From IMG/VR virus record IMGVR_UViG_3300047560_003072, positions 1 through 58,873 of that record: 58,873 nt of DNA, one strand, 5' to 3'. Origin of the DNA: a virus (lineage: Duplodnaviria; Caudoviricetes). A model generated the notes under the pieces. The model saw only the letters and a program-made list of their open reading frames with translations. It did not search any database and was not told the DNA's origin. Numbering within the stretch: the first letter of the stretch is position 1; every line of letters begins with the position of its first letter. Below, one piece after another: positions 1 through 58,873 of the stretch. Made by a program: the position numbers and the translations under genes.

Positions 1-546
1 CTCCATCCATTGCTCAGCAACATAATCCATGTACTGATCAATTTTTGCAGTCAGGTCAGCTTCGATTTGAGCTGTAGCTTCTGCAAGAGCAGTGTTGTAT
101 TGTTCTTCAAGGTCAGCACCGATTTCGTTTACGCGAGCTTCAACTGCTGCTTCGAAAATAACGGTAGCCTTCTCTTTGAAATCTTCAGACAATTCGGAAC
201 CAGCGAACATAGCATTTACGTGCTCGACTGCGCTTGTACCATTTGCCTTGTTAGGTGTGAACGAATATGTTTGGCCAGCGGCAGCAGCGCTACCCTTCAT
301 GCCAACAGATGCCTTGTTTGTTGTTGCACCATCCATTGTTGTCTTAACGTTGTTCTCAGAATCTGTCTCTTCTTCACCTTGGCCTGGTGTAGCAACAGAG
401 ATCTTCTCTGCAGACTGTTGGCCATTGTTATGATTACCGACAGGCAGAGTAGCGTTCTTGTCAACGGGGTCTGCTGTATGAGCAACACCAGTAGCGCCGC
501 CACCGGTTTGGATCTTTTCGTCCAGTTGTTTTTGCTTAACGGTCAT
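1..546 (-). CDS. gp22: prohead core scaffolding protein, 5' part (runs off left edge; not in ORF track)
   Basis: Manual translation from ATG at 546 (RBS AAGGAG upstream): MTVKQKQLDEKIQTG...LSEDFKEKATVIFEAAV...KIDQYMDYVAEQWME, typical of T4-like gp22; directly downstream of gp21. Confidence 0.9.
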   Translation of the reverse strand, partial: MTVKQKQLDEKIQTGGGATGVAHTADPVDKNATLPVGNHNNGQQSAEKISVATPGQGEEETDSENNVKTTMDGATTNKASVGMKGSAAAAGQTYSFTPNKANGTSAVEHVNAMFAGSELSEDFKEKATVIFEAAVEARVNEIGADLEEQYNTALAEATAQIEADLTAKIDQYMDYVAEQWME

Positions 547-570
547 TTAAAGCTCCTTATGATTTTTATT

Positions 571-578
571 TATTTATA
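571..578 (-). promoter_or_regulatory. T4-type late promoter TATAAATA for gp22
   Basis: Exact consensus in the gp21-gp22 spacer, about 25 nt upstream of the ATG. Confidence 0.8.
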
Positions 579-581
579 AAA

Positions 582-1241
582 TTAACTTTTCGATAAGTCT
601 TGGAAGAACTGATTAAATAGTTTAATTGCTGTTTCTTCCGAAATTCCTTGGCGAGCACCGCGGTTAATTTCTTCTTTGTATTGCTCGACACGTTGTGCTT
701 TAAGAAGACCGTTGTCCCATACCCACTCAACGCCTTCCATAATGCCACGAACAAAAGCGTCCGGTGCAGATGGATCAGCAACAATATCGCCGGCAGTAGC
801 TAAATGAAAGTCATCTTGTACTTCCATAATACCTTTGCTATTTTCTTTAATGCTACCCATGCCGCGTGAAGAGATACCCAACGAAGCTCCTTCGCTGATC
901 AATCCCTTAACAATGTTTCCCATCGGGGTATCTAGCACCTTTGCTTTACCCATAATGTTATTGCCCTCACGGTACAATTTCTTGAACATAATGCATGCGC
1001 GTTCAAGATTAATTGTAGGACCGGAAGGATGTCCCAACTCACCATATGCTCTGTTCTTAGAAACATATTGTTCGTTGTAACGATTCATTTCTTTTTCAAG
1101 CGTATTAATGCGATACATGCGACCGTTACGGTTCTCAAGCTCGCCCTGCATAATGATACCTTCGATGAAGACATGCTTCTTGCCTTCTCGTTCTTCAACG
1201 ACGTACTTGACGTCTTCGTTTAATTCGGTAATTAACTTCAT
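582..1241 (-). CDS. gp21: prohead core protease
   Basis: MKLITE start; NRNGRMY, GELGHP, GISSRGMGS, DIVADPSAPDAFV motifs. Confidence 0.97.
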   Translation of the reverse strand: MKLITELNEDVKYVVEEREGKKHVFIEGIIMQGELENRNGRMYRINTLEKEMNRYNEQYVSKNRAYGELGHPSGPTINLERACIMFKKLYREGNNIMGKAKVLDTPMGNIVKGLISEGASLGISSRGMGSIKENSKGIMEVQDDFHLATAGDIVADPSAPDAFVRGIMEGVEWVWDNGLLKAQRVEQYKEEINRGARQGISEETAIKLFNQFFQDLSKS

Positions 1242-1249
1242 GCTAGTCC

Positions 1250-1516
1250 TTAGCTAATTGCAACAGGCGTTGCATATACGTCAGTGCCTGTATCAACCTT
1301 TAACGTATCAGTCGCACCTTTAAACAAATATAATGTATCGTTAGGTACAACATGGGTGTTTGCAATTGTTGTGCCATTTGCATATGCTTGTGTAAGAATA
1401 CGCGCTGTTGATCCACCACCCGTATGAACGATGCGGATGCATGTCGCATTAGCAACAGCATTTGCTGTCGTTGTCAGGCCAACAGTTGTTCCTTTTAGTT
1501 TGACAAAATCAGGCAT
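1250..1516 (-). CDS. small hypothetical beta-rich virion/head protein
   Basis: 88-aa ORF overlapping its upstream neighbour in the head operon; no recognised motif. Confidence 0.6.
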   Translation of the reverse strand: MPDFVKLKGTTVGLTTTANAVANATCIRIVHTGGGSTARILTQAYANGTTIANTHVVPNDTLYLFKGATDTLKVDTGTDVYATPVAIS

Positions 1517-2396
1517 TTAGAACCTCCTTGACAACCTCAACGACTGTGTCATAGTCTTGAGCTTCGATCATTTCGATCATGACCTGTTTGTTTTCTTCAT
1601 TCAGGTTTTCAAAAACTTCTTTAACTTGATCGCGAACATCGTCAGCAAACACGTCAAACAAATCTACTTCTTCTTTTTTGATTTTTGGTGCTTGATATGG
1701 CTTTGTGTATTCAGTGTTTTGCTGCAGATCATCATGAAGATCTTGTAGCGTACGGTGAAGATTCTTCATCGTGTACACATGGCCACTATTCATGTTAGCG
1801 CCTTTTTCTTTGTTCCACTCTGTTGGAGACATTGAATATTCTTTATGTTGATCTGCATGTGCACCAATCTTCTTCAGCATATCCTTAACACCAGCGTGAT
1901 AGGTCGCATATTGATCGTGACGAGCAGCTTCATCGAGTTGTTCGAATTGCTCTGTGAACTCTTCGAAGCTCTCAGCAACTTTCTTCGCTTGTGCAGTGGC
2001 GATTGCCATCTTCTTACCCATAGCCATGCCTGGGTTAGACTTTTCAATACCTTGCGCAATGTCTTCGCGCTTCTTCATCTCAGCAGGAGTCAAATGCTTC
2101 TCACCAAGAATCTGCTTCAATGATTTACTTTCGTACACTGCTTGATCCTCTTTTGTATTGTAGCCATGATTGCTTGCGGAGCGATCATATGCCTGTACAT
2201 TTGTTGCACGGAAATGATCATCGCCATTGCCATTGCGGTCGTCGACCTTTTGAACGACGTGCTTATCCATGAAACGCTTTTCGTCTTTTGTCTTTGGTGT
2301 CAAAGATGTAACGGAATCTGGCTCGACGGGCGAGCTAGGCGTTGGCTTTTCATTCTTCGCTAGTTTCGCTTCCAGCACTTGCTTCAGTGTTTTCAT
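1509..2396 (-). CDS. putative prohead core/internal head protein (gp68 position)
   Basis: Highly charged 295 aa between gp67-like gene and gp21; several L/V-x-E sites resembling gp21 cleavage sites. Confidence 0.55.
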   Translation of the reverse strand: MKTLKQVLEAKLAKNEKPTPSSPVEPDSVTSLTPKTKDEKRFMDKHVVQKVDDRNGNGDDHFRATNVQAYDRSASNHGYNTKEDQAVYESKSLKQILGEKHLTPAEMKKREDIAQGIEKSNPGMAMGKKMAIATAQAKKVAESFEEFTEQFEQLDEAARHDQYATYHAGVKDMLKKIGAHADQHKEYSMSPTEWNKEKGANMNSGHVYTMKNLHRTLQDLHDDLQQNTEYTKPYQAPKIKKEEVDLFDVFADDVRDQVKEVFENLNEENKQVMIEMIEAQDYDTVVEVVKEVLNA

Positions 2397-2595
2397 CGGT
2401 GGTTACCTCTTGTTGTTCGGCTGACTGTTCGTCATCTGTATTAAAATAATTCTTTGCAACCTCTAGCTTAGCTGCATCAACAACAGCAGCAACCTTATCA
2501 ACTACGAGGGCGTCAAATGCAGATTGAAACTCACTAGGACTCTCGCCTTTTGCTGCGCTAATCATATCTGCAATTGTAAATTCTTTATCACTCAT
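2350..2595 (-). CDS. prohead core protein, gp67-like
   Basis: 81-aa protein with acidic tail immediately after the portal gene, the gp67 position. Confidence 0.6.
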   Translation of the reverse strand: MSDKEFTIADMISAAKGESPSEFQSAFDALVVDKVAAVVDAAKLEVAKNYFNTDDEQSAEQQEVTTDENTEASAGSETSEE

Positions 2596-2608
2596 ATTTT
2601 CTCCATTT

Positions 2609-2616
2609 TATTTAGT
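2609..2616 (-). promoter_or_regulatory. late-promoter variant ACTAAATA
   Basis: TAAATA core overlapping the portal stop, just upstream of the gp67-like gene. Confidence 0.5.
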
Positions 2617-4234
2617 TATTCTGTTCAGTCGGTGCTGTGGAACTAAATCCACCACCGCCGGGGCCTTGCGATGCTGCTTGGCCTGGAGGTGCAGTACCTC
2701 CTTGAACAGGGTTACCGTTCTCATCAACTTCAGGTTGCTGATAAAGAGGATTCTCTTGCTCAGCCATACTTTGTTCATCCATCTCTTCGATGTCTTCATC
2801 AGATTGATAAAGAACATGCTTACGTACCCATTCATTAGAGTAGTATTTACCGATGTAAGGATCCATCAACTGTAGTGTCGTCATGCGATCACGGAGGATT
2901 GTTGAAGCCTTTTGTTGTTCGAAGTAGTTGTCTTTTGCGTAATCAAACTTGATTAGATTAGCAAGTGTCTTCCAATCATCTTCTGTCAAAACGTTCTTGA
3001 GGATCAGTTGCTTCTCTAGTGCAATCATAAAGATTGTGTTAAAGCGTGAACGTAGACGGTCAATGAACTTTGAGAACTTAATCTCGTCACGTGACACTTC
3101 TGCATCCTGGCCAAAGTTAAATGTGCCTTCCGGCTGCAAGCGGCTTGAAGGAACGTTCAGTGACTCATAAAGTTTCTTTTGGAAGTATTCGACGTCAGCC
3201 AGCTCGCCAAGGTTTTGACCTGCCGGCAATGTTTGGATTTCTGTACCACGACTACCTTCACGACGTGGCAGCCAGTAGTCTTCTAGCATCGTCATGAACT
3301 TACGATCGTCTCTGATCTCACCAGACGATGCATCATAGACGACTTTGTTCTTGTGACGTTGCATCATATCGCGCAAGTACTGCTCTGCCTTCATCTTAGG
3401 CAGGTTACCAACGTCGATATAGAAAATACGACGTTCTGGCGCGCGAGAAATACGATAAACGATTGTAGCATCTTCAAGCGCACGCAACTGATTGAGAGGC
3501 TTGATTGCTTTATGCAAATGGGAGAGAACGACCGTATTGTTAGGATCTAGAACACCAGAAGTAACATGCAGAATACTATCAGGTGCAATTCGTAGTCCTT
3601 GCACTGCCGAATTCGTTCCTACCTCACCAGCTTTGTTTTGGAAACCACGCTCGTTGTACACATAATACTCTTGATGAGTTTGTACACTAACAACTGGCGA
3701 ATTCTTTTCGCGCTTGCGTTTGATTTCACGAATCTTTCTTAGCTTACGTGGATCGACGTAGCGAAGTTCTTTAATACCATCCTGTGGTGCGGTATTATCA
3801 ATAATGATATGATAATAAATGCGACCGTCAACATACCAGCGTCTAAAAATATCAAAAGCTGATTTGTTAAAATCTAACAGAGTAAGAATGTTTTCAAACT
3901 CGTTTGTAATTAGCTTTTTAATGTTTGCGGAAAGAGGAACATCATCCAAGTTGATCTGAACGATCTTCTCTTTTTCTTCAACAATGATTGACTCGTTGAG
4001 AATATCATCTACTGCACGCTCCACTTCGGGATGCATTGACATCTCACGATATTTCGTTACGAGCTCTGCTTCTGTTCTAGCAGCACCTTGAAGATCGATG
4101 TATGTGCCATAAGCACCACCAGCAGCAACGACAACAGCACCGTCGTCATGGACTTCCGGTGCAAAGGTCGGTTGTTTATCCTGCTCTTTTTCAGGGTCCG
4201 CTCTACGGATCTCGAAACCAAAAAAATTCGCCAT
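2612..4234 (-). CDS. gp20: portal vertex protein
   Basis: WYVDGR, YRISRAPERRIFYIDVGNLPK, EDYWLPRREGSRGTEI motifs. Confidence 0.98.
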   Translation of the reverse strand: MANFFGFEIRRADPEKEQDKQPTFAPEVHDDGAVVVAAGGAYGTYIDLQGAARTEAELVTKYREMSMHPEVERAVDDILNESIIVEEKEKIVQINLDDVPLSANIKKLITNEFENILTLLDFNKSAFDIFRRWYVDGRIYYHIIIDNTAPQDGIKELRYVDPRKLRKIREIKRKREKNSPVVSVQTHQEYYVYNERGFQNKAGEVGTNSAVQGLRIAPDSILHVTSGVLDPNNTVVLSHLHKAIKPLNQLRALEDATIVYRISRAPERRIFYIDVGNLPKMKAEQYLRDMMQRHKNKVVYDASSGEIRDDRKFMTMLEDYWLPRREGSRGTEIQTLPAGQNLGELADVEYFQKKLYESLNVPSSRLQPEGTFNFGQDAEVSRDEIKFSKFIDRLRSRFNTIFMIALEKQLILKNVLTEDDWKTLANLIKFDYAKDNYFEQQKASTILRDRMTTLQLMDPYIGKYYSNEWVRKHVLYQSDEDIEEMDEQSMAEQENPLYQQPEVDENGNPVQGGTAPPGQAASQGPGGGGFSSTAPTEQNN

Positions 4235-4247
4235 GTTTACTCCATTA

Positions 4248-4278
4248 AAGAGGGGAGCGCCACATGGCGCCCACTCTT
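4248..4278 (-). terminator. stem-loop after gp19 (terminator or mRNA-stabilising hairpin)
   Basis: GCGCCA-TG-TGGCGC core with imperfect AAGAG/CTCTT extension and a short T run, in the gp19-gp20 spacer. Confidence 0.55.
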
Positions 4279-4279
4279 A

Positions 4280-4831
4280 TTAAGCTCCACCACCGTTGCC
4301 AGTGATGCCACCACTCACTTCCCACCAGTCATACTGGAAGGTGATATTAAATTCCTCAATCGAGTCAGTATCACCCCAGTTCAGGTCGATAGCAGAGATA
4401 CTCGTTGGGAAAATACCGTTGAATTTATAAGAGCGAATTGGAACACCAGTCTTAGAGAACTGAGTTACTTCCGCTGTTGACTTATATAGGAGAGGAGCAG
4501 CAGAGCCAAATGAACGCAGGTTTGTCTGGTTCGAATTGATTTTGCTAGACCACTCTTCCATCGCGTTGCGAATCAAGAAGTCTTCGTCGTTGATTACAGT
4601 TACTGTCCAATCACCGAAAGTACGGTCACCAGCCAGCTTCACTTTACGACCGAAGTAAGGAACTTCGATCAGACCCAGTGAAGACTCAGGCAGTTGTGCT
4701 GAACGTACCATGAACGGTACCTTGATGTCAGCGATACCGTTTGCTGGATTGGAAAATGTAACTTGGAATAGATTGCCGCGGGCACCGCCAAGTGCCAGCT
4801 GGCTTCTAATTTCATTTACATTAAATGCCAT
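4280..4831 (-). CDS. gp19: tail tube protein
   Basis: GRKVKLAGDRTFGDWTVTVINDEDF, FQYDWW motifs; follows the sheath gene. Confidence 0.96.
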   Translation of the reverse strand: MAFNVNEIRSQLALGGARGNLFQVTFSNPANGIADIKVPFMVRSAQLPESSLGLIEVPYFGRKVKLAGDRTFGDWTVTVINDEDFLIRNAMEEWSSKINSNQTNLRSFGSAAPLLYKSTAEVTQFSKTGVPIRSYKFNGIFPTSISAIDLNWGDTDSIEEFNITFQYDWWEVSGGITGNGGGA

Positions 4832-4859
4832 GTTTGTTCTCCTTTATTCTTATTTATTA

Positions 4860-6941
4860 TTAGAACTGACCGACTACTTCGGAGAACTCAACACCTGTTC
4901 TAACTGCAACAAAGTTCAATTGAATGAAGTTGATGCTCTTAGCTGGCTTAATATAAATGTCACCAATGAATTCGTTGCGGTCGATAACTTCACCGGTATT
5001 GTTTGTAGTGTCGCAAACAACCTTGAAGTCGTAGATACCACGACGGCCTTGAACGTCACGTAGGAATGGCTCAACCAAGTTACGGAATTGCGCACGTGTG
5101 AAGTCGTCGTTGAATTCGAACAGTGTGAATTTCGTAGCAGTAGCAATTGCTTTTTCCAGAACGATGAACAGACGACGAACGTTGATACGGTCGAATGCGC
5201 TTGGCTTAGCAAGCAATGTCTTATCACCATACAGAACAGTACCTTGGCCAGGGAATGTAACCACAGGGTTAACACCAGCCTTGTACAGAATGTCGCGATC
5301 AGCTTGACGTGGGTTGTATGCCAGCTTAACAATGTTCTTGATCTGACCACGGTTGAAACCAGCAGGAGACCACCATGGATCACGTGTATCGTCTGTACGA
5401 ACACATAGACCAGCAGTGTCACCGTTCAGAGGAATCCAACGGTAGATGTCATTGTACTTGTCGTATTGGTACTTGTAACCAGAATCCATTACAGCGTAAG
5501 ATGTGCTACGCAGGCTGTTGCGGAATGTGGTAACATCGGTAGCTTCCGAACCAACGTTATTAACAACGTCATCTTTCGTTGGAGAGACAAATACCACGCA
5601 GTCTTTGCGCTTCTCGGCAATGTTATCGATCAGGTAGTTGGGAACTTGTTCGCCATTCGTACCGCCACGAGAAACACCTGTCAGGATCAACGAAACGTCA
5701 ACGTCTTCAGCAGACGCAAACAGATCATATCCAGCAAGCAATACGCCAAGTGCAGAGTCGTTTTCATTCTGACCATCCGTACCACCTTGGAACTCCAATG
5801 ACAAAGGAGTCGTTGTGGATGCGGTTGCAATTGTAGCGGAGTTAGCGCTCGTTGCACCTGTACGCTCATTTGCCCACCAGACATAATTCGATGATTGATT
5901 AATAACAGTTTGCCAGAAGTTGGTTGCGCCGTCTTCCGTCTTTGCGTCTGTTGCACGTGATAGATTGTGGAAAACTTCCAAAACTGTACCAGGAACACCA
6001 GAGAACAAACCATCGTGGTCGACAACAACAACATGCAACTCATCTTGTGCAGATGTGTTGCCACCAAATGTAGACTGATATACAGACGTACCAGGAGCAG
6101 CATCAACAACGTTGAAGTATTCCCACTTACGTGTCAAACCAGCTGTTGTAGAGAAGTTCGTCGAAAGACCGTAAATGTCTTCCGTTACGATAGTGAAGGT
6201 AGCAACAGAAGAAGTGTTGGTCGTTGAAGATACAGAGGTGACCTTCATGTATTGAACGCCAATAGATGAGTTACCAACTTGAATGTAGTCACCAACGGTC
6301 AAACCAGCAGACAATGTGTTTGCCTGTGCAACTGCTTGTGCAATCGTACCAACGCCAACAGCGATGTTGACAACAACGTTGCTTGAACCAACTGTTACGC
6401 TTACATTACTGTTTACTGCGCTAATGTTTGTTGATCCACCATCAAGGTTTGCTGTTGCACCATATGCAGTAGCGGAATCACAAACAGAAATCTTTAGAGA
6501 GTTACCAAGAGCACCTGGGAACTTTGCGATATATTTTGCGTCAAGGTCATTTTGCAATGTGCCTAGACCTGCTTTGACGTTGTAATGATCTTCATTTTTG
6601 ATGACGAAATCATTCAAATCCGAAATAGCAGCAACGTTAGCAACAGCGTTTCTTACAACGACTGATGTGTTTGTTGATGTGGTGTTAGCAACACGAGCTA
6701 CATACAACTTGTTGCCATAAGACAAAAAGTTTGCTGCTGTGAAGAACGTTTCTGCGTTGTGGTTGGTTGGCTTACCAAATCTTGCAGCTAAATTTGCTTC
6801 TGAGTCGACTAGAGTGCGCTGCTCTACAGGACCCCAACGGAATACACCCGCTAGAGCACCTTCGGTAGTAGAAACAGCGGGGACAACGGTGGTCAGATCA
6901 ATTTCAGATACATTTACGCCAGGACTAACTTGAAATGGCAT
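4860..6941 (-). CDS. gp18: tail sheath protein
   Basis: SPGVNVSEIDLT start; WWSPAGFNRG; SAFDRINVRRLF; IKPAKSINFI. Confidence 0.98.
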   Translation of the reverse strand: MPFQVSPGVNVSEIDLTTVVPAVSTTEGALAGVFRWGPVEQRTLVDSEANLAARFGKPTNHNAETFFTAANFLSYGNKLYVARVANTTSTNTSVVVRNAVANVAAISDLNDFVIKNEDHYNVKAGLGTLQNDLDAKYIAKFPGALGNSLKISVCDSATAYGATANLDGGSTNISAVNSNVSVTVGSSNVVVNIAVGVGTIAQAVAQANTLSAGLTVGDYIQVGNSSIGVQYMKVTSVSSTTNTSSVATFTIVTEDIYGLSTNFSTTAGLTRKWEYFNVVDAAPGTSVYQSTFGGNTSAQDELHVVVVDHDGLFSGVPGTVLEVFHNLSRATDAKTEDGATNFWQTVINQSSNYVWWANERTGATSANSATIATASTTTPLSLEFQGGTDGQNENDSALGVLLAGYDLFASAEDVDVSLILTGVSRGGTNGEQVPNYLIDNIAEKRKDCVVFVSPTKDDVVNNVGSEATDVTTFRNSLRSTSYAVMDSGYKYQYDKYNDIYRWIPLNGDTAGLCVRTDDTRDPWWSPAGFNRGQIKNIVKLAYNPRQADRDILYKAGVNPVVTFPGQGTVLYGDKTLLAKPSAFDRINVRRLFIVLEKAIATATKFTLFEFNDDFTRAQFRNLVEPFLRDVQGRRGIYDFKVVCDTTNNTGEVIDRNEFIGDIYIKPAKSINFIQLNFVAVRTGVEFSEVVGQF

Positions 6942-6995
6942 GTCTATCTCCCCTCTGAGGTATTATTATTTTAGAAACGAAAGTTGAATTCGAGG

Positions 6996-7003
6996 TATTT
7001 ATA
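6996..7003 (-). promoter_or_regulatory. T4-type late promoter TATAAATA for gp18
   Basis: Exact consensus in the gp17-gp18 spacer. Confidence 0.8.
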
Positions 7004-7016
7004 ATTCTGGGTTTTC

Positions 7017-8696
7017 CTATTGTACCCACGAATTGCGTTCATGCCTGTCATGCATTTGCTGATCATAATCATCGTCACCAGCAAAAATCCACGAATCATC
7101 ACCTTTCTTAGCCGCAAGCGGCAGGCTCATGTTAGGGAGCCCTCTATTAATAATACCGAAAGGAAGCATACTTTCTTCCATTGAATCTTCGTTTTCCTGC
7201 TCCAAGCGTTGACGTAAATCAACACTCGTCAATTCTTTCACATATTGTTGGCCCATTGCCCAAGCAAAGAGAACACAACACATAACAAGGTCATCATGAC
7301 CCTCTTCTGCTTCATAACTTTCGCCAATGTTGACGAAACGGAACAATTCATAAAGAATGCGTTCGTCGTGAATCAAGAGCTTATCGCTCTCGACCTGAGT
7401 TTTCAAACCCATACAACCAATACGTTTAACAGCTTTGGTTGTTCGTACACCAAGACGGGTCGCTTGACCATATCCTGGTGAAACTACTTGGCCGCTACGG
7501 CCATTGTTAACAGTCGTCAAGACATTCTCGTATTCGAGATCGCCTTGTAGAATGTTTGCAATCTGCTCACCGATGTCATTTGTTTCTACAAGTATGTATG
7601 CATTGTTATAATGCTTTGATAATTGGTAGACGATGTTTGGATATAACAAAGGTGAAATCATGTTGTTCTTATATGTTGCAACAACACGATATGGTAATTC
7701 TGATACGTCAAACACAACAAAAGCTGAATAGTCACCCTCAACGCCGCGTGCTGTATCAACAACAGTGAAGTATTGCCGTCCATCAACCGGCTGTGCAAAG
7801 ATACTTGTATCCGGATTACTGACAATTGGTTTGATCGATCTTAGCAAACGAAGCTTTGTTGCACTGATCAAAGTATGTGAAGAACCGATGAATTCACATT
7901 CAAATTCCACTCGGAACTGTTCTTCTGATGTGTTGCGGATCGTTTCTTCTTTCCATTTTTGATCACGGCCAGGAACTTGGCTCCAGTGAACGTCGATACG
8001 TTTGTATTCGTTCTTGCCTTCCTCACTATCGGTCCAGATCTTATAGAACATATTAAGACCGTTTGGTGTAGAAGTAATTAGAATCTTCGATGTCTTACCG
8101 GATGAAATTGTAGGATAGACAGAAGCAAAGAAGTCTTCCTGCATGTTGTTTTCAACGAAAGCAAATTCGTCCAAGTATACTAGGTTGAACGATCCACCAC
8201 GAATAGCGCTGGAAGATGTAGCAGAAGCAAGGATCTTGGAACCGTTCTCAAGCTCGATGTTACCCTTGTTCCATTCAACAATACCTTGCTGAATCCACTT
8301 GGGTAAGTGTTCGTAAGCAAGCTGAATACGAGATAAAATTTCTCGAGCTTGCTGCATTTTGTGAGCTAGAATGGCAATGTTGTAGCGGTCATGAAATAAG
8401 ACGTACCACAACATAATACCAACCAAAGTAGTTGTCTTACCGCACTGACGAGGCATTTTGCAAATAACAAAACGCTCATCTACGGATAGCTCAACAATGT
8501 CTTTTTGGTATTCGTATAGATTGAAGTTGATCAAACCCTGGTCAACGTTAACAATCTTAATGTAGGTTTCAATGAAGTATACTGGATCTCGTGCGCACTT
8601 CATATACTCCTGTACCTGATGAGGAGTCCATTCATGCTTAACGTTTGAACGTTTTAAGTTCTGATTACCAAGATACGCATCATTTATTTTGCTCAT
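7017..8696 (-). CDS. gp17: terminase large subunit
   Basis: Walker A PRQCGKTT, Walker B YLDEFAF, ITSTPNG, nuclease VDTARG and HDDLVM. Confidence 0.98.
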   Translation of the reverse strand: MSKINDAYLGNQNLKRSNVKHEWTPHQVQEYMKCARDPVYFIETYIKIVNVDQGLINFNLYEYQKDIVELSVDERFVICKMPRQCGKTTTLVGIMLWYVLFHDRYNIAILAHKMQQAREILSRIQLAYEHLPKWIQQGIVEWNKGNIELENGSKILASATSSSAIRGGSFNLVYLDEFAFVENNMQEDFFASVYPTISSGKTSKILITSTPNGLNMFYKIWTDSEEGKNEYKRIDVHWSQVPGRDQKWKEETIRNTSEEQFRVEFECEFIGSSHTLISATKLRLLRSIKPIVSNPDTSIFAQPVDGRQYFTVVDTARGVEGDYSAFVVFDVSELPYRVVATYKNNMISPLLYPNIVYQLSKHYNNAYILVETNDIGEQIANILQGDLEYENVLTTVNNGRSGQVVSPGYGQATRLGVRTTKAVKRIGCMGLKTQVESDKLLIHDERILYELFRFVNIGESYEAEEGHDDLVMCCVLFAWAMGQQYVKELTSVDLRQRLEQENEDSMEESMLPFGIINRGLPNMSLPLAAKKGDDSWIFAGDDDYDQQMHDRHERNSWVQ

Positions 8697-9066
8697 TCTG
8701 CTTCTTTATCAATTGTTGCAACTCAGCAGTGCTTCCAACAAATAGATTGTTGTTCACTGTAGTTGGCGCAGGACCAATGCCTGTTAGGTCCTTCTTTCGT
8801 TTTTGCAGCTCGAGTAGATCCTTGTTTGCGTCAGCAATGGTCTTTACGAGTGCGGCTGCAACCTCATAAGCTCGTGGATGTTGTGACATACCAGCAACAT
8901 CGAGAATGCCAGATAATGCTTCTTGCCCCTTTTCAATAGCAGCAATCATGTTGCCGCGAGCATATTCAAAATCATCATTGACTTGACTTTCCTCATATTT
9001 TTGAGGCACAGGCAGTGCCTGCAAAGGTGCAAGATCAAGGGCGTCAGCAATTACATCATTCTTCAT
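8680..9066 (-). CDS. gp16: terminase small subunit
   Basis: DDFEYARGN, HPRAYEV, NNNLFVGSTAELQ; upstream of gp17. Confidence 0.93.
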   Translation of the reverse strand: MKNDVIADALDLAPLQALPVPQKYEESQVNDDFEYARGNMIAAIEKGQEALSGILDVAGMSQHPRAYEVAAALVKTIADANKDLLELQKRKKDLTGIGPAPTTVNNNLFVGSTAELQQLIKKQNEQNK

Positions 9067-9863
9067 GGGTTCACCGTTACAATATATCCATAGTTATCCG
9101 TTGACTCTATACTATCTAGCGGAACTGTCAATTCAGCATTTGAAGTCGGTTGACCATTAGCAGTCAAACCTGGATATGTATTGGCTGTTGCAATCGGTGT
9201 ATTGGCATCAACAAGAGCGTTGAAGAAATCTGTTGTAGCAAACTTGATAACGTTGTTCTTACGGACAGGACCAAACAGATAACCCTTCAGAGTAAATCCC
9301 AAAGTCCAAATAATAGCACGACGTGTCTCGTAGTTGCCTTCGTAATCATCCGTAACATTAACGCTATTCAAAACAATAGGAATGTCAAGGACAATGTCCA
9401 TTTCCGGAATCAAATGGACGGTTGTTGTCCACTCTGGTGTAAAGAATGGAAGAATCTGCTCGATGATTCTTGTACCATCGTCAGCATTCTTAACCATAAT
9501 TGACAGTTCAAAGTTAATATCGTACGGAACTGGGTTGTACTGATATTTTAGAAGATTAGGATCTGTGCTATCTTGCTTGTATTTTTTACCAAGCGTGTTT
9601 AGTTTACGCTCACCTGCATATGTCATGTTCATCATTTCAAACGACATACGCGGCAATTGTATTGCTGGCATTCTATTTAAACTTGGATCAGCGACAGCAC
9701 GTGCGAGCGTCTTCTCACGAGGTCCGTATGCAAGAGGAACTTGTGTAGTATGAATAACGTTGTGTTCTGTGTCGGGACGCGTAATAACAATATCGTTAAA
9801 CAACGTACCAAACAGCGTCACATATTTGCGAACAAGACTGTGATAGAAGGTATGGCCAAACAT
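9063..9863 (-). CDS. gp15: tail sheath stabiliser/tail terminator
   Basis: FGTLFNDI, VPLAYGP, LPRMSFE, EQILPFFTP motifs. Confidence 0.95.
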   Translation of the reverse strand: MFGHTFYHSLVRKYVTLFGTLFNDIVITRPDTEHNVIHTTQVPLAYGPREKTLARAVADPSLNRMPAIQLPRMSFEMMNMTYAGERKLNTLGKKYKQDSTDPNLLKYQYNPVPYDINFELSIMVKNADDGTRIIEQILPFFTPEWTTTVHLIPEMDIVLDIPIVLNSVNVTDDYEGNYETRRAIIWTLGFTLKGYLFGPVRKNNVIKFATTDFFNALVDANTPIATANTYPGLTANGQPTSNAELTVPLDSIESTDNYGYIVTVNP

Positions 9864-10603
9864 TAATACGCTCCGTCACTAAATGGATCACGTTCACTAA
9901 AATCGACAAACGCGTCTGCTTCTGTTTCGATCTCATCATTCATTGCTAATGGATCGTTTTCGTTAATATCTGCTGTCTGATAAAGAGGATAGGAATCCTC
10001 ATCTGTAATCAACCAACCAGACTCTGTAAGAATACCGAAGTTGTCAAGGCTTGTAGAGTATTCTGCCGACATACGGTCGATTTCAGAAATACCAGTCTTG
10101 AAGTATTCATTGCTGTATTCAAACAACTCGCATTTCAAATCATACATCTGCAAAGCACCAAGCTGATAGAAAATAGCTTCATGTTCTACAAACTTAATCT
10201 CAAACAACTTTTTGTTGAGAGGGAAGAATATCAAATCACCTTCCAAAGGACGCGAACGATCTTGTGTGGCGTCTGCGTATTCCGTTGCAGCTCCGACTTC
10301 ATCAGCAAATACACGGCGTGCTAAAGAGAAAGTAATTTGATCGCGAATTTGAATATTGAACTTGGAAAGGAAATCACCCTCACCAGCAAATCCTTCAATG
10401 TTCTTGATATACATCTCAACTGGGATTGCTGTTGTGTAGCTACGTGTAGGATCTTCATTAAAGATAGCGTCTATACTTCCTCTACGACGAGGAATATAAT
10501 AGACATCGTGACCATATATCTTAATCGATTCTATGATCAGATTTTCAATCAGTGTTTGTTCACCACTGGCTTGAAAGTTGTTGAAGAAGAAATTCGTTGC
10601 CAA
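9863..10603 (-). CDS. gp14: neck protein (TTG start)
   Basis: ESIKIYGHDVYYIPR, PLEGDLIFFP, FYQLG, CELFEYSNE. Confidence 0.93.
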   Translation of the reverse strand: MATNFFFNNFQASGEQTLIENLIIESIKIYGHDVYYIPRRRGSIDAIFNEDPTRSYTTAIPVEMYIKNIEGFAGEGDFLSKFNIQIRDQITFSLARRVFADEVGAATEYADATQDRSRPLEGDLIFFPLNKKLFEIKFVEHEAIFYQLGALQMYDLKCELFEYSNEYFKTGISEIDRMSAEYSTSLDNFGILTESGWLITDEDSYPLYQTADINENDPLAMNDEIETEADAFVDFSERDPFSDGAY

Positions 10604-10606
10604 TCT

Positions 10607-11350
10607 TTATCCAATCATGTCTGCGACAGGCAATGAGTAGCTGGAGATCATTTCATCTTCCATCTTTTCAATCTCTGCTTGAGCATCATTAAGGATCTTT
10701 TCACCATTGAATTGAACACCACCAGGAAGCTGCATACCAGTAAATTTGGTTAGGTTTGCTCCCCACTGATATTTGATCTTAGCTGTTGTGTAGTTTTGCA
10801 ACCAGCGATCAGCCCACATATCAGAGAAAGTAGCTGGATCAAGAACTTCATATGCTTCAATCAGCATGTAGTCACCAACATTATAGTTGTCCCATTTTGT
10901 ATCAACATACAAACGATTGCGGTGGCGACTGTAACGGATTGGTTGTTGGCCAACAAGGAATTCAGAGATCAAAGAAAGATGTTGCATTGCCATGTAGTAT
11001 GGCAACATTGAATACGACGTCAGTGTATACAAATCATTCAAAGCAATCTGATAACGAATGTTGAACATATCATCGGAACGAATAGATGGGTCTCCGATTG
11101 GGAAAATACGAACAGCACCAATAATGTTTTCTGGCATTGTGATGTACTTGTTTGTAATATCATTACTTGTAATCTGATGCTTATAGTACACCTTCTCCGT
11201 ACCGTCGAAGTGGTAGTCCCAATAATAGCGAATCGACTCGTCAATACGGTCTTCAACCTGATCATCATCAACGTTGATTTCGATGACAGGTTTGCCTAGC
11301 TTGCGTAGGCAGTATTCTTTGAATTCAGCTCTAGATGTTGGAACGGCCAT
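10607..11350 (-). CDS. gp13: neck protein
   Basis: YCLRKLGKPVIEINVDDDQ, QWGANLTKF, LPGGV. Confidence 0.95.
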   Translation of the reverse strand: MAVPTSRAEFKEYCLRKLGKPVIEINVDDDQVEDRIDESIRYYWDYHFDGTEKVYYKHQITSNDITNKYITMPENIIGAVRIFPIGDPSIRSDDMFNIRYQIALNDLYTLTSYSMLPYYMAMQHLSLISEFLVGQQPIRYSRHRNRLYVDTKWDNYNVGDYMLIEAYEVLDPATFSDMWADRWLQNYTTAKIKYQWGANLTKFTGMQLPGGVQFNGEKILNDAQAEIEKMEDEMISSYSLPVADMIG

Positions 11351-11366
11351 GGTGTCTCCTTTTTAT

Positions 11367-11374
11367 TATTTAGA
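11367..11374 (-). promoter_or_regulatory. late-promoter variant TCTAAATA for gp13
   Basis: One mismatch to consensus, in the spacer upstream of the gp13 RBS. Confidence 0.55.
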
Positions 11375-11385
11375 CGTTAGCTGTT

Positions 11386-12453
11386 TCAACGAGCTATCTC
11401 GGTAATACGCATCCACAAAGCAGTCGCGGAGTTTACAATAGTAATACTATCGTCAGCAGAGTCTCTACGAACAGCAACAGTAATAGCTTTTGCTGATGTG
11501 TTTGAATTTGTATATCTACCAGTCAGAGGGAATAGTGCACCCGTTCTAAATGTGTAAGTATCTCTTGTGTACTGAGCAGCGTATGTAATTTCGTTGCCAT
11601 CTACTTTAATACGAGAGAAGTAACTATCCTGTCCAGAACCACCAGTTTTTGCTGCTTCGTAGCTTCCAACATGAACATGAATAATCAGATAGCTTGAGCT
11701 GCTTACCGGTGTATAGCTATAAGAAAGGAAGTCAGTATCGCTTGTACTTGTAGCTACAGTCGTAGCGAGAACAGTCATCTCCGTGTTGGATAGCATTACG
11801 TCTTTAATGACTTGACCAGCTGTCCAAGCGCCAGGGGAAACCGCACCCGATACACCCAAAGTACCACTATCAGTTAGTGATAACAAGGTGGCGGAGTAAT
11901 CGCTTTTAACAATTTCAAGCTGACCATTACTACTCATACGAATGTATTTCGTATTTGCTGTAGCACCAGCTGTAGTATTACGGAGAGTAAGCATACCAGC
12001 GTAGCCAGCGCCACCGTATGCATTATTGGCGTTGATATTGATCGCGCTATACGATGTATTACCGCCACCGTTAATTATCGTCGTGCCACCAACGATCTGG
12101 GTGTTAACGGATGTATCACCAACGTACATATTAGTGAAGAAACCAGCAGCAAAACGATAAGAGATTTGACCTGAAGTAATTAAGTTATCTGCAGCAGGTA
12201 CAGCATTGGTTGAAAGTGCACCCAACGCAACGTATGTCATATATGTGTTGGTAATCAACGTGCCGGTAGAATCATAGACGGCTGTACCTGTTCCATATTC
12301 AATAAGACCAGAACCGTTGGAGGTAAACAGCTTACCATCGGCAAGGTTGAGAGCCAACTCACCCGTATCAATGTACATTGTATTGGCTGCGTTTGTTGTA
12401 TTCGGTGTACGTCCGGATACTGTTGTACGCTTTATTTGAAATTTGTTAGCCAT
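11386..12453 (-). CDS. putative fibre/receptor-binding protein
   Basis: N-terminal FQIKR...GELALN..DGKLF motif typical of phage fibre N-termini; G/S/T/N-rich; beta-sandwich-like C-terminus. Confidence 0.7.
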   Translation of the reverse strand: MANKFQIKRTTVSGRTPNTTNAANTMYIDTGELALNLADGKLFTSNGSGLIEYGTGTAVYDSTGTLITNTYMTYVALGALSTNAVPAADNLITSGQISYRFAAGFFTNMYVGDTSVNTQIVGGTTIINGGGNTSYSAININANNAYGGAGYAGMLTLRNTTAGATANTKYIRMSSNGQLEIVKSDYSATLLSLTDSGTLGVSGAVSPGAWTAGQVIKDVMLSNTEMTVLATTVATSTSDTDFLSYSYTPVSSSSYLIIHVHVGSYEAAKTGGSGQDSYFSRIKVDGNEITYAAQYTRDTYTFRTGALFPLTGRYTNSNTSAKAITVAVRRDSADDSITIVNSATALWMRITEIAR

Positions 12454-12475
12454 TGTTTAACCTTCTCGATTCCCA

Positions 12476-12874
12476 TCAACTTTTTTTTTGTGTTGTTGAA
12501 GGCGTAGCAACGGCTGTATTGAGCTTCGCTTGCAAGACACCTTTCTGCACATTAGCCTCTGTTAGTTGTTTCATTAGTTGTTTCTTTTCTTCAACCATGA
12601 TCTCAACTTCTGCACGTAAGTTAGCCAACTCCGTCTTCACTTTTTCATCGGCCTTAATTTGCGTTTGCGCGTCCTTCAACTTATTAGTTTGGTTGTCATA
12701 CGCTTCACGCAAACGAGCCATCTCACCTTCCAATTGAAGATTTGTTTTACTGGAATCCTCCAGTTTAGACTCAGCTAGAGCGGTTCTTGCTTCAAGCATT
12801 ACCACCCTAGCTAACAAATCATTCATCACATCTTTTTGCTTTTGCACAAAAACATTAACAAAATCAGCTTCCAT
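12476..12874 (-). CDS. coiled-coil protein, possible fibre assembly chaperone
   Basis: 132 aa, heptad-like E/K/L/Q-rich, between two fibre genes. Confidence 0.55.
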   Translation of the reverse strand: MEADFVNVFVQKQKDVMNDLLARVVMLEARTALAESKLEDSSKTNLQLEGEMARLREAYDNQTNKLKDAQTQIKADEKVKTELANLRAEVEIMVEEKKQLMKQLTEANVQKGVLQAKLNTAVATPSTTQKKS

Positions 12875-12888
12875 TACAAACCTTTATT

Positions 12889-15723
12889 TTAATATGTGCC
12901 ACCGTCCAGCGTACTGTATGCTACAACACCACCAGAAATTTGCAGAACCGTACCTTCAGAACCCTTGCTCAGTTTTCTGAATCCGTTAGAGCTGTTAGCA
13001 ACAAGAATGTCTTCAGCAGTAAACGTATTCAGACCTGTACCACCAGAAGTACCTGGTAGTGGTGTAGATAGAGACAGAGAGTTTGCAACAATGTTAACGT
13101 TCATTGTGCTGTTTGCTGTCAACGTAACTGTCGTTGAATTAGCAATAAAGCCTGTCAGGCCAGTACCACCAGTCTTTATGTATGCCTGGAATGTAGCAAC
13201 GTTGTATGTGTTGTTTGCTGTATCGATTGTTGTTGTTGGAGCAGCCAACAAGTTATCGAACAGTTTCCATGTACCACTATCGCTAGCGTCACGGAACAAA
13301 CCAGCATGTCTGTGGTTGTTTGTGTTTGCATCGATACCGTAGTTGCCATACAAACCAATATCCAACAGATCAGAAACGTTGTTGTTTGTACCCAACTGAA
13401 TCAACGGATCGCTAACGGTAATATTATTAGCGTTAATTGTTGTCAGAGTACCTGTAACATCCAAGTTACCAGAAACAAACAAATCATTTACGTGGATTTG
13501 ATTAGCAGCAAGATTGTTTGTAACGCTAACGTTTGCACCGAATGATGCGTTTGCTGCAACCTGCAATGTGGTTGCTACGTTTGCAAAACCGTTAATAGTT
13601 GTGTTACCAAACGTTGCAACAGCGTTTGTTGTCGCTAGCGATGCAGACGAAATCTGAACGTTGATGGTGCTATTACCAATCGAAAGGACAGAAGTGTTGA
13701 CAACGACGTTTGCACCAACGGCAATGTTTGTTGTATTGACAATCGAGTTGCCTGTCGTCAAACCAGCGCTGGTTATAGTGGTGTTAACGGAACTATTACC
13801 AACAAACAATGCTGTCGTGTTTGCAATGACGTTAGCACCAACAGAAACAACAGAGTTGTTAACAACAACAGTGACAGCAGCGGTTTGATAGCTTGTGCCG
13901 ACCGATGTTGCAACGGAGTTGACTGTGCTGTTACCGATATACAATGCTGTTGTGTTTGCAATAACGTTTGCACCCGCAGCCAAAACGGTTGAGTTAGCAA
14001 CTGTCGTTCCAACCGTGAAAGCAATCGGAGTAACGTTTGCCGTACCGGTGCTGTTTGCAGCCTGAATCAGCGTTGAGGTTGAGGATGTATTAACTGTTGA
14101 GTTACCAACAGAAATTTTCGACGTAGTCGCAACAACGTTAGCACCAACAGAAACCTGTGTTGTGTTTACTGTTGAAGTAACGGTAGCTGAGGATACAACA
14201 AGACCTGTTTGAGTCGTTACAGCATTGACAGTTGAGTTGCCAACAAACATTGCTGTCGTGTTGGAAGCGACGTTTGCGCCAACATATACACCAAGTGTAT
14301 TTGCTACTGTTGTGACGGTGCCGTCTGTAATTGTAATATCGTTAAAATCAACAGTGGAAGATTGAGTTGTATTACCAATTCTCAGAGATGTTGCATTAGC
14401 AACGACGTTAGCACCAACAGCGACTGCTGTTGTATTAACAACGGAGATACCAACACTCAAAGCAAGAGGTGTAACGTTTGCCGTTGCTGTCGAGTTAGCA
14501 ATACTGAACAGCGCTGATGTCAACGAAGCATTGACCGTGCTGTTACCAATAAACAACGTTGTTGTATTTGCAATAACGTTTGCGCCCGCTGCCAATACGG
14601 TAGCGTTGACAGTAGACGTACCGATCACCAACGAAACAGGCGTCAAGTTTGCGGTACCGCTTGGACTCGCAATTTGAATTTGTGTAGCTGTAGATGTCGT
14701 ATTGACGGTGCTGTTACCGATCAGTGTTCCAGTTGCCGTTGCAATAACATTAGCACCAACAGCAACTGCTGTCGTATTAACAACAGAAATACCGGTCTTA
14801 AACTGCGTCGATGTAATGTTTGCAGAGCTTGATGCATCAATAACTTGCAACAACGAAGAGTTCGAATATACGTTGATTGTACTGTTACCAACAGACAAAT
14901 CAGAACCAGTGAATGTCAAGTTACCAACGGTAATCTGTGTACCACGCAAAGCAAGGTTACCAGCAGACAGCGTAGTGTTGACAGTGCTGTTACCAATAAA
15001 CAACGTGGTTGTATTGATTGTTAGGTTTGCACCAACGGAGATCTGACCTGTGTTTACAACTGTGCTTACTGTGGAGTTGGCAACCGTAATACCAGTCAGG
15101 GTAGCAACAGCGTTTACTGTGGAGTTACCAAGATACAGAGATGTGGTATTGATTACAGCGTTTGCACCAACCTGAATAACGGTTGTGTTAACTCTCGTGC
15201 TACCAACGTCGACGGTATTGGAAACAGCAAGCGTATTAGAACCAACAGTGAATGTAAGACCAGCAGTACCAGTAATACCTTGAGCGGAGTTACCGTAACC
15301 AACATATGTCGCTGCCAAACCACTAGATTTAGAATCAACATATGTCTTAACAGCATATGAAGTCAGCAATTCAGTGTTTGAATTACCGCCCGCTTGACCA
15401 GACACACCACCAAGCTGTGTACTGTTAGCGAATGTACTAATCGATGTGACGTTGATCGTTTCTGAGGTTGCGCCAATTGTCAACTTAGCGGTCTTAATAA
15501 CATCGACCCAGCTTGACGAGTTGGTAACGATTGCTTGGTTAGCTGTCAGAACACCAGGGTTACGTGCGCCACCAATTGCAACAACGTTAGCGGAGTTTGC
15601 TGTACCGTTAACGCTACCAATGAATAATACCTCACCATTACCAGAGTAAGCTAATTCGCCGACGGCAACGCTCGTTGGCACTGCCGTCCCGCTGCTTCTC
15701 TTAATTTGAATTTGGTTTGCCAT
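12889..15723 (-). CDS. long fibre protein with VGANV..NTT..(F/Y)IGNSTVN repeats
   Basis: IQIKR...GELAY N-terminus; imperfect internal repeats; DPLIQL and GLFRDASD motifs; ends LDGGTY. Confidence 0.75.
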   Translation of the reverse strand: MANQIQIKRSSGTAVPTSVAVGELAYSGNGEVLFIGSVNGTANSANVVAIGGARNPGVLTANQAIVTNSSSWVDVIKTAKLTIGATSETINVTSISTFANSTQLGGVSGQAGGNSNTELLTSYAVKTYVDSKSSGLAATYVGYGNSAQGITGTAGLTFTVGSNTLAVSNTVDVGSTRVNTTVIQVGANAVINTTSLYLGNSTVNAVATLTGITVANSTVSTVVNTGQISVGANLTINTTTLFIGNSTVNTTLSAGNLALRGTQITVGNLTFTGSDLSVGNSTINVYSNSSLLQVIDASSSANITSTQFKTGISVVNTTAVAVGANVIATATGTLIGNSTVNTTSTATQIQIASPSGTANLTPVSLVIGTSTVNATVLAAGANVIANTTTLFIGNSTVNASLTSALFSIANSTATANVTPLALSVGISVVNTTAVAVGANVVANATSLRIGNTTQSSTVDFNDITITDGTVTTVANTLGVYVGANVASNTTAMFVGNSTVNAVTTQTGLVVSSATVTSTVNTTQVSVGANVVATTSKISVGNSTVNTSSTSTLIQAANSTGTANVTPIAFTVGTTVANSTVLAAGANVIANTTALYIGNSTVNSVATSVGTSYQTAAVTVVVNNSVVSVGANVIANTTALFVGNSSVNTTITSAGLTTGNSIVNTTNIAVGANVVVNTSVLSIGNSTINVQISSASLATTNAVATFGNTTINGFANVATTLQVAANASFGANVSVTNNLAANQIHVNDLFVSGNLDVTGTLTTINANNITVSDPLIQLGTNNNVSDLLDIGLYGNYGIDANTNNHRHAGLFRDASDSGTWKLFDNLLAAPTTTIDTANNTYNVATFQAYIKTGGTGLTGFIANSTTVTLTANSTMNVNIVANSLSLSTPLPGTSGGTGLNTFTAEDILVANSSNGFRKLSKGSEGTVLQISGGVVAYSTLDGGTY

Positions 15724-15948
15724 TTAGAAAGTTCCCCCGTCTAGGTCTAGTAATTTTACTACATAAGTGTCTGTTGCCGGATCATAAACGAGGGTGCTAT
15801 TCTCCGGTGTCTCCGGAGTATCAGCTATCACATCCAACATCTGATCAATTCGTCTGTTGGCATCCGCTTGGATTGTGTTCTTTAGCGTAATTGGTGTCGT
15901 TGATTGAATCAGTCCATCCTGGACCTTAACAATAATTCCTTGGGTCAT
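15724..15948 (-). CDS. small fibre-associated adaptor protein
   Basis: 74 aa; LVYD..T..Y motif; ends LDGGTF like the neighbouring fibre. Confidence 0.55.
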   Translation of the reverse strand: MTQGIIVKVQDGLIQSTTPITLKNTIQADANRRIDQMLDVIADTPETPENSTLVYDPATDTYVVKLLDLDGGTF

Positions 15949-16271
15949 CTCGTAACTCCTGGGGTTACCGTTATAATGCCTTCAACAATTCGCGAGGTTA
16001 GCCCGCTTTTTGTCAGTAAAACATCATAAACATAACGACCGGGTGTTAAATTAGCTGTCTGCGTATCCGACAAAGCAAGTGTCACAACGCCCGTTCCAGG
16101 ACTCAGTGTTGTTGTGAAAGTTACTGCATTTGACGAAGTGTATGTCTTTCTCATCTGTGCGTTCGCACTATATCCGACCAGCGACACGACGTTTTCATCG
16201 TCATCGGTTAGTCTTATGGATGTTGAGTAGTCAGTACCCTGATCGATTACGAGATTTGCTTTAATAGCCAT
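15945..16271 (-). CDS. small virion structural protein (BppU-N-like adaptor)
   Basis: NLVIDQGTD, AQMRK, GRYVYDV, RIVEGIITVTPGVT pattern common in T4-like phages. Confidence 0.7.
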   Translation of the reverse strand: MAIKANLVIDQGTDYSTSIRLTDDDENVVSLVGYSANAQMRKTYTSSNAVTFTTTLSPGTGVVTLALSDTQTANLTPGRYVYDVLLTKSGLTSRIVEGIITVTPGVTR

Positions 16272-16302
16272 TTACCAATTCCGCAATTTTGTTTTATCAC
16301 TG

Positions 16303-16310
16303 TATTTATA
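16303..16310 (-). promoter_or_regulatory. T4-type late promoter TATAAATA
   Basis: Exact consensus about 30 nt upstream of the ATG at 16271. Confidence 0.8.
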
Positions 16311-16320
16311 TTAACGAAAT

Positions 16321-16929
16321 CTATTGTTTTACCCCGATCACCATGAACCGATTCTTGTGGCCAAGATTCAAACGTCCCCGCATCAACACTGTAGAAAATT
16401 GACATTGATCGACAAATTCATCAGTGGATCTAGCGATGTTGACATGACCGGGATCCGATTCTTCATCACAAGATTGAAAAGCATAAACCGCGCTTTGATT
16501 CTTTACGCGGATGTTTTCGATGTTTGTCATGTGTTCGCACGACGTGTTTATCACGATGTCTGCATCCACAAGACGGATTCGCGAAATATCATGCTCCACA
16601 TCAACAACACCCATCTTTATCTTTTCACTGCTGCTCTTTCCTACATCATGTAGAATCTGAGCAAACGAAAGCGTTTCACTGCTTTTATCCGTCAGTAATA
16701 TTTTCGATGGTTGAAACGCTTCTGTTAACATTGGGATCAAGTAGCTTCCAAACCATCCACCAAGAATAAGAATAGAAGGATTACTTGGGATCACTTGTTG
16801 CTTTAATGTATCAACAAGCCACTTCTTAGATCGATATTGTGTATTGCTTAAAGAGTTAGCGAGATCCTGAACTTGATCAGGTCTCGCTACTCGTAAGGCA
16901 TTTGAAACATTACAAAGGTAATCAAACAT
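16321..16929 (-). CDS. class I SAM-dependent methyltransferase-like protein
   Basis: ILILGGWFG (motif I), acidic residue after strand 2 (LLTD), IVINTSCEHM. Confidence 0.7.
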   Translation of the reverse strand: MFDYLCNVSNALRVARPDQVQDLANSLSNTQYRSKKWLVDTLKQQVIPSNPSILILGGWFGSYLIPMLTEAFQPSKILLTDKSSETLSFAQILHDVGKSSSEKIKMGVVDVEHDISRIRLVDADIVINTSCEHMTNIENIRVKNQSAVYAFQSCDEESDPGHVNIARSTDEFVDQCQFSTVLMRGRLNLGHKNRFMVIGVKQ

Positions 16930-17528
16930 TACACAACGATGTTCTGATTCAGAAGCTCAGGTCTCAGTTCTTGTATCAACCCCTCAATGTGGTTTTCAAG
17001 ATCGCTGTGTAGAGTGTATCCGTCGTAGAAAGTGTATTCTGTGTCGCGATCGAACACATCTTCATACCATGTAATTTCTTTTTGGTGATCGTTGCAGTAT
17101 TTCAGCAGCGTGCAAGTGCCGATTGCTGCAAACGTCATTTGCTGCTGAAGAAAGTGGCAATCACGTTCAGCACTGAAAGGATTGTTTTTAATCAGATAGT
17201 TAGCGCCAGACTTCAAAATGTTACGGAAGTTTTTGCGTGTGATGTATGCAATAGCGTCACCCCAATCTCTAGGCGTTGATGTAACGGAGTTGATCAAATA
17301 CAAGCTGGCTGGGGACAAAATGTTTTCCCAATGCATCATATACTCTGACAATGTATAGTCCGGCTGAACACCTGTTTCATGGAACATACGTTTGTAGTTG
17401 ATACGGTTTGTTGGGGGCTGGAGAACATAAATCTGAGTCAGCTCGCCTCTGAAGGGAACGTTTTGCTCGATCGACTTATGAATAGCGTACGCTGTTGATC
17501 CAGAACGTGGAGAACCTACAATATACAT
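16929..17528 (-). CDS. sulfotransferase-like P-loop protein
   Basis: N-terminal IVGSPRSGST resembles the 5'-PSB loop; later R..S (TRKNFRNILKS) and WYED motifs. Confidence 0.6.
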   Translation of the reverse strand: MYIVGSPRSGSTAYAIHKSIEQNVPFRGELTQIYVLQPPTNRINYKRMFHETGVQPDYTLSEYMMHWENILSPASLYLINSVTSTPRDWGDAIAYITRKNFRNILKSGANYLIKNNPFSAERDCHFLQQQMTFAAIGTCTLLKYCNDHQKEITWYEDVFDRDTEYTFYDGYTLHSDLENHIEGLIQELRPELLNQNIVV

Positions 17529-17554
17529 ATTACACCTCTGTTTTAAAAATTGTT

Positions 17555-18382
17555 ATGATAAACATCGTTTGCGTCAAAATTGGAACAAAATACAGCAGTA
17601 AATTTGCAAATCGTCTGTATAATATGTGTCAAACACATATAACACGTCCATTCAAGTTTTTTTGTTATACAGATGATCCCAATGGACTCGATGCTGGTAT
17701 AACGCCTGTTTCATTTGTCGACAACGATATCAAAATTATTGTGTTTAATAAGTTGTATTTATTAAGCAATGAGTTTGCATCTATGATCGGCAACAACGAT
17801 CCTTGTATGTTTTTTGATCTCGATATGGTAATCAAGGGGAACATAGACAGGCTCGTCGATTGTGCAACCGATTATGATGGAAAGCTAAGAGTGATCAACG
17901 CTGTATGGAAATACTCGTTTGACGAGGAAGAAGGAATGGAAGCCTTTAATCACCACATCAACTCGAGCTGTATGGTGTGGAAACCAACCGCCAGCAACTA
18001 TATTTGGGAACACTTTGCTAAACACAAACATCACTTCCAACAAAAGTTTCACACAGGTATGGATCCGTTTCTTTATTACGAAATGCAATGCAGAGGTGGA
18101 TTGCCTGAAGATATGTTCTATTCCTTTATTATGGGAATAGATCTAAAGATTAAAAGAATGATAACCGACCCTGCTGATTTTTACAATGTAAAAAATTCTA
18201 TTCCAATTGTGCTGTTTAATGGTCCGACAACAGATGAAGACATTGTTGAATTCATTGCTAGTGACTACAAAAAGGAATTCGACGACTTTAGTTTTGCCGA
18301 ATTCCTATATGGAAATCAAAAGAAGCGTGAACAGTTAAACCGGCAAAGGAAGGATAAGATGGACAGAAGGTTAGCCCTCTGA
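17555..18382 (+). CDS. glycosyltransferase (GT-A fold)
   Basis: Likely start ATG 17555 (MINIVCVKIGTKY); FFCYTDD, NKLYL, DxD motif FFDLDMVI, INSSCM. Confidence 0.8.
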   Translation: MINIVCVKIGTKYSSKFANRLYNMCQTHITRPFKFFCYTDDPNGLDAGITPVSFVDNDIKIIVFNKLYLLSNEFASMIGNNDPCMFFDLDMVIKGNIDRLVDCATDYDGKLRVINAVWKYSFDEEEGMEAFNHHINSSCMVWKPTASNYIWEHFAKHKHHFQQKFHTGMDPFLYYEMQCRGGLPEDMFYSFIMGIDLKIKRMITDPADFYNVKNSIPIVLFNGPTTDEDIVEFIASDYKKEFDDFSFAEFLYGNQKKREQLNRQRKDKMDRRLAL

Positions 18383-18985
18383 TTCAATATCCGCTACCAT
18401 ATCTTCCCACATACCTTCATGCGGAATGATGTAAGCAAGTGTTAGACGCTCTTCATGCTCAGCATTAGCACAATGCCAGTAGATTCTGTCTGTTTCTTTC
18501 CACGAGCCGTAGTAACCAACCTTACAAGTCCATCCTGGAGTATCGTTAATTGTAACAATCTCTTTCGTGATTGGATCTTGGTAACGGAAATATCCAGTAC
18601 CTTTTTCAGACCATGAGATAAGAATGTTATAACCTGGGGCGTTTGCGTTGTGGTGCCATCCCATGTAACCCGTTGCGGGATATAACATCTTAACAGCGTT
18701 GTTACGAGAACCGGACCACGCAAGCAGATCTTCATCTAACTTCTTCAGCGCGTCTTTCAATCCAGGCGGTGTCCATCGTGCAAGATCAACACCGTGTGTC
18801 TTTTCCGGAAATCCATCAACAGGTTTGTTTTGCATGAATTTCAAATACTCATCACCGCAAGCATATTCAGCCGTTATGTCTTTCTTCTGATACGGCCAGC
18901 CTGATCTATCTACAGCAAGCATGCTGCTCAGAAAGGTGTTGATAATTTTTAAAAGCTGTTTGTTTCTAATTTGGATGGTCTTCAT
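18371..18985 (-). CDS. DSBH/2OG-Fe(II) dioxygenase-like protein
   Basis: GYMGWHHN...YWHCA...RLTL metal/cosubstrate-like motif spacing. Confidence 0.6.
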   Translation of the reverse strand: MKTIQIRNKQLLKIINTFLSSMLAVDRSGWPYQKKDITAEYACGDEYLKFMQNKPVDGFPEKTHGVDLARWTPPGLKDALKKLDEDLLAWSGSRNNAVKMLYPATGYMGWHHNANAPGYNILISWSEKGTGYFRYQDPITKEIVTINDTPGWTCKVGYYGSWKETDRIYWHCANAEHEERLTLAYIIPHEGMWEDMVADIESEG

Positions 18986-19683
18986 TATTTGCCTACTCTA
19001 TGTGGAAGTGTGTGGTGATAAAAAACGATAGGATTCTTCGCTTCGTAAGAACGGTATCCGTTTACGAAATTCCAACGACCATCATCATCGAATACTTGTA
19101 CGTTAATTGGTAGCTTATCTTCATTCATAAGTTTCCACAACGTAAATTGGTCCCACTGAGCAAATGCTTCGGGAATAACGTTCTCTGGGTAGGGCCATGG
19201 ATCGATACGTTGTTTCCGGTAGTCTTGCCACCATCTTTCCATAAAATTCAACGTGCGCTCGTTGCTGCGATAGAGAAAGAAGCCTCCGTGATAGACCATC
19301 TCTCCTGTTGACCATTTATGCATTTTGCCATTGTATGGTCGTATTTTTGTGATTAGAATATCACATTCTTCGGGAATCTCGTCCCAAATATTTTGCACAT
19401 CCGTGTGCATACATTCCATGTCCGCATCAACATAACACGTCAATTCCGTATAAGGAGTACGTGAAAGAGCATACAGCTTTGCTCTTATATGATGTGGGAC
19501 ATCTTCACAAATCACTCGATTGAAGACATCATGATCGACATCGTCAATGAATTGTGGAGTTGTAAAAAGCGTGATGTCAGCATCCGGATAGAACTCCTTG
19601 ATGCTCGCCGCTGCAAAATTAGCTCCCTGTACATATCCTTGATGTACGGAAGCCACAATCAAAAAACCATTACGAACTGTCAT
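18985..19683 (-). CDS. glycosyltransferase (GT-A, GT8/nucleotide-diphospho-sugar transferase-like)
   Basis: AASIK, KLYAL, DxD motif YVDAD, GGFFLY, DQFTL, WNF, FYHH. Confidence 0.8.
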   Translation of the reverse strand: MTVRNGFLIVASVHQGYVQGANFAAASIKEFYPDADITLFTTPQFIDDVDHDVFNRVICEDVPHHIRAKLYALSRTPYTELTCYVDADMECMHTDVQNIWDEIPEECDILITKIRPYNGKMHKWSTGEMVYHGGFFLYRSNERTLNFMERWWQDYRKQRIDPWPYPENVIPEAFAQWDQFTLWKLMNEDKLPINVQVFDDDGRWNFVNGYRSYEAKNPIVFYHHTLPHRVGK

Positions 19684-19686
19684 ATT

Positions 19687-20154
19687 TTACTCTGCGGGGG
19701 TGTCCTGTGTTTCTTCTTGAGACGGGTTTTGAATTGAATCGAGAATGATTGCTGCTGCATATGCATAAACTTCGAAGTCGGTCTTTGCACGGCGCAGAGA
19801 AGATTTCAATGATTTATTTGCAGTATTCTTAATAACATCGACTTCAAACGCTTGCAACTTAACAGCAAACAGACGCTCTTGACGCTCTTTGTCAATCTTA
19901 GCTTCTTCAGCAGCTTTCTTTGCTTCGAGTTCCTGAGCCTGCTTTTTGATCATTTTCTGCGTGTTCTGCTCAAGCTCATCAGCAGAAAACTTTGCTCTGA
20001 CCTCTTGATAGTCAGCGTTGTTAGACTCATTAGAGTTAATAACCGCTGTCGAAACGCGACCATCATCATAATGAAATTCCACCGATAGCACTGTACGTGC
20101 ATTGTTTGTCCAATGAGGATTCTTAATAGTTCTCTTCATGCTGTTCTTACCCAA
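19687..20154 (-). CDS. putative fibre assembly chaperone
   Basis: IKNPHWTNNARTVLSVEF resembles tail-fibre-assembly protein N-termini; overlaps the 3' end of the giant repeat gene. Confidence 0.45.
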   Translation of the reverse strand: MGKNSMKRTIKNPHWTNNARTVLSVEFHYDDGRVSTAVINSNESNNADYQEVRAKFSADELEQNTQKMIKKQAQELEAKKAAEEAKIDKERQERLFAVKLQAFEVDVIKNTANKSLKSSLRRAKTDFEVYAYAAAIILDSIQNPSQEETQDTPAE

Positions 20155-23100
20155 AGTTTAATTGTTGAAACTGTTTCTGGTGTTGACACAATTGTTAGAC
20201 CACTGAAAGCACCTGTGAAAGCTCCGGAGTAAACACCAGTAAACACGTTACCATAACCGCCCGTAAAATAACCAATATACCCTTGACCGTAGATGCCAGT
20301 ATAGGTTGTATTGTAATCACCAGTATATAGGCCTGAATAAATTCCTGTAAACGCTCCAGTGTATATCCCGCTGAACGCACCAGTAAATCCTTGGTTGTAA
20401 CTACCAGAATAGATACCGGTGTATGTTGTATTATACACTCCTGTAAATGCTCCAGTAAACGCTTGGTTATACGCACCAGTGAAAACCTGCGAGTAGTTTC
20501 CTGTGAACGCTCCAGTGAACGTTTGATTGTAGGTGCCAGTAAACGTTTGCTGGTAGTTACCTGTATAGTTACCGGTAAATACCTGTGAGTAGTTTCCTGT
20601 GAACGCTCCGGTGAATGTCTGGTTGTAGATACCAGTAAACGTCTGTCCGTAACTGCCTGAATATGCGCCAGTGAATGTCTGGTTGTAAACGCCTGTAAAT
20701 GTACCTGTAAACGTTTGGTTGTAAGCACCAGTAAACGTTTGGTTATAGGCACCGGTAAATGCTCCAGTGAAAACTTGGTTATATGCACCAGTAAAGGATT
20801 GTGCATATGAACCACTATACGTTGCCGTAAACGATCCTACATATCCACCCGAATACAAACCTGAGAACGTACCAACATAACCACCAGAATAGAAACCAGT
20901 AAAGTAGCCCGTATAGCCACCTGAGTACAAACCTGAGAACGTACCTACATATCCACCCGAATAAATGCCGGTAAACGATCCAGTGTAGTTGCCTGTGTAG
21001 ATACCAGTAAAGTAGCCCGTATAGCCACCTGAGTACAAACCTGAGAACGTACCAACATAACCACCCGAATAAATACCGGTAAACGATCCAGTGTAGTTGC
21101 CTGTGTAGATACCAGTAAAGTTTTGAGCATATGTGCCCGAGTATATACCGGTAAAGTTTTGTGCGTACGCACCGGAATATGCACCAGTAAAGTAACCAGT
21201 ATATCCACCCGCGTAATTACCTGCATAGTATCCAGTATAGTAGCCAGTGTATCCACCAGAATATGTACCAGTAAAATTCCACGCGTACGCACCAGCGTAT
21301 GCGCCGGTGAAGTAGCCAGTGTAAACACCCGAGTATGAACCAGTGTAGTAGCCAGTGTAGTAGCCAGTATAACCACCAGCATACACGCCTGAGAATGCTC
21401 GCGAATAGGATCCTGAATACGCCCCTGTAAAGTATCCAGTGTATCCGCCGGAATACAAACCAGTGTAGTAACCTGTATAGTAGCCAGTGTAGTAGCCAGT
21501 GTACACACCAGTAAAATATCCTACATATCCACCCGAATATTGACCTGTGAATGCTCTTGCATATGCACCCGAATAGAGGCCAGTGTAATAACTAGTGTAG
21601 TAACCTCCAAATGCACCTGTGAACGATCCGGTATAGTTACCGGTGTACAGGCCAGTGTAGTAACCGGTGTAGTAACCAGCATACGCGCCTGCATACGCAC
21701 CAGCAAAAGCTTTTGCAACCGTAGCATATCCACCAACATATGTTGCATACTCATAGGCAGGGCTACCTGCATAATATGCAAGCAAGCGATTACCAGCATA
21801 GTTACCGGTATAGATTGTTATACCAGCTGCATAGCTGCCTTGATAATATCCAACGTAATATTGAGGGTATCCAGCGTAGTAGGCCCAAAGACGGTTGTTG
21901 ACGTATGTACCGAGATAAGAAGCTCCGTTGACGTTATAACCAACACCGCCGCCAGGATTTGAATTACCAAACTTTTTCAAGTTTGTAAAGAACGTACGAG
22001 CATATAAACCGGTATAGTAACCAGTGTAGTAACCAGTGTAGTAACCAAGGTATGCGCCGGCATATGTGCCTGAATACACACCCGTAAACACTCTACTGTA
22101 GGCGCCAGCATAATACCCTAGGTATGATGTTGCATATGAGCCAGCATAAGCACCCGTAAAATATCCCGTGTAGTTACCCGTGTAAAGACCAGTAAACGTC
22201 TGTGCATAAGCGCCAGAATAATAACCTGTATAGTAGCCGGTATAGTAACCAGTGTACGTACCAGAATAGATGCCGGTAAACGTCTGTGCGTATGCACCAG
22301 AATAAATGCCAGTGAAATATCCTGTATAGAATCCTGTATAAAGACCCGTGTAGTAGCCAGTATAGTAGCCAGTGTAGTAGCCAGTGTAGATACCGGTGAA
22401 ACCTTGAGCATAAGCACCAGAATAGATGCCGGTAAAGTAACCAGTGTACGTACCAGCGTATATACCGGTATATACACCGGTGTAGTATCCTGTGTAGTAT
22501 CCCGTATAAACACCGGTAAACGTTTGTGCATATGCACCGGAATAGATGCCGGTAAAGTATCCCGTATAAACACCAGAATACAAGCCAGTAAAGTAACCAG
22601 TGTATGTGCCTGAATATGTACCAGTAAACACACGGCTATATGTTCCTGAATACGCACCAGTAAACGTTTGTTGATATGCTCCAGAGTATGTGCCAGTGAA
22701 TACTTGCTGATATGTGCCTGAATATGTACCAGTAAACACACGGCTATATGTTCCTGAATACGCACCAGTAAACGTTTGTTGATATGCTCCAGAGTATGTG
22801 CCAGTAAATACTTGCTGATATGTACCAGCATAGGCACCCGTGAAGGTCTGCTGATATGCACCAGCATATGTGCCTGTAAACGTCTGGTTATAAATGCCAG
22901 TGTATGCGCCAGTGAAGTAACCAGTGTACAAACCAGAGAACGTGCCAGTAAATCCTTGACTGTAAATGCCGCTGAACGTTCCTACATAGCCACCAGAGAA
23001 TGCTCCTGTGAATCCCTGATTAAATGCACCGGTGAACGCACCAACATATCCACCTGAGTAAATACCAGTGAAGACGTTACCATAACCACCTGTAAAGGCG

Positions 23101-24266
23101 CCAGTAAATCCTTGACTGTAAATGCCAGTGAAAGTTCCTACATAACCACCAGAATAGACACCCGTAAACACATTGGTGTATCCACCAGAGAATGCACCGG
23201 TAAATCCTTGGTTGTAAATGCCAGTAAAGGTACCAGTGTATCCACCAGAAAAAGCTCCCGTAAATGCTTGAGAGTACACACCCGTATAAGCAGCAGTGTA
23301 TGCTCCTGTGTAAGCACCAGTAAACGTTCCGGTAAATGTTTGGTTGAATACGCCAGTGAATCCCTGATTAAAGACTCCTGTATACGCACCCGAGTAAGCA
23401 CCTGTGTATGCTTTTGTATACGCACCTGTGTAACTACCGGTAAATGTCTGCGCATAGGCACCGGAGAATACTTGACCATACGTGCCAGTAAACGCACTTG
23501 TAAACGAACCAGAATAACTCTGTGTTGCTGTTGAATATTCTGTATCGTCAAAACCACTACCAGCCATTGTCCATGTTCCTGGAGCTGTTGGAGCGGTTGA
23601 GCTTAGTTGGTATTTTCCAATACCATTATTGACAATGTAGTTACGAAGCTTGAATGTCAGCAGCTTGATTTCAGCATCTGACATTTCACGGAAGCCGCCA
23701 TAGAACTTGATTGGACGTCTAACGTTTGTAATTGTTTCAGCAGTCTTCTGCCACAGTGTGGTTGTATTTGTCGTACCACTTGTCAGAGTGTTGGTGAGTG
23801 TTCCACGTGAAACCCATGTACCTGAAGCTGGTGCTGTTGGTTGCAAAACATAGCTACCAACACCACCGTTGACCAATGCAGACGCTGCTCGTGAAATGAT
23901 TGACGTGTCAATATCACTGTCTGGCATTTCCTGCCATCCGTTGAGTACTGTATTCCAGGCCAAAGGACGGTTAAATGTTTCTGATATTGAGCCGTTTGAA
24001 AGATCTTGATAAACGGTCGTCGAAGTACTTGTTGTTGCAGTTGGACTTACAGGATGTGTACCGAGAGGATCCGTACGGTAAGTATCAACCCATGTACCAA
24101 TTGAAGTTCCGTTGGCCATTGAACCAATAGCAAGCGAGCCAACGCTTGTATTAGCAGCGAATCCTTCATTAATTTTTTTCACAAGGTAGTCATCTATGTC
24201 CGTCGTGGACATAGTCTGAAGACCGTTAAGTGAAGTGTTGTATTTTACGGGAGATAGAATGGCCAT
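20136..24266 (-). CDS. 1376-aa (Y/F)xGx tetrapeptide-repeat virion fibre protein
   Basis: About 250-aa N-domain with three (Q/R)-(E/T)-M-S/P..D/E repeats; about 1100 aa of tetrapeptide repeats with a central unique segment; C-terminal strand TIKLWVRTA. Confidence 0.8.
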   Translation of the reverse strand: MAILSPVKYNTSLNGLQTMSTTDIDDYLVKKINEGFAANTSVGSLAIGSMANGTSIGTWVDTYRTDPLGTHPVSPTATTSTSTTVYQDLSNGSISETFNRPLAWNTVLNGWQEMPDSDIDTSIISRAASALVNGGVGSYVLQPTAPASGTWVSRGTLTNTLTSGTTNTTTLWQKTAETITNVRRPIKFYGGFREMSDAEIKLLTFKLRNYIVNNGIGKYQLSSTAPTAPGTWTMAGSGFDDTEYSTATQSYSGSFTSAFTGTYGQVFSGAYAQTFTGSYTGAYTKAYTGAYSGAYTGVFNQGFTGVFNQTFTGTFTGAYTGAYTAAYTGVYSQAFTGAFSGGYTGTFTGIYNQGFTGAFSGGYTNVFTGVYSGGYVGTFTGIYSQGFTGAFTGGYGNVFTGIYSGGYVGAFTGAFNQGFTGAFSGGYVGTFSGIYSQGFTGTFSGLYTGYFTGAYTGIYNQTFTGTYAGAYQQTFTGAYAGTYQQVFTGTYSGAYQQTFTGAYSGTYSRVFTGTYSGTYQQVFTGTYSGAYQQTFTGAYSGTYSRVFTGTYSGTYTGYFTGLYSGVYTGYFTGIYSGAYAQTFTGVYTGYYTGYYTGVYTGIYAGTYTGYFTGIYSGAYAQGFTGIYTGYYTGYYTGYYTGLYTGFYTGYFTGIYSGAYAQTFTGIYSGTYTGYYTGYYTGYYSGAYAQTFTGLYTGNYTGYFTGAYAGSYATSYLGYYAGAYSRVFTGVYSGTYAGAYLGYYTGYYTGYYTGLYARTFFTNLKKFGNSNPGGGVGYNVNGASYLGTYVNNRLWAYYAGYPQYYVGYYQGSYAAGITIYTGNYAGNRLLAYYAGSPAYEYATYVGGYATVAKAFAGAYAGAYAGYYTGYYTGLYTGNYTGSFTGAFGGYYTSYYTGLYSGAYARAFTGQYSGGYVGYFTGVYTGYYTGYYTGYYTGLYSGGYTGYFTGAYSGSYSRAFSGVYAGGYTGYYTGYYTGSYSGVYTGYFTGAYAGAYAWNFTGTYSGGYTGYYTGYYAGNYAGGYTGYFTGAYSGAYAQNFTGIYSGTYAQNFTGIYTGNYTGSFTGIYSGGYVGTFSGLYSGGYTGYFTGIYTGNYTGSFTGIYSGGYVGTFSGLYSGGYTGYFTGFYSGGYVGTFSGLYSGGYVGSFTATYSGSYAQSFTGAYNQVFTGAFTGAYNQTFTGAYNQTFTGTFTGVYNQTFTGAYSGSYGQTFTGIYNQTFTGAFTGNYSQVFTGNYTGNYQQTFTGTYNQTFTGAFTGNYSQVFTGAYNQAFTGAFTGVYNTTYTGIYSGSYNQGFTGAFSGIYTGAFTGIYSGLYTGDYNTTYTGIYGQGYIGYFTGGYGNVFTGVYSGAFTGAFSGLTIVSTPETVSTIKLWVRTA
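20895..21110. repeat. 108-bp tandem duplication (C-terminal arm)
   Basis: accagtaaag recurs at 20895, 21003 and 21111; encodes FTGIYTGNYTGSFTGIYSGGYVGTFSGLYSGGYTGY x2; few synonymous mismatches. Confidence 0.85.
22603..22818. repeat. 108-bp tandem duplication (N-terminal arm)
   Basis: tatgtgcctgaatatg at 22603 and 22711; encodes YQQVFTGTYSGAYQQTFTGAYSGTYSRVFTGTYSGT x2; nearly identical. Confidence 0.85.
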
Positions 24267-24284
24267 TACAATACTCTAGCAGTA

Positions 24285-26327
24285 TTACGCCGTTCTTACA
24301 TACAGCGTATACGTGGTTGGTGTTGTAGTATTTAGGACAGTCAAACCAGTGTATGCTCCTGTAAATGCTCCCGTGAACACTTTTGAGAATGCGCCTGTGT
24401 AAGCGCCAGTGTAGAAAGAAATATACGATCCAGTGAATGCACCAGTAAATACACGACTGTATGTACCAGAGAAGTATCCAATTGTTGAGTATACTCCCGT
24501 GTACGCGCCGGAATAAAATCCCGAATATGCGCCAGTGTACAAGCCGGTAAACGCACCCGTGTATATGCCAGTGTATGTTGTGTTGTATATACCCGAAAAT
24601 ACTCGCGAATACACACCTGTGAAGCCGCCTGAATATTGACCTGTGAATGCTCGAGAGTATGCACCCGTATATGCAGCAGTGTATGCACCTGTAAAGTTTA
24701 CGCTGCGTAAAGTCACATTAATATGCGTAAAAGTTTGTGCGTATGATCCGGAATACAAACCGGTGTAGTTACCGACATATGTTGTTGTAAATGCACCAAC
24801 GAAGCTAGCAAAACCGCTGACGTATGCTCCCGAAAAATATCCTATACCGGTTCCACCACCACCGACGTAGTAGTGAGCATACCCTCCAACAAACACGCCT
24901 GCATAAATGTTTGGTGTTGAAGCGGAATAATTACCAACATATACACCCGTAAAGTAATGTGGGTGACCGTTGTAATAACCATTCAGGTAGTTATCAGTAT
25001 AATAACCAACATATGAGTTATCATACCACGACCAACCTATGTTTAGGTAATCTGTATAATACTGACGAGAGAATGCTTGTATTCGTGTTGGACCTTGTGA
25101 TATACGTGTGTATACACCCGAGTACTGGCCAGTGAATGCTCCCGTATAGTTACCAATATATGTACCAGAGAATGCACCGGTGTACGTACCGGCATAAGTT
25201 GTATTGTATGCTCCAGTAAATGCACCCGTATAAACGCCAGTAAAAATGTTACCATATGCACCGGTAAATGCACCCGTATAATTTCCTGCGTATCCCGTTA
25301 CATAACCACCAGTGAATGACTGGCCATACGTTCCGGAATATGAGCCTGCATAATATCCTATGTACGCACCAACGTAGTTACCTGAATAGTTTAAAATCGA
25401 TTGGTAGATACCTGAGAACGCGCCCGTAAATCCACCTGAATATTGACCAGTATAAGCCGTTGCATAGTTACCAATATAGGTACCAGAGAATGCACCTGTG
25501 AATGATTGTTGATATGTGCCCGAATACGAAATACCAGACAAATCATTAATTTTGTCAATGTAAGCACCACGACCGACCCATGTTCCTGTTCCTGGAGCAG
25601 CCGTACCAACATTATATGTACCTACACCTGTGGTACGATAATATTCACCAAGGAATGGAGCAAGAGCGGTGATATCCGCCTGCGTCATTTCAGTCAACTG
25701 ATTGTTGACGAGCTTTAATGGTAGGTTTGTACTTGCGTTGTTAGCTGTCCATGCATCTGTACGTTGATACAGTCTATACACTTCAAGAATATTAGTGCCT
25801 GCTGAATCATAGTGCTGCTGGAAAAAATAGTTGTTTCTGTCTGTCCATGTTCCTGCCGGTAACGAATCACTCGGTGCAAGTAGGTAGTATGATCCACGAC
25901 CACCTGTAAGCATCGAAGAAGCAGAAACAATGTATGGCCAGAAGAAGCTGTTCATGTCATCATTTGACATTTCACGAACTTGATATTCACCACCAGAGAG
26001 AACGTAATGCACAGGGCGCGCCTGTGTGGTCATTGTTTGTGTACTATACGTTTGATACAGTGTATGTGTGTCGTATGATACAGATGCTGGGTGAACACCT
26101 ACTCCAGCCGTATAACCATCAAGAGCAGCTCCACGAGAAACGTAATTTGCAACCGAAGGATATTGGTCAAAACGAATCCAGTTACCCGTATTTTCAATAA
26201 GGGTATTGTTAGCAAGTACTGTGTTAATTATAAGAGGAATGACGAGATCTTGGAGCTCCGCATCAGACATCTCCTGCAAACCAACCGCTACTGCTCCACT
26301 ATATTTTGCTCGGAGTGGTCTTCCCAT
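24285..26327 (-). CDS. 680-aa paralogous (Y/F)xGx tetrapeptide-repeat fibre protein
   Basis: Same N-domain motifs (GLQEMSDAE, REMSNDD, TEMTQAD, GTW..RG); about 390 aa of repeats; ends TYTLYVRTA. Confidence 0.8.
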   Translation of the reverse strand: MGRPLRAKYSGAVAVGLQEMSDAELQDLVIPLIINTVLANNTLIENTGNWIRFDQYPSVANYVSRGAALDGYTAGVGVHPASVSYDTHTLYQTYSTQTMTTQARPVHYVLSGGEYQVREMSNDDMNSFFWPYIVSASSMLTGGRGSYYLLAPSDSLPAGTWTDRNNYFFQQHYDSAGTNILEVYRLYQRTDAWTANNASTNLPLKLVNNQLTEMTQADITALAPFLGEYYRTTGVGTYNVGTAAPGTGTWVGRGAYIDKINDLSGISYSGTYQQSFTGAFSGTYIGNYATAYTGQYSGGFTGAFSGIYQSILNYSGNYVGAYIGYYAGSYSGTYGQSFTGGYVTGYAGNYTGAFTGAYGNIFTGVYTGAFTGAYNTTYAGTYTGAFSGTYIGNYTGAFTGQYSGVYTRISQGPTRIQAFSRQYYTDYLNIGWSWYDNSYVGYYTDNYLNGYYNGHPHYFTGVYVGNYSASTPNIYAGVFVGGYAHYYVGGGGTGIGYFSGAYVSGFASFVGAFTTTYVGNYTGLYSGSYAQTFTHINVTLRSVNFTGAYTAAYTGAYSRAFTGQYSGGFTGVYSRVFSGIYNTTYTGIYTGAFTGLYTGAYSGFYSGAYTGVYSTIGYFSGTYSRVFTGAFTGSYISFYTGAYTGAFSKVFTGAFTGAYTGLTVLNTTTPTTYTLYVRTA

Positions 26328-26328
26328 G

Positions 26329-27537
26329 TTATGGTCCTACGCGCGTGCCAGAAGAATTGTAAATTCCAAAATTACCTGCATGAACAACGTTTCCACTCTT
26401 ATATTGGAAGTTGTTTGAGTTGATCAAAAGACCAGCCGTTACAGTTGTTGAGTTGACTAAGTTAAACAAGAATCCACCATCACTTACAGAGCTATTCGAA
26501 TTATCATATGTGCTGAAAGTCAAACGTGTATTGCCTGCTGCCGAACTCATAAACGCAATCGATGAGTTCTGTGCTGTATTAGACGTCTGGAATCTTACAC
26601 CGTTGTTAGCTGTATTGAAAAATACGTTACCAGCAATTGTAACCAATCCATCAGCAGAAGGGGCACTGTTATTTAAGCCTATTCTATTATTTGTTGCATC
26701 AACAAACAACAGGCTTGTTTTAATTGCTACGTTTCCTGTCGTTACAGCAAAGTCGGAAACAACAGTCATTGAGCCGTTTACAATACCACTACCAAGAACA
26801 CGCAACGTGCCAACGTTCGCTACGCCTGTTGGAGCAAAGATTGAACCGTTTTGTGATAGTGTGATTTTGATCGGTGTTAGTGTGTGGCCGGTTTCAGAAG
26901 AACCAGCTGTAATATTGATTGCGGAACCACCATACGTGGCCGACAGTTGCAATGCTGTTGTGTTAGCACCAACAACATAATAGTATGCAGCATTTGATAG
27001 ACCAGAAACGGCCGTGTTACCTGCAGCTACCAAATATTGAACGTAGTCACCTGTTGTCAAACCATGAGCTGCTGTCGTTGTGATGTATTCTGTTGCACTT
27101 GCAACACCAGACAGAGCATTAAACGTAGCAGCAGCGGCCGTATTAGTAACAACAACGTTACCAGTTGTTACGGAGCTGATCGCTGTGATTGTATTTGCTG
27201 TAATCGTCCAAAGTTTGGTTGCAGAACCAAAGATAGACGTGGTATTGGAAATCGGTAGTAGATTTCCTGCTATAACATTATTGAGAGTTGAAGTATCAGA
27301 AACAGTTACATTTCCAATTGTGGCCGTAGAACTATAAAGCAACCAACGAGCAGTTGTATTACCCAACGCATACGTGTTATCCGAGGTTGGTTTGTAGTCT
27401 GCTGATGATGTACCGCTGAATGCAAGGTTACCGTCTACTGTAAAGTCACCACCAATACGCAACGACCCACTAACGTTGGCTGTACCGACAACATCTAATC
27501 CATGCTCAATTTTGAATTTTGTATTACCTGAAGCCAT
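26329..27537 (-). CDS. fibre/adaptor protein
   Basis: KFKIEHGL N-motif, P..DNTYALGNTTARW motif, TTAAHGL..GD module, LFVDATNNRIG repeat. Confidence 0.7.
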   Translation of the reverse strand: MASGNTKFKIEHGLDVVGTANVSGSLRIGGDFTVDGNLAFSGTSSADYKPTSDNTYALGNTTARWLLYSSTATIGNVTVSDTSTLNNVIAGNLLPISNTTSIFGSATKLWTITANTITAISSVTTGNVVVTNTAAAATFNALSGVASATEYITTTAAHGLTTGDYVQYLVAAGNTAVSGLSNAAYYYVVGANTTALQLSATYGGSAINITAGSSETGHTLTPIKITLSQNGSIFAPTGVANVGTLRVLGSGIVNGSMTVVSDFAVTTGNVAIKTSLLFVDATNNRIGLNNSAPSADGLVTIAGNVFFNTANNGVRFQTSNTAQNSSIAFMSSAAGNTRLTFSTYDNSNSSVSDGGFLFNLVNSTTVTAGLLINSNNFQYKSGNVVHAGNFGIYNSSGTRVGP

Positions 27538-27548
27538 CGCTTACCCTA

Positions 27549-30176
27549 TTACTTGATGAGTTGTACAAACGCTTTGACGTTTGTATTTGAGCTCGTTGGC
27601 TTGAACAAAACAGCAACGGCCGTACTATTTATCGATGTCGAAAATAGACCAACGTTTGCCAAAGTAGTTGAACCAACCGTCGCAAACATTGTGATCGTTG
27701 AATCAGTACGGTTTTGAGCAATTAAGAATTCTTGTACTTGTGAGTTACCACCAGTACCACCAAGTCCGACCGTACCTACACGTGCAAAAACTTTTGCGCC
27801 ATAATATGTCAATGGGAAGTTAAACACTTCAACGGCCGAGTATGCTGCTGCATTTCCTGTCTGAGTGTTTGCAGTGCCAAGGTCGGTATTTGAAACAACA
27901 TATTCCAGCACATCATTTTGAAGAGTGACGGTGTTGCTAAACGTGACTGGACCCGTGACGGATAGCGTGTTGCTAAATGTTACAGCACCTGTTGCACTTA
28001 GCGTATTCGATAGCGTTGCTGCACCAGTCACAGTGATTGTATTGCTGAAACTAGCTGAGTTTGTAACAGACAATGTATTGCTAAACGATACAGCACCTGT
28101 TGCAGACAACGTATTGCTAAACGATACAGCACCTGTTGCAGACAACGTATTGCTAAACGATACAGCACCTGTTGCAGACAACGTATTGCTAAATGTTGCT
28201 GCACCAGTCACAGCGATTGTGCTGCTAAACGTTACAGCGCCCGTAGCGGATAATGTGTTGCTAAATGTTGCAGCGCCTGTCGCGGAGATTGTGTTACTAA
28301 AACTAGCTGAGTTTGTAACAGACAATGTATTGCTGAATGTTACAGCACCTGTTGCACTTAGCGTATTGCTGAATGTTACAGCACCTGTTGCACTTAGCGT
28401 ATTGCTGAATGTTACAGCACCAGTCACAGTAATTGTATTACTGAAGCTGGCTGCATTTGTAACAGATAAAGTATTACCGAACGACGCAGCTCCAGTAGCG
28501 GATAATGTATTGCTAAATGTTGCAGCACCAGTTACGGCAATTGTGTTCGATAGTGTTGCAGCACCTGTCAGTGTAGAGGTACCGAGAACACGCAATGATC
28601 CAACGTTAGCAAGACCGATTGGTGATTCAATATCACCTGTTGCGCGCAGACTAATTCTTTGTGGTGTCAGCGTGTGACCGGTTTCACTTGTAGCAGTTGC
28701 AGTGATGTTTATATTTGCACCACCATATGTTGTAGCAAGCTGGAATGCTGTCGAGTTTGCACCAACAACATAGTAGTTTGTTGCGTTAGCCAAACCGGTA
28801 AGAGCTGTATTACCTGCTGAAACAATATAACGAACTAAATCACCGTTGGCAAATCCATGAGCAGCAGTGGTCACAATATAATCAGTTGCGCTCGTCACAC
28901 CTGTAGCAGGATTGAACGTTGCGGAGGTACCGACGATGTTAGCAAAACCAGTTACAGTGGTGTTACCAATAAATGTCGTGTTGTTGACATAAAGAACACC
29001 GTTTACTGTAGCATCACCAGCAACACCAATTGTGTTAGCAAGAGAGACAATACCTGTAACTTTTAGTGTATCAACGGAAACGTTTAGGTTACTTACAGTA
29101 GAGTTAGCAAGAAGAGCAATACTTGTCAATGAGCTGTTTGCTTTAATTGTTGTATTGCCAGTAACCGTTGTGATACCTGTGACACCAAGTGAAGAGACAG
29201 TAATGTCCGCGTTTGTAACTGTAGAGTTACTTGTGAATGCTGCCATTGTTGTGGTAGCATTTGCCTTCAATGTTACGTTGCCTGTAACAGTCGCTGTAGC
29301 AACTGTCGCAGAAATATTAGATGTCACACTCAACGAACCACCTTGAATGGTAGTAGCTGCAGCGTTAACAAACGCGTTTGCAGCATTAACATACGTATTC
29401 GAAGTCGTTGTTAAAGAACCGCCCTGAATGGTAGCGGCTGAAGTATTAATATACGCATTTGCTGCGTTAATGTATGTATTCGATGTGGTCGTTAATTGAC
29501 CACTTTGTACCGTTGTGACAGCAGCATTGACAAAAACGTTAGCTGCATTGATATATGCGTTTGATGTAACAGTAACATTACCACTAGCGACGGTCATAAC
29601 AGCCGCGCTAATATAGGTGTTTGTTGTTGTAAGAGAAGTTGTGTTAGCAACAATGTCAACGTTTGTTGTCGTTGTGTTACTCGTCAGAGACACCATTGTG
29701 GTGCCACCGTTTGCATTCTTTGTTGTTACGTTGCCGTAAACAGATGTCGTTTGCGTATTGATTGCAAGCGCAGTTGTATTAACTGTTACATTAGCTGCGT
29801 TGACATAGGTGTTGGATGTAACAACTACATTACCACCAACAACGCGGAAAAACGAACCATTAACATACGTATTAGCTGCTTCGATGTAGATATTTGCAGT
29901 CGAATTTAAAATGGTGCCAGTGAAGAGTGCGTTGGATGTAATTGAAAGGTTGGTTGAGGTCGCAACATTACCACCGCGCAAAACATTACCTACAGCCACG
30001 GTGTTGGCAGCAAAAATACCATTAACCTGTGAGTTACCAGTTACCCATGCACCATTCGCAGCGCTGTTTGCTGTAACAGCCTGATATGTAAAGGTGTCTG
30101 CCATCTGGTTGGTGATACCAACCCACGATGCAAAGGAATCGGTTGCAATTACTACATTAGATATCGCTCGTGCCAT
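27549..30176 (-). CDS. long fibre protein with 12-aa repeats
   Basis: DSFASWVGITN N-motif typical of baseplate-attached fibres; TTAAHGF module; (T/S)FSNTLSATGA(V/A) repeats; beta-sandwich C-terminus. Confidence 0.75.
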   Translation of the reverse strand: MARAISNVVIATDSFASWVGITNQMADTFTYQAVTANSAANGAWVTGNSQVNGIFAANTVAVGNVLRGGNVATSTNLSITSNALFTGTILNSTANIYIEAANTYVNGSFFRVVGGNVVVTSNTYVNAANVTVNTTALAINTQTTSVYGNVTTKNANGGTTMVSLTSNTTTTNVDIVANTTSLTTTNTYISAAVMTVASGNVTVTSNAYINAANVFVNAAVTTVQSGQLTTTSNTYINAANAYINTSAATIQGGSLTTTSNTYVNAANAFVNAAATTIQGGSLSVTSNISATVATATVTGNVTLKANATTTMAAFTSNSTVTNADITVSSLGVTGITTVTGNTTIKANSSLTSIALLANSTVSNLNVSVDTLKVTGIVSLANTIGVAGDATVNGVLYVNNTTFIGNTTVTGFANIVGTSATFNPATGVTSATDYIVTTAAHGFANGDLVRYIVSAGNTALTGLANATNYYVVGANSTAFQLATTYGGANINITATATSETGHTLTPQRISLRATGDIESPIGLANVGSLRVLGTSTLTGAATLSNTIAVTGAATFSNTLSATGAASFGNTLSVTNAASFSNTITVTGAVTFSNTLSATGAVTFSNTLSATGAVTFSNTLSVTNSASFSNTISATGAATFSNTLSATGAVTFSSTIAVTGAATFSNTLSATGAVSFSNTLSATGAVSFSNTLSATGAVSFSNTLSVTNSASFSNTITVTGAATLSNTLSATGAVTFSNTLSVTGPVTFSNTVTLQNDVLEYVVSNTDLGTANTQTGNAAAYSAVEVFNFPLTYYGAKVFARVGTVGLGGTGGNSQVQEFLIAQNRTDSTITMFATVGSTTLANVGLFSTSINSTAVAVLFKPTSSNTNVKAFVQLIK
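27920..28570. repeat. 36-bp (12-aa) tandem coding repeat array
   Basis: Roughly 17-18 degenerate units; near-identical gtattgctaaacgatacagcacctgttgcagacaac copies around 28076-28183. Confidence 0.85.
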
Positions 30177-30390
30177 TTGTTTTTCCGTTTATTAATTGTT
30201 GCAGTAGCTGCTTTATCTCTTTCATATCCTGCTGCAATGTGGCAACTTCTTGAGCAGTGCGTTGCAATTGCAACACTCTTTCTCTCTCCATTCTGAATTG
30301 AGCATAGCCAGCTTTATCTATATTTAGAATAGCGGTCGAACGCTTGTCTCTGACAAAACCAGGATCTTCCGTTTTAATTATTTCGTTCAT
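30157..30390 (-). CDS. small conserved T4-like phage protein
   Basis: FVRD..S.AILN.D...Y motif plus coiled coil, typically found after the large DUF4815/VrlC-like gene. Confidence 0.7.
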   Translation of the reverse strand: MNEIIKTEDPGFVRDKRSTAILNIDKAGYAQFRMERERVLQLQRTAQEVATLQQDMKEIKQLLQQLINGKTNGTSDI

Positions 30391-32426
30391 GCTGAGACAG
30401 CGATTGCACGAACATCGTCGACGTATGGAACCTTGATACCATCTTCAGAAAGAAGAACGATCTTGAGAGCAAAAGAATCGAAGCCTTTATGTATGGCTCT
30501 TGCTTTGTTGTAATACGTTACAATGTTTTGTGATTGAATATCAAGGAATGCGCTGCTTGGACGATCAATAACGTCAACTTTCAAACCTGTTCCAACCAAG
30601 CTAGCATTTGCGCCTGTACCTGTTGCAAGAGTAAACGTTGTCGTGTTAGATTCAACGACAGTATCCACAAAATATGTGCTTGGAATGATAGGTGAGTACA
30701 CACGAACCAAATTACCATTTGCAATCTCTGTACTTACTGATCCCGATGTTCCCGTAACAACGGTACATGCAGAGAGAGTCGTGAATGATCCTGTTGCCGT
30801 AGTTCCTAGTCTATAGAAAGGAATTGAATATTCAAGTTCTTTACGGTCGTAAATGTTTGTGGGGTTGCTATAGTCTGTATTTGCTGTGACTAAAGAAAGC
30901 TCAGTCCAATCTTTCAAGTCCATAGACTCAAGATCTTCCGAATTACGCAGTCGTGCGTATACAATAATGTTTGTATTAGCTGGTCTGTAAGCACGAACAT
31001 ATATTTTCAGATCTTCGGCAATCTGATCATCGGAAAGGGGAATTACTTTGGAAATATAGCGTGTTTTTGCAGATCCAAATCCCGTATACTCATTTGTCGT
31101 TGTGTTGTTTAATTCATAACGCTCAACAAACAAGTCCATATTCTCTTCACGGACATATGGTGAAACGTATGGATTAGTCGTCGTAAAGGTAATCAAACCA
31201 CGGAAAGCATCTTCTGTTGCGGCCGTTGTTACTTTGTTTGACTGTGAGAAAATTACAGGATCATATTGGTTAATTAGCAGTCTATCACCAAGCGTTGCCG
31301 TAACAGCATTTGTATCGCTGAATTGATAGGCAGCATTAGCAAAGTTTAAAGATGCTGTTACTGCTGTTCCTGCAGGTGTTTTAATGTCAAAGTTTGGAAC
31401 AAGACCATTAACAGCGTAATCCAAAACTGTTGTTATGAGTGCTGTTGCTTGTGAATCGACACCGTAAATTCTTTCTCCTGCGCTGAGATAAACAGTCGTA
31501 TTAGCTGTTGAATCTTGTAGGATTACATGATCGGAAAGACCGTTAGCATCAAACAACTTTGCAGTTACTGTTTTGAAATAGTTACCTGACGTATTTGAAA
31601 ATGATGGTACAACATCAACAACCATAGATGTTGCATTTGTAACGGAAACAACTGTACGTATTTCTGTGTTGCCTGGAGTACCATCTGTAATGGCAAACTT
31701 ATCACCAACAAGAAGTGTTGTGTTGAATGACGTACCTGTACCTGTCAATGTTGTACTGTTTTCCGAAATAGCCACTGTACCGGTTGCGTTTGCGCTTAAG
31801 CGATACACATCCTCACCACCCTTGAAATCACCCACCATGCTATTAACACGGAGGATTTCATATTTGCGGTTATAAACTCTAAATGTTTCCGACGTCTTTG
31901 AAAATTTTGCAACTTGTAGATTGAAGGAAAGGTCCGCATCAAGGACAGGTGTCAAATCTCTACCGTTTGTAATTGTGTAGAAGGCACCATCAACTTTACC
32001 AGAAGTTACTTGTGTCTTTGTTGTTGTGCCAAAAACGTTTTCACCAGCTTTGTTATACCACAATTTGAAGTCAGGATCACTACCATCAAACTTAATCAGA
32101 AAAGCATACGAACGAGCTGTCGAAAGAGGAACAGGCTGTCTGAAAGTAAAAGTTGTTGCTGTAGCACCTGACGCATCGGTAAGAATATTTTCATACTCCA
32201 CACGACCAGCAAACGTATGATGATACAGATCTAGGTTAGGAGATCCATTATCGTTTGTCATTGCGAGGTAGACGGACGCACCTGGATTTGTAATCCCAGA
32301 TTTTGTCTTTCCTGAAACAGGTTTTCCAAAGAAATACAAGTCGACGCTCGTGACAAAAATGCTATCAGCACCCTCTACTGCATCTTTATCAAGATAGAAT
32401 GTTTGAGCTAAATCAAAACCAGCCAT
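30387..32426 (-). CDS. virion structural protein (C-terminal part of DUF4815/VrlC-like family)
   Basis: LAQTFY, FVTSVDLYF, TTFTFRQPV, RYISKVI, AEDLKIY, FALKIVL, D.RAIA motifs. Confidence 0.75.
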   Translation of the reverse strand: MAGFDLAQTFYLDKDAVEGADSIFVTSVDLYFFGKPVSGKTKSGITNPGASVYLAMTNDNGSPNLDLYHHTFAGRVEYENILTDASGATATTFTFRQPVPLSTARSYAFLIKFDGSDPDFKLWYNKAGENVFGTTTKTQVTSGKVDGAFYTITNGRDLTPVLDADLSFNLQVAKFSKTSETFRVYNRKYEILRVNSMVGDFKGGEDVYRLSANATGTVAISENSTTLTGTGTSFNTTLLVGDKFAITDGTPGNTEIRTVVSVTNATSMVVDVVPSFSNTSGNYFKTVTAKLFDANGLSDHVILQDSTANTTVYLSAGERIYGVDSQATALITTVLDYAVNGLVPNFDIKTPAGTAVTASLNFANAAYQFSDTNAVTATLGDRLLINQYDPVIFSQSNKVTTAATEDAFRGLITFTTTNPYVSPYVREENMDLFVERYELNNTTTNEYTGFGSAKTRYISKVIPLSDDQIAEDLKIYVRAYRPANTNIIVYARLRNSEDLESMDLKDWTELSLVTANTDYSNPTNIYDRKELEYSIPFYRLGTTATGSFTTLSACTVVTGTSGSVSTEIANGNLVRVYSPIIPSTYFVDTVVESNTTTFTLATGTGANASLVGTGLKVDVIDRPSSAFLDIQSQNIVTYYNKARAIHKGFDSFALKIVLLSEDGIKVPYVDDVRAIAVSA

Positions 32427-32442
32427 TTGTTATCCTTAAACC

Positions 32443-32865
32443 TTATTGCTTGACTTCTACGTATTCGCTTTCAGGCGGATACAGAACTTGTATACGAATG
32501 TGACTACGGAAGCAAGAAAGACTCGTCGTCATAAAATCATCCGAAAGTGTTTGTGAATTTGTGGTTGTAAGAGCAACTTCCTTATTACCTGCAATAAGGT
32601 TTGAAGCAGCTTGCGATTGCTCAAGAGTTGTCTTATCTCCGCTTAAACCAGAATCATACAGATAGTCAAACGTCATTTTTCCATTGCTATCTGTTCTAAG
32701 AGGTTCACCCGCTTTGCCGCCAAGAGGCTTTAGCTTCGATGCTGGAACAAGCTGTCTTTCAAAATAAAAATAGTGTGTTGTAAGTGGCAGCAAACCTGAA
32801 ACGTTAAACGTGAACGTTTGCTCTCTTGCTACAAAATATACACGAGGATTAGTCTTCGTTGGCAT
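32443..32865 (-). CDS. virion structural protein (middle part of DUF4815/VrlC-like family)
   Basis: R.QTFTFNVSGLLP.T.HYFYF and LRTDSNG motifs. Confidence 0.6.
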   Translation of the reverse strand: MPTKTNPRVYFVAREQTFTFNVSGLLPLTTHYFYFERQLVPASKLKPLGGKAGEPLRTDSNGKMTFDYLYDSGLSGDKTTLEQSQAASNLIAGNKEVALTTTNSQTLSDDFMTTSLSCFRSHIRIQVLYPPESEYVEVKQ

Positions 32866-34117
32866 GCTTAACCTTTTTCAGCTTAAAGAAAATCTTGTTT
32901 CCTTTTGGTGTTAACTCTATTCGTCTCTTAATAATTGGTTCTTGTTCTAAAACAACAACAAAATTCTTACATATCATTTGCATAACATCAGGACCAACCT
33001 TCATTGTGAGACCGGAGCCAGGACATCCTCGCTCACCTCCACCGAAAGGTATATAACTTCCCTTCTCTATGCTTGATAAACCTTTTGCAAAGCGCATTGG
33101 ATCGAATAACTCTGGACTCTTCCAATTCTGCTCTGACATATGCGTATCACGCACACTAACTAAATCTGTTGAACTCTTCCAAAAGTGAAATGGACATTTC
33201 GACTTCTGCTTTGGTTCATATGATAACAAATGGAATGGCGGGTACATTCTTAACACTTCCATAAACGCCCAACGAGCATACGCTCCATCGTTTGCTATTC
33301 TTGCTGCATCGTGTCGATTTTTCGAAACGACATACAGCATCCACATTACAGCGCCAGCAAGTGAGTTACCATTTATGATTAGCATTCTGATTTCACCCTT
33401 TACATCTTCTTGTGTAAGGATACCCTCTTGCTCAGCCTGCTTCAAATCATAAAACAAACTACCTTTTTTACCAACCGCCTTTGTATAAACCAACTCCGCT
33501 AACATATCCAGGTTCTCATTGCGTTTCTTCAACCCTGGCGCAAATACATCTTTAACAAACTTTGGTACAAACGGAACATAATTCAAAAAAAACATACGTG
33601 CCGTTGAAACATCCGCCCCATGTTCTTTATGGGAAAGTCCAATTCTATTTAGCTCTTGCTGTGCATCATCTGGCAACTTTGCACCGAGCAGATTACTCAA
33701 CAGACTGTTTCCAATAATCCCACCCACAACACCAATAGGATTAAACGTTTCACCGTTTTCTGAAATAGTCGATACAGTTTCAAACAACTGCTTTGTAACT
33801 TGATCAGAAATAATTTCGTATATTGAAGCCTTTAAGTGCTTCTTCATAAACTGACGTTTAATTTTAGCCTTTTCATCATCTTGCGAAACAGATGAGTGAT
33901 TCGCACCCATATGTTTAAGCATTCTACGTGAAAATCCCGACCGTGTTATATCTCTCCTTGTGTACAGCTCACTAATAACTTTTGGATTGGATGTAACCAT
34001 TATTTCCTTGCCAACAGCTCTAAAACGAACTGTTTGGCTAGGAATTTTTGAAAGATCAGTTAGTATCTTTTTGAATTTTGTTTTGTAGGTCATTATATTG
34101 TATCGATCCTTTGACAA
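32849..34117 (-). CDS. cytochrome P450
   Basis: Heme-thiolate signature PFGGGERGCPG, K-helix EVLRMYPP, meander WKSPELFDPMRF; alternative start ATG 34093. Confidence 0.93.
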   Translation of the reverse strand: MSKDRYNIMTYKTKFKKILTDLSKIPSQTVRFRAVGKEIMVTSNPKVISELYTRRDITRSGFSRRMLKHMGANHSSVSQDDEKAKIKRQFMKKHLKASIYEIISDQVTKQLFETVSTISENGETFNPIGVVGGIIGNSLLSNLLGAKLPDDAQQELNRIGLSHKEHGADVSTARMFFLNYVPFVPKFVKDVFAPGLKKRNENLDMLAELVYTKAVGKKGSLFYDLKQAEQEGILTQEDVKGEIRMLIINGNSLAGAVMWMLYVVSKNRHDAARIANDGAYARWAFMEVLRMYPPFHLLSYEPKQKSKCPFHFWKSSTDLVSVRDTHMSEQNWKSPELFDPMRFAKGLSSIEKGSYIPFGGGERGCPGSGLTMKVGPDVMQMICKNFVVVLEQEPIIKRRIELTPKGNKIFFKLKKVKHANED

Positions 34118-37100
34118 TCTTGTATTTCAAGAATGCCTTTACAGCAGCAAATTTTACCGCGTAAGGAACTTTCTCACCTTTTGTTGAAGTTACATCACTA
34201 TACAATTGATTGACAATGTCTCTATCATTGTACTGCGTTGCATGCTTGTCGATTAATTTCAATGTTGCTAACTTGTATAGCTTTTTTGCTTGTTCATTTT
34301 GACCAAGTTTAACAAGCTGCGTCAGTGGTTTAATAGTTTCACTGTAGAAGTCATCCCATTTTGTTTTACGCTCGGCAATAATCGGACCAACAACATAATA
34401 GAATTTCTTAGCCTGATCATCGCGCTTGGAAGTCATGTGAACGTCACGTAGATAACGTGCAAGATGCAATTCCTCACAGTCATCATCCAATCCCAAGTAT
34501 TGTACAGTAGCTGTTGTTAGGAAACAAGAGCCACTACCGCTCGAGCCGCCAGTACTTCCGGAAGTATCACCAGACATACCTGCACCACCGTAATCAGGCG
34601 CTGGTGGTGCGGGATCTGGAACAATTGTCACTTCACCGCGGGCCATGATTGAGAATGACGACGGCTCAACTGTACCTTCACCAACGAATTGTGTACGTTG
34701 ACCGTCTGTACCAATAACACTACTCTTAATGCTCTGGTTAATCAAGATAGTAGAAGCAAAAGGCAACATCAATGTATCACCATTAATAATACCTGCTGCT
34801 GTGTTTGCATGAGTTGTATCAAAGCGAGCTTCAAAGTTGATTTGCTTTGTAGCTGGTTTCAAAAAGCCTTTTTGCTGATCAATAGTTGCAGCAAACTCAG
34901 GATGTGTTACATCGACCTTTGTGTAATCATCAAATGGTTCGACGAAAAAGCCATTTTTGAAACGACTCGTTGTTGGTGTAATACCACTAGGAATAACAAG
35001 ATCTTTAATCGCTGATTCGACTTGATTCAAGGATGTTGTATATTCAACAGCTTTCAAACGACGATCCAACGAACCAATATCAGACATTGTGTAACGTCTT
35101 GGCTGAGATTCAATCGACTCTTTCATTGTGATAGATCTGATCGATGATTGTACCATCTTTCTGTTAACACTACCACGTGTACTTGTTGTTCTCTTTGCAG
35201 CAAATTCAACACTGTCTGCATTTAGCGAAATAGGGAATGAAGGATATGGAGGAACCTTCAATACTTCAAGTGTAACAGCGCCAGCCGGCTCTTTTGGAGG
35301 AACTGGATTTGTTGGATGTGGGATACCTTCAAGCACTTCAAAAGAAGAGTCTTTACGGACAATTACTCTATCAATACGCGAATCGTAGTAATTGATTGTA
35401 AACGAAACAAGTGAATCAGGAGCAGGGAAATATTGATCATCACCACTCAGAGCAAATGTGTTTGCTGGGTTCACCGTAGCACCTGCAACAGTTGTCGCAA
35501 TGTTAGCTGTGTTTGATCCATATGGGCGGAAGTCGATTACATCACGAAGATCGTAATAATCACCCTTGGTAGTAACAGTTTCAGGCATTTCCAAAACGTT
35601 AATGCCGGCGTTATTATTTGCACTTAGTGTAGTCAGGTTAGCTGTTGCGTTGATCGTATAAGAACCATACGTAAAGAAACCTTCCGCGCCACCTGTTGTA
35701 AATGCATCAACCTTAACAAGGATAAATGTATTAGTATTGACACCTGGTTGTGCGCCTGGGTTCAAAATCAACTTAGCGGAACGATAAGCATTCTCATCAT
35801 CATTTACATCAACGGAGAAATACTTGGTAATGTCTGTGTTACTCGTTGTAACAGCAGATGAGTTACCTAGGTAAACGTTTTTCAAACGAATGACACCTGG
35901 AATACCTAGGTACCAAGGACCAGTGTTGCCGCCTGCGTTATTGCTTGTATGGATTTTAACATACAATTCACGGTTAACAGTCTTCGTTACAGGAGATGCG
36001 TTTGTCTTCTTCTTGTTGTATACTGCAATTGCTCCGACTTGCGGTGTAATTGCTTTGTTAATATCAATTGTCAGTGTTGTAGCACCAGCGTTTAGGTTTG
36101 CTGTTCTTGTCGAACGCACAATATCGATTGGATACAGAGCAGGGAAGAAAGGAACAAGGTTACCTGTAACAGCCAACGCAGCATTTGCATAAAGTGTCAT
36201 TGAGGTGTTGCTTGCAACTGATTTAATTTGTGCAACAACGTTTGCTGTTGTATTTGCAATCTTAACCCAATCGCCTGCCTGATATTCCGTCAGCCAATTT
36301 GTGGACGTTCCTGTTAATGTCGGGCTCGTCGTGCTGGTGGTTGTTGATCCGTTGGTATTCGACTGAGCTTGTGTGTTTGCAATCGGGAAAAGAATGATGT
36401 CCTGTTTTTGTGCTGCAGACAATGAACCGCCGGCAGTGTATGGGAACGTCTCACCAGTACCCAAAGGACCAATTGTCAGTTGACCGGTTGTGGAAAGCTG
36501 CAGTGTTGATGGAGAAACTGTTCTGTACGTGTATGTAATATCAGTCAACGATGCTACACCTTCGCGGCCAACAGGGAAGATCATCTTATCGTTTTGAACA
36601 TCGACAAGAGAAGCAATGTTGGATGCTGTAGTTGCATCATATGTCAAAACAACGTCTGCAACACCATCATATGTGCTATCATAATATACAGCACGAACTT
36701 GACGGAATGAATAACCCTGTTTCATGTTGATATCAAACAAGTACATACGATAAACGCACTCTGGTGTACCTGGTGTACCTGAATGAATTACCAACGAACG
36801 CATACGCGCTGTACCGATTTCAGAGCCTGGAGCAGTAATCGATCCCGTACCAACCGTCATTGTTGATCCGTATTGTTTTGCTGCACTGCGCAAACTTACA
36901 GTTGCACCTGCTTTGAAATCGAACTGACCTGCAAGCTCTTTAACCAAAACATAATTACCGTAGTTAATGGTAATGTTCTGGTTCGGTGACGTTACAGTAT
37001 CTGTTGAACGTCTGATGTCAAGGTAGTTGTTGTAAGTCGTTTGTACGCGATAACCACTAATGTAAGCCAATCCTGGATCAATAATGACTTGAGCATGAGT

Positions 37101-38573
37101 TGCATTAGCAGTTGATTTCTCTTTTGTTGCAACGCGGAACGGATCAGCAACAAAATTACCTTGCGATTCGCGTGTACGGCGAGCAAACTCATCAGCTAGA
37201 TTGGAATAGATTGTTGTACGATTCTCTTTGTATGGGAATCCTTCTTTCCATTCTGCCAAAGCAAAAAAGTCGACGTTTGCGGCAGCCTCATCCAACGTAA
37301 GTGTAGTAAGCGTTGGTGTTAGTTGCAGACGGTCTGCACCAGGCGCTGTATAGTTTGTTGTGTTGGAAGCGTTGTCATACAACGAGTCATCTTGCGCAGC
37401 GGTAACAACGGTTTCTGGTGTTGTAAAACCAACTGCAATGTTGTCTGGTGTTGTTGTGTACTTGTCAACAACAATAACTTGAGGATCTACCTTTAGAAAG
37501 TATCCCTTTTGATAGATGATACCTTCTGATACACCAAATGCGTAGCCTGTACCAATAGCATTAACATCGCTGTTTGCAACAGTAATAATGGTTTTATAGT
37601 TGACAGGAGTGATTGTTAAAGCTGGAGTGCCGTAAGTAGCCGTAGCATTAGCTGACTGAATCGTAACATGGGGTAAGAATGTGTAGTCGGAACCACCATC
37701 TTGGATGGAGATTAACTGAACAATACCTAATGTGTCTGTAGTAATTAGACCCTTTGCACCACTACCAATTAGAGATGAAACGTTTGCAGTTGCTCCGCTG
37801 ATGTTACCACTAATGTTATAGCCAGGTGTAAATGTCCATGCTGTTGCGTTGACAGATGTATTGACAAGATCTGTAGAACGTGGTTTAACACTCAACACAA
37901 TTGTGTTTGCAATTGCTGTTGTATTGATTGTGTTAATGACAGCTTTTGCACCTGTCGTGGCTTGTGTGATTGTTTCACCTTGCTGGAAAGCAATTGAGTT
38001 ACCCGTGATCGTAAGAGCACTCATAACGACGAGTGAGTCGGAATTTGAAAACCCCTGACCACCACTATCAACAGACATTTTGAACAGCTCGTAGTTTTTA
38101 CTGAAGACTGTTAGCTGTTGACTTGGACTGAAAGCAGAATAAACAGTATTTCCGTTAGCAGGATCAGGATCCGAGCTGTTAACATATTGAACGAAGAGTG
38201 TTTTTAGGTCAGGCGATTTTGATTCCAGACCGTCTTCATAGTTAACAATACGTCCTTGTAGGTTCAGATTACTCTTGATGAAATATCCAACATATGCGGA
38301 AGGAATAGAAGGTTCACCATCTACTTGTGTATCAAGAATCTTTACATAGCTGTAAGTTGGTAAATACGAAAAGTTAACGCCACTTATGATTGTGCCTGAT
38401 TTGAAAACGTGATTACCAAAACGTTCGATTTGGTTTTGCAGCGTCGTTTGAAGCTGGTTCAACTCTCGGGTCTGAACAGCAACGCCCGGCTTAAAAAGAA
38501 TCTTGTAGTATTCTTTTGCCTGATCGTAATCGTCAAAATATGGGCTTGCGCTGTAAGAATTTTCTAATGGCAT
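34056..38573 (-). CDS. large virion structural protein (DUF4815/VrlC-like) with C-terminal CFI-box-CTERM-like domain
   Basis: PYFDDY...ILFKPG.AVQTRELNQLQ, APGADR, RRTRESQGNF, RFKNGFFVEPF; C-terminal GGSSGSGS-CFLTTA...LRD...YY..GP. Confidence 0.85.
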   Translation of the reverse strand: MPLENSYSASPYFDDYDQAKEYYKILFKPGVAVQTRELNQLQTTLQNQIERFGNHVFKSGTIISGVNFSYLPTYSYVKILDTQVDGEPSIPSAYVGYFIKSNLNLQGRIVNYEDGLESKSPDLKTLFVQYVNSSDPDPANGNTVYSAFSPSQQLTVFSKNYELFKMSVDSGGQGFSNSDSLVVMSALTITGNSIAFQQGETITQATTGAKAVINTINTTAIANTIVLSVKPRSTDLVNTSVNATAWTFTPGYNISGNISGATANVSSLIGSGAKGLITTDTLGIVQLISIQDGGSDYTFLPHVTIQSANATATYGTPALTITPVNYKTIITVANSDVNAIGTGYAFGVSEGIIYQKGYFLKVDPQVIVVDKYTTTPDNIAVGFTTPETVVTAAQDDSLYDNASNTTNYTAPGADRLQLTPTLTTLTLDEAAANVDFFALAEWKEGFPYKENRTTIYSNLADEFARRTRESQGNFVADPFRVATKEKSTANATHAQVIIDPGLAYISGYRVQTTYNNYLDIRRSTDTVTSPNQNITINYGNYVLVKELAGQFDFKAGATVSLRSAAKQYGSTMTVGTGSITAPGSEIGTARMRSLVIHSGTPGTPECVYRMYLFDINMKQGYSFRQVRAVYYDSTYDGVADVVLTYDATTASNIASLVDVQNDKMIFPVGREGVASLTDITYTYRTVSPSTLQLSTTGQLTIGPLGTGETFPYTAGGSLSAAQKQDIILFPIANTQAQSNTNGSTTTSTTSPTLTGTSTNWLTEYQAGDWVKIANTTANVVAQIKSVASNTSMTLYANAALAVTGNLVPFFPALYPIDIVRSTRTANLNAGATTLTIDINKAITPQVGAIAVYNKKKTNASPVTKTVNRELYVKIHTSNNAGGNTGPWYLGIPGVIRLKNVYLGNSSAVTTSNTDITKYFSVDVNDDENAYRSAKLILNPGAQPGVNTNTFILVKVDAFTTGGAEGFFTYGSYTINATANLTTLSANNNAGINVLEMPETVTTKGDYYDLRDVIDFRPYGSNTANIATTVAGATVNPANTFALSGDDQYFPAPDSLVSFTINYYDSRIDRVIVRKDSSFEVLEGIPHPTNPVPPKEPAGAVTLEVLKVPPYPSFPISLNADSVEFAAKRTTSTRGSVNRKMVQSSIRSITMKESIESQPRRYTMSDIGSLDRRLKAVEYTTSLNQVESAIKDLVIPSGITPTTSRFKNGFFVEPFDDYTKVDVTHPEFAATIDQQKGFLKPATKQINFEARFDTTHANTAAGIINGDTLMLPFASTILINQSIKSSVIGTDGQRTQFVGEGTVEPSSFSIMARGEVTIVPDPAPPAPDYGGAGMSGDTSGSTGGSSGSGSCFLTTATVQYLGLDDDCEELHLARYLRDVHMTSKRDDQAKKFYYVVGPIIAERKTKWDDFYSETIKPLTQLVKLGQNEQAKKLYKLATLKLIDKHATQYNDRDIVNQLYSDVTSTKGEKVPYAVKFAAVKAFLKYKIVKGSIQYNDLQNKIQKDTN

Positions 38574-38582
38574 GTTTGTCTC

Positions 38583-40340
38583 TTAAAACTGCAGAATGAT
38601 TTTAATTGTTTCTGATTGACTTGCAGAACGTGTGATAGGACTTTCGTTCTCAAGGTATACTACTTCACCAGAACCAACAACTAAGTCTGGATGATACGCA
38701 TAATCAAGTCTCGCGACAGCCTCACTTACCGTACCAATAATCGTATTACCGGTATTTAGTGTGCCTCTGGAGTGCGTGATGTAAACATTTGTCGATGTAT
38801 TGCTGTGGAAAATTGCGTTAGCAATTTGTAGATCTGTTTGATAGATTTTTTCATCAGGAACAAATGTACCAGCTACAGGTGTGAATGTGAATCGCTGACG
38901 TTGATCAAATGTGTTGAAATTCTTTGACTGGCCATTGATTTCATACGAAGTGACGTTACCTGATGCTGTTATTCCCTGAGAAACAGTCTTTGATGTAACG
39001 AACACACCATTAACATTTGTCAATGACAATTTGTTCGTATCAAAAGCAGTAACATATCCTGTTGCCAAAGAATCAGATTGCGTAACTAGGTTACCAACAC
39101 CAAAAGCACCGCTCAATGAAGATAATGTCAATACGACGTTTGCAAACAAAGGATCCTTGATAATACCGACTGTTCTGTAATCGTTTGATACAGGAATTGT
39201 ACCTGTCTCACTTGTTTCAAACTTAACACTCATTGCAAGAGCACGAGCGCCAAGTTCATATTCTGGGTTTGAACCATGGCCACCTTTTGGACCAAGAATA
39301 ACAGACATTGAAGCTGCATTCTGCACGCCACCTGTGTTACCAACGACAGAAGCGGAAGCATATGTGTAACCGCTTCCTCTGCTAATAATTTCAACCTGTG
39401 AAACACTATTGGTTGAGTATGAGTTTACTTTTGCGCGAGCAATAGCTCCACTTCCATCACCAGTAATCAATACGTAAGGTGTTATTTCATATGTGGATGT
39501 TGTATCGGGGTTTGTACTAAAAGCAGAATCGATCTCAATAGTCTTTGAGTTACCAATAACAGTGTAATTAACGATTCTTCTACCTTGACCACTACCGGTA
39601 CCGTTTGTAATGTAAATGAAGCTACCGTTATAGAAGTTATTTGATGCACTTGCTGTATTGGCAATGTTGTATTTCAGCGGATTACCACCAACACGAAGGT
39701 CTGTCGAAATGAATGTACCTTGCAGGTATGTGTTGTAATGAGAACCAGGCGTATTAACAACAACAACGTCAATTGCACCTGAAACAGCATTACCAACAAC
39801 TTCATTATTTGCTAGGACCGGCATATAGCTAGCTGTTGCAAATTTATTGAATGTTGTTGAGTCCATTGAATACATATACTTCCAGACATAACCGTCTGAT
39901 GTACTATAAAACTCATCATCAGGAGCTGTTTGCGTAACGTCAGGCGCAACGGTGGAGGCAACATTACCGTTGTTATCTAAACATTTAAAGACGTGAAACG
40001 AAGATGTTGCATCAACAGCGACGTAGTATGCTTTTTCCGAAAGATCTTCGGTGCTTCTGTAAGCTGCGTATTTTGTATTTGATGTCCAATTGTAACGTGG
40101 GGCTACAGGCATCACGTCGCTGGAACCTACACGCTTACCAAACACCATTTCATCATATGCGGTATACAATGTATCTTGAACGCTGTTTGTAATCGGATCG
40201 ATATTTGAGTCACCGGTGCTGTATTCCGTATGTCTTCCAGCAAAAACATAGTAGACGCTGTTAGCCGTTTCGCTGATCGATTCGCGAAATTGATTAACGT
40301 TGTGAAGACGAAAGTAGTTGGTAATTAGTTGTGTTGCCAT
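38583..40340 (-). CDS. gp8: baseplate wedge protein, gp8-like
   Basis: RYNW, VFKCLDNN, DGYVWKYMY, GGHG, GEVVYLENESPITR...ETIKIILQF. Confidence 0.85.
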   Translation of the reverse strand: MATQLITNYFRLHNVNQFRESISETANSVYYVFAGRHTEYSTGDSNIDPITNSVQDTLYTAYDEMVFGKRVGSSDVMPVAPRYNWTSNTKYAAYRSTEDLSEKAYYVAVDATSSFHVFKCLDNNGNVASTVAPDVTQTAPDDEFYSTSDGYVWKYMYSMDSTTFNKFATASYMPVLANNEVVGNAVSGAIDVVVVNTPGSHYNTYLQGTFISTDLRVGGNPLKYNIANTASASNNFYNGSFIYITNGTGSGQGRRIVNYTVIGNSKTIEIDSAFSTNPDTTSTYEITPYVLITGDGSGAIARAKVNSYSTNSVSQVEIISRGSGYTYASASVVGNTGGVQNAASMSVILGPKGGHGSNPEYELGARALAMSVKFETSETGTIPVSNDYRTVGIIKDPLFANVVLTLSSLSGAFGVGNLVTQSDSLATGYVTAFDTNKLSLTNVNGVFVTSKTVSQGITASGNVTSYEINGQSKNFNTFDQRQRFTFTPVAGTFVPDEKIYQTDLQIANAIFHSNTSTNVYITHSRGTLNTGNTIIGTVSEAVARLDYAYHPDLVVGSGEVVYLENESPITRSASQSETIKIILQF

Positions 40341-40346
40341 ATTCTT

Positions 40347-43268
40347 TTAGGAGATCTCGATACTATTTATTACTGTCATTTCCGTATTTGCGGTTGACAA
40401 TGCTTGGACACTACCAAAAGCTTTTGTACCAGCGACGTGTGTAATTTGTTTCAAAATATCAATGTACAAATCAAAAGGTACTTTTGTTTGAACTTCGTAA
40501 CTGTATTCTTGGTAGTAGTAGTTGTCTTGTAGTTTTTTATCCGAATCAAGGAAGCCACGCGTTGTGGAGAAGAAGCCCTCACCCACACCTTGCTTACCCA
40601 AAGATACAACGGCAGTAACAACATATGAACTATCTTCACGTGACAGGGTAACCGTTTCACGCTCAATGTAACCGAAGCCAGAATCCTGAACGGCTAGTGT
40701 CGTAGCAACACCATTTGCTGTTTGAACGTTCGCCACAACATTTGAGTTAACACCAATAGCTTCTGTTGCTGTATCCTCATCGACGTTAACCAATGTCGCT
40801 GTTGCACCTGAAGTACGTCCAACAACCACTTCACCTACTTTAAACGTATTTTCAAGATTGATACGCTTAATGTATAACAATGTTGAGTTTGAGTTTTCTT
40901 TCACAAAACCACGTGCTGATGTTGCAAGGGTGATAGCATCAACGGCACTAATGTTAGCGGTAGCATTAGATGTTTGTGTGTACATTCTCGTTGAGCTGTT
41001 ACTTGTGTTCACAAACGTGCCACTGACGCCTGTCAACTTAGCTGATGTGCTACCACCCTCCACGACAAAACCATAAGCTCTGACGGAACCGTTTGCATAT
41101 TTCTGATAAACACGTTCTGTCTGAACAACACCTGTCGATGTTGAGCCATTAGCGGTTGTTCCAGCAAAACCACCAAATGTCAACTGTACACCAGGTGTAT
41201 TGGATGATTGCTGAACTTGCTCACCCACTGTGAACGAGCCTGTTAGAGGTGTTAGACCGAGAACGAGATCGCGGTGATTGTATGCAGCGACAGAGCGCTC
41301 ATACACTTCAACGAAAGGATCGAAATTGTAATCGTTACCTGGGTTCAAAGATGTCAGTGAAGCAATGGAACCAATTGTTGTTTGCTCAAAACGCAGACAA
41401 TCCAAAAGGATGCTATCCATATTTGAGCTAGGATATTTCGGAAATCCAAAACCACCATAAGCATATTCACCAGTGCTCAATAGTTCAGGCGAACCGTATT
41501 GTAATGCTGCTCCCGAATTATTACCATTCAAGTTTATGGATGTTAGAGTTGTGCTGCCATAAACAGTAGAAAGTCTATGACCAGTCTCCGAAACAATGCC
41601 TGGTGTAAGACCTAATGGTGCTCCACCGTTTGTTAGAGACAGTTTAAAGGCAGTCGTGTTAGCACTTGTAATATAATAAAAACCACCATTCAACAAACCA
41701 ATAATTGCCGTGTTACCTGTCGATACATCGTAGCGAACATAGTCACCATTAACAAGACCATGTGCTGCTGTTGTTGTAATTACATATGTACTACCATTAA
41801 CACCCGTGTTTGCATTGAAGTTGGCGCGTGTTGGTTGATATCCAATGTACTTAACGTCTTGCGTGTTATTGCTGCTTAGAAAATCTGGTGTAAGATAGAC
41901 GCTTTCTGTATCTGTAATGTAACCGATTTCAAAACTAGCGCCAACGCCTGTGCTAACGTTAGCAACTGTTGCTGTTGTACCGCTTGTAAAGCCAACAATG
42001 TTTGCATGTGGAGTAGCAATAAAAGCACCACCAGTAATAGAGTGCAAACCAACTGCTGTTGTGTTAGATCCAACAACGTTTCCTGTAACAGTACGATCAA
42101 AATATCCTGTTATGACAGCAGTTACAGTATTGCCCTGTTTCGCAAAGGTAGTGTCGTAAGAAGCGACATTACCATAGCGCGGTGAGATGACAAGATAACC
42201 AGCCGTTGAATTAGATGTGCCAGTTGCAACGACTACCCCATTTGCTACAACAGTACCATTGCTATAATAATTTTCAATGACGTCACCAACAGCAAACGCG
42301 CTGCTGTTAGGATTTGCCGTATCAAATGCAACGTTTGCAAGATATTGCTTAACGAGTTCAAACTTAGCAAAATCTGTGATTAGTGTGTTTGCATTTGTTT
42401 TGTTTTCTGTTACCAGGACCTTTGACGACACAAGAACGTCGGCGTCAGTTGTAAATCCCCATCCACCATCAACGAAAGAATTAGCAAACTGAAAGCTAAC
42501 TTTACCTGTTTCGTTAGAGACTGAAGTAACACGTGCCTTACCTTGTTTACCATTAGAGGAAACAACGTTGAAAATGTCACCAATTTTGTTTTCAGCGCCG
42601 CCAATCGAAACAGTCAGAGATGTCATCGATCCACGAACAATTGGAGCGTTTTCCAAAACAGTGTTAAACGATTCAGTAATGTATTCACCTGTTTGGAAAT
42701 CACCGCGCAAGTTACTCAAATAAGCAACCTCAACAAACTTTGTTCCAATACGACGACGAACCAATCCCTCCAAGAATGCTTTTGCGCCCGAGGTGTTACC
42801 AATAATTTCTTTACCAACAAATTCTTTAGTACGTTCCGTTACCGATAGTTCCAAATAAACTGGCTTTACCCACGTACCATGAGAGGTCTTGAAAAGATCA
42901 TCACCAGGATAGTAGACGGAAGCCTCTTTATCAAACATCCCCTGAATTACAAATTCAATTCCACGCGACGTGCCTTTGACGTGATACAAATCGAGAGCAT
43001 GTTTTGTCAGAAGACGTGTATCTCCTGCTGCTGCAAAAGGAACGCCAGGAAAGTACTTCTGCTTAAAGTGAATCAGAAACTCTTCTGATGTCTTGTCAAT
43101 ATCTCTTGTACTGAAAAGGTTACGAGCAGCGCCAACAGCTTGATTCTGTTGTTCCATCCATACGTAATATTGTTTGACAAAATCAATAAAACGAGGGCCT
43201 TCTTCCTGATAGAACTCAGGAAACTGACTTTGAATAAGAGGAGAGATTAACTGCTCAATGTTCTTCAT
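40347..43268 (-). CDS. gp7: baseplate wedge initiator, gp7-like
   Basis: QFPEF..EEGPRFIDFVKQYY, KGT, LQDNYYYQEYSY, HVAGTKAFG; follows gp6. Confidence 0.75.
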   Translation of the reverse strand: MKNIEQLISPLIQSQFPEFYQEEGPRFIDFVKQYYVWMEQQNQAVGAARNLFSTRDIDKTSEEFLIHFKQKYFPGVPFAAAGDTRLLTKHALDLYHVKGTSRGIEFVIQGMFDKEASVYYPGDDLFKTSHGTWVKPVYLELSVTERTKEFVGKEIIGNTSGAKAFLEGLVRRRIGTKFVEVAYLSNLRGDFQTGEYITESFNTVLENAPIVRGSMTSLTVSIGGAENKIGDIFNVVSSNGKQGKARVTSVSNETGKVSFQFANSFVDGGWGFTTDADVLVSSKVLVTENKTNANTLITDFAKFELVKQYLANVAFDTANPNSSAFAVGDVIENYYSNGTVVANGVVVATGTSNSTAGYLVISPRYGNVASYDTTFAKQGNTVTAVITGYFDRTVTGNVVGSNTTAVGLHSITGGAFIATPHANIVGFTSGTTATVANVSTGVGASFEIGYITDTESVYLTPDFLSSNNTQDVKYIGYQPTRANFNANTGVNGSTYVITTTAAHGLVNGDYVRYDVSTGNTAIIGLLNGGFYYITSANTTAFKLSLTNGGAPLGLTPGIVSETGHRLSTVYGSTTLTSINLNGNNSGAALQYGSPELLSTGEYAYGGFGFPKYPSSNMDSILLDCLRFEQTTIGSIASLTSLNPGNDYNFDPFVEVYERSVAAYNHRDLVLGLTPLTGSFTVGEQVQQSSNTPGVQLTFGGFAGTTANGSTSTGVVQTERVYQKYANGSVRAYGFVVEGGSTSAKLTGVSGTFVNTSNSSTRMYTQTSNATANISAVDAITLATSARGFVKENSNSTLLYIKRINLENTFKVGEVVVGRTSGATATLVNVDEDTATEAIGVNSNVVANVQTANGVATTLAVQDSGFGYIERETVTLSREDSSYVVTAVVSLGKQGVGEGFFSTTRGFLDSDKKLQDNYYYQEYSYEVQTKVPFDLYIDILKQITHVAGTKAFGSVQALSTANTEMTVINSIEIS

Positions 43269-45052
43269 TGTTTGATACCAGTAACCGTTACATTAACATC
43301 GGTAATGTCGACTGCAAGGATTGTATTTTTTACTGTGGAAATGTTCTTTGATAACGGACGTGCTTTGATAGCAATATAGTTGCCCGTGTAATCACTAATG
43401 TTGAATGCTGAAACACTCAGCTTACCAGTAGCATAATCGACAGTACCAACTTTCTTAATAACAGTGATTGTTGATCCTTGCTCAGCGGCAATATACACAT
43501 TACCCAACGTATCGTCAACAAGAACACAAGTTACACCATTATATTGGAACGTTGTACTGACAATCGTATGGCCGAAGTGAGCTTCCGATACAGCAACTTT
43601 TAAACCTGTTTCCGATTCCAAAGCGTTATTAAAATCAACAGAGAAACTGACATCTGTATTCAATGCTGGAACAACACGCTTAACCATTAACACGCTTGTA
43701 TCATTCGAAAGAATACTTGTATCCGCAGCATCGATTGCTTTACACAAAGCACTATAGAACATAGTAACTTTGAAATCTTCCAACGATGTCAAACTGTAGT
43801 TACTAATAGCAGCTTGAACAAGTGTCTTAATATCAGATGTTGATTTATTTGTCAAGTTTACGTTGTATTGAACATCTGCTGAAATGCTCAGATACATGAA
43901 CAATGGATCGATGAACTCAACACCGATTGTCAGAGGTGTTTTATCTTTAATGAAATCAAGGTATGCTTGCTTGCGTGATTGTGGGGCACCGTCAGCGTTT
44001 GCAACGTCAACGGAAACAAACACCTTACCATATTGTGGAGGATCGGCATCTTCACCACCATATACGCTAATAGCTTGAATATCGGAGAATCTATTTTTCA
44101 ACAGTGTTTCATAATCCGAAACTGTAACTGCGCGGTCTTGTGATTGGAAACTACGTGGAGCATTGAAGCGGATTGAGGATACGCTCTCTGCAACAGCACC
44201 ACCGGTTGCTGTCAATACTGTTTGAACTGCAATGTTTGAGTGACTATCAATTGTTCCATCTGGACTAAATCTTAGAGCACCATTTGGCAATTCACCTGAA
44301 CATGCACGGTATTTCACAACAACATAAGATCCGTTCTTTGGTTTGCGTCCGTAAACATCGTCACCAAAAATAATTTCATATTGTTGGTTTTCTGCTGCTT
44401 GAACAAAGAAGACACGAGATGCTGATGTAACGCCAATCAAGCCCGTTGCTTGCGTATAAGTCAAAGCATTCTGGCCGCCATCTTCATACACAACGAGATA
44501 GATCGAAGATGTGTCTACTGTTGGGTTAGATAAAACGAAACGTTGTGATGTATTTGATTGATCTGTAACAAACGTATCTGTGGTAATAATGCCTTCATAC
44601 ACATCTGTTGTTACAGAGAATGTTCCGTTATTCGAGGAAGTTACAACATACGTTTCATCTGTTGAAAATGTGTATGTGTTCGACCCCACGCGAGAAGTAA
44701 AAGAAGTATATCTTGGAACGACAACAGACTTTACACTTGTGCTAGGAGTAATGTCAACAGTTATATTTGCTTTCGAGGCAACAAAAGAGCGAGGAACATA
44801 ATTTAGTTCCTTAGCATGTGATACAACACTATCACGCAACTGAGCAGTATCGAGGAACATTTCACTCGCTACCATGTTGGTGTAGAAACCGTTAAGGTAC
44901 GTGTTGTACGCAAGGACATCAAGCAAAACGTTGATGTTCGAGCCTTCGTAGTCTAAGTCCTTAAACTGCGTGTTGTTTTTTAGAAAGTTTTTTAGATTGT
45001 CTTTTAGACTAGCAAAATCTAAACCAACTAGATCGATGCTTGTGTTGGCCAT
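43265..45052 (-). CDS. gp6: baseplate wedge protein
   Basis: LDF..LK.NL, DYEGSN, LAYNT, FLDTAQLR.SVVS, QDRAVT..DY, GGED..PPQYGKVF. Confidence 0.95.
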   Translation of the reverse strand: MANTSIDLVGLDFASLKDNLKNFLKNNTQFKDLDYEGSNINVLLDVLAYNTYLNGFYTNMVASEMFLDTAQLRDSVVSHAKELNYVPRSFVASKANITVDITPSTSVKSVVVPRYTSFTSRVGSNTYTFSTDETYVVTSSNNGTFSVTTDVYEGIITTDTFVTDQSNTSQRFVLSNPTVDTSSIYLVVYEDGGQNALTYTQATGLIGVTSASRVFFVQAAENQQYEIIFGDDVYGRKPKNGSYVVVKYRACSGELPNGALRFSPDGTIDSHSNIAVQTVLTATGGAVAESVSSIRFNAPRSFQSQDRAVTVSDYETLLKNRFSDIQAISVYGGEDADPPQYGKVFVSVDVANADGAPQSRKQAYLDFIKDKTPLTIGVEFIDPLFMYLSISADVQYNVNLTNKSTSDIKTLVQAAISNYSLTSLEDFKVTMFYSALCKAIDAADTSILSNDTSVLMVKRVVPALNTDVSFSVDFNNALESETGLKVAVSEAHFGHTIVSTTFQYNGVTCVLVDDTLGNVYIAAEQGSTITVIKKVGTVDYATGKLSVSAFNISDYTGNYIAIKARPLSKNISTVKNTILAVDITDVNVTVTGIKQ

Positions 45053-45481
45053 TTAACGGATCCTATTGAGAATGAGTTCAAGAATAACAGGTTCTTGCTT
45101 ATTTATTACAGAGAAAATAATAGTTGCATAAACAGTGTATTCGTCTGGATCAGAAGATACCTGTACGTCAATTATTTGCGCACGTGGTTCATAGTTAGTA
45201 ATAGTCGTGCGTATGTAACTTTCAAGAATTTGATCTGTTGCTGCTGAGCTCAATTCAAACAACAGCGATCTAATATCACTTCCAATTGTGTTTTGAAATA
45301 AACGATCACCACGGTTCGTCAAAAGCAGGTTCTTGATTGAACGCTTGACAGCTTCTTCGTTTGTGTGACGAACAAAATCCTTCTTGATTGGGTGCGTATC
45401 AAGATTAGTAAAGAAGTCGGAAAAGATTTCCGGCTGTTCTTTTAGTGGTGTGTATAAGTCTCGTTTTGTTACGACTGCCAT
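45053..45481 (-). CDS. gp25: baseplate wedge/sheath initiator
   Basis: AVKRSIKNLLLT..GDRLF, IGS.I..LLFE, YEPRA. Confidence 0.93.
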   Translation of the reverse strand: MAVVTKRDLYTPLKEQPEIFSDFFTNLDTHPIKKDFVRHTNEEAVKRSIKNLLLTNRGDRLFQNTIGSDIRSLLFELSSAATDQILESYIRTTITNYEPRAQIIDVQVSSDPDEYTVYATIIFSVINKQEPVILELILNRIR

Positions 45482-46264
45482 TTAACCTCCGATTAGTACG
45501 GTTCCGGAACCTTCAGCAATTGGTTGATTACCTGCATTATCATCATTGGTAACAGCATCACCAACTCTTGCAGCACCTTTTGTGCCTTTGTTGATAATGA
45601 CATTTTTACCATTAATCACGATGTCACCATCAACGTTTAGCGTGTAGTTTCCTTTTACCTGTACTTCGACGTTTCCTTGAATGTAAATTTTCTGATTCTT
45701 TTCAACGATTTCGAAATCGTTGCCAACAATCTTGTTAACACGTTGACCGTTATGATCAATTTCTGTATATGTGCCAGATCGATGATATGTGTGCAGACGT
45801 TCAGCACCAGGTGTATCATCGACCTCAATAACGTGACCGGATTCTGTTTGAGTAACCTTATTGTAGGGGTACTTTGCTTGAAAAGCGGACGGAGGTTCAA
45901 TACCAATTGGCTGTTTATTTATTGACTGACGCCCAGCCGCTAGCGGTGGAATATCGCCGGCTCCTGGAAGTACACCAAATATAACAGGCAAAGTCGTTTC
46001 GTTACCATCCATAAAGAAACCAAACACCGTGGTTCCAACTTGCATACCCGTTGCTGACACACCAACGTGTTTCAAGCTGGAGCTGAAAGGTGGCATTAAA
46101 ACAACTGCCCAAGGCAACGTCTTTGTAGGAGCTTCAACATCATTACCGTGGACATTATAAATGCGTGCGCGCACACGGCCTTGTTTCTCCGGATCATCAC
46201 GATCCTCAACAACACCGATAAACCATCTAAAGCCTTCTTCACCTACACTATTTGTCGTCGCCAT
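45482..46264 (-). CDS. gp5: baseplate central spike (OB-fold + beta-helix, no lysozyme, PAAR-like C-terminus)
   Basis: WFIGVVEDRDDP...GRVRAR, LPWA, VFGFFMDG, YPYNKV.QTESGH..EVDDTPGAER. Confidence 0.9.
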   Translation of the reverse strand: MATTNSVGEEGFRWFIGVVEDRDDPEKQGRVRARIYNVHGNDVEAPTKTLPWAVVLMPPFSSSLKHVGVSATGMQVGTTVFGFFMDGNETTLPVIFGVLPGAGDIPPLAAGRQSINKQPIGIEPPSAFQAKYPYNKVTQTESGHVIEVDDTPGAERLHTYHRSGTYTEIDHNGQRVNKIVGNDFEIVEKNQKIYIQGNVEVQVKGNYTLNVDGDIVINGKNVIINKGTKGAARVGDAVTNDDNAGNQPIAEGSGTVLIGG

Positions 46265-46265
46265 T

Positions 46266-47510
46266 TTACAATCCTATACTGACACAATCAAAAACAATTT
46301 GATGTTTTGTTTTGGTACTTGGTGTTATCATATGACGGAGACGTGTAACCAGATAGTTACCCGCAGCCATCTTGTCTTCTTTTTTACGATCTGTTGTACC
46401 TGTTGCTGATGGCAGTTCAAGCGTGACCATATCACCAACTTTGAGACCGGAATCACCATGAATCAATACCCGTGTTATGTTTGAATTCATTAGCACAGCG
46501 AACGAATTACGAACAGCAACCATTGTATCAATGAAGTTGTCTGGTCGCAGATCATCTTTTGGAACGAAGAATTGTTTTGGCACACCGGAGCCAAACTTTT
46601 CAATAAAGTCATCAGTGTTTGGTATTTGATTCTTTTTGTCAAACGTCTCCATCTTACTAAAGACATCTTTCAAATTGAAGTTCTCACTTGTGAATGTCTT
46701 ACTTGAAAGATTGAACGTCTTTGTGACAGCCTTGTATACACCTTCAGCAGCTTTTTTGTTTGAGTCTGTCGATGCTATGTTTTGATAATTGAGAATCGTA
46801 CGGTATGCGTTTGCTAATGTTTCGGGTTTGTTTGTTGAGGTATTACGCTGAGCATTGAAAATGCGTGAACCAATTCTCGGCTTTCCCTCTTTGACTAAAC
46901 CTTCAATAGTTTTGAAATTAAACCCGGCTTGGTTTTCAAAAAACACATATGCAGAAGACGGATACTGCTTACTAACCGCACGCGATCTGCACATATCAAT
47001 AGACTGCAGAGGATTCATCTTTGGAAACGCAATAGTCTGAATGCCTTTTGTCTCGTCAATGATTATAGACTTCTTCGAATACAAATACGTGTTGAGAATA
47101 TCAGGCACAACATCACTCAAAACAGTTTCGTATGATTGCTTTACAAGCTGCGATCCATTATACAAATGCTCTTCGCTAACACAACGAAGCATAAAAGTTA
47201 CACCCTTGCCGTTAATATCACGTGCAACGTTTGATACTTCAAACGATCTAAATTTATAAGTTGTTGTTTGTTTGATTCCTGGCGTCACAAACTCAACCGT
47301 AATCTCTTCTTCACCAATAATTGGAAACGACTCGAGCAATCCAATGTTGTCATTGAAGTATATTGCCGCGTAGACTGTAGGCTTTGTAATATCCTCAAAA
47401 ATATCAATACCCATGATCTGATCCATGGGGTTAATGCCTGCTTTGATTGTTTTGTTTGAAAGTTCGACGCGCTTAACAGAGACGTCACCTGGTTCAAATA
47501 TTCTACTCAT
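46266..47510 (-). CDS. baseplate hub protein (gp27-like)
   Basis: IFEDI, PIIGEE, FFEN..GFNF, GD..LKVG, GNYLVT..RH; between gp53 and gp5. Confidence 0.65.
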   Translation of the reverse strand: MSRIFEPGDVSVKRVELSNKTIKAGINPMDQIMGIDIFEDITKPTVYAAIYFNDNIGLLESFPIIGEEEITVEFVTPGIKQTTTYKFRSFEVSNVARDINGKGVTFMLRCVSEEHLYNGSQLVKQSYETVLSDVVPDILNTYLYSKKSIIIDETKGIQTIAFPKMNPLQSIDMCRSRAVSKQYPSSAYVFFENQAGFNFKTIEGLVKEGKPRIGSRIFNAQRNTSTNKPETLANAYRTILNYQNIASTDSNKKAAEGVYKAVTKTFNLSSKTFTSENFNLKDVFSKMETFDKKNQIPNTDDFIEKFGSGVPKQFFVPKDDLRPDNFIDTMVAVRNSFAVLMNSNITRVLIHGDSGLKVGDMVTLELPSATGTTDRKKEDKMAAGNYLVTRLRHMITPSTKTKHQIVFDCVSIGL

Positions 47511-48352
47511 GCTGACAACAACTCTTTCATGTCTCTCTCAATCAAGTTAATGTAATTTGAACTCAAGAGACGGATGTGTTTCTTCTTTTCGTTTTCTTCC
47601 GCATCAACATCATAGAACGATACAGGTGTCCAGTAACCAACCTCATCGATCGGTATGCATTGATTCAAAACACTAGCAGATGTAATTGTAGCTGAGATGC
47701 TTGCGTTGTTACCTGCATATGTCAATGAACCAGCACTCCACGTTCCCGTAATGTGTTTCAGCACGACTGTTGAGGAATTTGCAAAAGCAACAGTACCAAA
47801 AACGTTACTACCTTGCTTGACAACTGCTGATGTAGCAGGAATATCTGTAAACGTACCAGACAGAGATACAATTTGATTTGTGTCGGTAATCAAATCCAGT
47901 TCTTTGCGTTGATAATTAATAATCTGCTCGTTGTAACCTAGAATCGGAGCCCAGTACTTTTTCTGACCAATACTTAGCGCATCATATGCAGCAGGTGAAA
48001 TTACTGTCTCATCTTGCTCAAAGTTTACACGATAATATGCAGTCTGTAACTGTGACTCAGCAATCGATCCATACTTTGCTTTCATCATGTCGTTAAACTG
48101 ATTCATATCCTTTGGCCACTCGTGATAGGGATCAGTAATAGAATTGCTGAAATAGATTACCCAATCATACTGCGCATCTTCATAGTAATGTTCAGCAATT
48201 TGATCTGGGCGTTCACCTTCAGCGATAGTGTATGGATAATACACAGCAAGGTTTTTTGATACGCTTTCTTCAAACTTCACCTTTGCGATAATGTTTGTTA
48301 CCGCTGTGTTGGCATATATTAACGATGGAAAGTAATTGAAATAACTTGACAT
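47507..48352 (-). CDS. gp53: baseplate wedge protein
   Basis: YF..FP, GERPDQIA..YY....DWVI..N.I.DPY.EWP, ENEKKK.I.LL. Confidence 0.88.
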   Translation of the reverse strand: MSSYFNYFPSLIYANTAVTNIIAKVKFEESVSKNLAVYYPYTIAEGERPDQIAEHYYEDAQYDWVIYFSNSITDPYHEWPKDMNQFNDMMKAKYGSIAESQLQTAYYRVNFEQDETVISPAAYDALSIGQKKYWAPILGYNEQIINYQRKELDLITDTNQIVSLSGTFTDIPATSAVVKQGSNVFGTVAFANSSTVVLKHITGTWSAGSLTYAGNNASISATITSASVLNQCIPIDEVGYWTPVSFYDVDAEENEKKKHIRLLSSNYINLIERDMKELLSA

Positions 48353-48355
48353 ATG

Positions 48356-49462
48356 TTAGACTTTAGGTGCGCTTTGAGTTTTAGCTTCCGCTGCTTTTGA
48401 AGCAGCAATTGCTGATTTTGCTGCCGACTCGTTGAACGGTTCATCCCCTGCACCAAGATCACGACGAGTGAATGGACTCACCTCAGTGAAGGTCATAGAG
48501 ATTTCTACAACAGTTGGATCGCCTGTTTTGAAAAACGATGGGCCATTTGGTCCATAATTTACCGTGAGACCTTTTAGCACACATCTCTTAATTTTATAAT
48601 CCGGCAATGTACCAGGGCTGAAAGTAATGTCACACAAATCAGGGTATGTAAACAACATATCAGTCCCTGAAGTCATTCCAGGTAACATTCGTGTTTTCAG
48701 TTGCTTAATAATCTGCTTAATTGTTTTCAACTCCGCTTCACTGTGTGGCGCAAAACGATATGAGAACTGATGATCACGTGGAGCAACGTTTTGAAAGAGC
48801 ATAGCAATATACGGGTTGGGTGCAACACCTGCTGCAATACCCGCTAAAGCTGTTGCTGTTTGGCCGCCATTACCGATTCCTGTGAATTCACTTGCAGCTT
48901 TACCAGCCATACCAGCGGCACCTATCAACCCAACACCTATTGTATCTTTTGCATAATCACCAGCGCTTGCAGATTGACCACCAACATGCGCCTGTCTTAA
49001 TCCAGCAAGTACTGTTCCATTCAACGCACCAGCAACAGGACCAAGTGCTGTAGTACTATAATCAATACCAAATTGATCATTCAGATTAGATGGAACAGGA
49101 AGAACAGCTACAAACGTGTGTTTGTCTTTTGGTGTAGAAGTTGCAATACCACGCTCATACGCAACAAAGGAAAACATTGCATAATGACGCATGTTTGCTG
49201 GGTAAATTAAAGCAGAAGCAGGAGGAGAGTTTAGTTTTTTTGTCTGTTCGGGGGATTTTTCACTTCGGCCAGATCCCTTTACCTTTTCCATGTCTTTTGT
49301 TGGAAACGCGCTGGTAATTTTTAATTTGACAGCATTAGCCCCTGACGAAATTGCATCAGATAACTTTCCAAGACCGTTTTGAATTGCAGTCTTTGTGTTT
49401 TCGACAAACACCTTGGCATCAATCGTATTATTCTGACTGTAGGTGCTGTTGATGTCAGGCAT
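48356..49462 (-). CDS. gp48: baseplate tail-tube cap
   Basis: NPY...LFQ....R.HQFSY.F.P.S..E, YPD, CVL....VNY.P motifs. Confidence 0.8.
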   Translation of the reverse strand: MPDINSTYSQNNTIDAKVFVENTKTAIQNGLGKLSDAISSGANAVKLKITSAFPTKDMEKVKGSGRSEKSPEQTKKLNSPPASALIYPANMRHYAMFSFVAYERGIATSTPKDKHTFVAVLPVPSNLNDQFGIDYSTTALGPVAGALNGTVLAGLRQAHVGGQSASAGDYAKDTIGVGLIGAAGMAGKAASEFTGIGNGGQTATALAGIAAGVAPNPYIAMLFQNVAPRDHQFSYRFAPHSEAELKTIKQIIKQLKTRMLPGMTSGTDMLFTYPDLCDITFSPGTLPDYKIKRCVLKGLTVNYGPNGPSFFKTGDPTVVEISMTFTEVSPFTRRDLGAGDEPFNESAAKSAIAASKAAEAKTQSAPKV

Positions 49463-49469
49463 ATAAATA
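49462..49469 (+). promoter_or_regulatory. T4-type late promoter TATAAATA for gp4 operon
   Basis: Exact consensus 6 nt before the gp4 ATG, implying a near-leaderless mRNA. Confidence 0.75.
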
Positions 49470-49475
49470 TTTCCT

Positions 49476-49916
49476 ATGAGTTATAAAGGGTTCTTTAAAC
49501 CACGCAATCCATCGAAGTACAGAGGCGACCCATCGAATATCGTTTATCGAAGTAGATGGGAGTTAAAGTTTATGGGTTATTTAGACGCACACAAAGACGT
49601 GCAAGAATGGTCAAGTGAGGAGTTTTCTATTCCTTACCGCTCACCAATTGATAACCGCATACACCGATACTTTCCCGACTTCCTTGTGAAAAAGATTAAC
49701 CCACAAGGCGTTCAAGAGACACTTTGCGTGGAAATCAAACCTTTTAAAGAGACAAAACCACCTGTTGTTCAAAAGAAACCGACAAAACAGTATCTTCGTG
49801 AAGTATACACCTGGGGTATAAACAGCGCTAAATGGGAAGCCGCACAAAAATTCTGTGCCGACCGAAAGTGGAAATTTGTTATAATGACGGAAAACGAACT
49901 CGGGATTAAATTCTAA
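49476..49916 (+). CDS. gp4: head completion nuclease (TnsA-like PD-(D/E)xK)
   Basis: YKG.FKP.NP.KY.GD, YRSRWE, WSSEE..IPY, RYFPDF, EIKP, N.AKW.AA. Confidence 0.93.
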   Translation: MSYKGFFKPRNPSKYRGDPSNIVYRSRWELKFMGYLDAHKDVQEWSSEEFSIPYRSPIDNRIHRYFPDFLVKKINPQGVQETLCVEIKPFKETKPPVVQKKPTKQYLREVYTWGINSAKWEAAQKFCADRKWKFVIMTENELGIKF

Positions 49917-50506
49917 TGGCCACACAACTATTCACTGAAATTCTTCAAAACGCAGTAGATCCAAAGGCATCTACAACAAATGCTACTATGTGGCTGCGCG
50001 AGCAGGCGCAAAGTGTTCGTAGCGTTAACAATCCTAAATTACTGTTAACCAAACAATCTGATAGGATTGTCACTTCACTAACGGTTGGAAGAATGTATTT
50101 ATTCATGTACGACCCAAAGATGAAGGAAGAACTACCTTACTACGATAAGTTCCCGCTAATCTTTCCGTTTAAGCGTGTGAAGGGCGGATTCTACGGAATC
50201 AATATGCACTATCTGCCCCATATGATGCGCGCAAAGCTAATGGATGCGTTGATGGGTCTTGCAAATAACAAAGCAAACGACGATTCTACAAAGCTTCGTC
50301 TGTCTTATCAAGTGCTAAACGACCTTTCTCGATATCGTTTTTTCAAGCCATGTGTCAAGCACTATCTAAATAGTCACGTCAAATCTCGTTTCCTCTGGGT
50401 CCCCGCTGATCAGTGGAACACTGCATTATTCTTACCGTTGGAGAGATTTGTAGGAGCAACAAAACAACAGGTATGGCAAGATAGCCGCAAAATGGTACAA
50501 AGATAA
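49916..50506 (+). CDS. gp2: DNA end protector protein
   Basis: YDPK.K..LPYYD.FPL, GINMHYLP, CVKHYL. Confidence 0.93.
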   Translation: MATQLFTEILQNAVDPKASTTNATMWLREQAQSVRSVNNPKLLLTKQSDRIVTSLTVGRMYLFMYDPKMKEELPYYDKFPLIFPFKRVKGGFYGINMHYLPHMMRAKLMDALMGLANNKANDDSTKLRLSYQVLNDLSRYRFFKPCVKHYLNSHVKSRFLWVPADQWNTALFLPLERFVGATKQQVWQDSRKMVQR

Positions 50507-51318
50507 TGTCTTTACTTAACACAGGAATGAACGTACTTGGCACCGTATCGGTGCTAAAGTCGCTTACAGGTAGATCTGCCGCTGGCTCAGGCAAGTTAAA
50601 CAACTTCATCTCAGAGCTGAAGCAGAACTCTGTTGCTCGTACCAACCTTTTCGACGTTGTGATCACACCTCCAAAGATGATGGCAGGCAGCAAAACAGCA
50701 AGCAAGATTTCTCTTTTTGCAGAAGGTGCTCAGCTTCCTGGTATTAACATTCAAACCGATGATGGTATCAAGCGTTTCGGTTATGGTCCCCAAGATAACA
50801 TTCCTCATTCTTCTCAAACAAACGATATCACGTTGAATTTTATCGGTGATGGCAAGGGTGAAATTTATAAGTTCTTCTATAAATGGATGCAAGGGATTGT
50901 TCGTTCAGATTATGAAGTTCCATCGAACAAGACTAGCCCAAACGGTCTTTCTCCTTACGAAGTTGCATTCAAAGAAGAGTATGAAACAACAATTGCCATC
51001 AAAACATATGATGAGCAAGGTGAGACAGTATTTGAATATCAACTAACAAAAGCATTTCCAAAAAATCTACCTGATGTTTCGTTGAATTGGTCCGATAGCG
51101 GAATGATGCAATTCAGTGTTACATTCTGTTTCTTACAATCACGTCTTGTTACTGCAGACTCCGATGTTAAGATATCGAAGAATGGTATCGAGGGTCTCTC
51201 TACTCTGCAGAAAGCTATCAAGGTTGGCACAGCAGTACAAACAATCGCTGCATTGAGACGTCCACGCAGCATCCAGGATGCGTTGGCTTCGTCTACATCT
51301 ATCAAAAATTTATTCTAA
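50506..51318 (+). CDS. baseplate tail-tube initiator (gp54-like, gp19 fold)
   Basis: ARTNLFDV, LPG, FFYKW, AFP....V.LNW...FSVTF pattern. Confidence 0.75.
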   Translation: MSLLNTGMNVLGTVSVLKSLTGRSAAGSGKLNNFISELKQNSVARTNLFDVVITPPKMMAGSKTASKISLFAEGAQLPGINIQTDDGIKRFGYGPQDNIPHSSQTNDITLNFIGDGKGEIYKFFYKWMQGIVRSDYEVPSNKTSPNGLSPYEVAFKEEYETTIAIKTYDEQGETVFEYQLTKAFPKNLPDVSLNWSDSGMMQFSVTFCFLQSRLVTADSDVKISKNGIEGLSTLQKAIKVGTAVQTIAALRRPRSIQDALASSTSIKNLF

Positions 51319-51340
51319 TTGAATCGCTAGGAGTTATATT

Positions 51341-52051
51341 ATGGGTCTTCCTGTCATTTCCCATCCAACGTTTTCGTTGATTTTGCCTTCCACTGGCCAA
51401 CAAATCACTTTCCGTCCATTTCTTGTTAAAGAAGAAAAGATACTTCTGATCGCGCAATCGAGTGAAGACAGAACTGACATTGTAAGAGCAATCAAGCAAG
51501 TTATCTCTAACTGCATTATTGAGCCGAAGATGGATGTTAATGATTTCACGACATTTGATCTCGAGTACTTCTTCATTAAGCTTCGCGCAAAGTCCGTACA
51601 AAACGTTGTATCACTTTCATACAAAGACAACGAAGACGGAAAGATATATGACGTCGAAGTCAACCTCGATGAGGTAGAAGTTAAGAAGCCAGAAGGGATC
51701 GAATCGCGAGTGGAGATTACACCTACATCTGGTCTTACTTTAAAATACCCAACAATGCGTCTTATGGACGATGTTGAAGGTCTTGCAAGTGCTGCAGAAT
51801 TCAACTTTGCAATCATGTTAGCTTGCATCGATATGTATTATGATGGTGACAATGTATACAAATTGAGTGATTTTACAAGAGCAGAAGCTACAGAGTTCCT
51901 TGACGATCTCAACATCGAAACATATCAAAAGATTCAGAAGTTTGTCGAGACGATGCCTTCACTTGAGCATGTTATTTCATACACGAATTCCAACGGCAAA
52001 GAAGTAAAGATCACACTAAAGACACTGACTGATTTTTTTACATTGGGCTGA
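51341..52051 (+). CDS. gp26: baseplate hub assembly protein
   Basis: LPVI..P, FRPFLVKEEKILL.A, FD.EY.F..LRAKSV, LKYP, ends LTDFF. Confidence 0.9.
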   Translation: MGLPVISHPTFSLILPSTGQQITFRPFLVKEEKILLIAQSSEDRTDIVRAIKQVISNCIIEPKMDVNDFTTFDLEYFFIKLRAKSVQNVVSLSYKDNEDGKIYDVEVNLDEVEVKKPEGIESRVEITPTSGLTLKYPTMRLMDDVEGLASAAEFNFAIMLACIDMYYDGDNVYKLSDFTRAEATEFLDDLNIETYQKIQKFVETMPSLEHVISYTNSNGKEVKITLKTLTDFFTLG

Positions 52052-52218
52052 GCCATAATACCTTGACTAACTACTATACTACGTTGTTTAGTATGGTTCA
52101 GCATCATAAATATTCACTGACGGAACTGGAAAACTGTTATCCTTATGAACGTGATTTGTATGTTGATATGCTAAAGGATTACTTAAAACAAGAACAACAA
52201 CGATTAGAAGCGCGATAA
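52033..52218 (+). CDS. gp51: baseplate hub assembly catalyst gp51-like (not in ORF track; -1 frame to gp26; ATG at 52093)
   Basis: Manual translation ...LSHNTLTNYYTTLFSMVQHHKYSLTELENCYPYERDLYVDMLKDYLKQEQQRLEAR*. Confidence 0.85.
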   Translation, partial: FFYIGLSHNTLTNYYTTLFSMVQHHKYSLTELENCYPYERDLYVDMLKDYLKQEQQRLEAR

Positions 52219-52221
52219 CGC

Positions 52222-53658
52222 ATGGCAACATCACTGATGGGCGATATTAAAAAGGCTACGAAACAACGTGCCTTGAATAGTGTAGCGAACAATATGTTTG
52301 GTTCAGGCATATTGGGGAAAGCGCTTGGAAAATCGTTCATGGACAAGTTTGGTGATAAAGAGGAAGAAGACGATCGCGTACCAAACGCACTGAGAGAACA
52401 ACAACAAGTTCAACAAGAAAACAATAACATCCTTGTTAGACTAGAAAGAATCGTCACCAACATTTCAGACAACGTTTATAACATTGCTGGTGTATTGAAT
52501 GACCAAGTCGTCTCAATGCGCGAAGCAAAACGTTTGCAAGAAGAGCAACACTCTCGCGATATGGCTGCTCAAGAAGAAGCAGCAGCAGAGTCACAAAAGC
52601 AGCTTGCTCCTTCACCCTCCGCAACAACGCCTTCGACATCAGACGAAAAAGGCAAGAAGGGCGGTTTGATTTCCTCTCTTCTTGGATCCGTTGGTAGTAC
52701 AAAGAAGATGTTTGGTTCTTTGTTGAAAAAGTTTGCTGTGGTTGCTGTTGGGTTATCAGCGGCTGTCGGTGGTGGTGCATTAGCTGCAGGTGCTCTTAGC
52801 TCAATGTACAGCGACGTCGATAAGGAAGCTCCACCATCAGATCTTTCTGCAGTTCAACCAACTCCTGTACCACAAGAGTCTGAATCACCAACCTCTTTGA
52901 TGACCGGTGCTATGAAGAGTATTGGTGGTGAACAAGGTGCAAAGGATGCTCCTGCTGTAGAGCAAATGTTAAATGCTGGTATGTCTGGTGACATGGGTAA
53001 ATTCATTGACGCTGCAAAAGCTCACGCTGCAGCTAATCCTCCGCCAGCTCCTCCATCCCCACCTCCAACTCCTGTTGCGCCTCCTCCTACTCCTGCTGCG
53101 ACATCACCTGCGCCTGCTGCAGCACCCGCAGCAACACAGTCTTCACCTGAAGATACGATCAAGCAATTCGAGTCAAACATTGAAGGTAACAATAAACGTC
53201 TTGCCGATAGAGAAAAGCGTTCGAAGATGCGTGTTGAAGGATGGAAGCAAAAGTATGCTGATGATCCAACAAAGCTGAGTGAGCTTCTCGATAAAGACAA
53301 AGTTGAGATGGATGTGTATAGAGGCGACATCGCGGATGCTAACAAACGCATTCAAGATCAAATCGACGCTCTTAAAAAGCAACCATCTGCTCCTACAAGT
53401 CCACCATCCGCTTCCTCATCGAGTTCTTCTGGTGCAACGCCTGTACCAAGCTCTCCCTCGACTGGCAAAGACATCGGAACACAAAGTACTGATGTAGCAG
53501 CAGCAAGTGAAGCACCTCCTAAATCAGAGCCAAATGTCGTCAGTGCAGGTGGCGAAGCAAGTACAGGTCCTCTACCTGGTAGTGCCATTGAAATGCCTTC
53601 ACCTATTGCGAATAGAGGCTCTCTCGATGACAACACAACATTTGAGGCAAGAATGTAA
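52222..53658 (+). CDS. tape-measure-like/ejected tail protein
   Basis: Helical coiled segments, one hydrophobic G/A-rich stretch, Pro-rich linkers; follows gp26/gp51. Confidence 0.5.
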   Translation: MATSLMGDIKKATKQRALNSVANNMFGSGILGKALGKSFMDKFGDKEEEDDRVPNALREQQQVQQENNNILVRLERIVTNISDNVYNIAGVLNDQVVSMREAKRLQEEQHSRDMAAQEEAAAESQKQLAPSPSATTPSTSDEKGKKGGLISSLLGSVGSTKKMFGSLLKKFAVVAVGLSAAVGGGALAAGALSSMYSDVDKEAPPSDLSAVQPTPVPQESESPTSLMTGAMKSIGGEQGAKDAPAVEQMLNAGMSGDMGKFIDAAKAHAAANPPPAPPSPPPTPVAPPPTPAATSPAPAAAPAATQSSPEDTIKQFESNIEGNNKRLADREKRSKMRVEGWKQKYADDPTKLSELLDKDKVEMDVYRGDIADANKRIQDQIDALKKQPSAPTSPPSASSSSSSGATPVPSSPSTGKDIGTQSTDVAAASEAPPKSEPNVVSAGGEASTGPLPGSAIEMPSPIANRGSLDDNTTFEARM

Positions 53659-55523
53659 TGGCTTTCTCTGAACATTTAAGCGAAGGTGTACGTTCCAGTT
53701 TTGAACAGAACGGTGGCGTTCTTGGCCGTGCAATGCAGGCACGCCGCGAGAGAAAAGAAAAAGACAAAGCAATTCAAAAAGAAGTTGAGATAATCAACAA
53801 GCAAACAATGCGTTTGTCGACAACGCGTTCAATGCTTACCAACCTCGAGACATCGTTTTTGGCAATATCCAAAAACATGCAGTTGATTGCAAAGTCTTTT
53901 GACGCACAAGTAACGCTGCAGGAAGAAACAAACGCTGCTATCAAAGTCCAACAACAAGAAAAGCGAGGTGTTGGAAAGCCTTCCGTCGAGCAGATACAGG
54001 CAAAGCAGGTTGAGAAACAACAAGGCCCAGAACAACAAGAGGAAAGTTCCGTCTTCGGTCGTATCATGGATGTTCTCGATGACATTGGCCGCAAGACAAA
54101 AGGTGGTAAGGCTCCAAAACCACCCACCCGTGCTGAAACAGCAAGAAAGAAAGCTGAAGAAGCTGCAAAGAAAAAAGGCGGCACGAAAGAAGAAGTAAAA
54201 AAGGCCGGTGATAAGGCAGCGGAAAAGGCAGCTAAAAGAGAAACCGCAAAAACTGCTGAGAAGCAGGGTGCTAAGGCCGGCGCTAAGGCCGGCGCCAAAG
54301 CGGCTGCAAAAGAAGCTGCAAAGAAGGTTTTTGCAAAAACGTTTGCAAAAATGGCCGCCAAATCAATTCCAATTATTGGAGCCGGTATTGGTATTGCATT
54401 TGCTGCAGAACGTCTAATTAGAGGTGATGTTGTAGGTGCTGGTATTGAAGCTGCGGGTGGTTTGGGAAGTGCTGTTACTGCTATTCCAGCAACCATTGCA
54501 AATACAACACGTGACATTTATTATGAAACATATGGTGTCTATCCAGAAGCTGATCCACTAGCTAAAGAACGCTTTCAAGAAATTTCAGATGGTGTTAAAG
54601 AAGCTGCAGAAGAGACGCTTGGTCGAAAGTTAACAACTGAACCGACACCAGAACAAAAACCACAACCTGCTGCAACGTTGCCTCCTACAGGAGCCGGTGG
54701 TGGAAGAGGCGCAGTTAATCCTCAAGCTGTTACACCTGCACAAGAACCAGCCAATGCTATAACATCAGGCACCGGTGAAGTGATTAGATCCAGTTCAGGA
54801 GCTGCTGTAACGTCCGGACCTGTTGCTGAAAAACCATCGATGCCTGTTGAAAAACCACAACCAGCCGGTACAGGTTTAAAACCAGGCGGTGGTGTAGGAT
54901 TAAAACTACCAACACCTTCCGGCGACGACAAGTGGGTCATGGATATGATCAAACGTCACGAGGGCGTTCGTACAAAACCATACAAAGATAGCTTAGGTCT
55001 TTGGACAATCGGTGTTGGTCACTTGATCGGTGATGGTAAAACTCTTCCACGTGAATGGGATCGCGAATTCTCGATGAAAGAAGTCGATGATATGTTCATG
55101 ATGGATTACGAGTCGCATAAAAAAGCAGCACAGAAGATGCCTGGTTTTGATAAGGTAAATGAGCAAGGACAAGGCGCCTTGATCGACCTAACCTTCAACA
55201 TGGGTAATACATGGTATAAGAAGTGGCCGAACTTTGTTAAAAATATGTCTGAAGGAAATACACAAGGCGCTGCGGCCAGTCTCGAAGACAGTAAGTGGTA
55301 TCAACAAGTTAAAAGCAGAGCAGCAACAATTGTTGGTCTGATTAGAAACAGTGGTAAAGATCTTGGCAGCTCAAGTACATCTGTTGCTGCTGCAAAGAGC
55401 GATCAAAAGGCTGCAGGTGGTGGTACAACTGTTGTTGTGGTTGCGCAACAGCAACCAGAAACAAAAAAAGCCCCTGCAACGCAGGGGCCTCGCAAAGAGT
55501 ATCACTCTCCTATCGCTGCTTAA
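53658..55523 (+). CDS. tape-measure-like protein with C-terminal GH24 (T4-type) lysozyme
   Basis: K/A-rich helix, KSIPIIGAGIG hydrophobic motif, catalytic HEG...YKD....WTIGVGH, FNMG, SKWYQQV..RA. Confidence 0.85.
   Translation: MAFSEHLSEGVRSSFEQNGGVLGRAMQARRERKEKDKAIQKEVEIINKQTMRLSTTRSMLTNLETSFLAISKNMQLIAKSFDAQVTLQEETNAAIKVQQQEKRGVGKPSVEQIQAKQVEKQQGPEQQEESSVFGRIMDVLDDIGRKTKGGKAPKPPTRAETARKKAEEAAKKKGGTKEEVKKAGDKAAEKAAKRETAKTAEKQGAKAGAKAGAKAAAKEAAKKVFAKTFAKMAAKSIPIIGAGIGIAFAAERLIRGDVVGAGIEAAGGLGSAVTAIPATIANTTRDIYYETYGVYPEADPLAKERFQEISDGVKEAAEETLGRKLTTEPTPEQKPQPAATLPPTGAGGGRGAVNPQAVTPAQEPANAITSGTGEVIRSSSGAAVTSGPVAEKPSMPVEKPQPAGTGLKPGGGVGLKLPTPSGDDKWVMDMIKRHEGVRTKPYKDSLGLWTIGVGHLIGDGKTLPREWDREFSMKEVDDMFMMDYESHKKAAQKMPGFDKVNEQGQGALIDLTFNMGNTWYKKWPNFVKNMSEGNTQGAAASLEDSKWYQQVKSRAATIVGLIRNSGKDLGSSSTSVAAAKSDQKAAGGGTTVVVVAQQQPETKKAPATQGPRKEYHSPIAA
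55463..55488 (-). terminator. rho-independent terminator for gp32
   Basis: GCCCCTGC-GTT-GCAGGGGC followed by 7 T on the minus strand, within the 3' end of the convergent gene. Confidence 0.8.
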
Positions 55524-56425
55524 CCATCAGCAAGTTTCTGAAACATTGCCAGATCGTCATCCTCAGCTTCGTCCCATGGAGCTGTTTCAGCTTTGGGAGC
55601 TGCAGCAGCACGTTGACGCGGAGGAGGTGCTGTTTCCTCTTCCCAATCAGCAGACTGACGAGGAGCAGGAGCAGCGGTTAGACCACCCAAGTTCAAAACC
55701 TTGGTCAGACGGCTCTTCACTTCGTCATACGTCTTAAAGTTCTTACGCTCCAAGAATGCTTGCAAAGAGTATTCCTTCTTCCAAATAGCTTCTAGCTTGT
55801 CATCATCATCAAACAAAGCGGAAGGTGCTTCAAATTCAGACTTATCGTAGTTTGAATAGCCTTCAACCTTACGGATCTTCAGTTTGAAGTTAGCACCGTT
55901 CCACAAGTCGAAGGGATTGAGAGGAGTCTCATCTTCGAACTCGGGGTTCATTGCTGCATTCAGCTTATCAAAGATCTTCTTGCCATACTTGAACAGCATG
56001 ACCTTACCTTCGTTCTCAGGATGTGCAGGATCCTTAACAACATACACGTTGCTAATGAACGACAACTTACGTTTCTGCTTACGAACGGTCTCTTGATTCT
56101 CTTTCGTACCCGTATTCCACAAAGCACTGTTGTGCTCGCAGACAGGACACGTCTCACCAACAGAAGTCAAACAGCCATCAATCAACCAACCGCCATCACC
56201 TTTGAAAGCATGATCAAAAATACGAACAAAAGGAACGTCCTCACCACCGGGTGCAGGAAGGAAACGCAGAACAGCATAGCCGTTACCTGCCTTGTCTACT
56301 TCGGCACGCCACATGCGTTCGTCGTCTTGGGGTTTGCTTGAGGGGGATGCTAGCTTGGTCAGCTCGTCGTTGAGCTTAGCGATTGAAGAGCCACTGTTCT
56401 TCTTTAGAGATGCAAAATCTACCAT
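55520..56425 (-). CDS. gp32: single-stranded DNA-binding protein
   Basis: DKAGNGYAVLRFLPAP, CPVCE, YGKKIFDK, GANFKLKIR, NYDKSEF, acidic tail. Confidence 0.97.
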   Translation of the reverse strand: MVDFASLKKNSGSSIAKLNDELTKLASPSSKPQDDERMWRAEVDKAGNGYAVLRFLPAPGGEDVPFVRIFDHAFKGDGGWLIDGCLTSVGETCPVCEHNSALWNTGTKENQETVRKQKRKLSFISNVYVVKDPAHPENEGKVMLFKYGKKIFDKLNAAMNPEFEDETPLNPFDLWNGANFKLKIRKVEGYSNYDKSEFEAPSALFDDDDKLEAIWKKEYSLQAFLERKNFKTYDEVKSRLTKVLNLGGLTAAPAPRQSADWEEETAPPPRQRAAAAPKAETAPWDEAEDDDLAMFQKLADG

Positions 56426-56499
56426 GTATATTTCCTTGTATAAAATGTATTAAATGTATAATGCGTATCCACAGTATCATAACGATACAGGTATTTATC
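56426..56499 (-). promoter_or_regulatory. gp32 leader: late-promoter variant GATAAATA, small hairpin and periodic ATAC repeats (putative autogenous operator)
   Basis: GTAT on + at 56438, 56447, 56456, 56465, 56474; GTATC-N5-GATAC hairpin 56474-56488; TATTTATC 56492-56499. Confidence 0.55.
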
Positions 56500-57102
56500 T
56501 TACCTTTTTAGATCGAACTTATCAACAACAATATTTTTGCACTTTTCTCTGTCATACTCCATGAAGGGTTGATACTTCTTACACTTCTGTCGTACTTCAG
56601 GCCAAATGATTGTGTCAACAATGTTCTTGTTCCAAGACGGGACAAACTTCAAAATGTCGTTCATAATAATGAACGTCTCAATATGGATCTGATCACTCAA
56701 GAGCAAATGCAGAGCATGAGGATGTTGACCGTTCTCAACAACAAAGCTGCTGACAAGATCATCATTAAACTTTTCCAAGTCACTCATAAACACATAAGTC
56801 AGCGATTGTCTCACTCGCTGCCACTTGAGATACATCTGTTCGCTTTCCTCATTGCGAATAATGTCTCCGACCCACATATCTTTCTTTCCATAGACAAACA
56901 ACGACACGAGGAAATGTGTGATGTCCTTGCGCTTTGCTAGCTTCTGGAAAAAATACTTATCGTTGCGTTTCTCAAACGCATCACGCTTTGCACGTACAGC
57001 ACCATTGTACTTGAAGTAATCATATGTCTTAGACGTGAAATGACTCTTCAATGAAAGATAGTGCTTATACGCTTCAAATCCATCCATTCTCAATGCAAAC
57101 AT
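56500..57102 (-). CDS. gp59: helicase loader
   Basis: Y..YL.LK.HF....YDYFKY.G, F.KR.D.YFF.KL, I..ET, KY.PF. Confidence 0.9.
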   Translation of the reverse strand: MFALRMDGFEAYKHYLSLKSHFTSKTYDYFKYNGAVRAKRDAFEKRNDKYFFQKLAKRKDITHFLVSLFVYGKKDMWVGDIIRNEESEQMYLKWQRVRQSLTYVFMSDLEKFNDDLVSSFVVENGQHPHALHLLLSDQIHIETFIIMNDILKFVPSWNKNIVDTIIWPEVRQKCKKYQPFMEYDREKCKNIVVDKFDLKR

Positions 57103-57341
57103 TATATTGGTAGTTTAGTTGTTTTCGGAAAGTAGTTAAGTGCTTCTGCTTCGTCCTGGATCTTGGCTTTCATCTTGGCGCTGGTCTTGATTAACTGACC
57201 AGCACTTTCGATTTCCATTCCAGTCGTTTCGCAGTATAGCAGAACCGCCTCCATAAAGTCAATCCGTTTTTCAAAAGCAAGCTGCTCAACTTCACGTTGA
57301 AAGTCTTTGATAGATTTTGAGGGGTTAAAGTCAACCATCAC
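57102..57341 (-). CDS. gp33: late transcription coactivator
   Basis: F..EVE......DFMEAV..YCE....E.E, LI....K.KI..EA..LN; next to gp59. Confidence 0.88.
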   Translation of the reverse strand: MMVDFNPSKSIKDFQREVEQLAFEKRIDFMEAVLLYCETTGMEIESAGQLIKTSAKMKAKIQDEAEALNYFPKTTKLPI

Positions 57342-57640
57342 TTAAACACAACCAATGCAAGAAGGATAGCTTGGATGAAGAATCCAATGCCACCGGTAAT
57401 AATATTGATAACATCACGTTGCATTGTAGCACGAACAAACGTTAGAAACAACCCACCCCAAACAAATAGGACAACATCAACAGATGGAAGCCTGTCAGAT
57501 ACACCCATTAAGACCGATAGAATGTTTGGAACGAATGCACAGTGCAATAGCACCGTTGCAAACCAGCCAATCGTATTAATACTCACCGTACTCATCTGTG
57601 CAATAATAACGTTGTAGTACTGCTTCAGCGTTTCGCTCAT
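57338..57640 (-). CDS. three-helix membrane protein (SemiSWEET/PQ-loop-like)
   Basis: Likely start ATG 57640 (RBS AAGGA); three hydrophobic segments; IGW.A..L...AFVPN. Confidence 0.5.
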   Translation of the reverse strand: MSETLKQYYNVIIAQMSTVSINTIGWFATVLLHCAFVPNILSVLMGVSDRLPSVDVVLFVWGGLFLTFVRATMQRDVINIITGGIGFFIQAILLALVVFK

Positions 57641-57642
57641 TT

Positions 57643-58209
57643 TTATTCCTTGTAAAAAATATGACGACCAATAGTTGCTACTTTTTCTTTCTTCCATTTT
57701 GGATTGACATAGTCGGCGTGGTAATACATCGCTTCTTTCAATCCATCAAGTCGGAATCCTTCTAACAGTACCTTCTTTGCTACTGCTTCTGATTCCAAAT
57801 AGAACGGCTGGTGAACAGGTTTCACGGCGTGATTCCTTTCACAGTACCAAGAGAACTGGCAAACCACCTTTTCGTAGAATACGTTCTTTTGATAAACAAC
57901 CTTACAGATGTCGTCTGGGAACTTTCCGCTCTGAGCACGGTTGATTGTGACCTGTGCTACTGCGACCTTTCCTTCGAATGGCTCGCTGGCTGCTTCCCAG
58001 TAAATGTTTTGCGCAAGACATTGAAGTTGTCTTTCACGCTCTTTCAAAGTTATTGCTGTTGCTGTGGTGTAAGAGTTGTAAGCGGTAACGCTTCTCTGTA
58101 CTGCCCAGTCCATGGTAAAGTAAATTGCGTAAGAAAACGCAAGCAACGTAACAACTTTCAAACCAATGCCACAAAGTGACATGGCTTTATCGATGTACTG
58201 CTTATACAT
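57643..58209 (-). CDS. SleB/Hydrolase_2 cell-wall hydrolase
   Basis: N-terminal TM; CLAQNIYWEA..E...GK.AVAQVT.NR, CQFSW, YYHADYV.P.W, IG.H.FY. Confidence 0.92.
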   Translation of the reverse strand: MYKQYIDKAMSLCGIGLKVVTLLAFSYAIYFTMDWAVQRSVTAYNSYTTATAITLKERERQLQCLAQNIYWEAASEPFEGKVAVAQVTINRAQSGKFPDDICKVVYQKNVFYEKVVCQFSWYCERNHAVKPVHQPFYLESEAVAKKVLLEGFRLDGLKEAMYYHADYVNPKWKKEKVATIGRHIFYKE

Positions 58210-58245
58210 TAGCTCTCCTTTAAAGAATCCGAAATGGATTCATCG

Positions 58246-58274
58246 ATTATAGACGAGAATCTCGTTGCGATCAA
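58246..58274 (-). promoter_or_regulatory. sigma70-type promoter TTGATC-N17-TATAAT for the SleB-gp33-gp59-gp32 unit
   Basis: -35 at 58274-58269, -10 at 58251-58246, 17-nt spacer; RBS AAAGGAG before ATG 58209. Confidence 0.65.
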
Positions 58275-58278
58275 CGTC

Positions 58279-58286
58279 TATAAATA
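58279..58286 (+). promoter_or_regulatory. T4-type late promoter TATAAATA for the desaturase
   Basis: Exact consensus 33 nt upstream of ATG 58320. Confidence 0.7.
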
Positions 58287-58319
58287 GTGACGATCATTCG
58301 TCATTAATCCGGTTGAAAT

Positions 58320-58873
58320 ATGGAAACAAAACAGTCCTTTCTGTCTGTCTTTACCGAGGCATACCGCTCTAGTCATCAGGCTGGTAAAAAGCTCCTCGTC
58401 CTACAAATTGTCGCTCACATTGCTCTGCTCCACTTTATCTTTGTTGGAACGTGGCAGCAATGGATCGGGTGTCTCTTTGCGTACACTCTTTTTATGGGGA
58501 TTGGTATGTCCATTACATACCATCGCTTATTATCCCACAGATCTTTCAAATGTCCAATATGGTTTGAACGGTTTGGCACGCTGTGTGGTGTGATCGGTGC
58601 TGTAGGTAGCCCTATTACGTTTGTCAGTCAGCATCGCGAACATCATAGGTATTTAGATAAGCCTAGAGACGCGTATTCACTGGCTAACAACCCGTGGTGG
58701 TTTGTACAGTGGTTTACAATGCTCAAGCAAGTGAGCCTCAAACGAGCTCCAGACCTGCTCAGAGATCCGTTTTGTGTATTCACACACAAGCACTTTTTCA
58801 AAATACACGTCGCTTACGCATTGATCTTGTTTATGATCGATCCTTATGCTCTCGTATATCTGTACCTTGCTCC
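58320..58873 (+). CDS. membrane fatty-acid (delta-9/DesC/OLE1-type) desaturase, partial (runs off right edge; not in ORF track)
   Basis: Manual translation METKQ...GMSITYHRLLSHRSF...GSPITFVSQHREHHRYLD..DLLRDPF; His box 1 (HRLLSH), His box 2 (HREHH), hydrophobic segments; no stop in 184 codons. Confidence 0.9.
   Translation, partial: METKQSFLSVFTEAYRSSHQAGKKLLVLQIVAHIALLHFIFVGTWQQWIGCLFAYTLFMGIGMSITYHRLLSHRSFKCPIWFERFGTLCGVIGAVGSPITFVSQHREHHRYLDKPRDAYSLANNPWWFVQWFTMLKQVSLKRAPDLLRDPFCVFTHKHFFKIHVAYALILFMIDPYALVYLYLA

Follow-up and report, generated by a model that had tools for sequence, protein, structure and literature searches.

The needle domain at the tip of the T4 long tail fibre protein gp37 has a chain that goes to the tip and back with its ends together, and its stalk carries His-x-His iron sites. 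The CFI-box-CTERM domain (NF041770) is catalogued, and no publication on it was found. Virus-encoded P450s are mentioned for giant viruses and Mycobacterium phage Adler (PMC9405906, PMC11814380). RiPP P450 systems include biarylitides, cyptides and P450 macrocyclases (PMC12002111, PMC11659900, PMC12150307). Phage C48C1 (OQ984149.1, Kyanoviridae) is the only deposited phage in which a member of the fibre family studied here is followed by homologues of the 150-aa, 232-aa, 204-aa and LtfC-like proteins. The gene order is that of the window at 30–39% identity, and its fibre homologue has 3347 residues. In contrast to the window, its large protein after gp8 is unsplit, and the CFI-box domain and the P450 are absent. 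The module B homologues of Phage C48C1 are annotated "hypothetical protein".

The window, which is the whole 58,873-nt stretch of DNA analysed, is the structural module of an uncultured T4-like phage (Table 1). Anatomy, folds, family links and co-occurrence indicate that the tail apparatus is probably served here by two accessory modules, each independent of the other, the same probability covering the roles proposed below. Module A (nt 32849–34526) consists of a long-form CFI-box domain and an overlapping P450 gene. Module B (nt 16321–26327) consists of two fibres, a 150-aa protein, a GT-A-like protein, an oxygenase-like protein and variable enzyme genes. The original prediction had joined all of these parts into a single appendage system. 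That system splits into the two modules, whereas the linkage inside each half is kept by conserved adjacency.

Table 1. Position and assignment of the features discussed, in order along the window
Feature	Position (nt)	Strand	Remarks
108-aa LtfC-like tail fibre assembly protein	15945–16271	-	Last of block; phrog_3304, E 1e-22
202-aa protein	16321–16929	-	Possible class I SAM-binding fold; GGWxG...D motif
199-aa protein	16929–17528	-	RSGST P-loop-like motif
275-aa glycosyltransferase-like protein	17555–18382	+	Sole + strand gene of block; phrog_1962, E 4e-6
204-aa protein, 2OG-oxygenase (DSBH) fold	18371–18985	-	AF2 pLDDT 94.5 and Foldseek
232-aa GT-A-like nucleotide-sugar transferase	18985–19683	-	PF03407, 22.6 bits against cut-off 22 (borderline)
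150-aa protein, candidate fibre assembly factor	19687–20139	-	Starts at the stop codon of the fibre
1376-aa period-4 fibre	20136–24266	-	N-terminal triple domain, arms 251–759 and 843–1354, C-terminal ..IKLWVRTA
680-aa period-4 [YF]-[TS]-G-x fibre	24285–26327	-	Paralogue of the 1376-aa fibre
402-aa N/S/T-rich fibre-like protein	26329–27537	-	
875-aa N/S/T-rich fibre-like protein	27549–30176	-	12-aa FSNTLSATGAxx repeats
77-aa virion structural protein	30157–30390	-	phrog_473, E 5e-14
679-aa protein	30387–32426	-	C-terminal part of phrog_358 (positions 1815–2054 of 2056)
140-aa protein	32443–32865	-	Part of the split large-gene region, not of the cassette
Cytochrome P450, small clade	32849–34096	-	PF00067, 76.4 bits against cut-off 22.8
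1505-aa tail-region protein after gp8, domain carrier	34056–38573	-	DUF4815, phrog_358 N-part
Long-form CFI-box-like C-terminal domain	34059–34526	-	Residues 1350–1505 of the 1505-aa protein

The phase consensus of the fibre repeat is [YF]-[TS]-G-x. In the 1376-aa fibre, 277 pairs of aromatic residues lie four positions apart versus 82 expected, and aromatic runs of 50 and 52 are spaced by exactly 4. Its two arms, of 509 and 512 residues, each keep a register of their own around a non-periodic centre. The hairpin fibres with an aromatic residue at every fourth position, as originally proposed, are confirmed at the coordinates given. Matching arm lengths are also observed in relatives (534/513, 466/465, 170/176, 165/176 and 290/319), and some homologues have unequal arms (173/134, 279/393 and 389/1241). 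The stalks of the two paralogues would run out and fold back as length-matched hairpins. An out-and-back chain and a thin beta-rich stalk are shared with the gp37 needle. However, the window fibre has a Tyr/Phe-Thr-Gly-x repeat of up to ~128 units per arm in place of the iron sites, and no sequence relation between the two was found.

The small gene directly after the fibre, taken originally for a putative chaperone, is indeed present, and its 150-aa product has weak Atlas leads to tail assembly chaperone families (PF16778, 0.75 by features; TM 0.48 by structure). In the 232-aa protein, D86-A-D88, a DxD motif, is invariant in 16 sequences; no PDB sequence match was found for it. The 275-aa glycosyltransferase-like gene occurs in 69 of 80 viral loci with the fibre-enzyme block, in up to 4 paralogues. 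The 202-aa protein has homologues in 64 of these loci and keeps GGWxG and the downstream Asp; its PDB profile matches are weak, to spermidine synthase (E 0.09–0.5), and it has no Pfam or NCBIfam match. The 199-aa protein, with a homologue in only 5 of the 80 loci, has no Pfam, PHROG, NCBIfam or PDB match, and R8, S9 and T12 are invariant in 6 sequences. PAPS-binding loops are the motif expected of sulfotransferases, and to call this protein a sulfotransferase is a guess; that label and the label methyltransferase for the 202-aa protein are based on motifs alone. The LtfC-like gene, found in 46 of the 80 loci, lies outside the region 16321–38573 covered by the original prediction.

The 204-aa protein, with homologues in 484 viral contigs, gave 67 PDB matches at E ≤ 1e-3 in Foldseek. 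The matches listed are nearly all 2OG oxygenases (PHD2, AlkB and P4H), with a few cupin or CBM jelly-rolls. The protein thus has the DSBH fold in common with the prolyl-4-hydroxylase, PHD2 and AlkB 2OG-Fe(II) oxygenases, including the viral collagen prolyl hydroxylase of PBCV-1, at a probability of 0.96–1.0 and a TM of 0.24–0.44 to PHD2, AlkB and P4H. The motif H111-x-N113...H171...R180 is invariant in 26 sequences, and its His...His...Arg spacing (60 and 9 residues) is that of PHD2. In contrast to these enzymes, the HxD/E...H iron triad is absent from all 26, with an invariant Asn in place of the Asp/Glu ligand, so the 204-aa protein is possibly not active as an oxygenase. At E ≤ 1, none of the 26 members was matched by a Pfam family of 2OG oxygenases, there was no meaningful PDB profile match, and the Atlas gave leads of 0.87–0.88 only. 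Of the transferase/dioxygenase cluster (nt 16321–19683), the GT-A-like, glycosyltransferase-like and 2OG-fold proteins are confirmed, and the methyltransferase and sulfotransferase labels are not.

In the 59 related viral loci that extend 3 kb or more upstream of the 204-aa homologue, the fibre, 150-aa, 232-aa and 204-aa genes are contiguous in this order in 53, across 38–76% identity. The 232-aa gene is present in all 59, the 150-aa gene in 58 and the fibre in 57–58. As judged from gene order, a functional link between the fibre and the enzymes is supported by this strong conserved adjacency. The 150-aa, GT-A-like and 2OG-fold proteins, with the variable glycosyltransferase-like and methyltransferase-like proteins, would assemble and decorate the fibre. 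The decoration would most plausibly be O-glycosylation of the Thr/Ser present in almost every fibre repeat. The block invariably pairs a length-adjustable hairpin fibre of a widespread, uncharacterised kind with one gene for a glycosyltransferase-like protein and one for an atypical oxygenase-like protein, which points to virion modification in marine T4-like phages.

The enzymes could also target something besides the fibre. They might alter host surface sugars or nucleotide-sugar pools, or they might have no activity and serve in structure or assembly, in which case the HxN oxygenase-like protein would be a pseudoenzyme. The failure of the 204-aa protein to show the canonical triad, its want of a family-level sequence match, and the differing number and strand of the glycosyltransferase paralogues are consistent with such roles. 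We consider them rather doubtful, for the four-gene order is held in the 53 loci despite the divergence, and the invariance of H111, N113, H171 and R180 argues for a conserved site in the 204-aa family.

In module A, the P450 gene begins inside the last part of the 1505-aa gene, and the two share 41 nt. A six-frame search gives 70.2 bits on PF00067. The heme-thiolate loop FGGGERGCPG (FxxGxRxCxG) and the K-helix ExxR are present and invariant in the family, with C358, E280 and R283 unchanged in 18 sequences. The clade contains 14 relatives at 39–93% identity, followed by a gap to E 1e-7, and tblastn found no match in 50,697 phage records. An acid-alcohol pair (D/E-T) in the I-helix is the O2 activation motif of P450s; at the aligned spot, in a register judged by eye, this family has ..ANT.. 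or ..GNS.., with Asn for the acid. The P450 is virus-encoded like those of giant viruses and phage Adler, but its gene lies within the tail gene module of a T4-like phage and is linked to a domain of a structural protein. No report of a P450 so placed was found in the literature and phage-record searches, and the module, if the reading is true, would be a new setting for P450s.

The partner domain opens with a Cys after a Gly/Ser linker (CFLTTATV..DDCEEL..), and its AF2 model is a 7-helix bundle (pLDDT 88) with no solved look-alike in a structure search. Like NF041770 members, it is always C-terminal, begins with Cys-Phe-(Leu/Ile) after a small residue and has an ..LR.FRD-like helix. It differs in being ~60 residues longer (helices 5–7), in having 2 Cys rather than 4, and in that a P450 accompanies only the long form. 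The window domain scores 18.4 bits on NF041770, below the cut-off of 40, and its long-form relatives score 23–32 bits or do not match. A profile of 3 long-form domains finds 3543 representatives, many of them true CFI-box members, and retrieves proteins scoring 42–63 bits on NF041770; among 30 such representatives scanned with that model, 18 are above the cut-off, 9 score less than this and 3 give no match at all. The CFI-box and P450 cassette, as first described, contains a true P450, and its domain is linked to the CFI-box by its own profile, though below the NF041770 cut-off. Thousands of surface proteins of phages and bacteria end in a CFI-box-type domain (3543 representative clusters), and the long-form sub-family with its obligate co-inherited P450 offers an experimental handle on them.

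The long-form domain (~156 aa) occurs together with an overlapping clade P450 in 7 of 7 independent contigs, the window included; this count covers only part of the family, since the contexts of most long-form representatives (about 19 clusters) fall outside it. Starting from the domain, all 3 long-form viral contigs and the 1 long-form bacterial contig (L034, a myxobacterial MAG) have the overlapping P450 directly downstream. Starting from the P450, all 5 clade loci (L002, L003, L025, L026 and L027) have the long-form domain ending the upstream gene. The overlap is out of frame in all seven. Among 30 short-form CFI-box genes with at least 1500 nt downstream, none has a P450-profile match or heme motif. 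The carriers are unrelated, being DUF4815 proteins, Gly-rich proteins and a 255-aa bacterial protein; homologues of the 1505-aa protein carry the cassette in L005 and L025 (51–55% identity). Between contigs, identity of the domains correlates with identity of the P450s (Mantel r 0.82, reached by 1 of 5040 permutations). A link between domain and P450 is thus supported, at the level of gene arrangement, by strong conserved adjacency.

The helical domain, with its invariant Cys after a small residue, is attached through the Gly/Ser linker to the C-terminus of the large post-gp8 protein. The dedicated P450, whose gene overlaps the last codons of the domain, is inherited with it as one unit. The enzyme would work on or with the domain, either oxidising it (cross-link, hydroxylation or release at the G/S|C junction) or using it as a docking element, and the extension of helices 5–7 would be the recognition part. 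Tentatively, the domain may be a Cys-led module for maturation that is processed only with the help of its private P450. The target of oxidation would be the domain, or the G/S|C junction, of a full-size virion protein; otherwise the P450 would make an acceptor or ligand handled by the domain. If true, RiPP-type enzyme-substrate logic would reach to structural proteins, and the large, uncharacterised CFI-box family would gain its first enzymology.

RiPP-like logic here means that the gene of an enzyme comes immediately behind the gene end coding for the presumed target, and overlaps it. As far as the cited accounts go, a P450 gene directly after and coupled to such a gene end is common to the RiPP P450 systems and the cassette. 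In contrast to those systems as there described, no short precursor peptide gene was found beside the P450, the upstream partner being a folded 156-aa domain that ends proteins of 255 to 1816 aa, and the cassette has neither RiPP P450 model membership nor a conserved aromatic core motif. The P450 falls far below the curated models (ApyO, 38.9 bits against 525; cyclodipeptide-associated P450, 12.3 against 500) and has no specific relation to RiPP P450s, and the extreme C-terminal tail of the domain shows no obvious conserved aromatic pair. The analogy to RiPPs is a fair one for the cassette, and does not extend to the rest of the region.

Alternatively, the domain could be a docking or packaging adaptor that keeps the P450 attached to the tail-region protein. 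The enzyme would then be carried along by the virion and, at infection, act on a lipid or isoprenoid of the host envelope; or else the domain could bind the lipid substrate. The nearest solved relatives of the P450 (CYP175A1, BM3 and CYP97) act on lipids and carotenoids as fatty-acid and carotenoid hydroxylases, but the similarity is confined to the generic C-terminal half of P450s. The I-helix Asn and a weak CYP152 peroxygenase match (32.6 bits) would fit an enzyme that operates without redox partners. Ceramidase-like and polyprenyl synthetase genes are found close to the bacterial cassette, yet this is a single case in a MAG. No domain-P450 fusion exists among the listed long-form representatives, and the domain is at the very C-terminus in all. 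An adaptor role is unlikely. That the P450 is an unrelated auxiliary or moron gene hitch-hiking beside the domain is very improbable; accessory genes are frequent at phage module junctions, but the seven out-of-frame overlaps span unrelated carriers and host domains, and domain and P450 are present or absent jointly, with correlated divergence.

Profiling of the components across genomes shows that the two halves are spread independently, a distribution that the original prediction had named as counting against it. The P450/CFI-box cassette is missing from 80 of 80 viral loci with the fibre-enzyme block, 34 of which show part of a 1505-aa protein homologue, and it is seen without the block on other carriers in L002, L003 and the bacterial L034. 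No 204-aa homologue was found in the L002, L003 and L005 records, all of which are fragments. The cross-linking of tyrosine fibres by the P450 is unsupported because of this separate distribution. Joint action of the P450 and the transferase/oxygenase cluster on Tyr-rich fibres, for example by dityrosine formation and glycosylation with the CFI-box as a RiPP-like handle, is scarcely credible and largely refuted by distribution: all parts lie within 22 kb on one strand of the window, and in L025, a syntenic relative, the cassette is present and a fibre homologue lies downstream of it, where the examined stretch ends, but the 80 loci without the P450 include the close relatives L058, L059 and L109, whose carrier protein (53–55% identity) ends without the domain, the cassette is also borne by unrelated carriers and by a bacterium with no such fibres close to it, and Phage C48C1 has the fibre block and no P450 match. 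The independence of modules A and B halts a tempting but wrong unified model.

The sequon-rich scaffolds of the original prediction are not borne out, for the N-x-S/T counts of the 402-aa and 875-aa proteins are no higher than composition predicts. The former has 13 sequons, where shuffled sequences average 11.1 and 579 of 2000 attain 13, and the latter has 26, where they average 29.8 and 1670 of 2000 attain 26. The bacterial form, D/E-x-N-x-S/T, occurs 0–2 times per protein. The only enriched protein is a 944-aa fibre outside the region of that prediction, with 55 sequons versus 31.4 (0 of 2000 shuffles), and its enrichment comes from a repeated GNSTVN motif. The counterpart of the 679-aa protein lies within one unsplit protein of 2249–2268 aa in L076 and L095. 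Homologues of the 140-aa protein occur both with the P450 (L005 and L025) and without it (L058, L059 and L109).

The window spans 58.9 kb of an IMG/VR virus record, with completeness estimated at 33% by CheckV. PHROG scans identified a T4-like structural module of prohead protease, portal, tube, sheath, terminase and neck proteins, together with T4-like baseplate wedge and hub proteins and gp32-like and gp59-like proteins. The gp8-like wedge protein is closest to those of Caulobacter phage Cr30 and the Sinorhizobium phiM12 group, with 33–37% identity. The region studied lies between the neck genes and gp8, and all but one of its genes are on the minus strand. No close relative of this 22-kb region, at the DNA or the protein level, or of its P450 was found in deposited phages. 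Phage C48C1 (Kyanoviridae) is the sole deposited phage that matches the fibre and the 204-aa protein, and the sole one that carries the fibre-enzyme block.

Positions of features in the window
Feature	Position	Strand	Remark
Divergent starts of the 199-aa and 275-aa genes	17528-17555	-/+	26 nt apart
Tandem duplication, 1376-aa fibre gene	20890-21121		108 nt, 96% matched
Tandem duplication, 1376-aa fibre gene	22603-22823		108 nt, 99% matched
402-aa protein	26329-27537
875-aa protein	27549-30176
Repeat FSNTLSATGAxx in the 875-aa protein	28067-28533		36-nt unit, 13 copies; 12 residues
1505-aa and 679-aa parts of phrog_358	30387-38573
P450	32849-34096	-	overlaps the gene of the 1505-aa protein
S-K-C-P-F-H-F stretch of the P450	33190-33210	-	residues about 299-305
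Long-form CFI-box-like domain	34059-34526	-	C-terminus of the 1505-aa protein
973-aa baseplate wedge protein	40347-43268

A repeat with a strict period of four residues, [YF]-[TS]-G-x, is present in both the 1376-aa and the 680-aa protein. The 1376-aa fibre has 277 aromatic pairs at lag 4 where 82 would be expected, and aromatics spaced by exactly four form runs of 50 and 52; the seeming breaks in these runs are merely additional aromatics. One register holds throughout residues 251–759 and is constant again at 843–1354, giving arms of 509 and 512 residues on either side of a non-periodic central part. Among fibre relatives with a visible centre, the arms are mostly equal despite widely differing total length (534/513, 466/465, 170/176, 165/176, 290/319 and 529/587), the exceptions being 173/134, 279/393 and 389/1241. 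All 29 of the 29 fibre family members listed end in ..LW/LY-x-R-x-x, and the three full fibre sequences examined (the two in the window and that of the distant relative L076) share a triple N-terminal domain. The common ends and mostly equal arms support the label of hairpin given to the fibres in the original prediction, and the aromatic at every fourth position described there is confirmed. In distant members of the block the fibre is only about 420 aa long; it has these ends too, on a short period-4 stalk. In the DNA, the repeats take the form of recent tandem duplications, 36 to 120 nt long and up to 99% matched. The match within the two 108-nt duplications of the 1376-aa gene suggests that the stalk was lengthened very recently.

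The 204-aa protein has relatives in 484 viral contigs. In the best 80 of these loci, the 232-aa protein was found in 77, the 150-aa in 71, the 275-aa in 69, the fibre in 68, the 202-aa in 64, the LtfC-like in 46, the 199-aa in 5 and the P450 in 0. Of the 59 loci with sufficient upstream DNA, 53 have the fibre, 150-aa, 232-aa and 204-aa genes next to one another in this order. The viral records behind three P450 contigs (L002, L003 and L005), which are fragments of 6–19%, gave no match to the 204-aa family. The original prediction was that fibres, a putative chaperone, an enzyme cluster, sequon-rich scaffolds and a CFI-box plus P450 (16321-38573) form one system for cross-linking and decorating virion appendages. 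The parts are there, and either half forms a coherent unit that is conserved. The two halves are distributed independently, an outcome that the proposal itself had listed among those refuting it. The P450 is not a general partner of the tyrosine fibres.

The predicted structure of the 204-aa protein is the DSBH fold of a 2OG-oxygenase. Its invariant motif reads H-x-N...H...R, so the protein misses the canonical iron triad. The 232-aa protein, GT-A-like, has an invariant DxD, and the other labels in the block are guesses. Because the second position of nearly every repeat is Thr or Ser, the simplest reading of the block is that its enzymes may O-glycosylate the stalk. The 199-aa gene diverges from the glycosyltransferase-like 275-aa gene, which converges on the 204-aa gene and overlaps its end; relatives L052–L055 show the same arrangement.

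The other half is a cassette of a domain and the P450. At the C-terminus of the 1505-aa DUF4815 protein, a Gly/Ser linker is followed by CFLTTATV..DDCEEL..LAR..RD and about 130 further residues. This domain scores only 18 bits on NF041770, the CFI-box-CTERM model. A profile of three long-form domains, i.e. those with an extension of about 60 residues that the short form lacks, retrieves 3543 representative clusters, of which about 19 have the long form. When 30 retrieved representatives were scanned with NF041770, 18 were over the cut-off, nine matched under it and three had no match. These profile links indicate that the predicted CFI-box does belong with the family, but as a divergent, extended relative. 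In the AF2 model (pLDDT 88) the domain is a bundle of seven helices. The best Foldseek match in the PDB had an E of only 0.7, VIA-align wide reached Z ≤ 5.7, a noise level for helical bundles, and a PDB sequence profile search gave no match. The literature search found no paper on CFI-box domains. In the representatives P0030, P0025 and P0027, the long form caps a mannose-binding lectin-like protein and, judged by eye, two others whose N-termini are hydrophobic and signal-peptide-like and which have Pro-rich regions. The module is therefore not restricted to phage tail proteins.

The P450 is genuine, as predicted, by its Pfam score, heme loop and ExxR motif. A search of 5.8 billion clustered proteins gave 14 relatives with 39–93% identity, which make up its clade; the match after them drops to E 1e-7. 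The closest solved relatives are CYP175A1, BM3 and CYP97, with the match confined to the C-terminal half; RiPP P450 models score it far under their cut-offs. The S-K-C-P-F-H-F stretch is near-invariant in the clade, with C301 and P302 conserved in at least 90% of 18 sequences, and we take it to resemble a Cys-Pro heme-regulatory motif. Among the papers listed in a literature search on cytochrome P450 with bacteriophage tail fibres, none was relevant.

The P450 sequence alone found no match in viral contigs, so an alignment was required; this also took the place of an alignment of long-form tails alone, whose variability ruled out a metagenome scan. With it, the clade turned up in two viral contigs, L002 and L003, and at three metagenome loci: L025 and the near-identical L026 and L027. 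In 5/5 of them, a count that like the other long-form ones below covers a minority of long-form contexts, the upstream gene ends in the long-form domain and overlaps the P450 start. Viral contigs searched from the domain have the P450 in 3/3 long-form contigs (L004, which is L002; L005; and L006, which is L003) and in 0/18 short-form loci. Among 185,579 species genomes there is one long-form match, in a Nannocystaceae MAG (L034): the gene of this 255-aa protein is overlapped by that of a 464-aa P450. None of 16 short-form matches has a P450. Thirty short-form genes with at least 1500 nt downstream gave no P450-profile match and no heme motif; short-form genes have no common downstream partner, the genes there falling into 19 unrelated groups. 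The sole bacterial pair, a single MAG case, has ceramidase-like and polyprenyl synthetase genes within 5 kb (L034, 1886-3331 and 9146-10423), and its P450 is without the S-K-C-P-F-H-F stretch.

The carriers, i.e. the proteins ending in the domain, vary: DUF4815 proteins of 1488–1816 aa, two that are rich in Gly (525 and 677 aa), and the bacterial protein. Pairwise identities of domain and P450 covary (Mantel r 0.82, reached by 1/5040 permutations), and the window's cassette is more similar to that of L002, whose carrier is unrelated, than to that of the syntenic L005. In L058, L059 and L109 (53–55% identity) the carrier is without the domain, the 140-aa homologue is directly next and there is no P450; the cassette is thus an optional unit of domain and enzyme. 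We rank first that the P450 would act on, or together with, the domain encoded upstream of it. Second, the domain may instead tether the P450 or hold its lipid substrate. Last comes the P450 as an unrelated passenger beside the domain, a reading that the adjacency on varied carriers and the covarying identities speak against. Complex prediction for P450 (18-row alignment), heme and domain (17-row alignment) scored 0.00 in both runs, which speaks neither for nor against binding.

The 1505-aa and 679-aa proteins correspond to the N- and C-parts of one profile, phrog_358 (2056 positions), and the distant relatives L076 and L095 have an unsplit protein of 2249–2268 aa. The large post-gp8 gene is therefore split in the window into 1505, 140 and 679 aa, and it is unsplit in distant block members. 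A split intein was set aside: the domain is all-helical in the AF2 model, the downstream proteins by eye have no intein-like ends, and relatives are split without the cassette. For this last reason the cassette was also rejected as the cause of the split.

The scaffolds described as sequon-rich did not hold up as such: N, S and T are abundant in the 402-aa and 875-aa proteins, yet the N-x-S/T count of these proteins is that expected from composition. Enrichment occurs only in a 944-aa fibre outside the region originally proposed, where it derives from a repeated motif. A segment of about 90 residues (..YYVVGAN.TA.QL..TYGG..INIT..) is common to the 402-aa, 875-aa and 973-aa proteins, and the L025 homologue of the 402-aa protein aligns with residues 475–569 of the 973-aa wedge protein with 56% identity.

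What the first reader, a model, noticed from the sequence alone, without database searches (positions are those of the whole stretch)
20136..24266. Mirror-symmetric tetrapeptide protein: probable giant single-chain beta-hairpin fibre
Seen: strict (Y/F)-x-G-x tetrapeptides run from about aa 250 to about aa 1356. A non-repetitive segment at about aa 760-850 sits at their midpoint (about aa 803). Composition is mirrored around it: F/N/Q-rich tetrads (YNQG, YNQT, FTGA) at both outer ends, and YTGY/YAGY-rich tetrads on both sides of the centre. The short C-terminal strand TIKLWVRTA resembles strands in the N-domain (TTLWQKTA). Inference: the chain runs out about 500 residues and returns antiparallel to finish in the N-domain. 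If fully extended at about 3.3 A per residue this would be a thin fibre on the order of 150-180 nm. I do not recognise this as a described phage fibre fold.
Basis: partly seen in the sequence, partly recalled or inferred. Interest (0 to 1): 0.9.

Follow-up and report, generated by a model that had tools for sequence, protein, structure and literature searches.

The report
Out-and-back hairpin phage fibre protein
A phage structural gene encodes a protein whose chain runs out for 504 residues, makes a small tip domain and runs back for exactly 504 residues, with every phenylalanine or tyrosine matched by the same residue on the return arm, a fibre design that matched no curated family or solved structure.

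Summary
ORF 20136-24266 (-), 1376 aa, has two arms of exactly 126 tetrads each (aa 251-754 and 854-1357). All 252 tetrads start with Y or F, and 200 have G at position 3. The arms flank a 99-aa unique segment.

The key new result is a residue-level mirror. The F-versus-Y identity of residue i in arm 1 equals that of residue 1609-i in arm 2 in 121 of 125 pairs (phi 0.93; next-best shift 0.45; 0 of 2000 permutations reach it).

Two recent 108-bp tandem duplications sit at mirror positions in the two arms. The N-domain is three tandem modules, and the extreme C-terminal strand aligns on the missing last strand of module 3. AlphaFold2 of the adjacent 680-aa paralogue places that strand at pLDDT 96-97.

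The family has 368 representative clusters. It matched no Pfam or PHROG family, and sequence and fold searches found no convincing solved relative. The same mirror rule holds at the anchor-predicted register across it.

The out-and-back topology is therefore strongly supported. The arm geometry is not settled. A two-stranded ribbon of about 170 nm fits best, but AlphaFold2 drew parts of the paralogue's arms as separate 16-residue solenoids. Oligomeric state and function (a baseplate fibre with a distal binding tip) are inferred. Earlier notes of this scan on the same window had flagged the duplications and the paralogue.

The parts
20136..24266 (-). Whole gene A, 1376 aa plus stop: hairpin-fibre protein
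   Evidence: ORF listing. N-domain profile finds 368 representative clusters at E<=1e-3.
23979..24242 (-). N-domain module 1 (aa 9-96)
   Evidence: Repeated motifs xEMSDxxI and GTW. Module alignment A5.
23727..23957 (-). N-domain module 2 (aa 104-180), complete, with a short hairpin ending in TTLWQKTA
   Evidence: The equivalent hairpin in paralogue B is modelled as E161-173/E179-189 at pLDDT >90.
23517..23714 (-). N-domain module 3, N-terminal part (aa 185-250). It lacks its last strand.
22005..23516 (-). Arm 1 (outgoing), aa 251-754, 126 tetrads in one register
21708..22004 (-). Unique tip segment, aa 755-853 (99 aa), Tyr-rich, with an internal direct repeat (NRLxAYYAG.P)
   Evidence: sequence print. 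No phmmer hit among the family proteins at E<=0.01.
20196..21707 (-). Arm 2 (returning), aa 854-1357, 126 tetrads in one register
   Evidence: Mirror match to arm 1 at i+j=1609.
20139..20195 (-). C-terminal closing strand, aa 1358-1376, ending TIKLWVRTA. It is the last strand of module 3.
   Evidence: It aligns on the last strand of modules 1 and 2. The same terminus ends 120 of 152 family proteins examined. In B it is modelled at pLDDT 96-97.
22603..22823 (-). Tandem 108-bp duplication in arm 1 (2.0 copies, 99% alike), aa 482-555
   Evidence: Tandem Repeats Finder.
20890..21121 (-). Tandem 108-bp duplication in arm 2 (2.1 copies, 96% alike), aa 1049-1126. The mirror partner of aa 482-555 under i+j=1609 is aa 1054-1127.
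   Evidence: Tandem Repeats Finder. Arithmetic.
24285..26327 (-). Paralogue B, 680 aa, same design with shorter arms
   Evidence: F/Y mirror at i+j=931: 32 pairs, 10 F-F, 2 mismatches. AlphaFold2.
18371..20154 (-). Conserved downstream cassette: orf155 (19687-20154), GT-A-like transferase (18985-19683), orf204 (18371-18985)
   Evidence: All three follow the fibre gene in 20 of 20 related loci. The transferase matches Pfam Nucleotid_trans at 22.6 bits against a cut-off of 22.

Best explanation
Gene A encodes a virion fibre built as one giant hairpin.

Base. The N-domain consists of three tandem modules. Each ends in a beta-hairpin whose last strand reads (T)-L-(W/Y)-x-(K/R)-T-A. In module 3 that hairpin has been stretched enormously.

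Out and back. The chain leaves the domain and runs out for 126 (Y/F)-x-G-x tetrads. It then forms a 99-aa tip domain and runs back for exactly 126 tetrads. Its last 19 residues supply the missing strand of module 3. Both chain ends therefore sit at the conserved base, and the variable middle of the sequence is the distal tip.

Arm pairing. The two arms lie side by side and antiparallel over their whole length, so that the aromatic residue i is next to aromatic residue 1609-i. Each such rung is Y-Y or F-F, almost never mixed. A non-glycine at position 3 faces a glycine.

Inferred geometry. The most likely form is a two-stranded beta-ribbon with an aromatic rung every fourth residue. This is inferred, not shown. 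If extended it would be about 170 nm for A and about 50 nm for paralogue B.

Inferred role of the F/Y pattern. The pattern is aperiodic and fits only one register. It would therefore set the register of two otherwise degenerate repeat arms.

Inferred function. The conserved base docks on the baseplate and the variable tip binds the host. The conserved downstream transferase genes may modify the fibre.

Shown: the equal arms, the residue-level mirror, the matched duplications, the module homology of the C-terminal strand, and the rule across the family. Inferred: the ribbon geometry, the length, the oligomeric state, the place in the virion and receptor binding.
For: 1. Arms of 504 and 504 aa, each in one register.

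2. At i+j=1609 there are 79 Y-Y, 42 F-F and 4 mixed pairs. Mutual information is 0.739 bit against at most 0.147 at the 20 other in-phase shifts. Phi is 0.93 against 0.45 for the next-best mirror shift and 0.565 for the best parallel alignment. 0 of 2000 permutations reach it.

3. Position 3 pairs are 75 G-G, 50 G with non-G and 1 non-G with non-G (Fisher p 0.015).

4. Two independent 108-bp tandem duplications (99% and 96% alike) lie at aa 482-555 and 1049-1126. The mirror partner of the first is aa 1054-1127.

5. 1609 equals W232 of the module-3 GTW motif plus the last residue 1376 plus 1. I took this anchor rule from A and tested it on the family. A free scan of all registers put the best F/Y concordance exactly at the anchor value in 19 of 51 complete members with enough pairs (window A, from which the rule came, and B among the 19), and within 1 in 3 more.

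6. I pooled 116 family proteins at the anchor register, with A left out and no scanning. This gave F-F 212, Y-Y 634 and mixed 258, where 471 mixed are expected. Twelve control shifts gave F-F 93-130 and mixed 320-499.

7. The first and last arm are exactly equal in 10 of 48 homologues and within 4 aa in 18 of 48. The permutation mean is 4.1 and the maximum 13 of 2000. Examples are 92/92, 128/128, 166/166, 210/211 and 28/28, with cores of 13 to 634 aa.

8. Short members are plain hairpins with a conserved turn and equal arms: 3+3, 5+5 and 9+9 tetrads. Six-residue units occur at mirrored distances from the base, for example P0085 with 6,5,5,4 against 6,5,5,4.

9. The C-terminal strand aligns on the last strand of modules 1 and 2.

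10. AlphaFold2 of B gives pLDDT >90 for residues 1-270 and 96-97 for the last 30. It draws long strands 250-273 and 654-678.

11. AlphaFold2 of homologue P0159 has mean pLDDT 87.6. It draws base strands 237-257 and 317-346 plus a tip hairpin 273-285 and 288-301, with no solenoid pattern.

12. Context is a T4-like baseplate operon with gp6, gp7 and gp8 homologues. The fibre gene keeps the same neighbours in 20 of 20 loci, which hold 15 distinct fibre proteins.
Against: AlphaFold2 of B models aa 344-404 of arm 1 alone as a square solenoid with 16 residues per coil. It aligns to pentapeptide-repeat proteins (2bm4_A Z 6.8, rmsd 1.5 A over 61 residues). pLDDT there is 60-80. The rest of the arms is below 50.

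In P0159 the middle of the hairpin is of low confidence (pLDDT 46-62). The drawn tip register differs by about 4-5 residues from the F/Y register.

I could not read model coordinates. Contacts are therefore inferred from strand ranges only, and the hydrogen-bond register is not determined.

A lone two-stranded ribbon 170 nm long with one aromatic face is physically unusual and has no precedent that I know of.

By the crude arm measure, 26 of 48 homologues differ by more than 8 aa. Some of these are segmentation artefacts. P0012 measured 170/136, yet its F/Y optimum is at the anchor. Others have domains inserted in the arms (P0010, P0017, C48C1) and do not fit a single register.

No positions other than 1 and 3 show coupling.

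The copy number of the two 108-bp repeats cannot be confirmed from the public contigs, which break there.

Nothing here shows that the protein is in the virion, and no binding function is shown.
Confidence: 0.7

Rival explanations
1. Out-and-back topology, but each arm is its own tetrapeptide-repeat beta-solenoid with four tetrads (16 residues) per coil and the aromatic residues in the core. The two rods lie side by side. The fibre would then be a short thick rod, about 15 nm for A.
For: AlphaFold2 of B shows bridges every 4 residues with a 16-residue super-period at 345-400 and 545-590, at pLDDT 60-80. Residues 344-404 alone superpose on pentapeptide-repeat helices (Z 6.8, 6.7, 6.6). An invariant aromatic plus a frequent glycine is a typical solenoid signature (my knowledge). 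Equal arms would also be needed here.
Against: Aromatic residues buried in two separate cores have no reason to match at every one of 125 rungs. Members with 3-9 tetrads per arm are too short for a coil each, yet have the same repeat and the same rule. P0159 is drawn as a hairpin. Sequence super-repeats are 3, 5, 8, 9 and 10 tetrads (periods 36, 60, 96, 108 and 120 nt), not multiples of 4. Two-residue insertions are matched on the opposite arm.
Confidence: 0.15
2. The hairpins do not stand alone. Two or three chains pack their aromatic faces together into a multi-stranded rod, and Y-Y or F-F rungs form uniform buried layers. This is a refinement of the best explanation, not exclusive of it.
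For: The near-absence of mixed Y-F rungs (4 of 125) is easiest to understand if the hydroxyl groups are buried and must be paired. That is inference. Known phage fibres are mostly trimers (my knowledge).
Against: The N-domain is itself three tandem modules. Its model resembles pseudo-threefold beta-prism domains only weakly (Z 7.1, 6.8, 6.0). One chain may therefore already fill a threefold site. Nothing here shows an oligomer.
Confidence: 0.3
3. A conventional parallel fibre: chains run N-proximal to C-distal, the middle segment is a nodule, and the two repeat blocks are colinear.
For: This is the usual design of phage fibres (my knowledge). Homologue C48C1 has several globular domains strung along the repeats.
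Against: It gives no reason for equal arms, mirror F/Y identity, mirrored duplications or a C-terminal strand homologous to a strand of the N-domain. The best parallel alignment of the arms reaches only phi 0.565 over 69 tetrads.
Confidence: 0.03
4. Assembly artefact or non-functional low-complexity ORF.
For: Short-read contigs of the holding runs break at the repeats. The gene is highly repetitive.
Against: An assembly error would break the 126/126 symmetry and the constant register on both sides of the duplications, not create them. Three runs hold half or more of the sampled words, with pieces at 99% or more identity. 368 related clusters exist. Synteny is conserved.
Confidence: 0.02

Closest known systems
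Phage C48C1 (OQ984149.1) CDS0201, 3347 aa, 'hypothetical protein'
   Same: It is the only relative in the phage record collection. It has the same N-domain (31% identity over 93% of the N-domain query), the same extreme C-terminal strand, aromatic tetrad repeats and the same downstream cassette.
   Different: It is far longer. Many tetrads carry R instead of G, or R at the aromatic position. Several globular domains are inserted in the repeats, so no single register fits. It is not characterised.
Stalk-and-knob of bovine ultralong CDR-H3 antibodies (recalled; PMC11008599 seen only in a search listing)
   Same: A hairpin loop of a folded domain is extended into a two-stranded antiparallel beta-ribbon stalk, rich in alternating aromatic residues. 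The stalk presents a small binding domain at its tip.
   Different: That stalk has about a dozen residues per strand. Here there are up to 504. There is no sequence relation, and the knob there is disulfide-rich.
Antiparallel coiled-coil arms of SMC/Rad50 and the dynein stalk (recalled)
   Same: The topology is out and back. Both chain ends form the base domain, a functional domain sits at the tip, arm lengths are matched, and irregularities are mirrored on the two strands.
   Different: Those arms are alpha-helical coiled coils with heptad logic. Here the repeat is a four-residue aromatic/glycine unit, predicted beta.
Tryptophan-zipper hairpins and aromatic-glycine cross-strand pairing (recalled)
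   Same: Cross-strand aromatic pairs on one face stabilise a two-stranded hairpin. Glycine next to aromatic rings is tolerated in beta-strands.
   Different: Those are designed peptides of 12-16 residues. No like-with-like Y/F rule is known to me there.
Trimeric phage and adenovirus fibres (T4 gp12 and gp34-37, triple beta-helix, triple beta-spiral) (recalled)
   Same: Genome position beside baseplate genes. A conserved attachment part and a variable distal part. Lengths of tens to more than 100 nm.
   Different: Those are parallel homotrimers with a distal C-terminus. No PHROG or Pfam fibre family matches here.
Pentapeptide-repeat quadrilateral beta-helix (MfpA 2bm4, Np275 and others)
   Same: A short-period repeat with one invariant hydrophobic position. 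Part of the AlphaFold2 model of B superposes at Z 5.6-6.8.
   Different: The period is 4, not 5. There is no Pfam match. The mirror coupling between arms is not a solenoid property.

Membership tests
Unnamed hairpin-fibre family defined here (profile of alignment A1) | N-domain of three tandem modules (helix start xEM(S/T)Dxx(I/L), then GxGxY, then G(T/S)W) | tested here: met
   The motifs occur three times in A and in B. Module alignment. Profile search: 368 clusters at E<=1e-3 and 276 at E<=1e-10.
Unnamed hairpin-fibre family defined here (profile of alignment A1) | Extreme C-terminus is the strand (T)x(L)(W/Y)x(R/K)(T/V)(A) | tested here: met
   A ends TIKLWVRTA and B ends TYTLYVRTA. 120 of 152 proteins examined end this way and start with M or V. 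The remaining 32 lacked a start, the C-terminal strand or both.
Unnamed hairpin-fibre family defined here (profile of alignment A1) | F/Y identity mirrored at register = W of third GTW + last residue + 1 | tested here: met
   A: 121 of 125. B: 30 of 32. Exactly at the anchor in 19 of 51 members. Pooled result.
Unnamed hairpin-fibre family defined here (profile of alignment A1) | Followed by orf155, a GT-A-like transferase and orf204 | tested here: met
   20 of 20 loci and the window.
Pentapeptide repeat proteins (right-handed quadrilateral beta-helix) | Five-residue repeat A(D/N)LXX, 20 residues per coil | tested here: not met
   The period is 4 throughout 1008 residues. No Pentapeptide Pfam family at E<=1.
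Pentapeptide repeat proteins (right-handed quadrilateral beta-helix) | Fold similarity | tested here: inconclusive
   Z 6.8, rmsd 1.5 A over 61 residues, for a stretch of the B model at pLDDT 60-80. Z under 8 is common noise by the tool's own note.
Collagen-like triple helix fibres | Glycine at every third residue | tested here: not met
   Glycine recurs every fourth residue.
Described phage tail-fibre families (PHROGs, Pfam) | Profile match | tested here: inconclusive
   0 PHROG families at E<=0.01 for A and B. Pfam gives only sub-threshold hits. A library holds only what was described.
Pfam Gly-zipper_YMGG (PF13441) | Score at or above the gathering cut-off of 28.9 bits | tested here: not met
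   22.3 bits for A and 14.5 for B.
Beta-prism domains (MABP, C-terminal domain of MACPF proteins) | Pseudo-threefold beta-prism fold of the base domain | tested here: inconclusive
   P0159 model: 8b6v_A Z 7.1 (119 aa, 3.7 A), 2qp2_A Z 6.8, 3tow_A Z 6.0, 6sb1_A Z 5.5. B model: the same four entries at Z 5.0-6.3. Foldseek found nothing at E<=1e-3.

The most novel reading that the evidence does not exclude
This is a new class of fibrous protein: a single chain folded into a two-stranded beta-ribbon of up to 125 aromatic rungs, about 170 nm long. Its register is written into the sequence as an aperiodic F/Y barcode, like with like, so that two otherwise degenerate 500-residue repeat arms can zip in only one way. 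Length evolves by paired duplications at mirror positions. The fibre is a stretched hairpin loop of a pseudo-threefold base domain, so one chain may replace the usual trimer.

A bolder side reading is that Y-Y rungs are chemically modified or cross-linked by neighbouring enzymes. It is weakened because the cytochrome P450 of this operon is absent from all 20 related loci.
Probability: 0.35. Interest if true: 0.92.

Novelty: categorically new. Interest (0 to 1): 0.88.

Why it matters
The known ways to build a long thin protein are few: coiled coils, collagen, triple beta-helices and spirals, and cross-beta stacks. Tail fibres whose structures I recall are parallel oligomers with a distal C-terminus.

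This family has at least 368 sequence clusters in public metagenomes, and all named members are hypothetical. It appears to use a different principle: a single chain that goes out and comes back, with the receptor-facing domain in the middle of the sequence.

The like-with-like F/Y rule at every rung is an unusually clean natural covariation signal. It gives a directly testable pairing map (i+j=1609).

If the ribbon geometry holds, it offers a genetically tunable molecular ruler from 4 to 170 nm and a register-coding idea useful for protein design. For annotation, it says where the host-range determinant lies: in the central segment, not the C-terminus.

Tried and rejected
Searches that found nothing useful.

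- Megablast of the baseplate genes against phage records: no match.
- The search for homologous proteins with residues 1-260 of A: no hit in the 756-2408 aa length band. I did not try other length bands.
- Foldseek against PDB for both models: nothing at E<=1e-3. BFVD gave one unnamed row at E 3.9e-4 with TM 0.06.
- PDB sequence searches with A, A1, A2 and A3: only low-complexity Y/G tails of an exoribonuclease. Two 'virion structural protein' rows at E 0.23-0.35 did not recur with the larger profiles.
- The ESM Atlas returned only unnamed viral clusters at 0.87-0.88.
- phmmer of the tip segment against the family set: no hit.
- PDB and PHROG searches for orf204 and the transferase: nothing.

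Complex prediction. Three copies of the short homologue P0011 gave no answer (score 0.00, mark 0.42). This is no evidence either way.

P450 idea. I asked whether the operon's cytochrome P450 cross-links Y-Y rungs as a family feature. The P450 is real (Pfam E 2.5e-21). It is absent from all 20 related loci and from C48C1, so it cannot explain the family-wide rule.

A register scan that counted only aromatic-aromatic pairs could not pick a register, because every in-phase shift scores alike. My first anchor regex also picked GTF/GSF inside the arms. I replaced it with the F/Y scan.

Public runs. The Logan contigs break at both 108-bp repeats, so copy number could not be checked. No insertions or deletions were listed. 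The many 'joints' in run X1 have short sides and unknown inserts, and I read them as repeat cross-matches. Run labels (freshwater, freshwater sediment, aquatic, marine metagenomes) are given only as labels.

Literature. Six searches found no description of this family. I saw only search listings and abstract starts and read no paper. Supplements were not consulted.


Full report
**The gene and its setting**

The ORF at 20136-24266 (-) is real and 1376 aa long. It lies in a tightly packed minus-strand run of structural genes. Upstream are homologues of T4 baseplate wedge proteins: gp6 at 43265-45052, gp7 at 40347-43268 and gp8 at 38583-40340, each with a strong PHROG match. The best gp6 relatives in the phage records are the Sinorhizobium phiM12 group and Caulobacter Cr30, at about 41% identity.

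Directly upstream is a 680-aa paralogue, B (24285-26327), with the same design. The contig is all that is held of this genome. Public runs labelled freshwater and sediment metagenomes hold near-identical DNA.

**Repeat anatomy**

Matches to [YF]xGx fall into two unbroken registers, aa 251-754 and aa 854-1357. Each is exactly 504 residues, or 126 tetrads.
- Position 1 is Y or F in all 252 tetrads.
- Position 3 is G in 200 of them.
- Position 2 is mostly T, S or A, and position 4 varies.

Between the arms lie 99 non-periodic, Tyr-rich residues (755-853).

Their smoothed mirror correlations are 0.81 and 0.79, against -0.62 and -0.69 for the parallel alignment. It does not hold for several other features.

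**The N-domain and the C-terminal strand**

The first 250 residues contain three copies of one module. Each has a helix start xEM(S/T)Dxx(I/L), a GxGxY strand, then G(T/S)W, a hairpin, and a last strand ending L-(W/Y)-Q-(K/R)-T-A.

Module 2 is complete: its GTW is followed 20 residues later by TTLWQKTA. Module 3 has the GTW but no last strand. In a multiple alignment, the last 13 residues of A and of B fall on the last strand of modules 1 and 2.

AlphaFold2 of B, with a 104-sequence alignment, gives pLDDT above 90 for residues 1-270 and 96-97 for the last 30. It draws long strands 250-273 and 654-678. These begin at the module-3 tryptophan and end at the C-terminus. Their end points sum to 927-928 and lie close to the F/Y register of 931. 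That fits their pairing, but I could not read contacts.

The fibre is therefore an insertion in the last hairpin of module 3.

The confident part of both models resembles pseudo-threefold beta-prism domains only weakly. The matches are the MACPF C-terminal domains 8b6v_A and 2qp2_A, MABP 3tow_A and perforin-2 P2. Z is 5.5-7.1 for the P0159 model and 5.0-6.3 for the B model. I treat that as a hint that the three modules form a threefold-like base.

**The mirror rule**

I aligned arm 1 against arm 2 in reverse order and compared only whether the aromatic residue is F or Y.
- At one shift, i+j = 1609, 121 of 125 pairs agree: 79 Y-Y, 42 F-F and 4 mixed. Phi is 0.93.
- The next-best mirror shift gives 0.45. 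The best parallel alignment gives 0.565 over 69 tetrads.
- No permutation out of 2000 reaches the observed value.
- Mutual information is 0.739 bit at this shift and at most 0.147 at the 20 other in-phase shifts.
- At position 3, a non-glycine (mostly Q) faces a glycine in 50 pairs and another non-glycine in only 1.
- Positions 2 and 4 show no coupling.

The DNA has no inverted repeat that could produce this. An inversion would not give a mirrored protein in any case. The pattern must therefore be selected. The simplest reason is that residues i and 1609-i are neighbours.

**Paired duplications**

Tandem Repeats Finder reports two near-perfect 108-bp tandem duplications.
- One is at 22603-22823 (99% alike, aa 482-555, arm 1).
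- The other is at 20890-21121 (96% alike, aa 1049-1126, arm 2).

The units are unrelated in sequence. Under i+j = 1609, the partner of aa 482-555 is aa 1054-1127. Two recent, independent, equal-length insertions thus lie opposite each other.

I confirmed them and tied them to the register.

In B, two six-residue units (308-313 and 613-618) lie 10 and 11 tetrads from the base, as note e1-6296868 said (and my count). They are offset by one rung, and the register is restored after both.

**The family**

A profile of the two N-domains finds 368 representative clusters at E<=1e-3 among 1.84 billion proteins. Of 152 proteins examined, 120 start with M or V and end with the L-W-x-R-T-A type strand. 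Lengths run from under 300 to 1490 aa. GenBank phage C48C1 has a 3347-aa member.

By a crude run-finding measure, the first and last arms are identical in length in 10 of 48 proteins and within 4 aa in 18 of 48. The permutation mean is 4.1. Equal pairs span 28/28 to 210/211 residues, around cores of 13 to 634 residues. In 26 of 48 the arms differ by more than 8 aa.

Inspection shows two causes. One is segmentation error: P0012 measured 170/136, yet its F/Y optimum is at the anchor. The other is a set of proteins with domains inserted along the arms.

The sharper test uses the anchor rule read from A: register = W of the third GTW + last residue + 1. A free scan over all registers puts the best F/Y concordance exactly there in 19 of 51 members that have enough pairs, with A itself and B among the 19. 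It is within one residue in 3 more. The remaining 29 have few F residues, weak scores or interrupted arms.

I also pooled 116 proteins at the anchor register without scanning, leaving A out. Mixed pairs number 258 against 471 expected, and F-F pairs 212. Twelve control shifts give F-F 93-130.

Short members show a conserved turn and 3+3, 5+5 or 9+9 tetrads. Six-residue units sit at mirrored distances from the base, as in P0085 with 6,5,5,4 against 6,5,5,4.

**Geometry: what is and is not settled**

The out-and-back topology with the arms juxtaposed is well supported. How the arms fold is not.

AlphaFold2 of B leaves most of the arms below pLDDT 50. It draws 345-400 and 545-590 (pLDDT 60-80) with a bridge every fourth residue and a 16-residue super-period.

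I weigh it lower for five reasons.
- Two separate cores cannot explain a like-with-like match at every rung.
- Arms of 12-36 residues in short members cannot each form a coil.
- AlphaFold2 of the 348-aa member P0159 (mean pLDDT 87.6) draws a hairpin from base to turn, though its middle is of low confidence.
- Sequence super-repeats are 3, 5, 8, 9 and 10 tetrads rather than multiples of four.
- Two-residue insertions are compensated on the other arm.

A two-stranded ribbon with aromatic rungs is the best fit. At about 3.3 A per residue (my figure) it would measure about 170 nm for A and about 50 nm for B.

The near-ban on mixed Y-F rungs suggests one of two things. Either the hydroxyl groups are buried, which hints at packing of several hairpins. 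Or the F/Y pattern serves to fix the register of degenerate repeats.

**Context and function**

In 20 of 20 related loci (19 IMG/VR contigs plus C48C1, holding 15 distinct fibre proteins) the fibre gene is followed by three homologues of window genes.
- orf155.
- The GT-A-like transferase at 18985-19683. Its Pfam Nucleotid_trans score is just above the cut-off.
- orf204.

A second transferase-like gene (17495-18382, phrog_1962) is present in 15 of 20 loci. The cytochrome P450 at 32849-34117 is genuine but is found in none of the 20 loci.

A conserved base, a hypervariable middle and a position beside the baseplate genes fit a baseplate-attached fibre whose tip binds the host. That is inference. 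No tool here shows virion location or binding.

**Comparison with what is known**

No Pfam, PHROG, PDB or BFVD entry describes this protein. Six literature searches found nothing on it; I saw listings only.

The closest working analogies, all recalled rather than tested, are these.
- The stalk-and-knob of bovine ultralong CDR-H3 loops.
- The out-and-back coiled-coil arms of SMC proteins and dynein.
- Tryptophan-zipper hairpins.

The protein fails the defining features of pentapeptide-repeat and collagen-like proteins.

**Verdict**

The extended-ribbon geometry and the function are probable but untested. I rate it a new architecture of high interest.

Noticed in passing
window 24285-26327 (-): There is a 680-aa paralogue directly upstream with the same base, arms, tip and closing strand. 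One phage would thus carry a long and a short fibre of this kind (about 170 and about 50 nm if ribbons).
   Followed up: yes
window 32849-34117 (-): A cytochrome P450 gene (Pfam PF00067, E 2.5e-21) sits inside the baseplate operon. None of the 20 related loci has it. The phage record collection gives only one weak partial match.
   Followed up: partly
window 16321-20154: A cassette of small genes lies after the fibre. orf155, the GT-A-like transferase and orf204 are conserved in 20 of 20 loci. A second transferase-like gene on the plus strand (17495-18382, phrog_1962, E 4e-6) is in 15 of 20. orf202 (16321-16929) is in most. A role in modifying the fibre is only a guess.
   Followed up: partly
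L001:9012-19055 (OQ984149.1, CDS0201): The 3347-aa homologue has several globular domains inserted along the repeats. It has many tetrads with Arg in place of Gly or of the aromatic residue. It also has an exact tandem duplication of about 80 aa near aa 2008-2170.
   Followed up: partly
window 20195-23557, other frames and strand: Several ORFs of 90-250 aa lie in other frames of the fibre gene (for example 22118-22867 and 21540-21962). They are by-products of the repeat and unlikely to be genes.
   Followed up: no
window 15945-16271 (-): A 108-aa ORF has a sub-threshold match to the Pfam LtfC-like beta-sandwich domain (24.2 bits, cut-off 27). It lies next to the 944-aa fibre-like gene at 12889-15723.
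   Followed up: no
window 20854-21013 and 22603-22715: In the best holding run, the public contigs stop at both 108-bp duplications. The short pieces there have depths of 42-64, against 19-39 for the flanking pieces. That fits collapsed two-copy repeats but does not prove it.
   Followed up: partly
L003:12046-13844: In one related contig, about 1.8 kb lies between the 680-aa fibre gene and orf155. There is room for a second paralogue, but I did not examine it.
   Followed up: no

What the first reader, a model, noticed from the sequence alone, without database searches (positions are those of the whole stretch)
20895..22818. Matched 108-bp (36-aa) duplications at mirror positions in both arms
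Seen: two unrelated recent tandem duplications, both with a 108-bp period, at 22603-22818 (about aa 483-554) and 20895-21110 (about aa 1052-1124). Their positions are symmetric about aa 803, the same centre as the whole repeat region. The N-arm unit has bulky tetrads (YQQV, YQQT, YSRV); the C-arm unit has Gly-rich ones (YSGG). Inference: lengthening one arm must be compensated in the other to keep register. This is independent evidence for arm-arm pairing and points to a length-tuning mechanism.
Basis: partly seen in the sequence, partly recalled or inferred. Interest (0 to 1): 0.85.

Follow-up and report, generated by a model that had tools for sequence, protein, structure and literature searches.

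The report
Matched duplications in fold-back phage fibre
A phage fibre protein that seems to run out and fold back on itself has recently lengthened both halves by the same 36 residues at facing positions, which shows how such fibres can change length without losing their fit.

Summary
Gene 20136-24266 (-), 1376 aa, in a T4-like phage fragment, carries two young 108-bp tandem duplications. One has 112/113 identical bases between copies and the other 116/119, and all differences are synonymous.

They lie 250-323 aa after the base in the outgoing arm and 252-327 aa before the C-terminus in the returning arm.

The repeat region (128 + 126 tetrads, [YF]xGx) is an insert in the last beta-hairpin of a three-repeat base domain. 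It must therefore leave and return to the same spot.

The family has 508 clusters, no Pfam or PHROG match and no cultured phage. In it:
- arm lengths stay equal: 18/18 and 4/4 with a conserved tip motif, and 42/42 reliable pairs;
- register breaks are mirrored: 72/152 against about 38 expected;
- tandem arrays come as same-period pairs in both arms: 9/9 lineages, 0/100000 shuffles.

Compensatory lengthening is therefore a family rule.

Not shown:
- that these two duplications co-occur. Other samples hold single-copy forms of each site, but never phased.
- the 3-D form. AlphaFold was uninformative for the arms.
- any dedicated length-tuning mechanism.

This scan had already noted the fold-back family on many other genomes. 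The new point here is a very recent, apparently polymorphic matched pair.

The parts
20136..24266 (-). Whole gene, 1376 aa (P0001): fold-back fibre protein
   Evidence: ORF list, translation
23517..24266 (-). Base domain, aa 1-250: three internal repeats (..EMSDxEI.. GxGxYxL ..TAP..GTW.. hairpin ..LWQRT)
   Evidence: G.W at 57, 149, 230. The profile of this domain hits 508 clusters. In the paralogue it is modelled at pLDDT above 90.
21981..23516 (-). Outgoing (N) arm, aa 251-762: 128 tetrads [YF]xGx with no register break
22603..22823 (-). N-arm 108-bp tandem duplication (aa 482-555), 112/113 identical between copies
   Evidence: D3: 22711-22818 is 99% identical to 22603-22710
21708..21980 (-). 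Irregular centre, aa 763-853, presumed distal tip
20196..21707 (-). Returning (C) arm, aa 854-1357: 126 tetrads with no register break
20895..21121 (-). C-arm 108-bp tandem duplication (aa 1049-1124), 116/119 identical between copies
20139..20195 (-). C-terminal tail LTIVSTPETVSTIKLWVRTA: closing strand of base repeat 3
   Evidence: Tail motif L[WY]x[RK]xx ends 128 of 159 proteins on file. In the paralogue model the tail has pLDDT 95-96, with strands 250-272 and 655-678.
24285..26327 (-). Shorter paralogue (P0002, 680 aa) with the same design. Its register breaks lie 62 aa from the base in the N arm and 63 aa in the C arm.

Best explanation
The gene encodes a virion fibre-like protein of an uncultured T4-like phage. 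A small three-repeat base domain has its last beta-hairpin drawn out into a 1107-residue excursion: 128 tetrads out, a ~90-residue irregular tip, and 126 tetrads back. The closing strand (..KLWVRTA) then completes the base. Because the chain leaves and re-enters the base at the same hairpin, the two arms must run antiparallel. They are most likely in direct, in-register contact, with Tyr/Phe of one arm over Gly of the other. Any lengthening of one arm then has to be matched opposite it in the other arm. The two 108-bp duplications are such a matched pair. They are two separate tandem duplications of unrelated 36-residue units, at the same distance from the base, of the same length and of similar young age, retained by selection for equal, register-matched arms. 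Shown: the duplications and their positions; the insert-in-a-hairpin topology; and the family-wide rules of equal arms, mirrored breaks and same-period paired arrays. Inferred: direct strand-to-strand pairing; the Tyr-over-Gly geometry; the order and selective history of the two events; and the function (a length-variable, probably host-binding fibre).
For: Duplications. Positions: 250-323 aa after W232 against 252-327 aa before residue 1376. If an 18-tetrad block were placed at random in a 126-tetrad arm, about 3 of 109 positions would fall within one tetrad of the mirror (my arithmetic). Topology: the three repeats are visible. Family members as short as 278-316 aa carry only a few tetrads out, a Gly turn and a few tetrads back. 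The AlphaFold model of the paralogue puts the tail (pLDDT 95-96) and strands 250-272 and 655-678 with the base. Equal arms: 18/18 with N-C between -4 and 0 while the insert runs 125-329 aa; 4/4 at -3.0 with steps of 13 aa per arm; 42/42 reliable pairs with dN/dL of 0.48-0.53. Indels sit at similar distances from the tip in both arms, e.g. +21 at 38 and +21 at 27, or +13 at 29 and +13 at 21. Mirrored register breaks: 72 of 152, null 37-39, reached in 0 of 2000 shuffles. Paired arrays: the same period in both arms in 9 of 9 collapsed lineages, with periods of 13, 16, 28, 36, 40 and 52 aa. Shuffled pairing gives a mean of 1.8 and a maximum of 8, and reaches 9 in 0 of 100000 runs. Register signal in this protein: side-chain volume anticorrelation is strongest at i+j = 1603 of 55 values in its class. 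N-bulky against C-GlyGly tetrads peak at shift +2 (r 0.48 against a background of -0.02, sd 0.12), and N-GlyGly against C-bulky gives r 0.46 at the same shift. Not a stutter artefact: the copies differ. In the best-holding run, contigs break at both sites, with unit contigs at 42-64x against flanks at 19-39x, and 3 contigs fit two places.
Against: Co-occurrence of this pair is untested. A contig of run X2 skips exactly 108 bases at the C site. Contigs of X3 and X5 skip 108 at the N site. In each of these runs the other site is unresolved. X2 even has cover inside the N duplication (mean depth 5.57 in 22646-22792) with none on either side, so a one-sided form cannot be excluded. No structure supports a two-stranded ribbon. 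The AlphaFold arms are at low confidence, and its middling-confidence model of the paralogue's C arm is a solenoid on its own. The family rule is not absolute. 80 of 152 N-half breaks have no partner. Unmatched arrays exist: L020 long, L013 short, L074, P0051, P0089, P0024 and extra arrays in four others. In L006-type long paralogues the tip lies 10-60 aa before the midpoint. Of all 200 pairs with a length difference of 16 aa or more, 27 gave dN/dL below 0.2 or above 0.8; these are mostly poorly aligned. Pairs and proteins are not phylogenetically independent. The aromatic-rich tetrad profile peaks at shift 11, not 0-2.
Confidence: 0.72

Rival explanations
1. The arms are length-matched only because the chain must return to the base. 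Each arm folds on its own, for example as a tetrapeptide-repeat beta-solenoid rod or as part of a trimeric fibre, and the arms are not zipped residue to residue. The duplications are still compensatory in length, but their facing positions are not required.
For: The AlphaFold model of the paralogue's C arm (residues 508-649, pLDDT about 45-78) matches pentapeptide-repeat and bactofilin solenoids at Z 8.2-9.9, rmsd 2.2-3.1 over 85-111 residues. DSSP shows an 8-residue strand period there. Phage fibres are usually trimers (general knowledge).
Against: Register breaks and indels are mirrored at residue scale, and paired arrays overlap in distance from the base. Independent rods would not need this. 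Family members with 3-5 tetrads per arm cannot form a solenoid and read as plain hairpins. That part of the model is of low confidence, and the N arm is unmodelled.
Confidence: 0.17
2. Coincidence: two unrelated, neutral tandem duplications happen to have the same length and mirrored positions.
For: The gene is full of 12-, 36-, 60-, 96-, 108- and 120-bp periodicities that favour slippage or unequal exchange. Only one pair is seen in this gene.
Against: The chance of a position match is about 3 in 109, before requiring equal length and similar age. The same pattern recurs in 9 of 9 lineages with six different periods. Arm equality is tight across the family.
Confidence: 0.04
3. Assembly artefact: one or both duplications were created by the assembler from strain variants of a single unit.
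For: Short-read metagenome assembly. Contigs of three other runs show the single-copy form at one or the other site. The best-holding run contains more than one strain (depth 39x in the middle of the gene against 19-24x at its ends).
Against: In that run the contigs break at both sites, the unit contigs carry 1.6-2.6 times the depth of their flanks, and 3 contigs fit two places. The copies differ only at synonymous sites and keep frame and tetrad register. An artefact would not be expected to produce equal lengths at mirrored positions.
Confidence: 0.05

Closest known systems
Receptor-binding needle of the T4 long tail fibre, gp37 domains D10-D11
   Same: A phage fibre end in which the chain runs out to a tip and comes back. 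The collar D10 is made of residues 811-881 plus 1010-1026, so D11 is an excursion between them. A Gly in a strand (G921) must stay Gly because a Phe (F970) packs on it. (Passages read in PMC6957217.)
   Different: gp37 is an interwoven trimer held by seven irons on His motifs (same passages). Here the arms hold no His, Pro or Cys in 1016 residues. They are 4-residue repeats ten-fold longer, and the oligomeric state is unknown. No sequence family links the two (Pfam and PHROGs empty).
Antiparallel coiled-coil hairpins (SMC/Rad50 arms; alpha-hairpins of periplasmic adaptor proteins)
   Same: Two distant segments of one chain pair antiparallel, and their lengths change together. This is the principle at work here. 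(Recalled knowledge; PMC8277102 was seen only as a search listing.)
   Different: Those are alpha-helical heptads. Here the chain is strand-like, with Tyr/Gly tetrads and a beta-rich base.
Pentapeptide-repeat (Rfr) and bactofilin beta-solenoids
   Same: Very short sequence period. They are the best structural neighbours of the modelled C arm of the paralogue (Z 8.2-9.9).
   Different: The period here is 4, not 5. The match rests on a low-confidence part of the model. The out-and-back mirrored design has no counterpart.
MABP / MACPF-associated beta-prism domains
   Same: A three-fold pseudo-symmetric beta domain. Chains 8b6v_A, 2qp2_A and 3tow_A align to the base of the paralogue model at Z 6.1, 5.6 and 5.4 over 114-124 residues.
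   Different: The Z values are within the range the tool calls common. There is no sequence relation and none of these has a long hairpin insert.

Membership tests
Unnamed phage family: three-repeat GTW base with a hairpin insert (this scan's 'fold-back fibre') | N-terminal three-repeat domain matching the family profile | tested here: met
   P0001 aa 1-250 is the first row of profile A1. The profile finds 508 clusters at E<=0.001 and 152 at E<=1e-30. Identity to the L007 long paralogue is 63%.
Unnamed phage family: three-repeat GTW base with a hairpin insert (this scan's 'fold-back fibre') | C-terminal closing strand ..L[WY]x[RK]xx at the very end | tested here: met
   P0001 ends KLWVRTA. The motif ends 128 of 159 proteins on file.
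Unnamed phage family: three-repeat GTW base with a hairpin insert (this scan's 'fold-back fibre') | Insert between the third GTW and the closing strand has two arms of equal length about a tip | tested here: met
   128 against 126 tetrads. The irregular centre 763-853 contains the insert midpoint at 804.
Pentapeptide repeat proteins (Pfam clan, A(D/N)LXX) | Five-residue period with the central Leu/Phe pointing inward | tested here: not met
   The period is strictly 4 over 254 tetrads. No Pfam pentapeptide hit.
T4 gp37-type needle | His-x-His iron-binding motifs along the needle | tested here: not met
   0 His in the 1016 arm residues.
T4 gp37-type needle | Trimeric interwoven assembly | not testable with these tools
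   No oligomer prediction was run.
Collagen-like / Gly-X-Y phage fibres | Three-residue period with Gly at every third position | tested here: not met
   Gly recurs every fourth residue. No collagen family in Pfam.
Any Pfam-A or PHROGs family | Profile match above threshold | tested here: not met
   Pfam gives only Gly-zipper_YMGG at 22.3 bits, below its 28.9 cut-off. PHROGs gives 0 families. tblastn of the paralogue's base domain against 50,697 phage records finds no match.

The most novel reading that the evidence does not exclude
These proteins are an undescribed class of phage fibre. A single chain folds back into a very long two-stranded ribbon, zipped by Tyr/Phe over Gly in a four-residue code. 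Its length evolves as RNA stems do, by paired compensatory changes: a tandem duplication in one arm is fixed only together with an equal one facing it. The pair in this window was caught soon after it arose and is still polymorphic between >=99%-identical phages in different waters. That makes fibre length a fast-evolving, tunable trait for reaching a host surface.
Probability: 0.45. Interest if true: 0.85.

Novelty: new variant of a known kind. Interest (0 to 1): 0.74.

Why it matters
If the reading holds, it gives a rule for how a long protein fibre changes length without misfolding: paired duplications at facing positions. That is a protein counterpart of compensatory base-pair changes. It would also turn plain sequence comparison into a contact map for a large, unannotated family of phage structural proteins (508 clusters at 50% identity, with inserts of 46 to 2304 residues). 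The young, apparently polymorphic pair here offers a natural experiment: phasing the two sites in environmental reads would measure directly how strongly one-sided forms are selected against. The tetrad ribbon could also interest protein designers as a length-programmable rod.

Tried and rejected
Near-identical relatives for a direct co-occurrence test: none could be fetched.
- megablast of 18000-28000 against phage records: no match.
- The search for related loci with P0001 in viral contigs (2 loci, 46-50% identity) and in metagenome contigs (10 loci, 43-60%).
- Exact look-up of P0001 and P0002: not in the collection.
- Word search for shorter fragments of aa 470-1140: 100 hits, best identity 58%.
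- The first word search with aa 1-250 found nothing among 8000 candidates.
- An exact 34-base pattern from the tip: 0 matches in viral contigs.
- The tools state that records very near the window may be left out.

Complex prediction on the two arm segments (aa 447-590 with 1013-1160): no verdict, score 0.00, controls not run. This is no evidence either way.

AlphaFold of P0001 aa 177-1376 without an alignment: mean pLDDT 32.6, not usable.

Foldseek of the paralogue model against PDB and BFVD: nothing at E<=0.001. The profile of the base domain against PDB sequences gave only two hits at E 0.11-0.2. The ESM Atlas gave only unnamed viral clusters at 0.88-0.89. Pfam on five long relatives, including P0016 with its non-repeat centre, found 0 families.

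My first statistic, the centre of mass of irregular residues, was dropped. Evenly scattered irregularities also give 0.5, and some third-repeat anchors were wrong.

A single-event origin was considered and rejected. The arms are not inverted repeats (0 pairs of 40 nt or more). The two units are unrelated. A shifted double crossover would give one gain and one loss, not two gains (reasoning).

Literature: three full-text searches returned no paper on a tetrapeptide Tyr/Gly fold-back phage fibre or on compensatory duplications in fibres. I saw listings and abstract starts only, except PMC6957217, where I read passages. Supplements were not consulted.

Parts of runs X2, X3 and X5 without cover are not used as evidence.
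Full report
Context. The window is a 58.9-kb fragment of an uncultured virus, estimated 33% complete. Baseplate wedge genes of T4 type lie downstream (PHROGs). Its gp6-like protein is closest to those of Sinorhizobium phages phiM12 and phiN3 and Caulobacter phage Cr30, at 40-41% identity. The finding lies in the 1376-aa ORF at 20136-24266 on the minus strand. A 680-aa paralogue sits directly upstream at 24285-26327. The same short-plus-long gene pair occurs in related contigs.

Observation. Both duplications are real features of the sequence.
- TRF gives 22603-22823 (period 108, 2.0 copies, 99%) and 20890-21121 (period 108, 2.1 copies, 96%).
- At offset 108, 112 of 113 bases match in the first and 116 of 119 in the second.
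- The encoded copies are identical, so all four differences are synonymous.
- Measured from the base, the N array spans 250-323 residues after W232. The C array spans 252-327 residues before the C-terminus. The midpoint of the two arrays (802.5) is within 2 residues of the insert midpoint (804).
The N unit holds three tetrads with a non-Gly third residue (YQQV, YQQT, YSRV), spaced three tetrads apart. The C unit holds YSGG, YSGG and YTGN at the same spacing.
- These are the only arrays of 92% identity or more in the protein.

Architecture. Residues 1-250 hold three copies of a module of the form ..EMSDxEI.., GxGxYxL, TAP..GTW, then a hairpin ending ..LWQRT. In the third copy, the sequence after GTW runs into 128 uninterrupted tetrads [YF]xGx (aa 251-762). 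Next come a 91-residue irregular segment and 126 uninterrupted tetrads (aa 854-1357). Only then does the closing strand ..STIKLWVRTA appear. The arms hold no His, Pro, Cys or Glu, and a single Asp and a single Lys, in 1016 residues.

A profile of the base domain finds 508 clusters at 50% identity. Among the sequences I collected there are 179 distinct complete inserts, from 46 to 2304 residues. The shortest read as plain hairpins: a few tetrads, a Gly-rich turn, then the same number of tetrads.

The AlphaFold model of the paralogue, built on a 50-row alignment, gives the base at pLDDT above 90 and the last 20 residues at 95-96. It also has long strands at 250-272 and 655-678, and a hairpin after each GTW. 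The repeat region is thus an excursion from one hairpin of the base and must return to where it started. This is the strongest single argument for antiparallel arms, and it does not depend on the duplications.

Family tests of the compensation idea.
- (a) Eighteen proteins share the tip motif [YF]GG[FY][VIA]G[GT]. Their inserts range from 125 to 329 residues, yet N minus C lies between -4 and 0 in 18 of 18.
- (b) Four close relatives with an [NS]EGG tip have arms of 139.5/142.5, 152.5/155.5, 165.5/168.5 and 165.5/168.5. Steps of 13 residues are thus taken in both arms. A fifth relative with a different tip gives +6.
- (c) There are 267 pairs with 60% or more identity in the base domain. Of these, 42 have a length difference of at least 16, insert identity of at least 0.7 and tip identity of at least 0.7. 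All 42 put 48-53% of the difference in the N half. Over all 200 pairs with a difference of at least 16, 129 lie within 40-60% and 27 lie below 20% or above 80%; the outliers are mostly poorly aligned.
- (d) Aligning the arms separately places the gains at similar distances from the tip, e.g. +21 at 38 and +21 at 27, +13 at 29 and +13 at 21, +20 at 4 and +21 at 5.
- (e) In 66 proteins with regular arms, 72 of 152 register breaks in the N half have a break at the same distance from the base (within 6 residues) in the C half. Two randomisations expect 37-39, and neither reaches 72 in 2000 runs. The window's paralogue has breaks at 62 and 63.
- (f) High-identity tandem arrays come in pairs. There are 13 proteins with arrays of period 13 or more in both arms, and I collapsed them to 9 lineages. 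All 9 share a period between the arms: 13, 13, 16, 16, 28, 36, 40, 40 and 52 residues. The paired arrays lie at overlapping or adjacent distances from the base. Shuffling which C arm goes with which N arm gives a mean of 1.8 and never 9 in 100000 runs.
- In the relatives these arrays are old, with 76-97% nucleotide identity but about 90-96% protein identity. The pair in this window is by far the youngest.

Exceptions exist and are listed under evidence against: unmatched arrays, unmatched breaks, and tips displaced by 10-60 residues in one subfamily. All these counts involve related sequences, so they overstate the number of independent events.

Register within this protein. I scanned the pairing sum i+j. 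The anticorrelation of side-chain volumes is strongest at 1603 among the 55 values of its class (r -0.627 against a mean of -0.578, sd 0.018). In that class, aromatic residues face the Gly position. At tetrad level, bulky N tetrads correlate best with Gly-Gly C tetrads at shift +2 (r 0.48 over 81 shifts). Gly-Gly N tetrads, which lie in a different zone (tetrads 22-43), correlate with bulky C tetrads at r 0.46 at the same shift, although their best shift is +5 at r 0.47. The broad profile of aromatic-rich tetrads is mirrored, with smoothed r 0.73 antiparallel against -0.73 in the parallel control, but it peaks at shift 11. I read this as moderate support for a specific register in which the two duplicated blocks face each other within about one tetrad. 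It is not proof.

Population data. Seven public runs from five studies hold part of the gene, and I laid four of them.
- X1 (95% of sampled words, possibly the source). Contigs stop at both duplications. Short unit contigs carry 42-46x and 64x against flanks of 19-39x. Three contigs fit two places. All of this is as expected for true two-copy arrays collapsed at k=31.
- X2 (11 of 12 laid contigs at 99% or more). One 1102-base contig runs 20800-20967 and then 21076-22009, skipping exactly 108 bases. The bin depths (3.13 and 3.64) are fully accounted for by that contig alone.
- X3 (15 of 16 contigs at 99% or more). A 321-base contig runs 22501-22602 and then 22711-22929, and again it alone accounts for the bin depths (3.40 and 2.73).
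- X5. One contig skips 22698 to 22807.

So nearly identical phages in other waters appear to carry one copy at the C site (X2) or at the N site (X3, X5), although collapse by the assembler cannot be fully excluded. No contig spans both sites, and the state of the other site is unresolved in each run. The decisive co-occurrence test therefore remains undone.

Structure. AlphaFold did not yield a confident model of the arms. Its middling-confidence C arm of the paralogue resembles pentapeptide-repeat solenoids, which I keep as a rival for the 3-D form. The base weakly resembles MABP-type beta-prisms (Z 5.4-6.1).

Comparison with the known. No Pfam, PHROG or PDB relative, and no cultured-phage homologue, was found. 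The nearest described design is the gp37 needle of T4. There the collar is built from residues 811-881 plus 1010-1026, so the chain goes out and returns, and a strand Gly is needed under a Phe (PMC6957217, passages). That needle is an iron-stapled trimer of about 130 residues per excursion. The principle of co-varying antiparallel arms is familiar from coiled-coil hairpins (recalled). Three literature searches found nothing on this tetrad fibre.

Earlier notes of this scan describe the same fold-back family on many other genomes, including relatives that lengthen both halves together. I re-derived those rules from my own data. What this finding adds is a very recent, equal-length, facing pair of duplications, and the general rule of same-period paired arrays.

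Verdict. Novelty: a new variant of a known kind (a fold-back fibre with length-matched arms) in an unannotated family.

Noticed in passing
window 20000-24400 (run X1): In the best-holding run the middle of the gene (21115-22600) has contig depth 39x, while the two ends have 19x and 24x. Several loose ends branch off inside the arms. At least two strains seem to share an identical middle part and tip but differ in the base-proximal arms.
   Followed up: partly
P0016 (1335 aa), around its residue 790: The midpoint of this family member's insert lies in ordinary non-repeat sequence, so a sizeable non-tetrad segment sits where the tip should be. Pfam finds nothing in it.
   Followed up: partly
L007, L008, L009, L006, L013, L014, L019 long paralogues: Paired tandem arrays in relatives keep about 90-96% protein identity between copies at only 76-92% nucleotide identity. 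Selection seems to keep the units alike long after duplication.
   Followed up: partly
window 20196-23516 (arms of P0001): Extreme composition. Among 1016 arm residues there are 232 Gly, 200 Tyr, 183 Thr and 93 Phe. There is no His, Pro, Cys or Glu, and only one Asp, one Lys and six Arg. Glycosyltransferase-like genes lie just downstream (Pfam hits on 18985-19683).
   Followed up: no
P0022, P0035, P0038, P0095, P0110, P0148: In these family members the base domain starts only at residue 95-107, so they carry an extra N-terminal segment of about 100 residues. P0110 is 2661 aa, with a 2304-residue insert.
   Followed up: no
P0011 against P0012: P0011 (531 aa) follows P0012 closely, with scattered substitutions, through most of the outgoing arm and then runs into unrelated sequence without the closing strand. 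It is probably a frameshifted or misassembled copy.
   Followed up: no
L006 1-5988, L007 2860-7845, window 24285-30176: Gene order is conserved around the pair: a fibre protein with ..GNTTITGFANVSSTLNVVGAATVNG.. repeats, a ~400-aa protein, the short fold-back paralogue and then the long one.
   Followed up: no
P0002 model residues 508-649: AlphaFold draws the returning arm of the paralogue as a solenoid with an 8-residue strand period. It resembles pentapeptide-repeat proteins (Z up to 9.9) at pLDDT of about 45-78.
   Followed up: partly

What the first reader, a model, noticed from the sequence alone, without database searches (positions are those of the whole stretch)
32849..34117. Cytochrome P450 embedded in the baseplate structural operon
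Seen: a complete P450 signature set (FxxGxRxCxG, ExxR, PxRF). The gene overlaps both neighbouring structural genes, so it is co-transcribed late. No ferredoxin or reductase is in the window. Established: viral P450s are known mainly from giant eukaryotic viruses and are very rare in phages; some bacterial P450s cross-link aromatic side chains in peptides (OxyB, CYP121, RiPP P450s). Inference: its position suggests action on a virion component, either Tyr cross-linking of the Tyr-rich hairpin fibres or oxidation of a lipid or small molecule attached to the adjacent protein.
Basis: partly seen in the sequence, partly recalled or inferred. Interest (0 to 1): 0.9.

Follow-up and report, generated by a model that had tools for sequence, protein, structure and literature searches.

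The report
Phage P450 paired with baseplate-protein tail domain
An uncultured T4-like phage carries an intact cytochrome P450 that, in phages and bacteria alike, always sits directly behind a gene ending in one particular helical end-domain, so it is probably a dedicated enzyme for that protein and not a stray metabolic gene.

Summary
Window 32849-34117 (-) encodes an intact, very divergent cytochrome P450; the likelier start is the ATG at 34093, giving 414 aa. It scores 76 bits on Pfam PF00067 and has the Cys-ligand loop, ExxR and PxRF. The AlphaFold model has the P450 fold. The gene lies in a T4-type baseplate operon (gp53, gp5, gp25, gp6, gp7-like, gp8, DUF4815 protein) and overlaps both neighbours.

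The main result is a linkage. In 6 distinct phage or metagenome loci and 9 bacterial genome loci, 15 of 15, this P450 clade directly follows a gene with the same ending. That ending is a low-complexity linker followed by a ~150-aa helical domain that starts with the invariant CFLTTAxV, a long form of the CFI-box-like domain. The proteins carrying the domain differ: DUF4815 baseplate proteins, Gly-rich fibre-like proteins, and bacterial proteins of which 6 of 9 begin with a borosin-type peptide N-methyltransferase.

My best reading is that the P450 is a dedicated tailoring or partner enzyme of that domain. The chemistry is unknown. The Tyr-fibre cross-linking idea gains no support.

An earlier report of this scan (e1-5932124) found the same pairing on another phage genome. 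I found no paper describing it.

The parts
32849..34093 (-). Cytochrome P450 gene, 414 aa from the ATG at 34093 (the ORF lister's TTG at 34117 gives 422 aa). It defines a new, deeply divergent clade.
33017..33046 (-). Haem-thiolate loop FGGGERGCPG. The ligand Cys is residue 365 in 422-aa numbering.
   Evidence: F, G, G, R and C are invariant in 26 of 26 sequences of alignment A5.
33356..33376 (-). I-helix segment INGNSLA. The usual acid of the acid-alcohol pair is Asn251; the alcohol position is Ser252.
   Evidence: The profile alignment to CYP175A1 puts N on E and S on T. Across 26 sequences the acid position is N 11, F 9, S 2, and T, H, Y, D once each. The alcohol position is S or T in 26 of 26.
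33248..33259 (-). ExxR motif (EVLR) of the K helix.
   Evidence: E and R are invariant in 26 of 26 sequences.
33089..33100 (-). PxRF (PERF-type) motif, PMRF.
   Evidence: P, R and F are invariant in 26 of 26 sequences.
34059..34526 (-). Long-form CFI-box-like ('CFL') C-terminal domain of the 1505-aa protein, residues 1350-1505, starting with the invariant CFLTTATV. The model is seven helices.
   Evidence: NCBIfam CFI_box_CTERM scores only 17.8 bits against a cut-off of 40.
34527..34619 (-). Pro/Gly/Ser-rich low-complexity linker in front of the domain's first Cys.
   Evidence: pLDDT is below 50 in the model.
34056..38573 (-). 1505-aa DUF4815 / phrog_358 baseplate-module protein that carries the linker and the CFL domain.
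   Evidence: It is homologous over residues 3-1281 to the 1802-aa protein that follows gp8 in Sinorhizobium phage phiM12.
32443..32865 (-). 140-aa protein, overlapped by the P450 stop codon. It is conserved only in the T4-like subset, so it is not part of the minimal pair.
   Evidence: 59% identity in L003. L031 has a 129-aa ORF at the same position, with no identity computed. No Pfam, NCBIfam or PHROG match.
30387..32426 (-). 679-aa protein, which is the C-terminal part of phrog_358. In phiM12 it is fused to the DUF4815 part in one 1802-aa protein.
38583..40340 (-). gp8-like baseplate wedge protein, given as context.

Best explanation
The P450 is one half of a conserved two-gene module. The other half is the long-form CFI-box-like ('CFL') domain at the end of the preceding protein: a disordered linker, then about 150 residues of helices starting with the invariant Cys-Phe-Leu-Thr-Thr-Ala-x-Val.

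I propose the following sequence. The P450 is made late in infection, translationally coupled to the 1505-aa baseplate-module protein. It takes up haem and draws electrons from host ferredoxin or flavodoxin. It recognises the CFL domain through the ~60-residue C-terminal extension that only P450-linked copies have. It then oxidatively modifies that domain, by hydroxylation or a cross-link, before or during baseplate assembly. The likeliest sites are the invariant N-terminal CFLTTAxV peptide or an invariant aromatic residue. This would be RiPP-like tailoring of a segment embedded in a large protein.

Shown: the gene is an intact P450 and the pairing is strict. Inferred: haem binding, the electron source, recognition of the domain, and every chemical step.
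For: 1. Strict pairing.
- The P450 profile hits 7 viral or metagenome contigs: the window, L002 (=L030), L003, L004, L005, L031 and L032. L004 and L005 are near-identical copies.
- In each, the gene immediately upstream, overlapping the P450 start, ends in the long CFL domain at 156-258 bits.
- Among 69 further loci fetched with the P450 profile (24 metagenome, 45 genome), exactly 9 contain a CFL domain.
- Those 9 are the 9 best-scoring P450s (144-160 bits; all others score below 100). In all 9 the CFL gene is immediately upstream.

2. The carrier proteins differ while the pair stays constant.
- Phage carriers are DUF4815 proteins of 1488-1816 aa, or Gly-rich fibre-like proteins of 525 and 677 aa.
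- Bacterial carriers are 616-1013 aa. Six of 9 begin with a borosin-type peptide N-methyltransferase, with E 5e-63 to dbOphMA/OphMA.
- That enzyme family is known for acting on a peptide fused to its own C-terminus (passages of bioRxiv 10.1101/2021.12.24.474128).

3. The short form of the domain occurs without the P450.
- This holds in 19 of 19 viral loci within up to 6 kb.
- It also holds in 5 of 5 genomes within 1.5 kb, among 401 genomes of one bacterial order.
- In the 1.84-billion-protein library the superfamily has 4141 hits at E<=1e-3, but only 19 at E<=1e-30, the range where the listed hits match the profile through its P450-linked extension.

4. Common descent and co-inheritance.
- All 27 P450s of this clade fall on one side of a branch with SH-aLRT 99, against 31 other P450s (quick tree). 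CFL context is known for 15 of the 27.
- P450 and CFL distances correlate: Mantel r 0.74 for 6 phage loci and 0.92 for 9 bacterial loci.

5. The catalytic core is conserved.
- The ligand Cys, ExxR and PxRF are invariant in 26 of 26 sequences spanning 22-93% identity.
- A natural variant differs at third codon positions at 11 of 15 listed sites.

6. The related phage phiM12 has the same baseplate gene order with neither a CFL domain nor a P450. The two therefore come and go together.
Against: - No direct evidence exists that the two proteins touch or that the domain is modified.
- Gene adjacency fits docking as well as it fits a substrate relationship.
- All 9 bacterial carrier proteins have a conserved hydrophobic, possibly membrane-spanning segment about 100 residues before the domain. 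Two long-form proteins from the library start with signal-peptide-like sequences. In some hosts the domain may therefore lie outside the cytoplasm, away from a cytoplasmic P450.
- The borosin link may concern the acidic repeats of the linker and not the CFL domain.
- The usual I-helix acid is missing in 25 of 26 sequences, so ordinary O2 activation is not assured.
- No redox partner was found, though the records are fragments.
- The outgroup of the tree is only what my own scans returned.
Confidence: 0.5

Rival explanations
1. Docking, not substrate. The long CFL domain is an adaptor that holds the P450 on its carrier protein: on the baseplate or fibre in phages, next to a methyltransferase in bacteria. 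The enzyme then acts on a third molecule, for example a host envelope lipid, a carotenoid or another small molecule, perhaps with peroxide as oxidant.
For: The same strict adjacency applies. The carrier proteins are unrelated, as expected of a portable adaptor. The I-helix acid is missing in 25 of 26 sequences, as in some P450s that bypass normal O2 activation (the comparison is recalled). The best solved sequence matches include two carotenoid hydroxylases, CYP175A1 and CYP97A3, but their E-values are close to those of BM3.
Against: A virion-borne P450 would lack an electron supply outside the cell. The invariant CFLTTAxV peptide at the linker boundary looks more like a recognised or modified site than a docking surface. 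NCBIfam scores for CYP152 peroxygenase are far below cut-off, 32.6 against 600.
Confidence: 0.25
2. Non-classical role. The P450 acts as a folding or assembly helper or a haem-dependent sensor for the CFL domain. Alternatively the CFL domain serves the P450, for example in haem or redox handling, with no covalent change to either.
For: The short-form domain often carries four Cys (C-x5-CC-x8-C), which could bind a metal. The CFL fold has no solved relative, so its function is open.
Against: The extra Cys are lost in the P450-linked long form, and the second Cys is Ser in 7 of 15 sequences. The full catalytic signature of the P450 is conserved in 26 of 26 sequences.
Confidence: 0.1
3. One reading: the P450 cross-links Tyr residues of the YxGx hairpin fibres encoded at 20136-26327.
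For: P450s that couple aromatic side chains exist (recalled). The fibres lie in the same strand run of genes.
Against: Fibre homologues accompany the P450 only in L003. They are absent from the fetched flanks of L002, L004 and L005, and the bacterial loci show no phage structural genes. The CFL domain accompanies the P450 in 15 of 15 loci.
Confidence: 0.05
4. An unrelated auxiliary metabolic gene or moron that merely landed in the structural operon.
For: GC skew of 33001-34000 is -0.24 against about -0.03 to -0.05 in the neighbouring kilobases. Phages carry many metabolic genes.
Against: The same neighbour is kept across phage types and two bacterial phyla. No near-identical host gene exists: the best cellular relative is at most 28% identical over the full length, 31% over a partial match. 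GC content equals that of the neighbours.
Confidence: 0.05

Closest known systems
Cytochrome P450 superfamily (Pfam PF00067). Nearest solved sequences: CYP175A1 of Thermus, P450 BM3 haem domain, CYP97A3.
   Same: The fold (TMq about 0.7), Cys-ligand loop, ExxR, PxRF, and a length typical of soluble bacterial P450s.
   Different: Only the C-terminal half aligns by sequence, at E 1e-9 to 1e-17. Identity to any cellular P450 found is at most 28% over the full length and 31% over a partial match. Under the 40% naming rule (recalled) this would be a new CYP family. The I-helix acid is Asn. The gene is tied to a protein-domain partner.
P450s that tailor ribosomal peptides (RiPP P450s, e.g. NCBIfam ApyO; biaryl and cross-linking P450s, recalled).
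   Same: A P450 gene abuts the gene for its presumed peptide or protein substrate. The sister clade sits behind borosin-type precursor-enzyme fusions.
   Different: ApyO is the best NCBIfam hit, but at 38.9 bits against a cut-off of 525. The presumed substrate is a folded ~150-aa domain on a 1505-aa virion protein, not a short precursor. No product is known.
Bacterial sister module: borosin-type N-methyltransferase, acidic linker and CFL domain, followed by a P450 (Chitinophaga, Pedobacter, Sphingobacterium, Mucilaginibacter, Azospirillum, Niveispirillum).
   Same: The same long CFL domain (35-42% identity to the window's) and the same P450 clade (22-25% identity), in the same order and abutting.
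   Different: The carrier is a methyltransferase (6 of 9) with a hydrophobic segment, not a baseplate protein. The linker is acidic, not Gly-rich. The I-helix acid position is Phe, and the phage SKCP motif is absent.
CFI-box-CTERM domain (NCBIfam NF041770) and the widespread short-form domain.
   Same: A C-terminal position behind a low-complexity linker. Shared motifs: C-F-(I/L)-T-T-A, L-R-x-(F/L)-R-D and Y-Y-x-x-x-P.
   Different: Scores of 17.8-27.4 bits lie below the cut-off of 40. The long form adds about 60 residues (helices 6-7) and loses the CC pair. Only the long form is P450-linked.
Known viral P450s: giant viruses, Ranid herpesvirus 3, Mycobacterium phage Adler.
   Same: They are P450 genes in viral genomes with no viral redox partner (passages of PMC9405906). 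They are structural matches in BFVD at 12-16% identity.
   Different: No sequence match to any of 50,697 phage records at E<=1e-5. This P450 sits inside a tail or baseplate operon with a fixed protein-domain partner.

Membership tests
Cytochrome P450 (PF00067) | Profile score above Pfam's gathering cut-off | tested here: met
   76.4 bits against 22.8, E 2.5e-21. 70.2 bits in the genome search.
Cytochrome P450 (PF00067) | Haem-thiolate loop FxxGxRxCxG | tested here: met
   FGGGERGCPG at residues 358-367. It is invariant in 26 of 26 sequences.
Cytochrome P450 (PF00067) | ExxR and PERF motifs | tested here: met
   EVLR at 287-290 and PMRF at 340-343. Both are invariant in 26 of 26 sequences.
Cytochrome P450 (PF00067) | P450 fold | tested here: met
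   Model pLDDT 84. Foldseek probability 1.00 and TMq 0.67-0.74 to BM3, CYP97A3 and CYP4B1.
Cytochrome P450 (PF00067) | I-helix acid-alcohol pair (A/G)Gx(D/E)T of O2-activating monooxygenases | tested here: not met
   The acid position is Asn251. An acid occurs in 1 of 26 relatives. The alcohol position is kept as S or T in 26 of 26. This feature is common in the family but does not define it.
Cytochrome P450 (PF00067) | Haem binding and a 450-nm CO-difference spectrum | not testable with these tools
   Needs purified protein.
RiPP-tailoring P450 (NCBIfam ApyO NF050147) | Score above the curated cut-off | tested here: not met
   38.9 bits against a cut-off of 525.
RiPP-tailoring P450 (as a functional class) | Encoded beside its peptide or protein substrate and modifies it | tested here: inconclusive
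   Adjacency holds in 15 of 15 loci. Modification was not testable.
CYP152 fatty-acid peroxygenase (NF053744) | Score above the curated cut-off | tested here: not met
   32.6 bits against a cut-off of 600.
CFI-box-CTERM (NF041770), for the partner domain | Score above the curated cut-off | tested here: not met
   Window 17.8 bits and bacterial copies 21.6-27.4 bits, against a cut-off of 40. The domain is related to this family but is not a member by its rule.
Borosin precursor/methyltransferase fusion, for the carrier protein | N-terminal alpha-N-methyltransferase domain homologous to OphMA or SonM | tested here: not met
   Absent from the window's 1505-aa protein and from all phage carriers. 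Present in 6 of 9 bacterial carriers.
Class I/II P450 system | A cognate ferredoxin, flavodoxin or reductase encoded nearby | tested here: inconclusive
   No Fer2, Fer4_15 or Flavodoxin_1 match in 4 viral records. These records are 6-33% complete.

The most novel reading that the evidence does not exclude
Phages chemically mature their own tail machinery with a P450. A portable cassette, made of a linker, the CFL domain and a dedicated P450 of a new CYP family, installs an oxidative modification on the end of baseplate or fibre proteins. The modification could be a cross-link, a hydroxylation, or an oxidative cleavage or attachment at the invariant Cys. The same cassette serves borosin-like membrane proteins in bacteria and has moved between phages and cells. 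This would be the first P450-dependent post-translational modification of a virion protein, and a new class of protein-embedded RiPP-like chemistry.
Probability: 0.35. Interest if true: 0.9.

Novelty: new variant of a known kind. Interest (0 to 1): 0.75.

Why it matters
P450s are almost unknown in phages, and none has a known role. Here the gene's invariable partner names a concrete, testable substrate or docking site: a ~150-aa domain that can be co-expressed with the enzyme.

If the P450 modifies that domain, three things follow:
- a new family of protein-tailoring P450s;
- a function for a rare branch of the large, uncharacterised CFI-box-like domain superfamily, which has more than 4000 cluster representatives;
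- evidence that phage tails can be enzymatically matured by oxidative chemistry.

The bacterial sister module also points to an unexplored borosin-linked pathway.

Tried and rejected
- **Complex prediction.** P450 + linker-CFL + haem returned no verdict (ipSAE 0.00, 0.00; mark 0.32). This is no evidence either way.
- **Context look-up.** I could not read the contexts of homologues P0001-P0015 or of most of the 19 long-form CFL clusters. I used the search for related loci and the genome search in their place.
- **Single-protein scan of viral contigs.** None of 7 pattern matches was a relative. The profile scan found 1 of 16.
- **Fused forms of the P450.** A search of longer proteins found only two eukaryotic ~1020-aa P450-domain proteins, and no fusion with CFL or a redox domain. 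The tool itself calls this weak evidence.
- **Fold of the CFL domain.** Foldseek PDB gave its best E at 0.84. VIA-align wide gave its best Z at 5.6, to generic helical bundles. No family can be named and none is excluded.
- **ESM Atlas on the CFL domain.** Best score 0.87 to unnamed clusters, which is uninformative.
- **tblastn of the CFL domain** against 50,697 phage records found no match at E<=1e-3.
- **Literature.**
  - 'CFI-box' gave 0 papers.
  - 'cytochrome P450' + 'cyanophage' gave 17 papers, of which 15 were listed, none relevant by title or abstract.
  - 'cytochrome P450' + baseplate + phage gave 12, none relevant by title or abstract.
  - The four terms phage-encoded, cytochrome P450, metagenom and auxiliary metabolic gave 3, none relevant.
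  - Among the borosin papers, PMC11395268 holds none of my terms. In 10.1101/2024.01.09.574750 and 10.1101/2021.12.24.474128 I read passages only. They mention no such domain. A P450 appears only in one unrelated Achromobacter cluster.
  - The supplementary Pfam tables of these papers might list P450 co-occurrence.
  - The 2019 survey of viral P450s is known to me only through its citation in PMC9405906 (passages).
- **Expression.** No RNA holder was listed for the stretch.
- **Hint/intein-like autoprocessing at Gly|Cys.** I considered and dropped this because the domain is modelled as all-helical. It is not excluded biochemically.
- **Polymorphic-toxin/immunity reading.** Dropped because here the C-terminal domain is the constant part and the N-terminal parts vary.
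- **Mantel and tree results** show co-inheritance only, not interaction. The tree is the quick version, because the careful search did not finish in 288 s. It has long branches, and its outgroup is limited to my own scan hits.
Full report
**What is there**

The window is a whole IMG/VR viral contig of 58,873 bp. CheckV rates it about 33% complete. The ORF at 32849-34117 (-) is real. I prefer the ATG at 34093, which gives 414 aa. It has an AAAGGA 13 nt upstream, and the 93%-identical homologue P0001 starts there.

The product is an intact P450:
- Pfam PF00067 scores 76.4 bits against a cut-off of 22.8.
- It has the haem-thiolate loop FGGGERGCPG, ExxR (EVLR) and PxRF (PMRF).
- The AlphaFold2 model has pLDDT 84 and pTM 0.85.
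- The best solved-structure matches are P450 BM3, CYP97A3 and CYP4B1, at TMq about 0.7.

The surrounding minus-strand run is a T4-type baseplate module: gp53, gp5 with OB and PAAR domains, gp25, gp6, a gp7-like wedge protein, gp8, then a 1505-aa DUF4815 protein. The P450 overlaps the end of that protein by 38 nt and the start of the next gene by 17 nt. The stretch shows no excess of promoter-like or terminator-like sites. Co-transcription is therefore likely, but it is inferred.

**How isolated the P450 is**

- tblastn against 50,697 phage records finds nothing at E<=1e-5.
- No PHROG family matches.
- In the 5.8-billion-protein collection there are 15 close homologues at 33-93% identity and E<=4e-57. 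Then comes a gap to ordinary bacterial P450s at 23-25% identity and E>=5e-8.
- In one genome for each of 185,579 species, the best relatives are at most 28% identical over the full length, and 31% over a partial match.
- No near-identical host gene exists.

The contig is not a chimera. The same gene order recurs in independent contigs. Contigs of three other studies' aquatic metagenomes carry near-identical DNA. One 514-nt contig bridges the CFL/P450 junction at 34007-34520. A roughly 91%-identical variant in one run differs at third codon positions at 11 of the 15 listed sites inside the gene (binomial p about 0.002; more sites were not shown). This fits purifying selection.

**The key result: a fixed partner**

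In every locus where I could read the context, the P450 follows, and usually overlaps, a gene whose product ends in the same way. First comes a low-complexity linker. Then comes a ~150-residue domain that begins with the invariant C-F-L-T-T-A-x-V. I call it the CFL domain.

Viral and metagenome loci: the window, L002 (=L030), L003, L004, L005, L031 and L032. L004 and L005 are near-identical copies of each other.

I then scanned 69 further loci fetched with the P450 profile.
- Exactly nine contain a CFL domain.
- They are the nine best-scoring P450s, at 144-160 bits against less than 100 for all others.
- In all nine the CFL gene lies immediately upstream.
- They come from Bacteroidota (Chitinophaga, Pedobacter, Mucilaginibacter, Sphingobacterium and others) and from Azospirillum and Niveispirillum.

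Counting duplicates once, that is 15 of 15 loci.

**Properties of the CFL domain**

- The alignment of 15 domains has 28 invariant columns. These include the opening CFLTTA-V, an LAR--RD motif, and Tyr, Trp and Phe positions. Its linkers are unrelated: Gly-rich in phages, Asp/Asn repeats or Pro-Glu repeats in bacteria.
- The domain is modelled as seven helices at pLDDT 82. No solved relative was detected.

**The carriers differ; the pair does not**

- Phage carriers are DUF4815 / phrog_358 proteins of 1488-1816 aa in T4-like contigs, or Gly-rich fibre-like proteins of 525 and 677 aa. L002 lies on a contig rated 19% complete at 66 kb, so it is probably a jumbo phage. In L032 the pair sits beside the terminase and tail-sheath genes.
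- L002's P450 and CFL domain are closer to the window's than those of L031 and L004. Yet L031 and L004 share the DUF4815 carrier with the window and L002 does not.
- Six of the nine bacterial carriers begin with a domain strongly similar to the borosin peptide alpha-N-methyltransferases: dbOphMA and OphMA at E 5e-63 to 4e-59, and SonM at 1e-24. Three lack it. Borosin enzymes are known for modifying a peptide fused to their own C-terminus (passages of bioRxiv 10.1101/2021.12.24.474128).
- A quick maximum-likelihood tree puts all 27 P450s of this clade (CFL context known for 15) on one side of a branch with SH-aLRT 99, against 31 other P450s. The outgroup is limited to my own scan hits and long branches are present.
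- P450 and CFL distances correlate: Mantel r 0.74 for phage loci and 0.92 for bacterial loci. This shows co-inheritance only.

**Long form and short form**

The CFL domain is a rare long branch of a large family.
- A profile search of 1.84 billion representatives gives 4141 hits at E<=1e-3 and 1115 at E<=1e-10.
- Only 19 hits reach E<=1e-30. In the listed rows, these are the hits that match the profile through its last ~60 positions.
- The common short form covers about the first 100 profile positions. It also sits at C-termini behind low-complexity linkers, and it often carries four Cys (C-x5-CC-x8-C).
- The short form occurs without a P450 in 19 of 19 viral loci within up to 6 kb.
- It also occurs without a P450 in 5 of 5 genomes among 401 genomes of one order, within 1.5 kb. 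In that order only the two long-form genomes have the P450.
- NCBIfam's CFI_box_CTERM model hits the domain only below its cut-off, at 17.8-27.4 bits against 40. The domain is therefore related to that family and is not a member by its rule.

**A natural control**

Sinorhizobium phage phiM12 has the same order gp53...gp8 followed by one 1802-aa protein. That protein matches the window's 1505-aa protein over residues 3-1281, and the window's 679-aa protein over residues 6-678. It has no CFL domain, and phiM12 has no P450 at this locus.

Both window proteins map to one PHROG, phrog_358. So in the window's lineage the linker, CFL domain, P450 gene and 140-aa gene lie between two halves of what is a single gene elsewhere.

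**Catalytic peculiarities**

Profile alignment to CYP175A1 places Asn251-Ser252 where monooxygenases have the Glu/Asp-Thr pair. Across 26 sequences:
- The acid position is N 11, F 9, S 2, and T, H, Y, D once each.
- The alcohol position is always S or T.
- The phage clade also has an invariant SKCP motif after the K helix, which the bacterial clade lacks.

What this means for oxygen activation is open. No ferredoxin or flavodoxin gene was found, but the records are fragments.

**Interpretation**

The pairing is the firm result. I put the probability that the two are functionally coupled at about 0.8. Within that, I favour the P450 acting on the CFL domain, at 0.5, for two reasons:
- The bacterial sister module has the layout of a RiPP enzyme-substrate fusion with a neighbouring tailoring enzyme.
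- The strictly invariant peptide at the linker boundary looks like a recognised site.

Docking of the enzyme onto its carrier, to act on something else, is the main rival at 0.25.

Against a simple cytoplasmic enzyme-substrate picture:
- All nine bacterial carriers have a conserved hydrophobic segment about 100 residues before the domain.
- Two long-form proteins start with signal-peptide-like sequences.

**Prior knowledge**

Phage and viral P450s are on record: giant viruses, Ranid herpesvirus 3 and Mycobacterium phage Adler (passages of PMC9405906). BFVD also lists an uncultured Caudovirales P450. I found no paper on this clade, on its partner domain or on 'CFI-box'.

Within this scan, an earlier follow-up on another genome (e1-5932124) reached the same pairing conclusion for a jumbo phage. 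I re-derived the pairing here independently of that note. New here are:
- the bacterial borosin-linked sister module;
- the distinction between the long and short forms;
- the split-gene context;
- the I-helix data.

Noticed in passing
window 30387-38573 (-); L104 13786-19194: The window's 1505-aa and 679-aa proteins correspond to the N- and C-terminal parts of one 1802-aa protein of Sinorhizobium phage phiM12, and both map to phrog_358. The linker, CFL domain, P450 gene and 140-aa gene lie between the two halves.
   Followed up: partly
L033-L051 (viral contigs); P0048-P0178: A short form (~90-100 aa) of the CFI-box-like domain ends many ~300-aa phage proteins behind Ser/Gly/Asn-rich linkers. 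It often carries four Cys (C-x5-CC-x8-C). The superfamily has 4141 cluster representatives at E<=1e-3, and I found no described function for it.
   Followed up: partly
L052-L059 and L064, the genes upstream of the P450: All nine bacterial carrier proteins have a conserved hydrophobic segment about 100 residues before the CFL domain (Kyte-Doolittle 19-residue mean 1.5-2.15). It may span the membrane. Six of the nine begin with a borosin-type N-methyltransferase. The acidic repeats in the linker resemble known borosin core repeats.
   Followed up: partly
window 33001-34000: GC skew is -0.24 here against about -0.03 to -0.05 in the flanking kilobases, while GC content is the same (0.40). This probably reflects the enzyme's amino-acid make-up compared with the Thr/Ser/Asn-rich structural proteins.
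   Followed up: no
window 30000-40000: Near-identical DNA occurs in contigs of runs from three other studies, labelled freshwater sediment (two) and marine metagenome. One run also holds a ~91%-identical P450 variant whose listed differences fall mostly at third codon positions.
   Followed up: partly
window 45482-46264 (-): The gp5-like hub protein is short (260 aa). It combines a gp5 OB domain with a C-terminal PAAR motif and shows no lysozyme domain.
   Followed up: no
P0036, P0040, P0044 (library proteins with the long-form CFL domain): Further carriers of the long-form domain include a protein whose N-terminal repeats look, by eye only, like bulb-type lectin repeats. Two others have signal-peptide-like N-termini. 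Their gene neighbourhoods could not be read.
   Followed up: no
L002/L030 (contig of 66,447 bp, rated 19% complete): The P450 pair also sits among several paralogous fibre-like genes of what is probably a jumbo phage. This may be the same kind of phage as in the earlier scan report e1-5932124.
   Followed up: no
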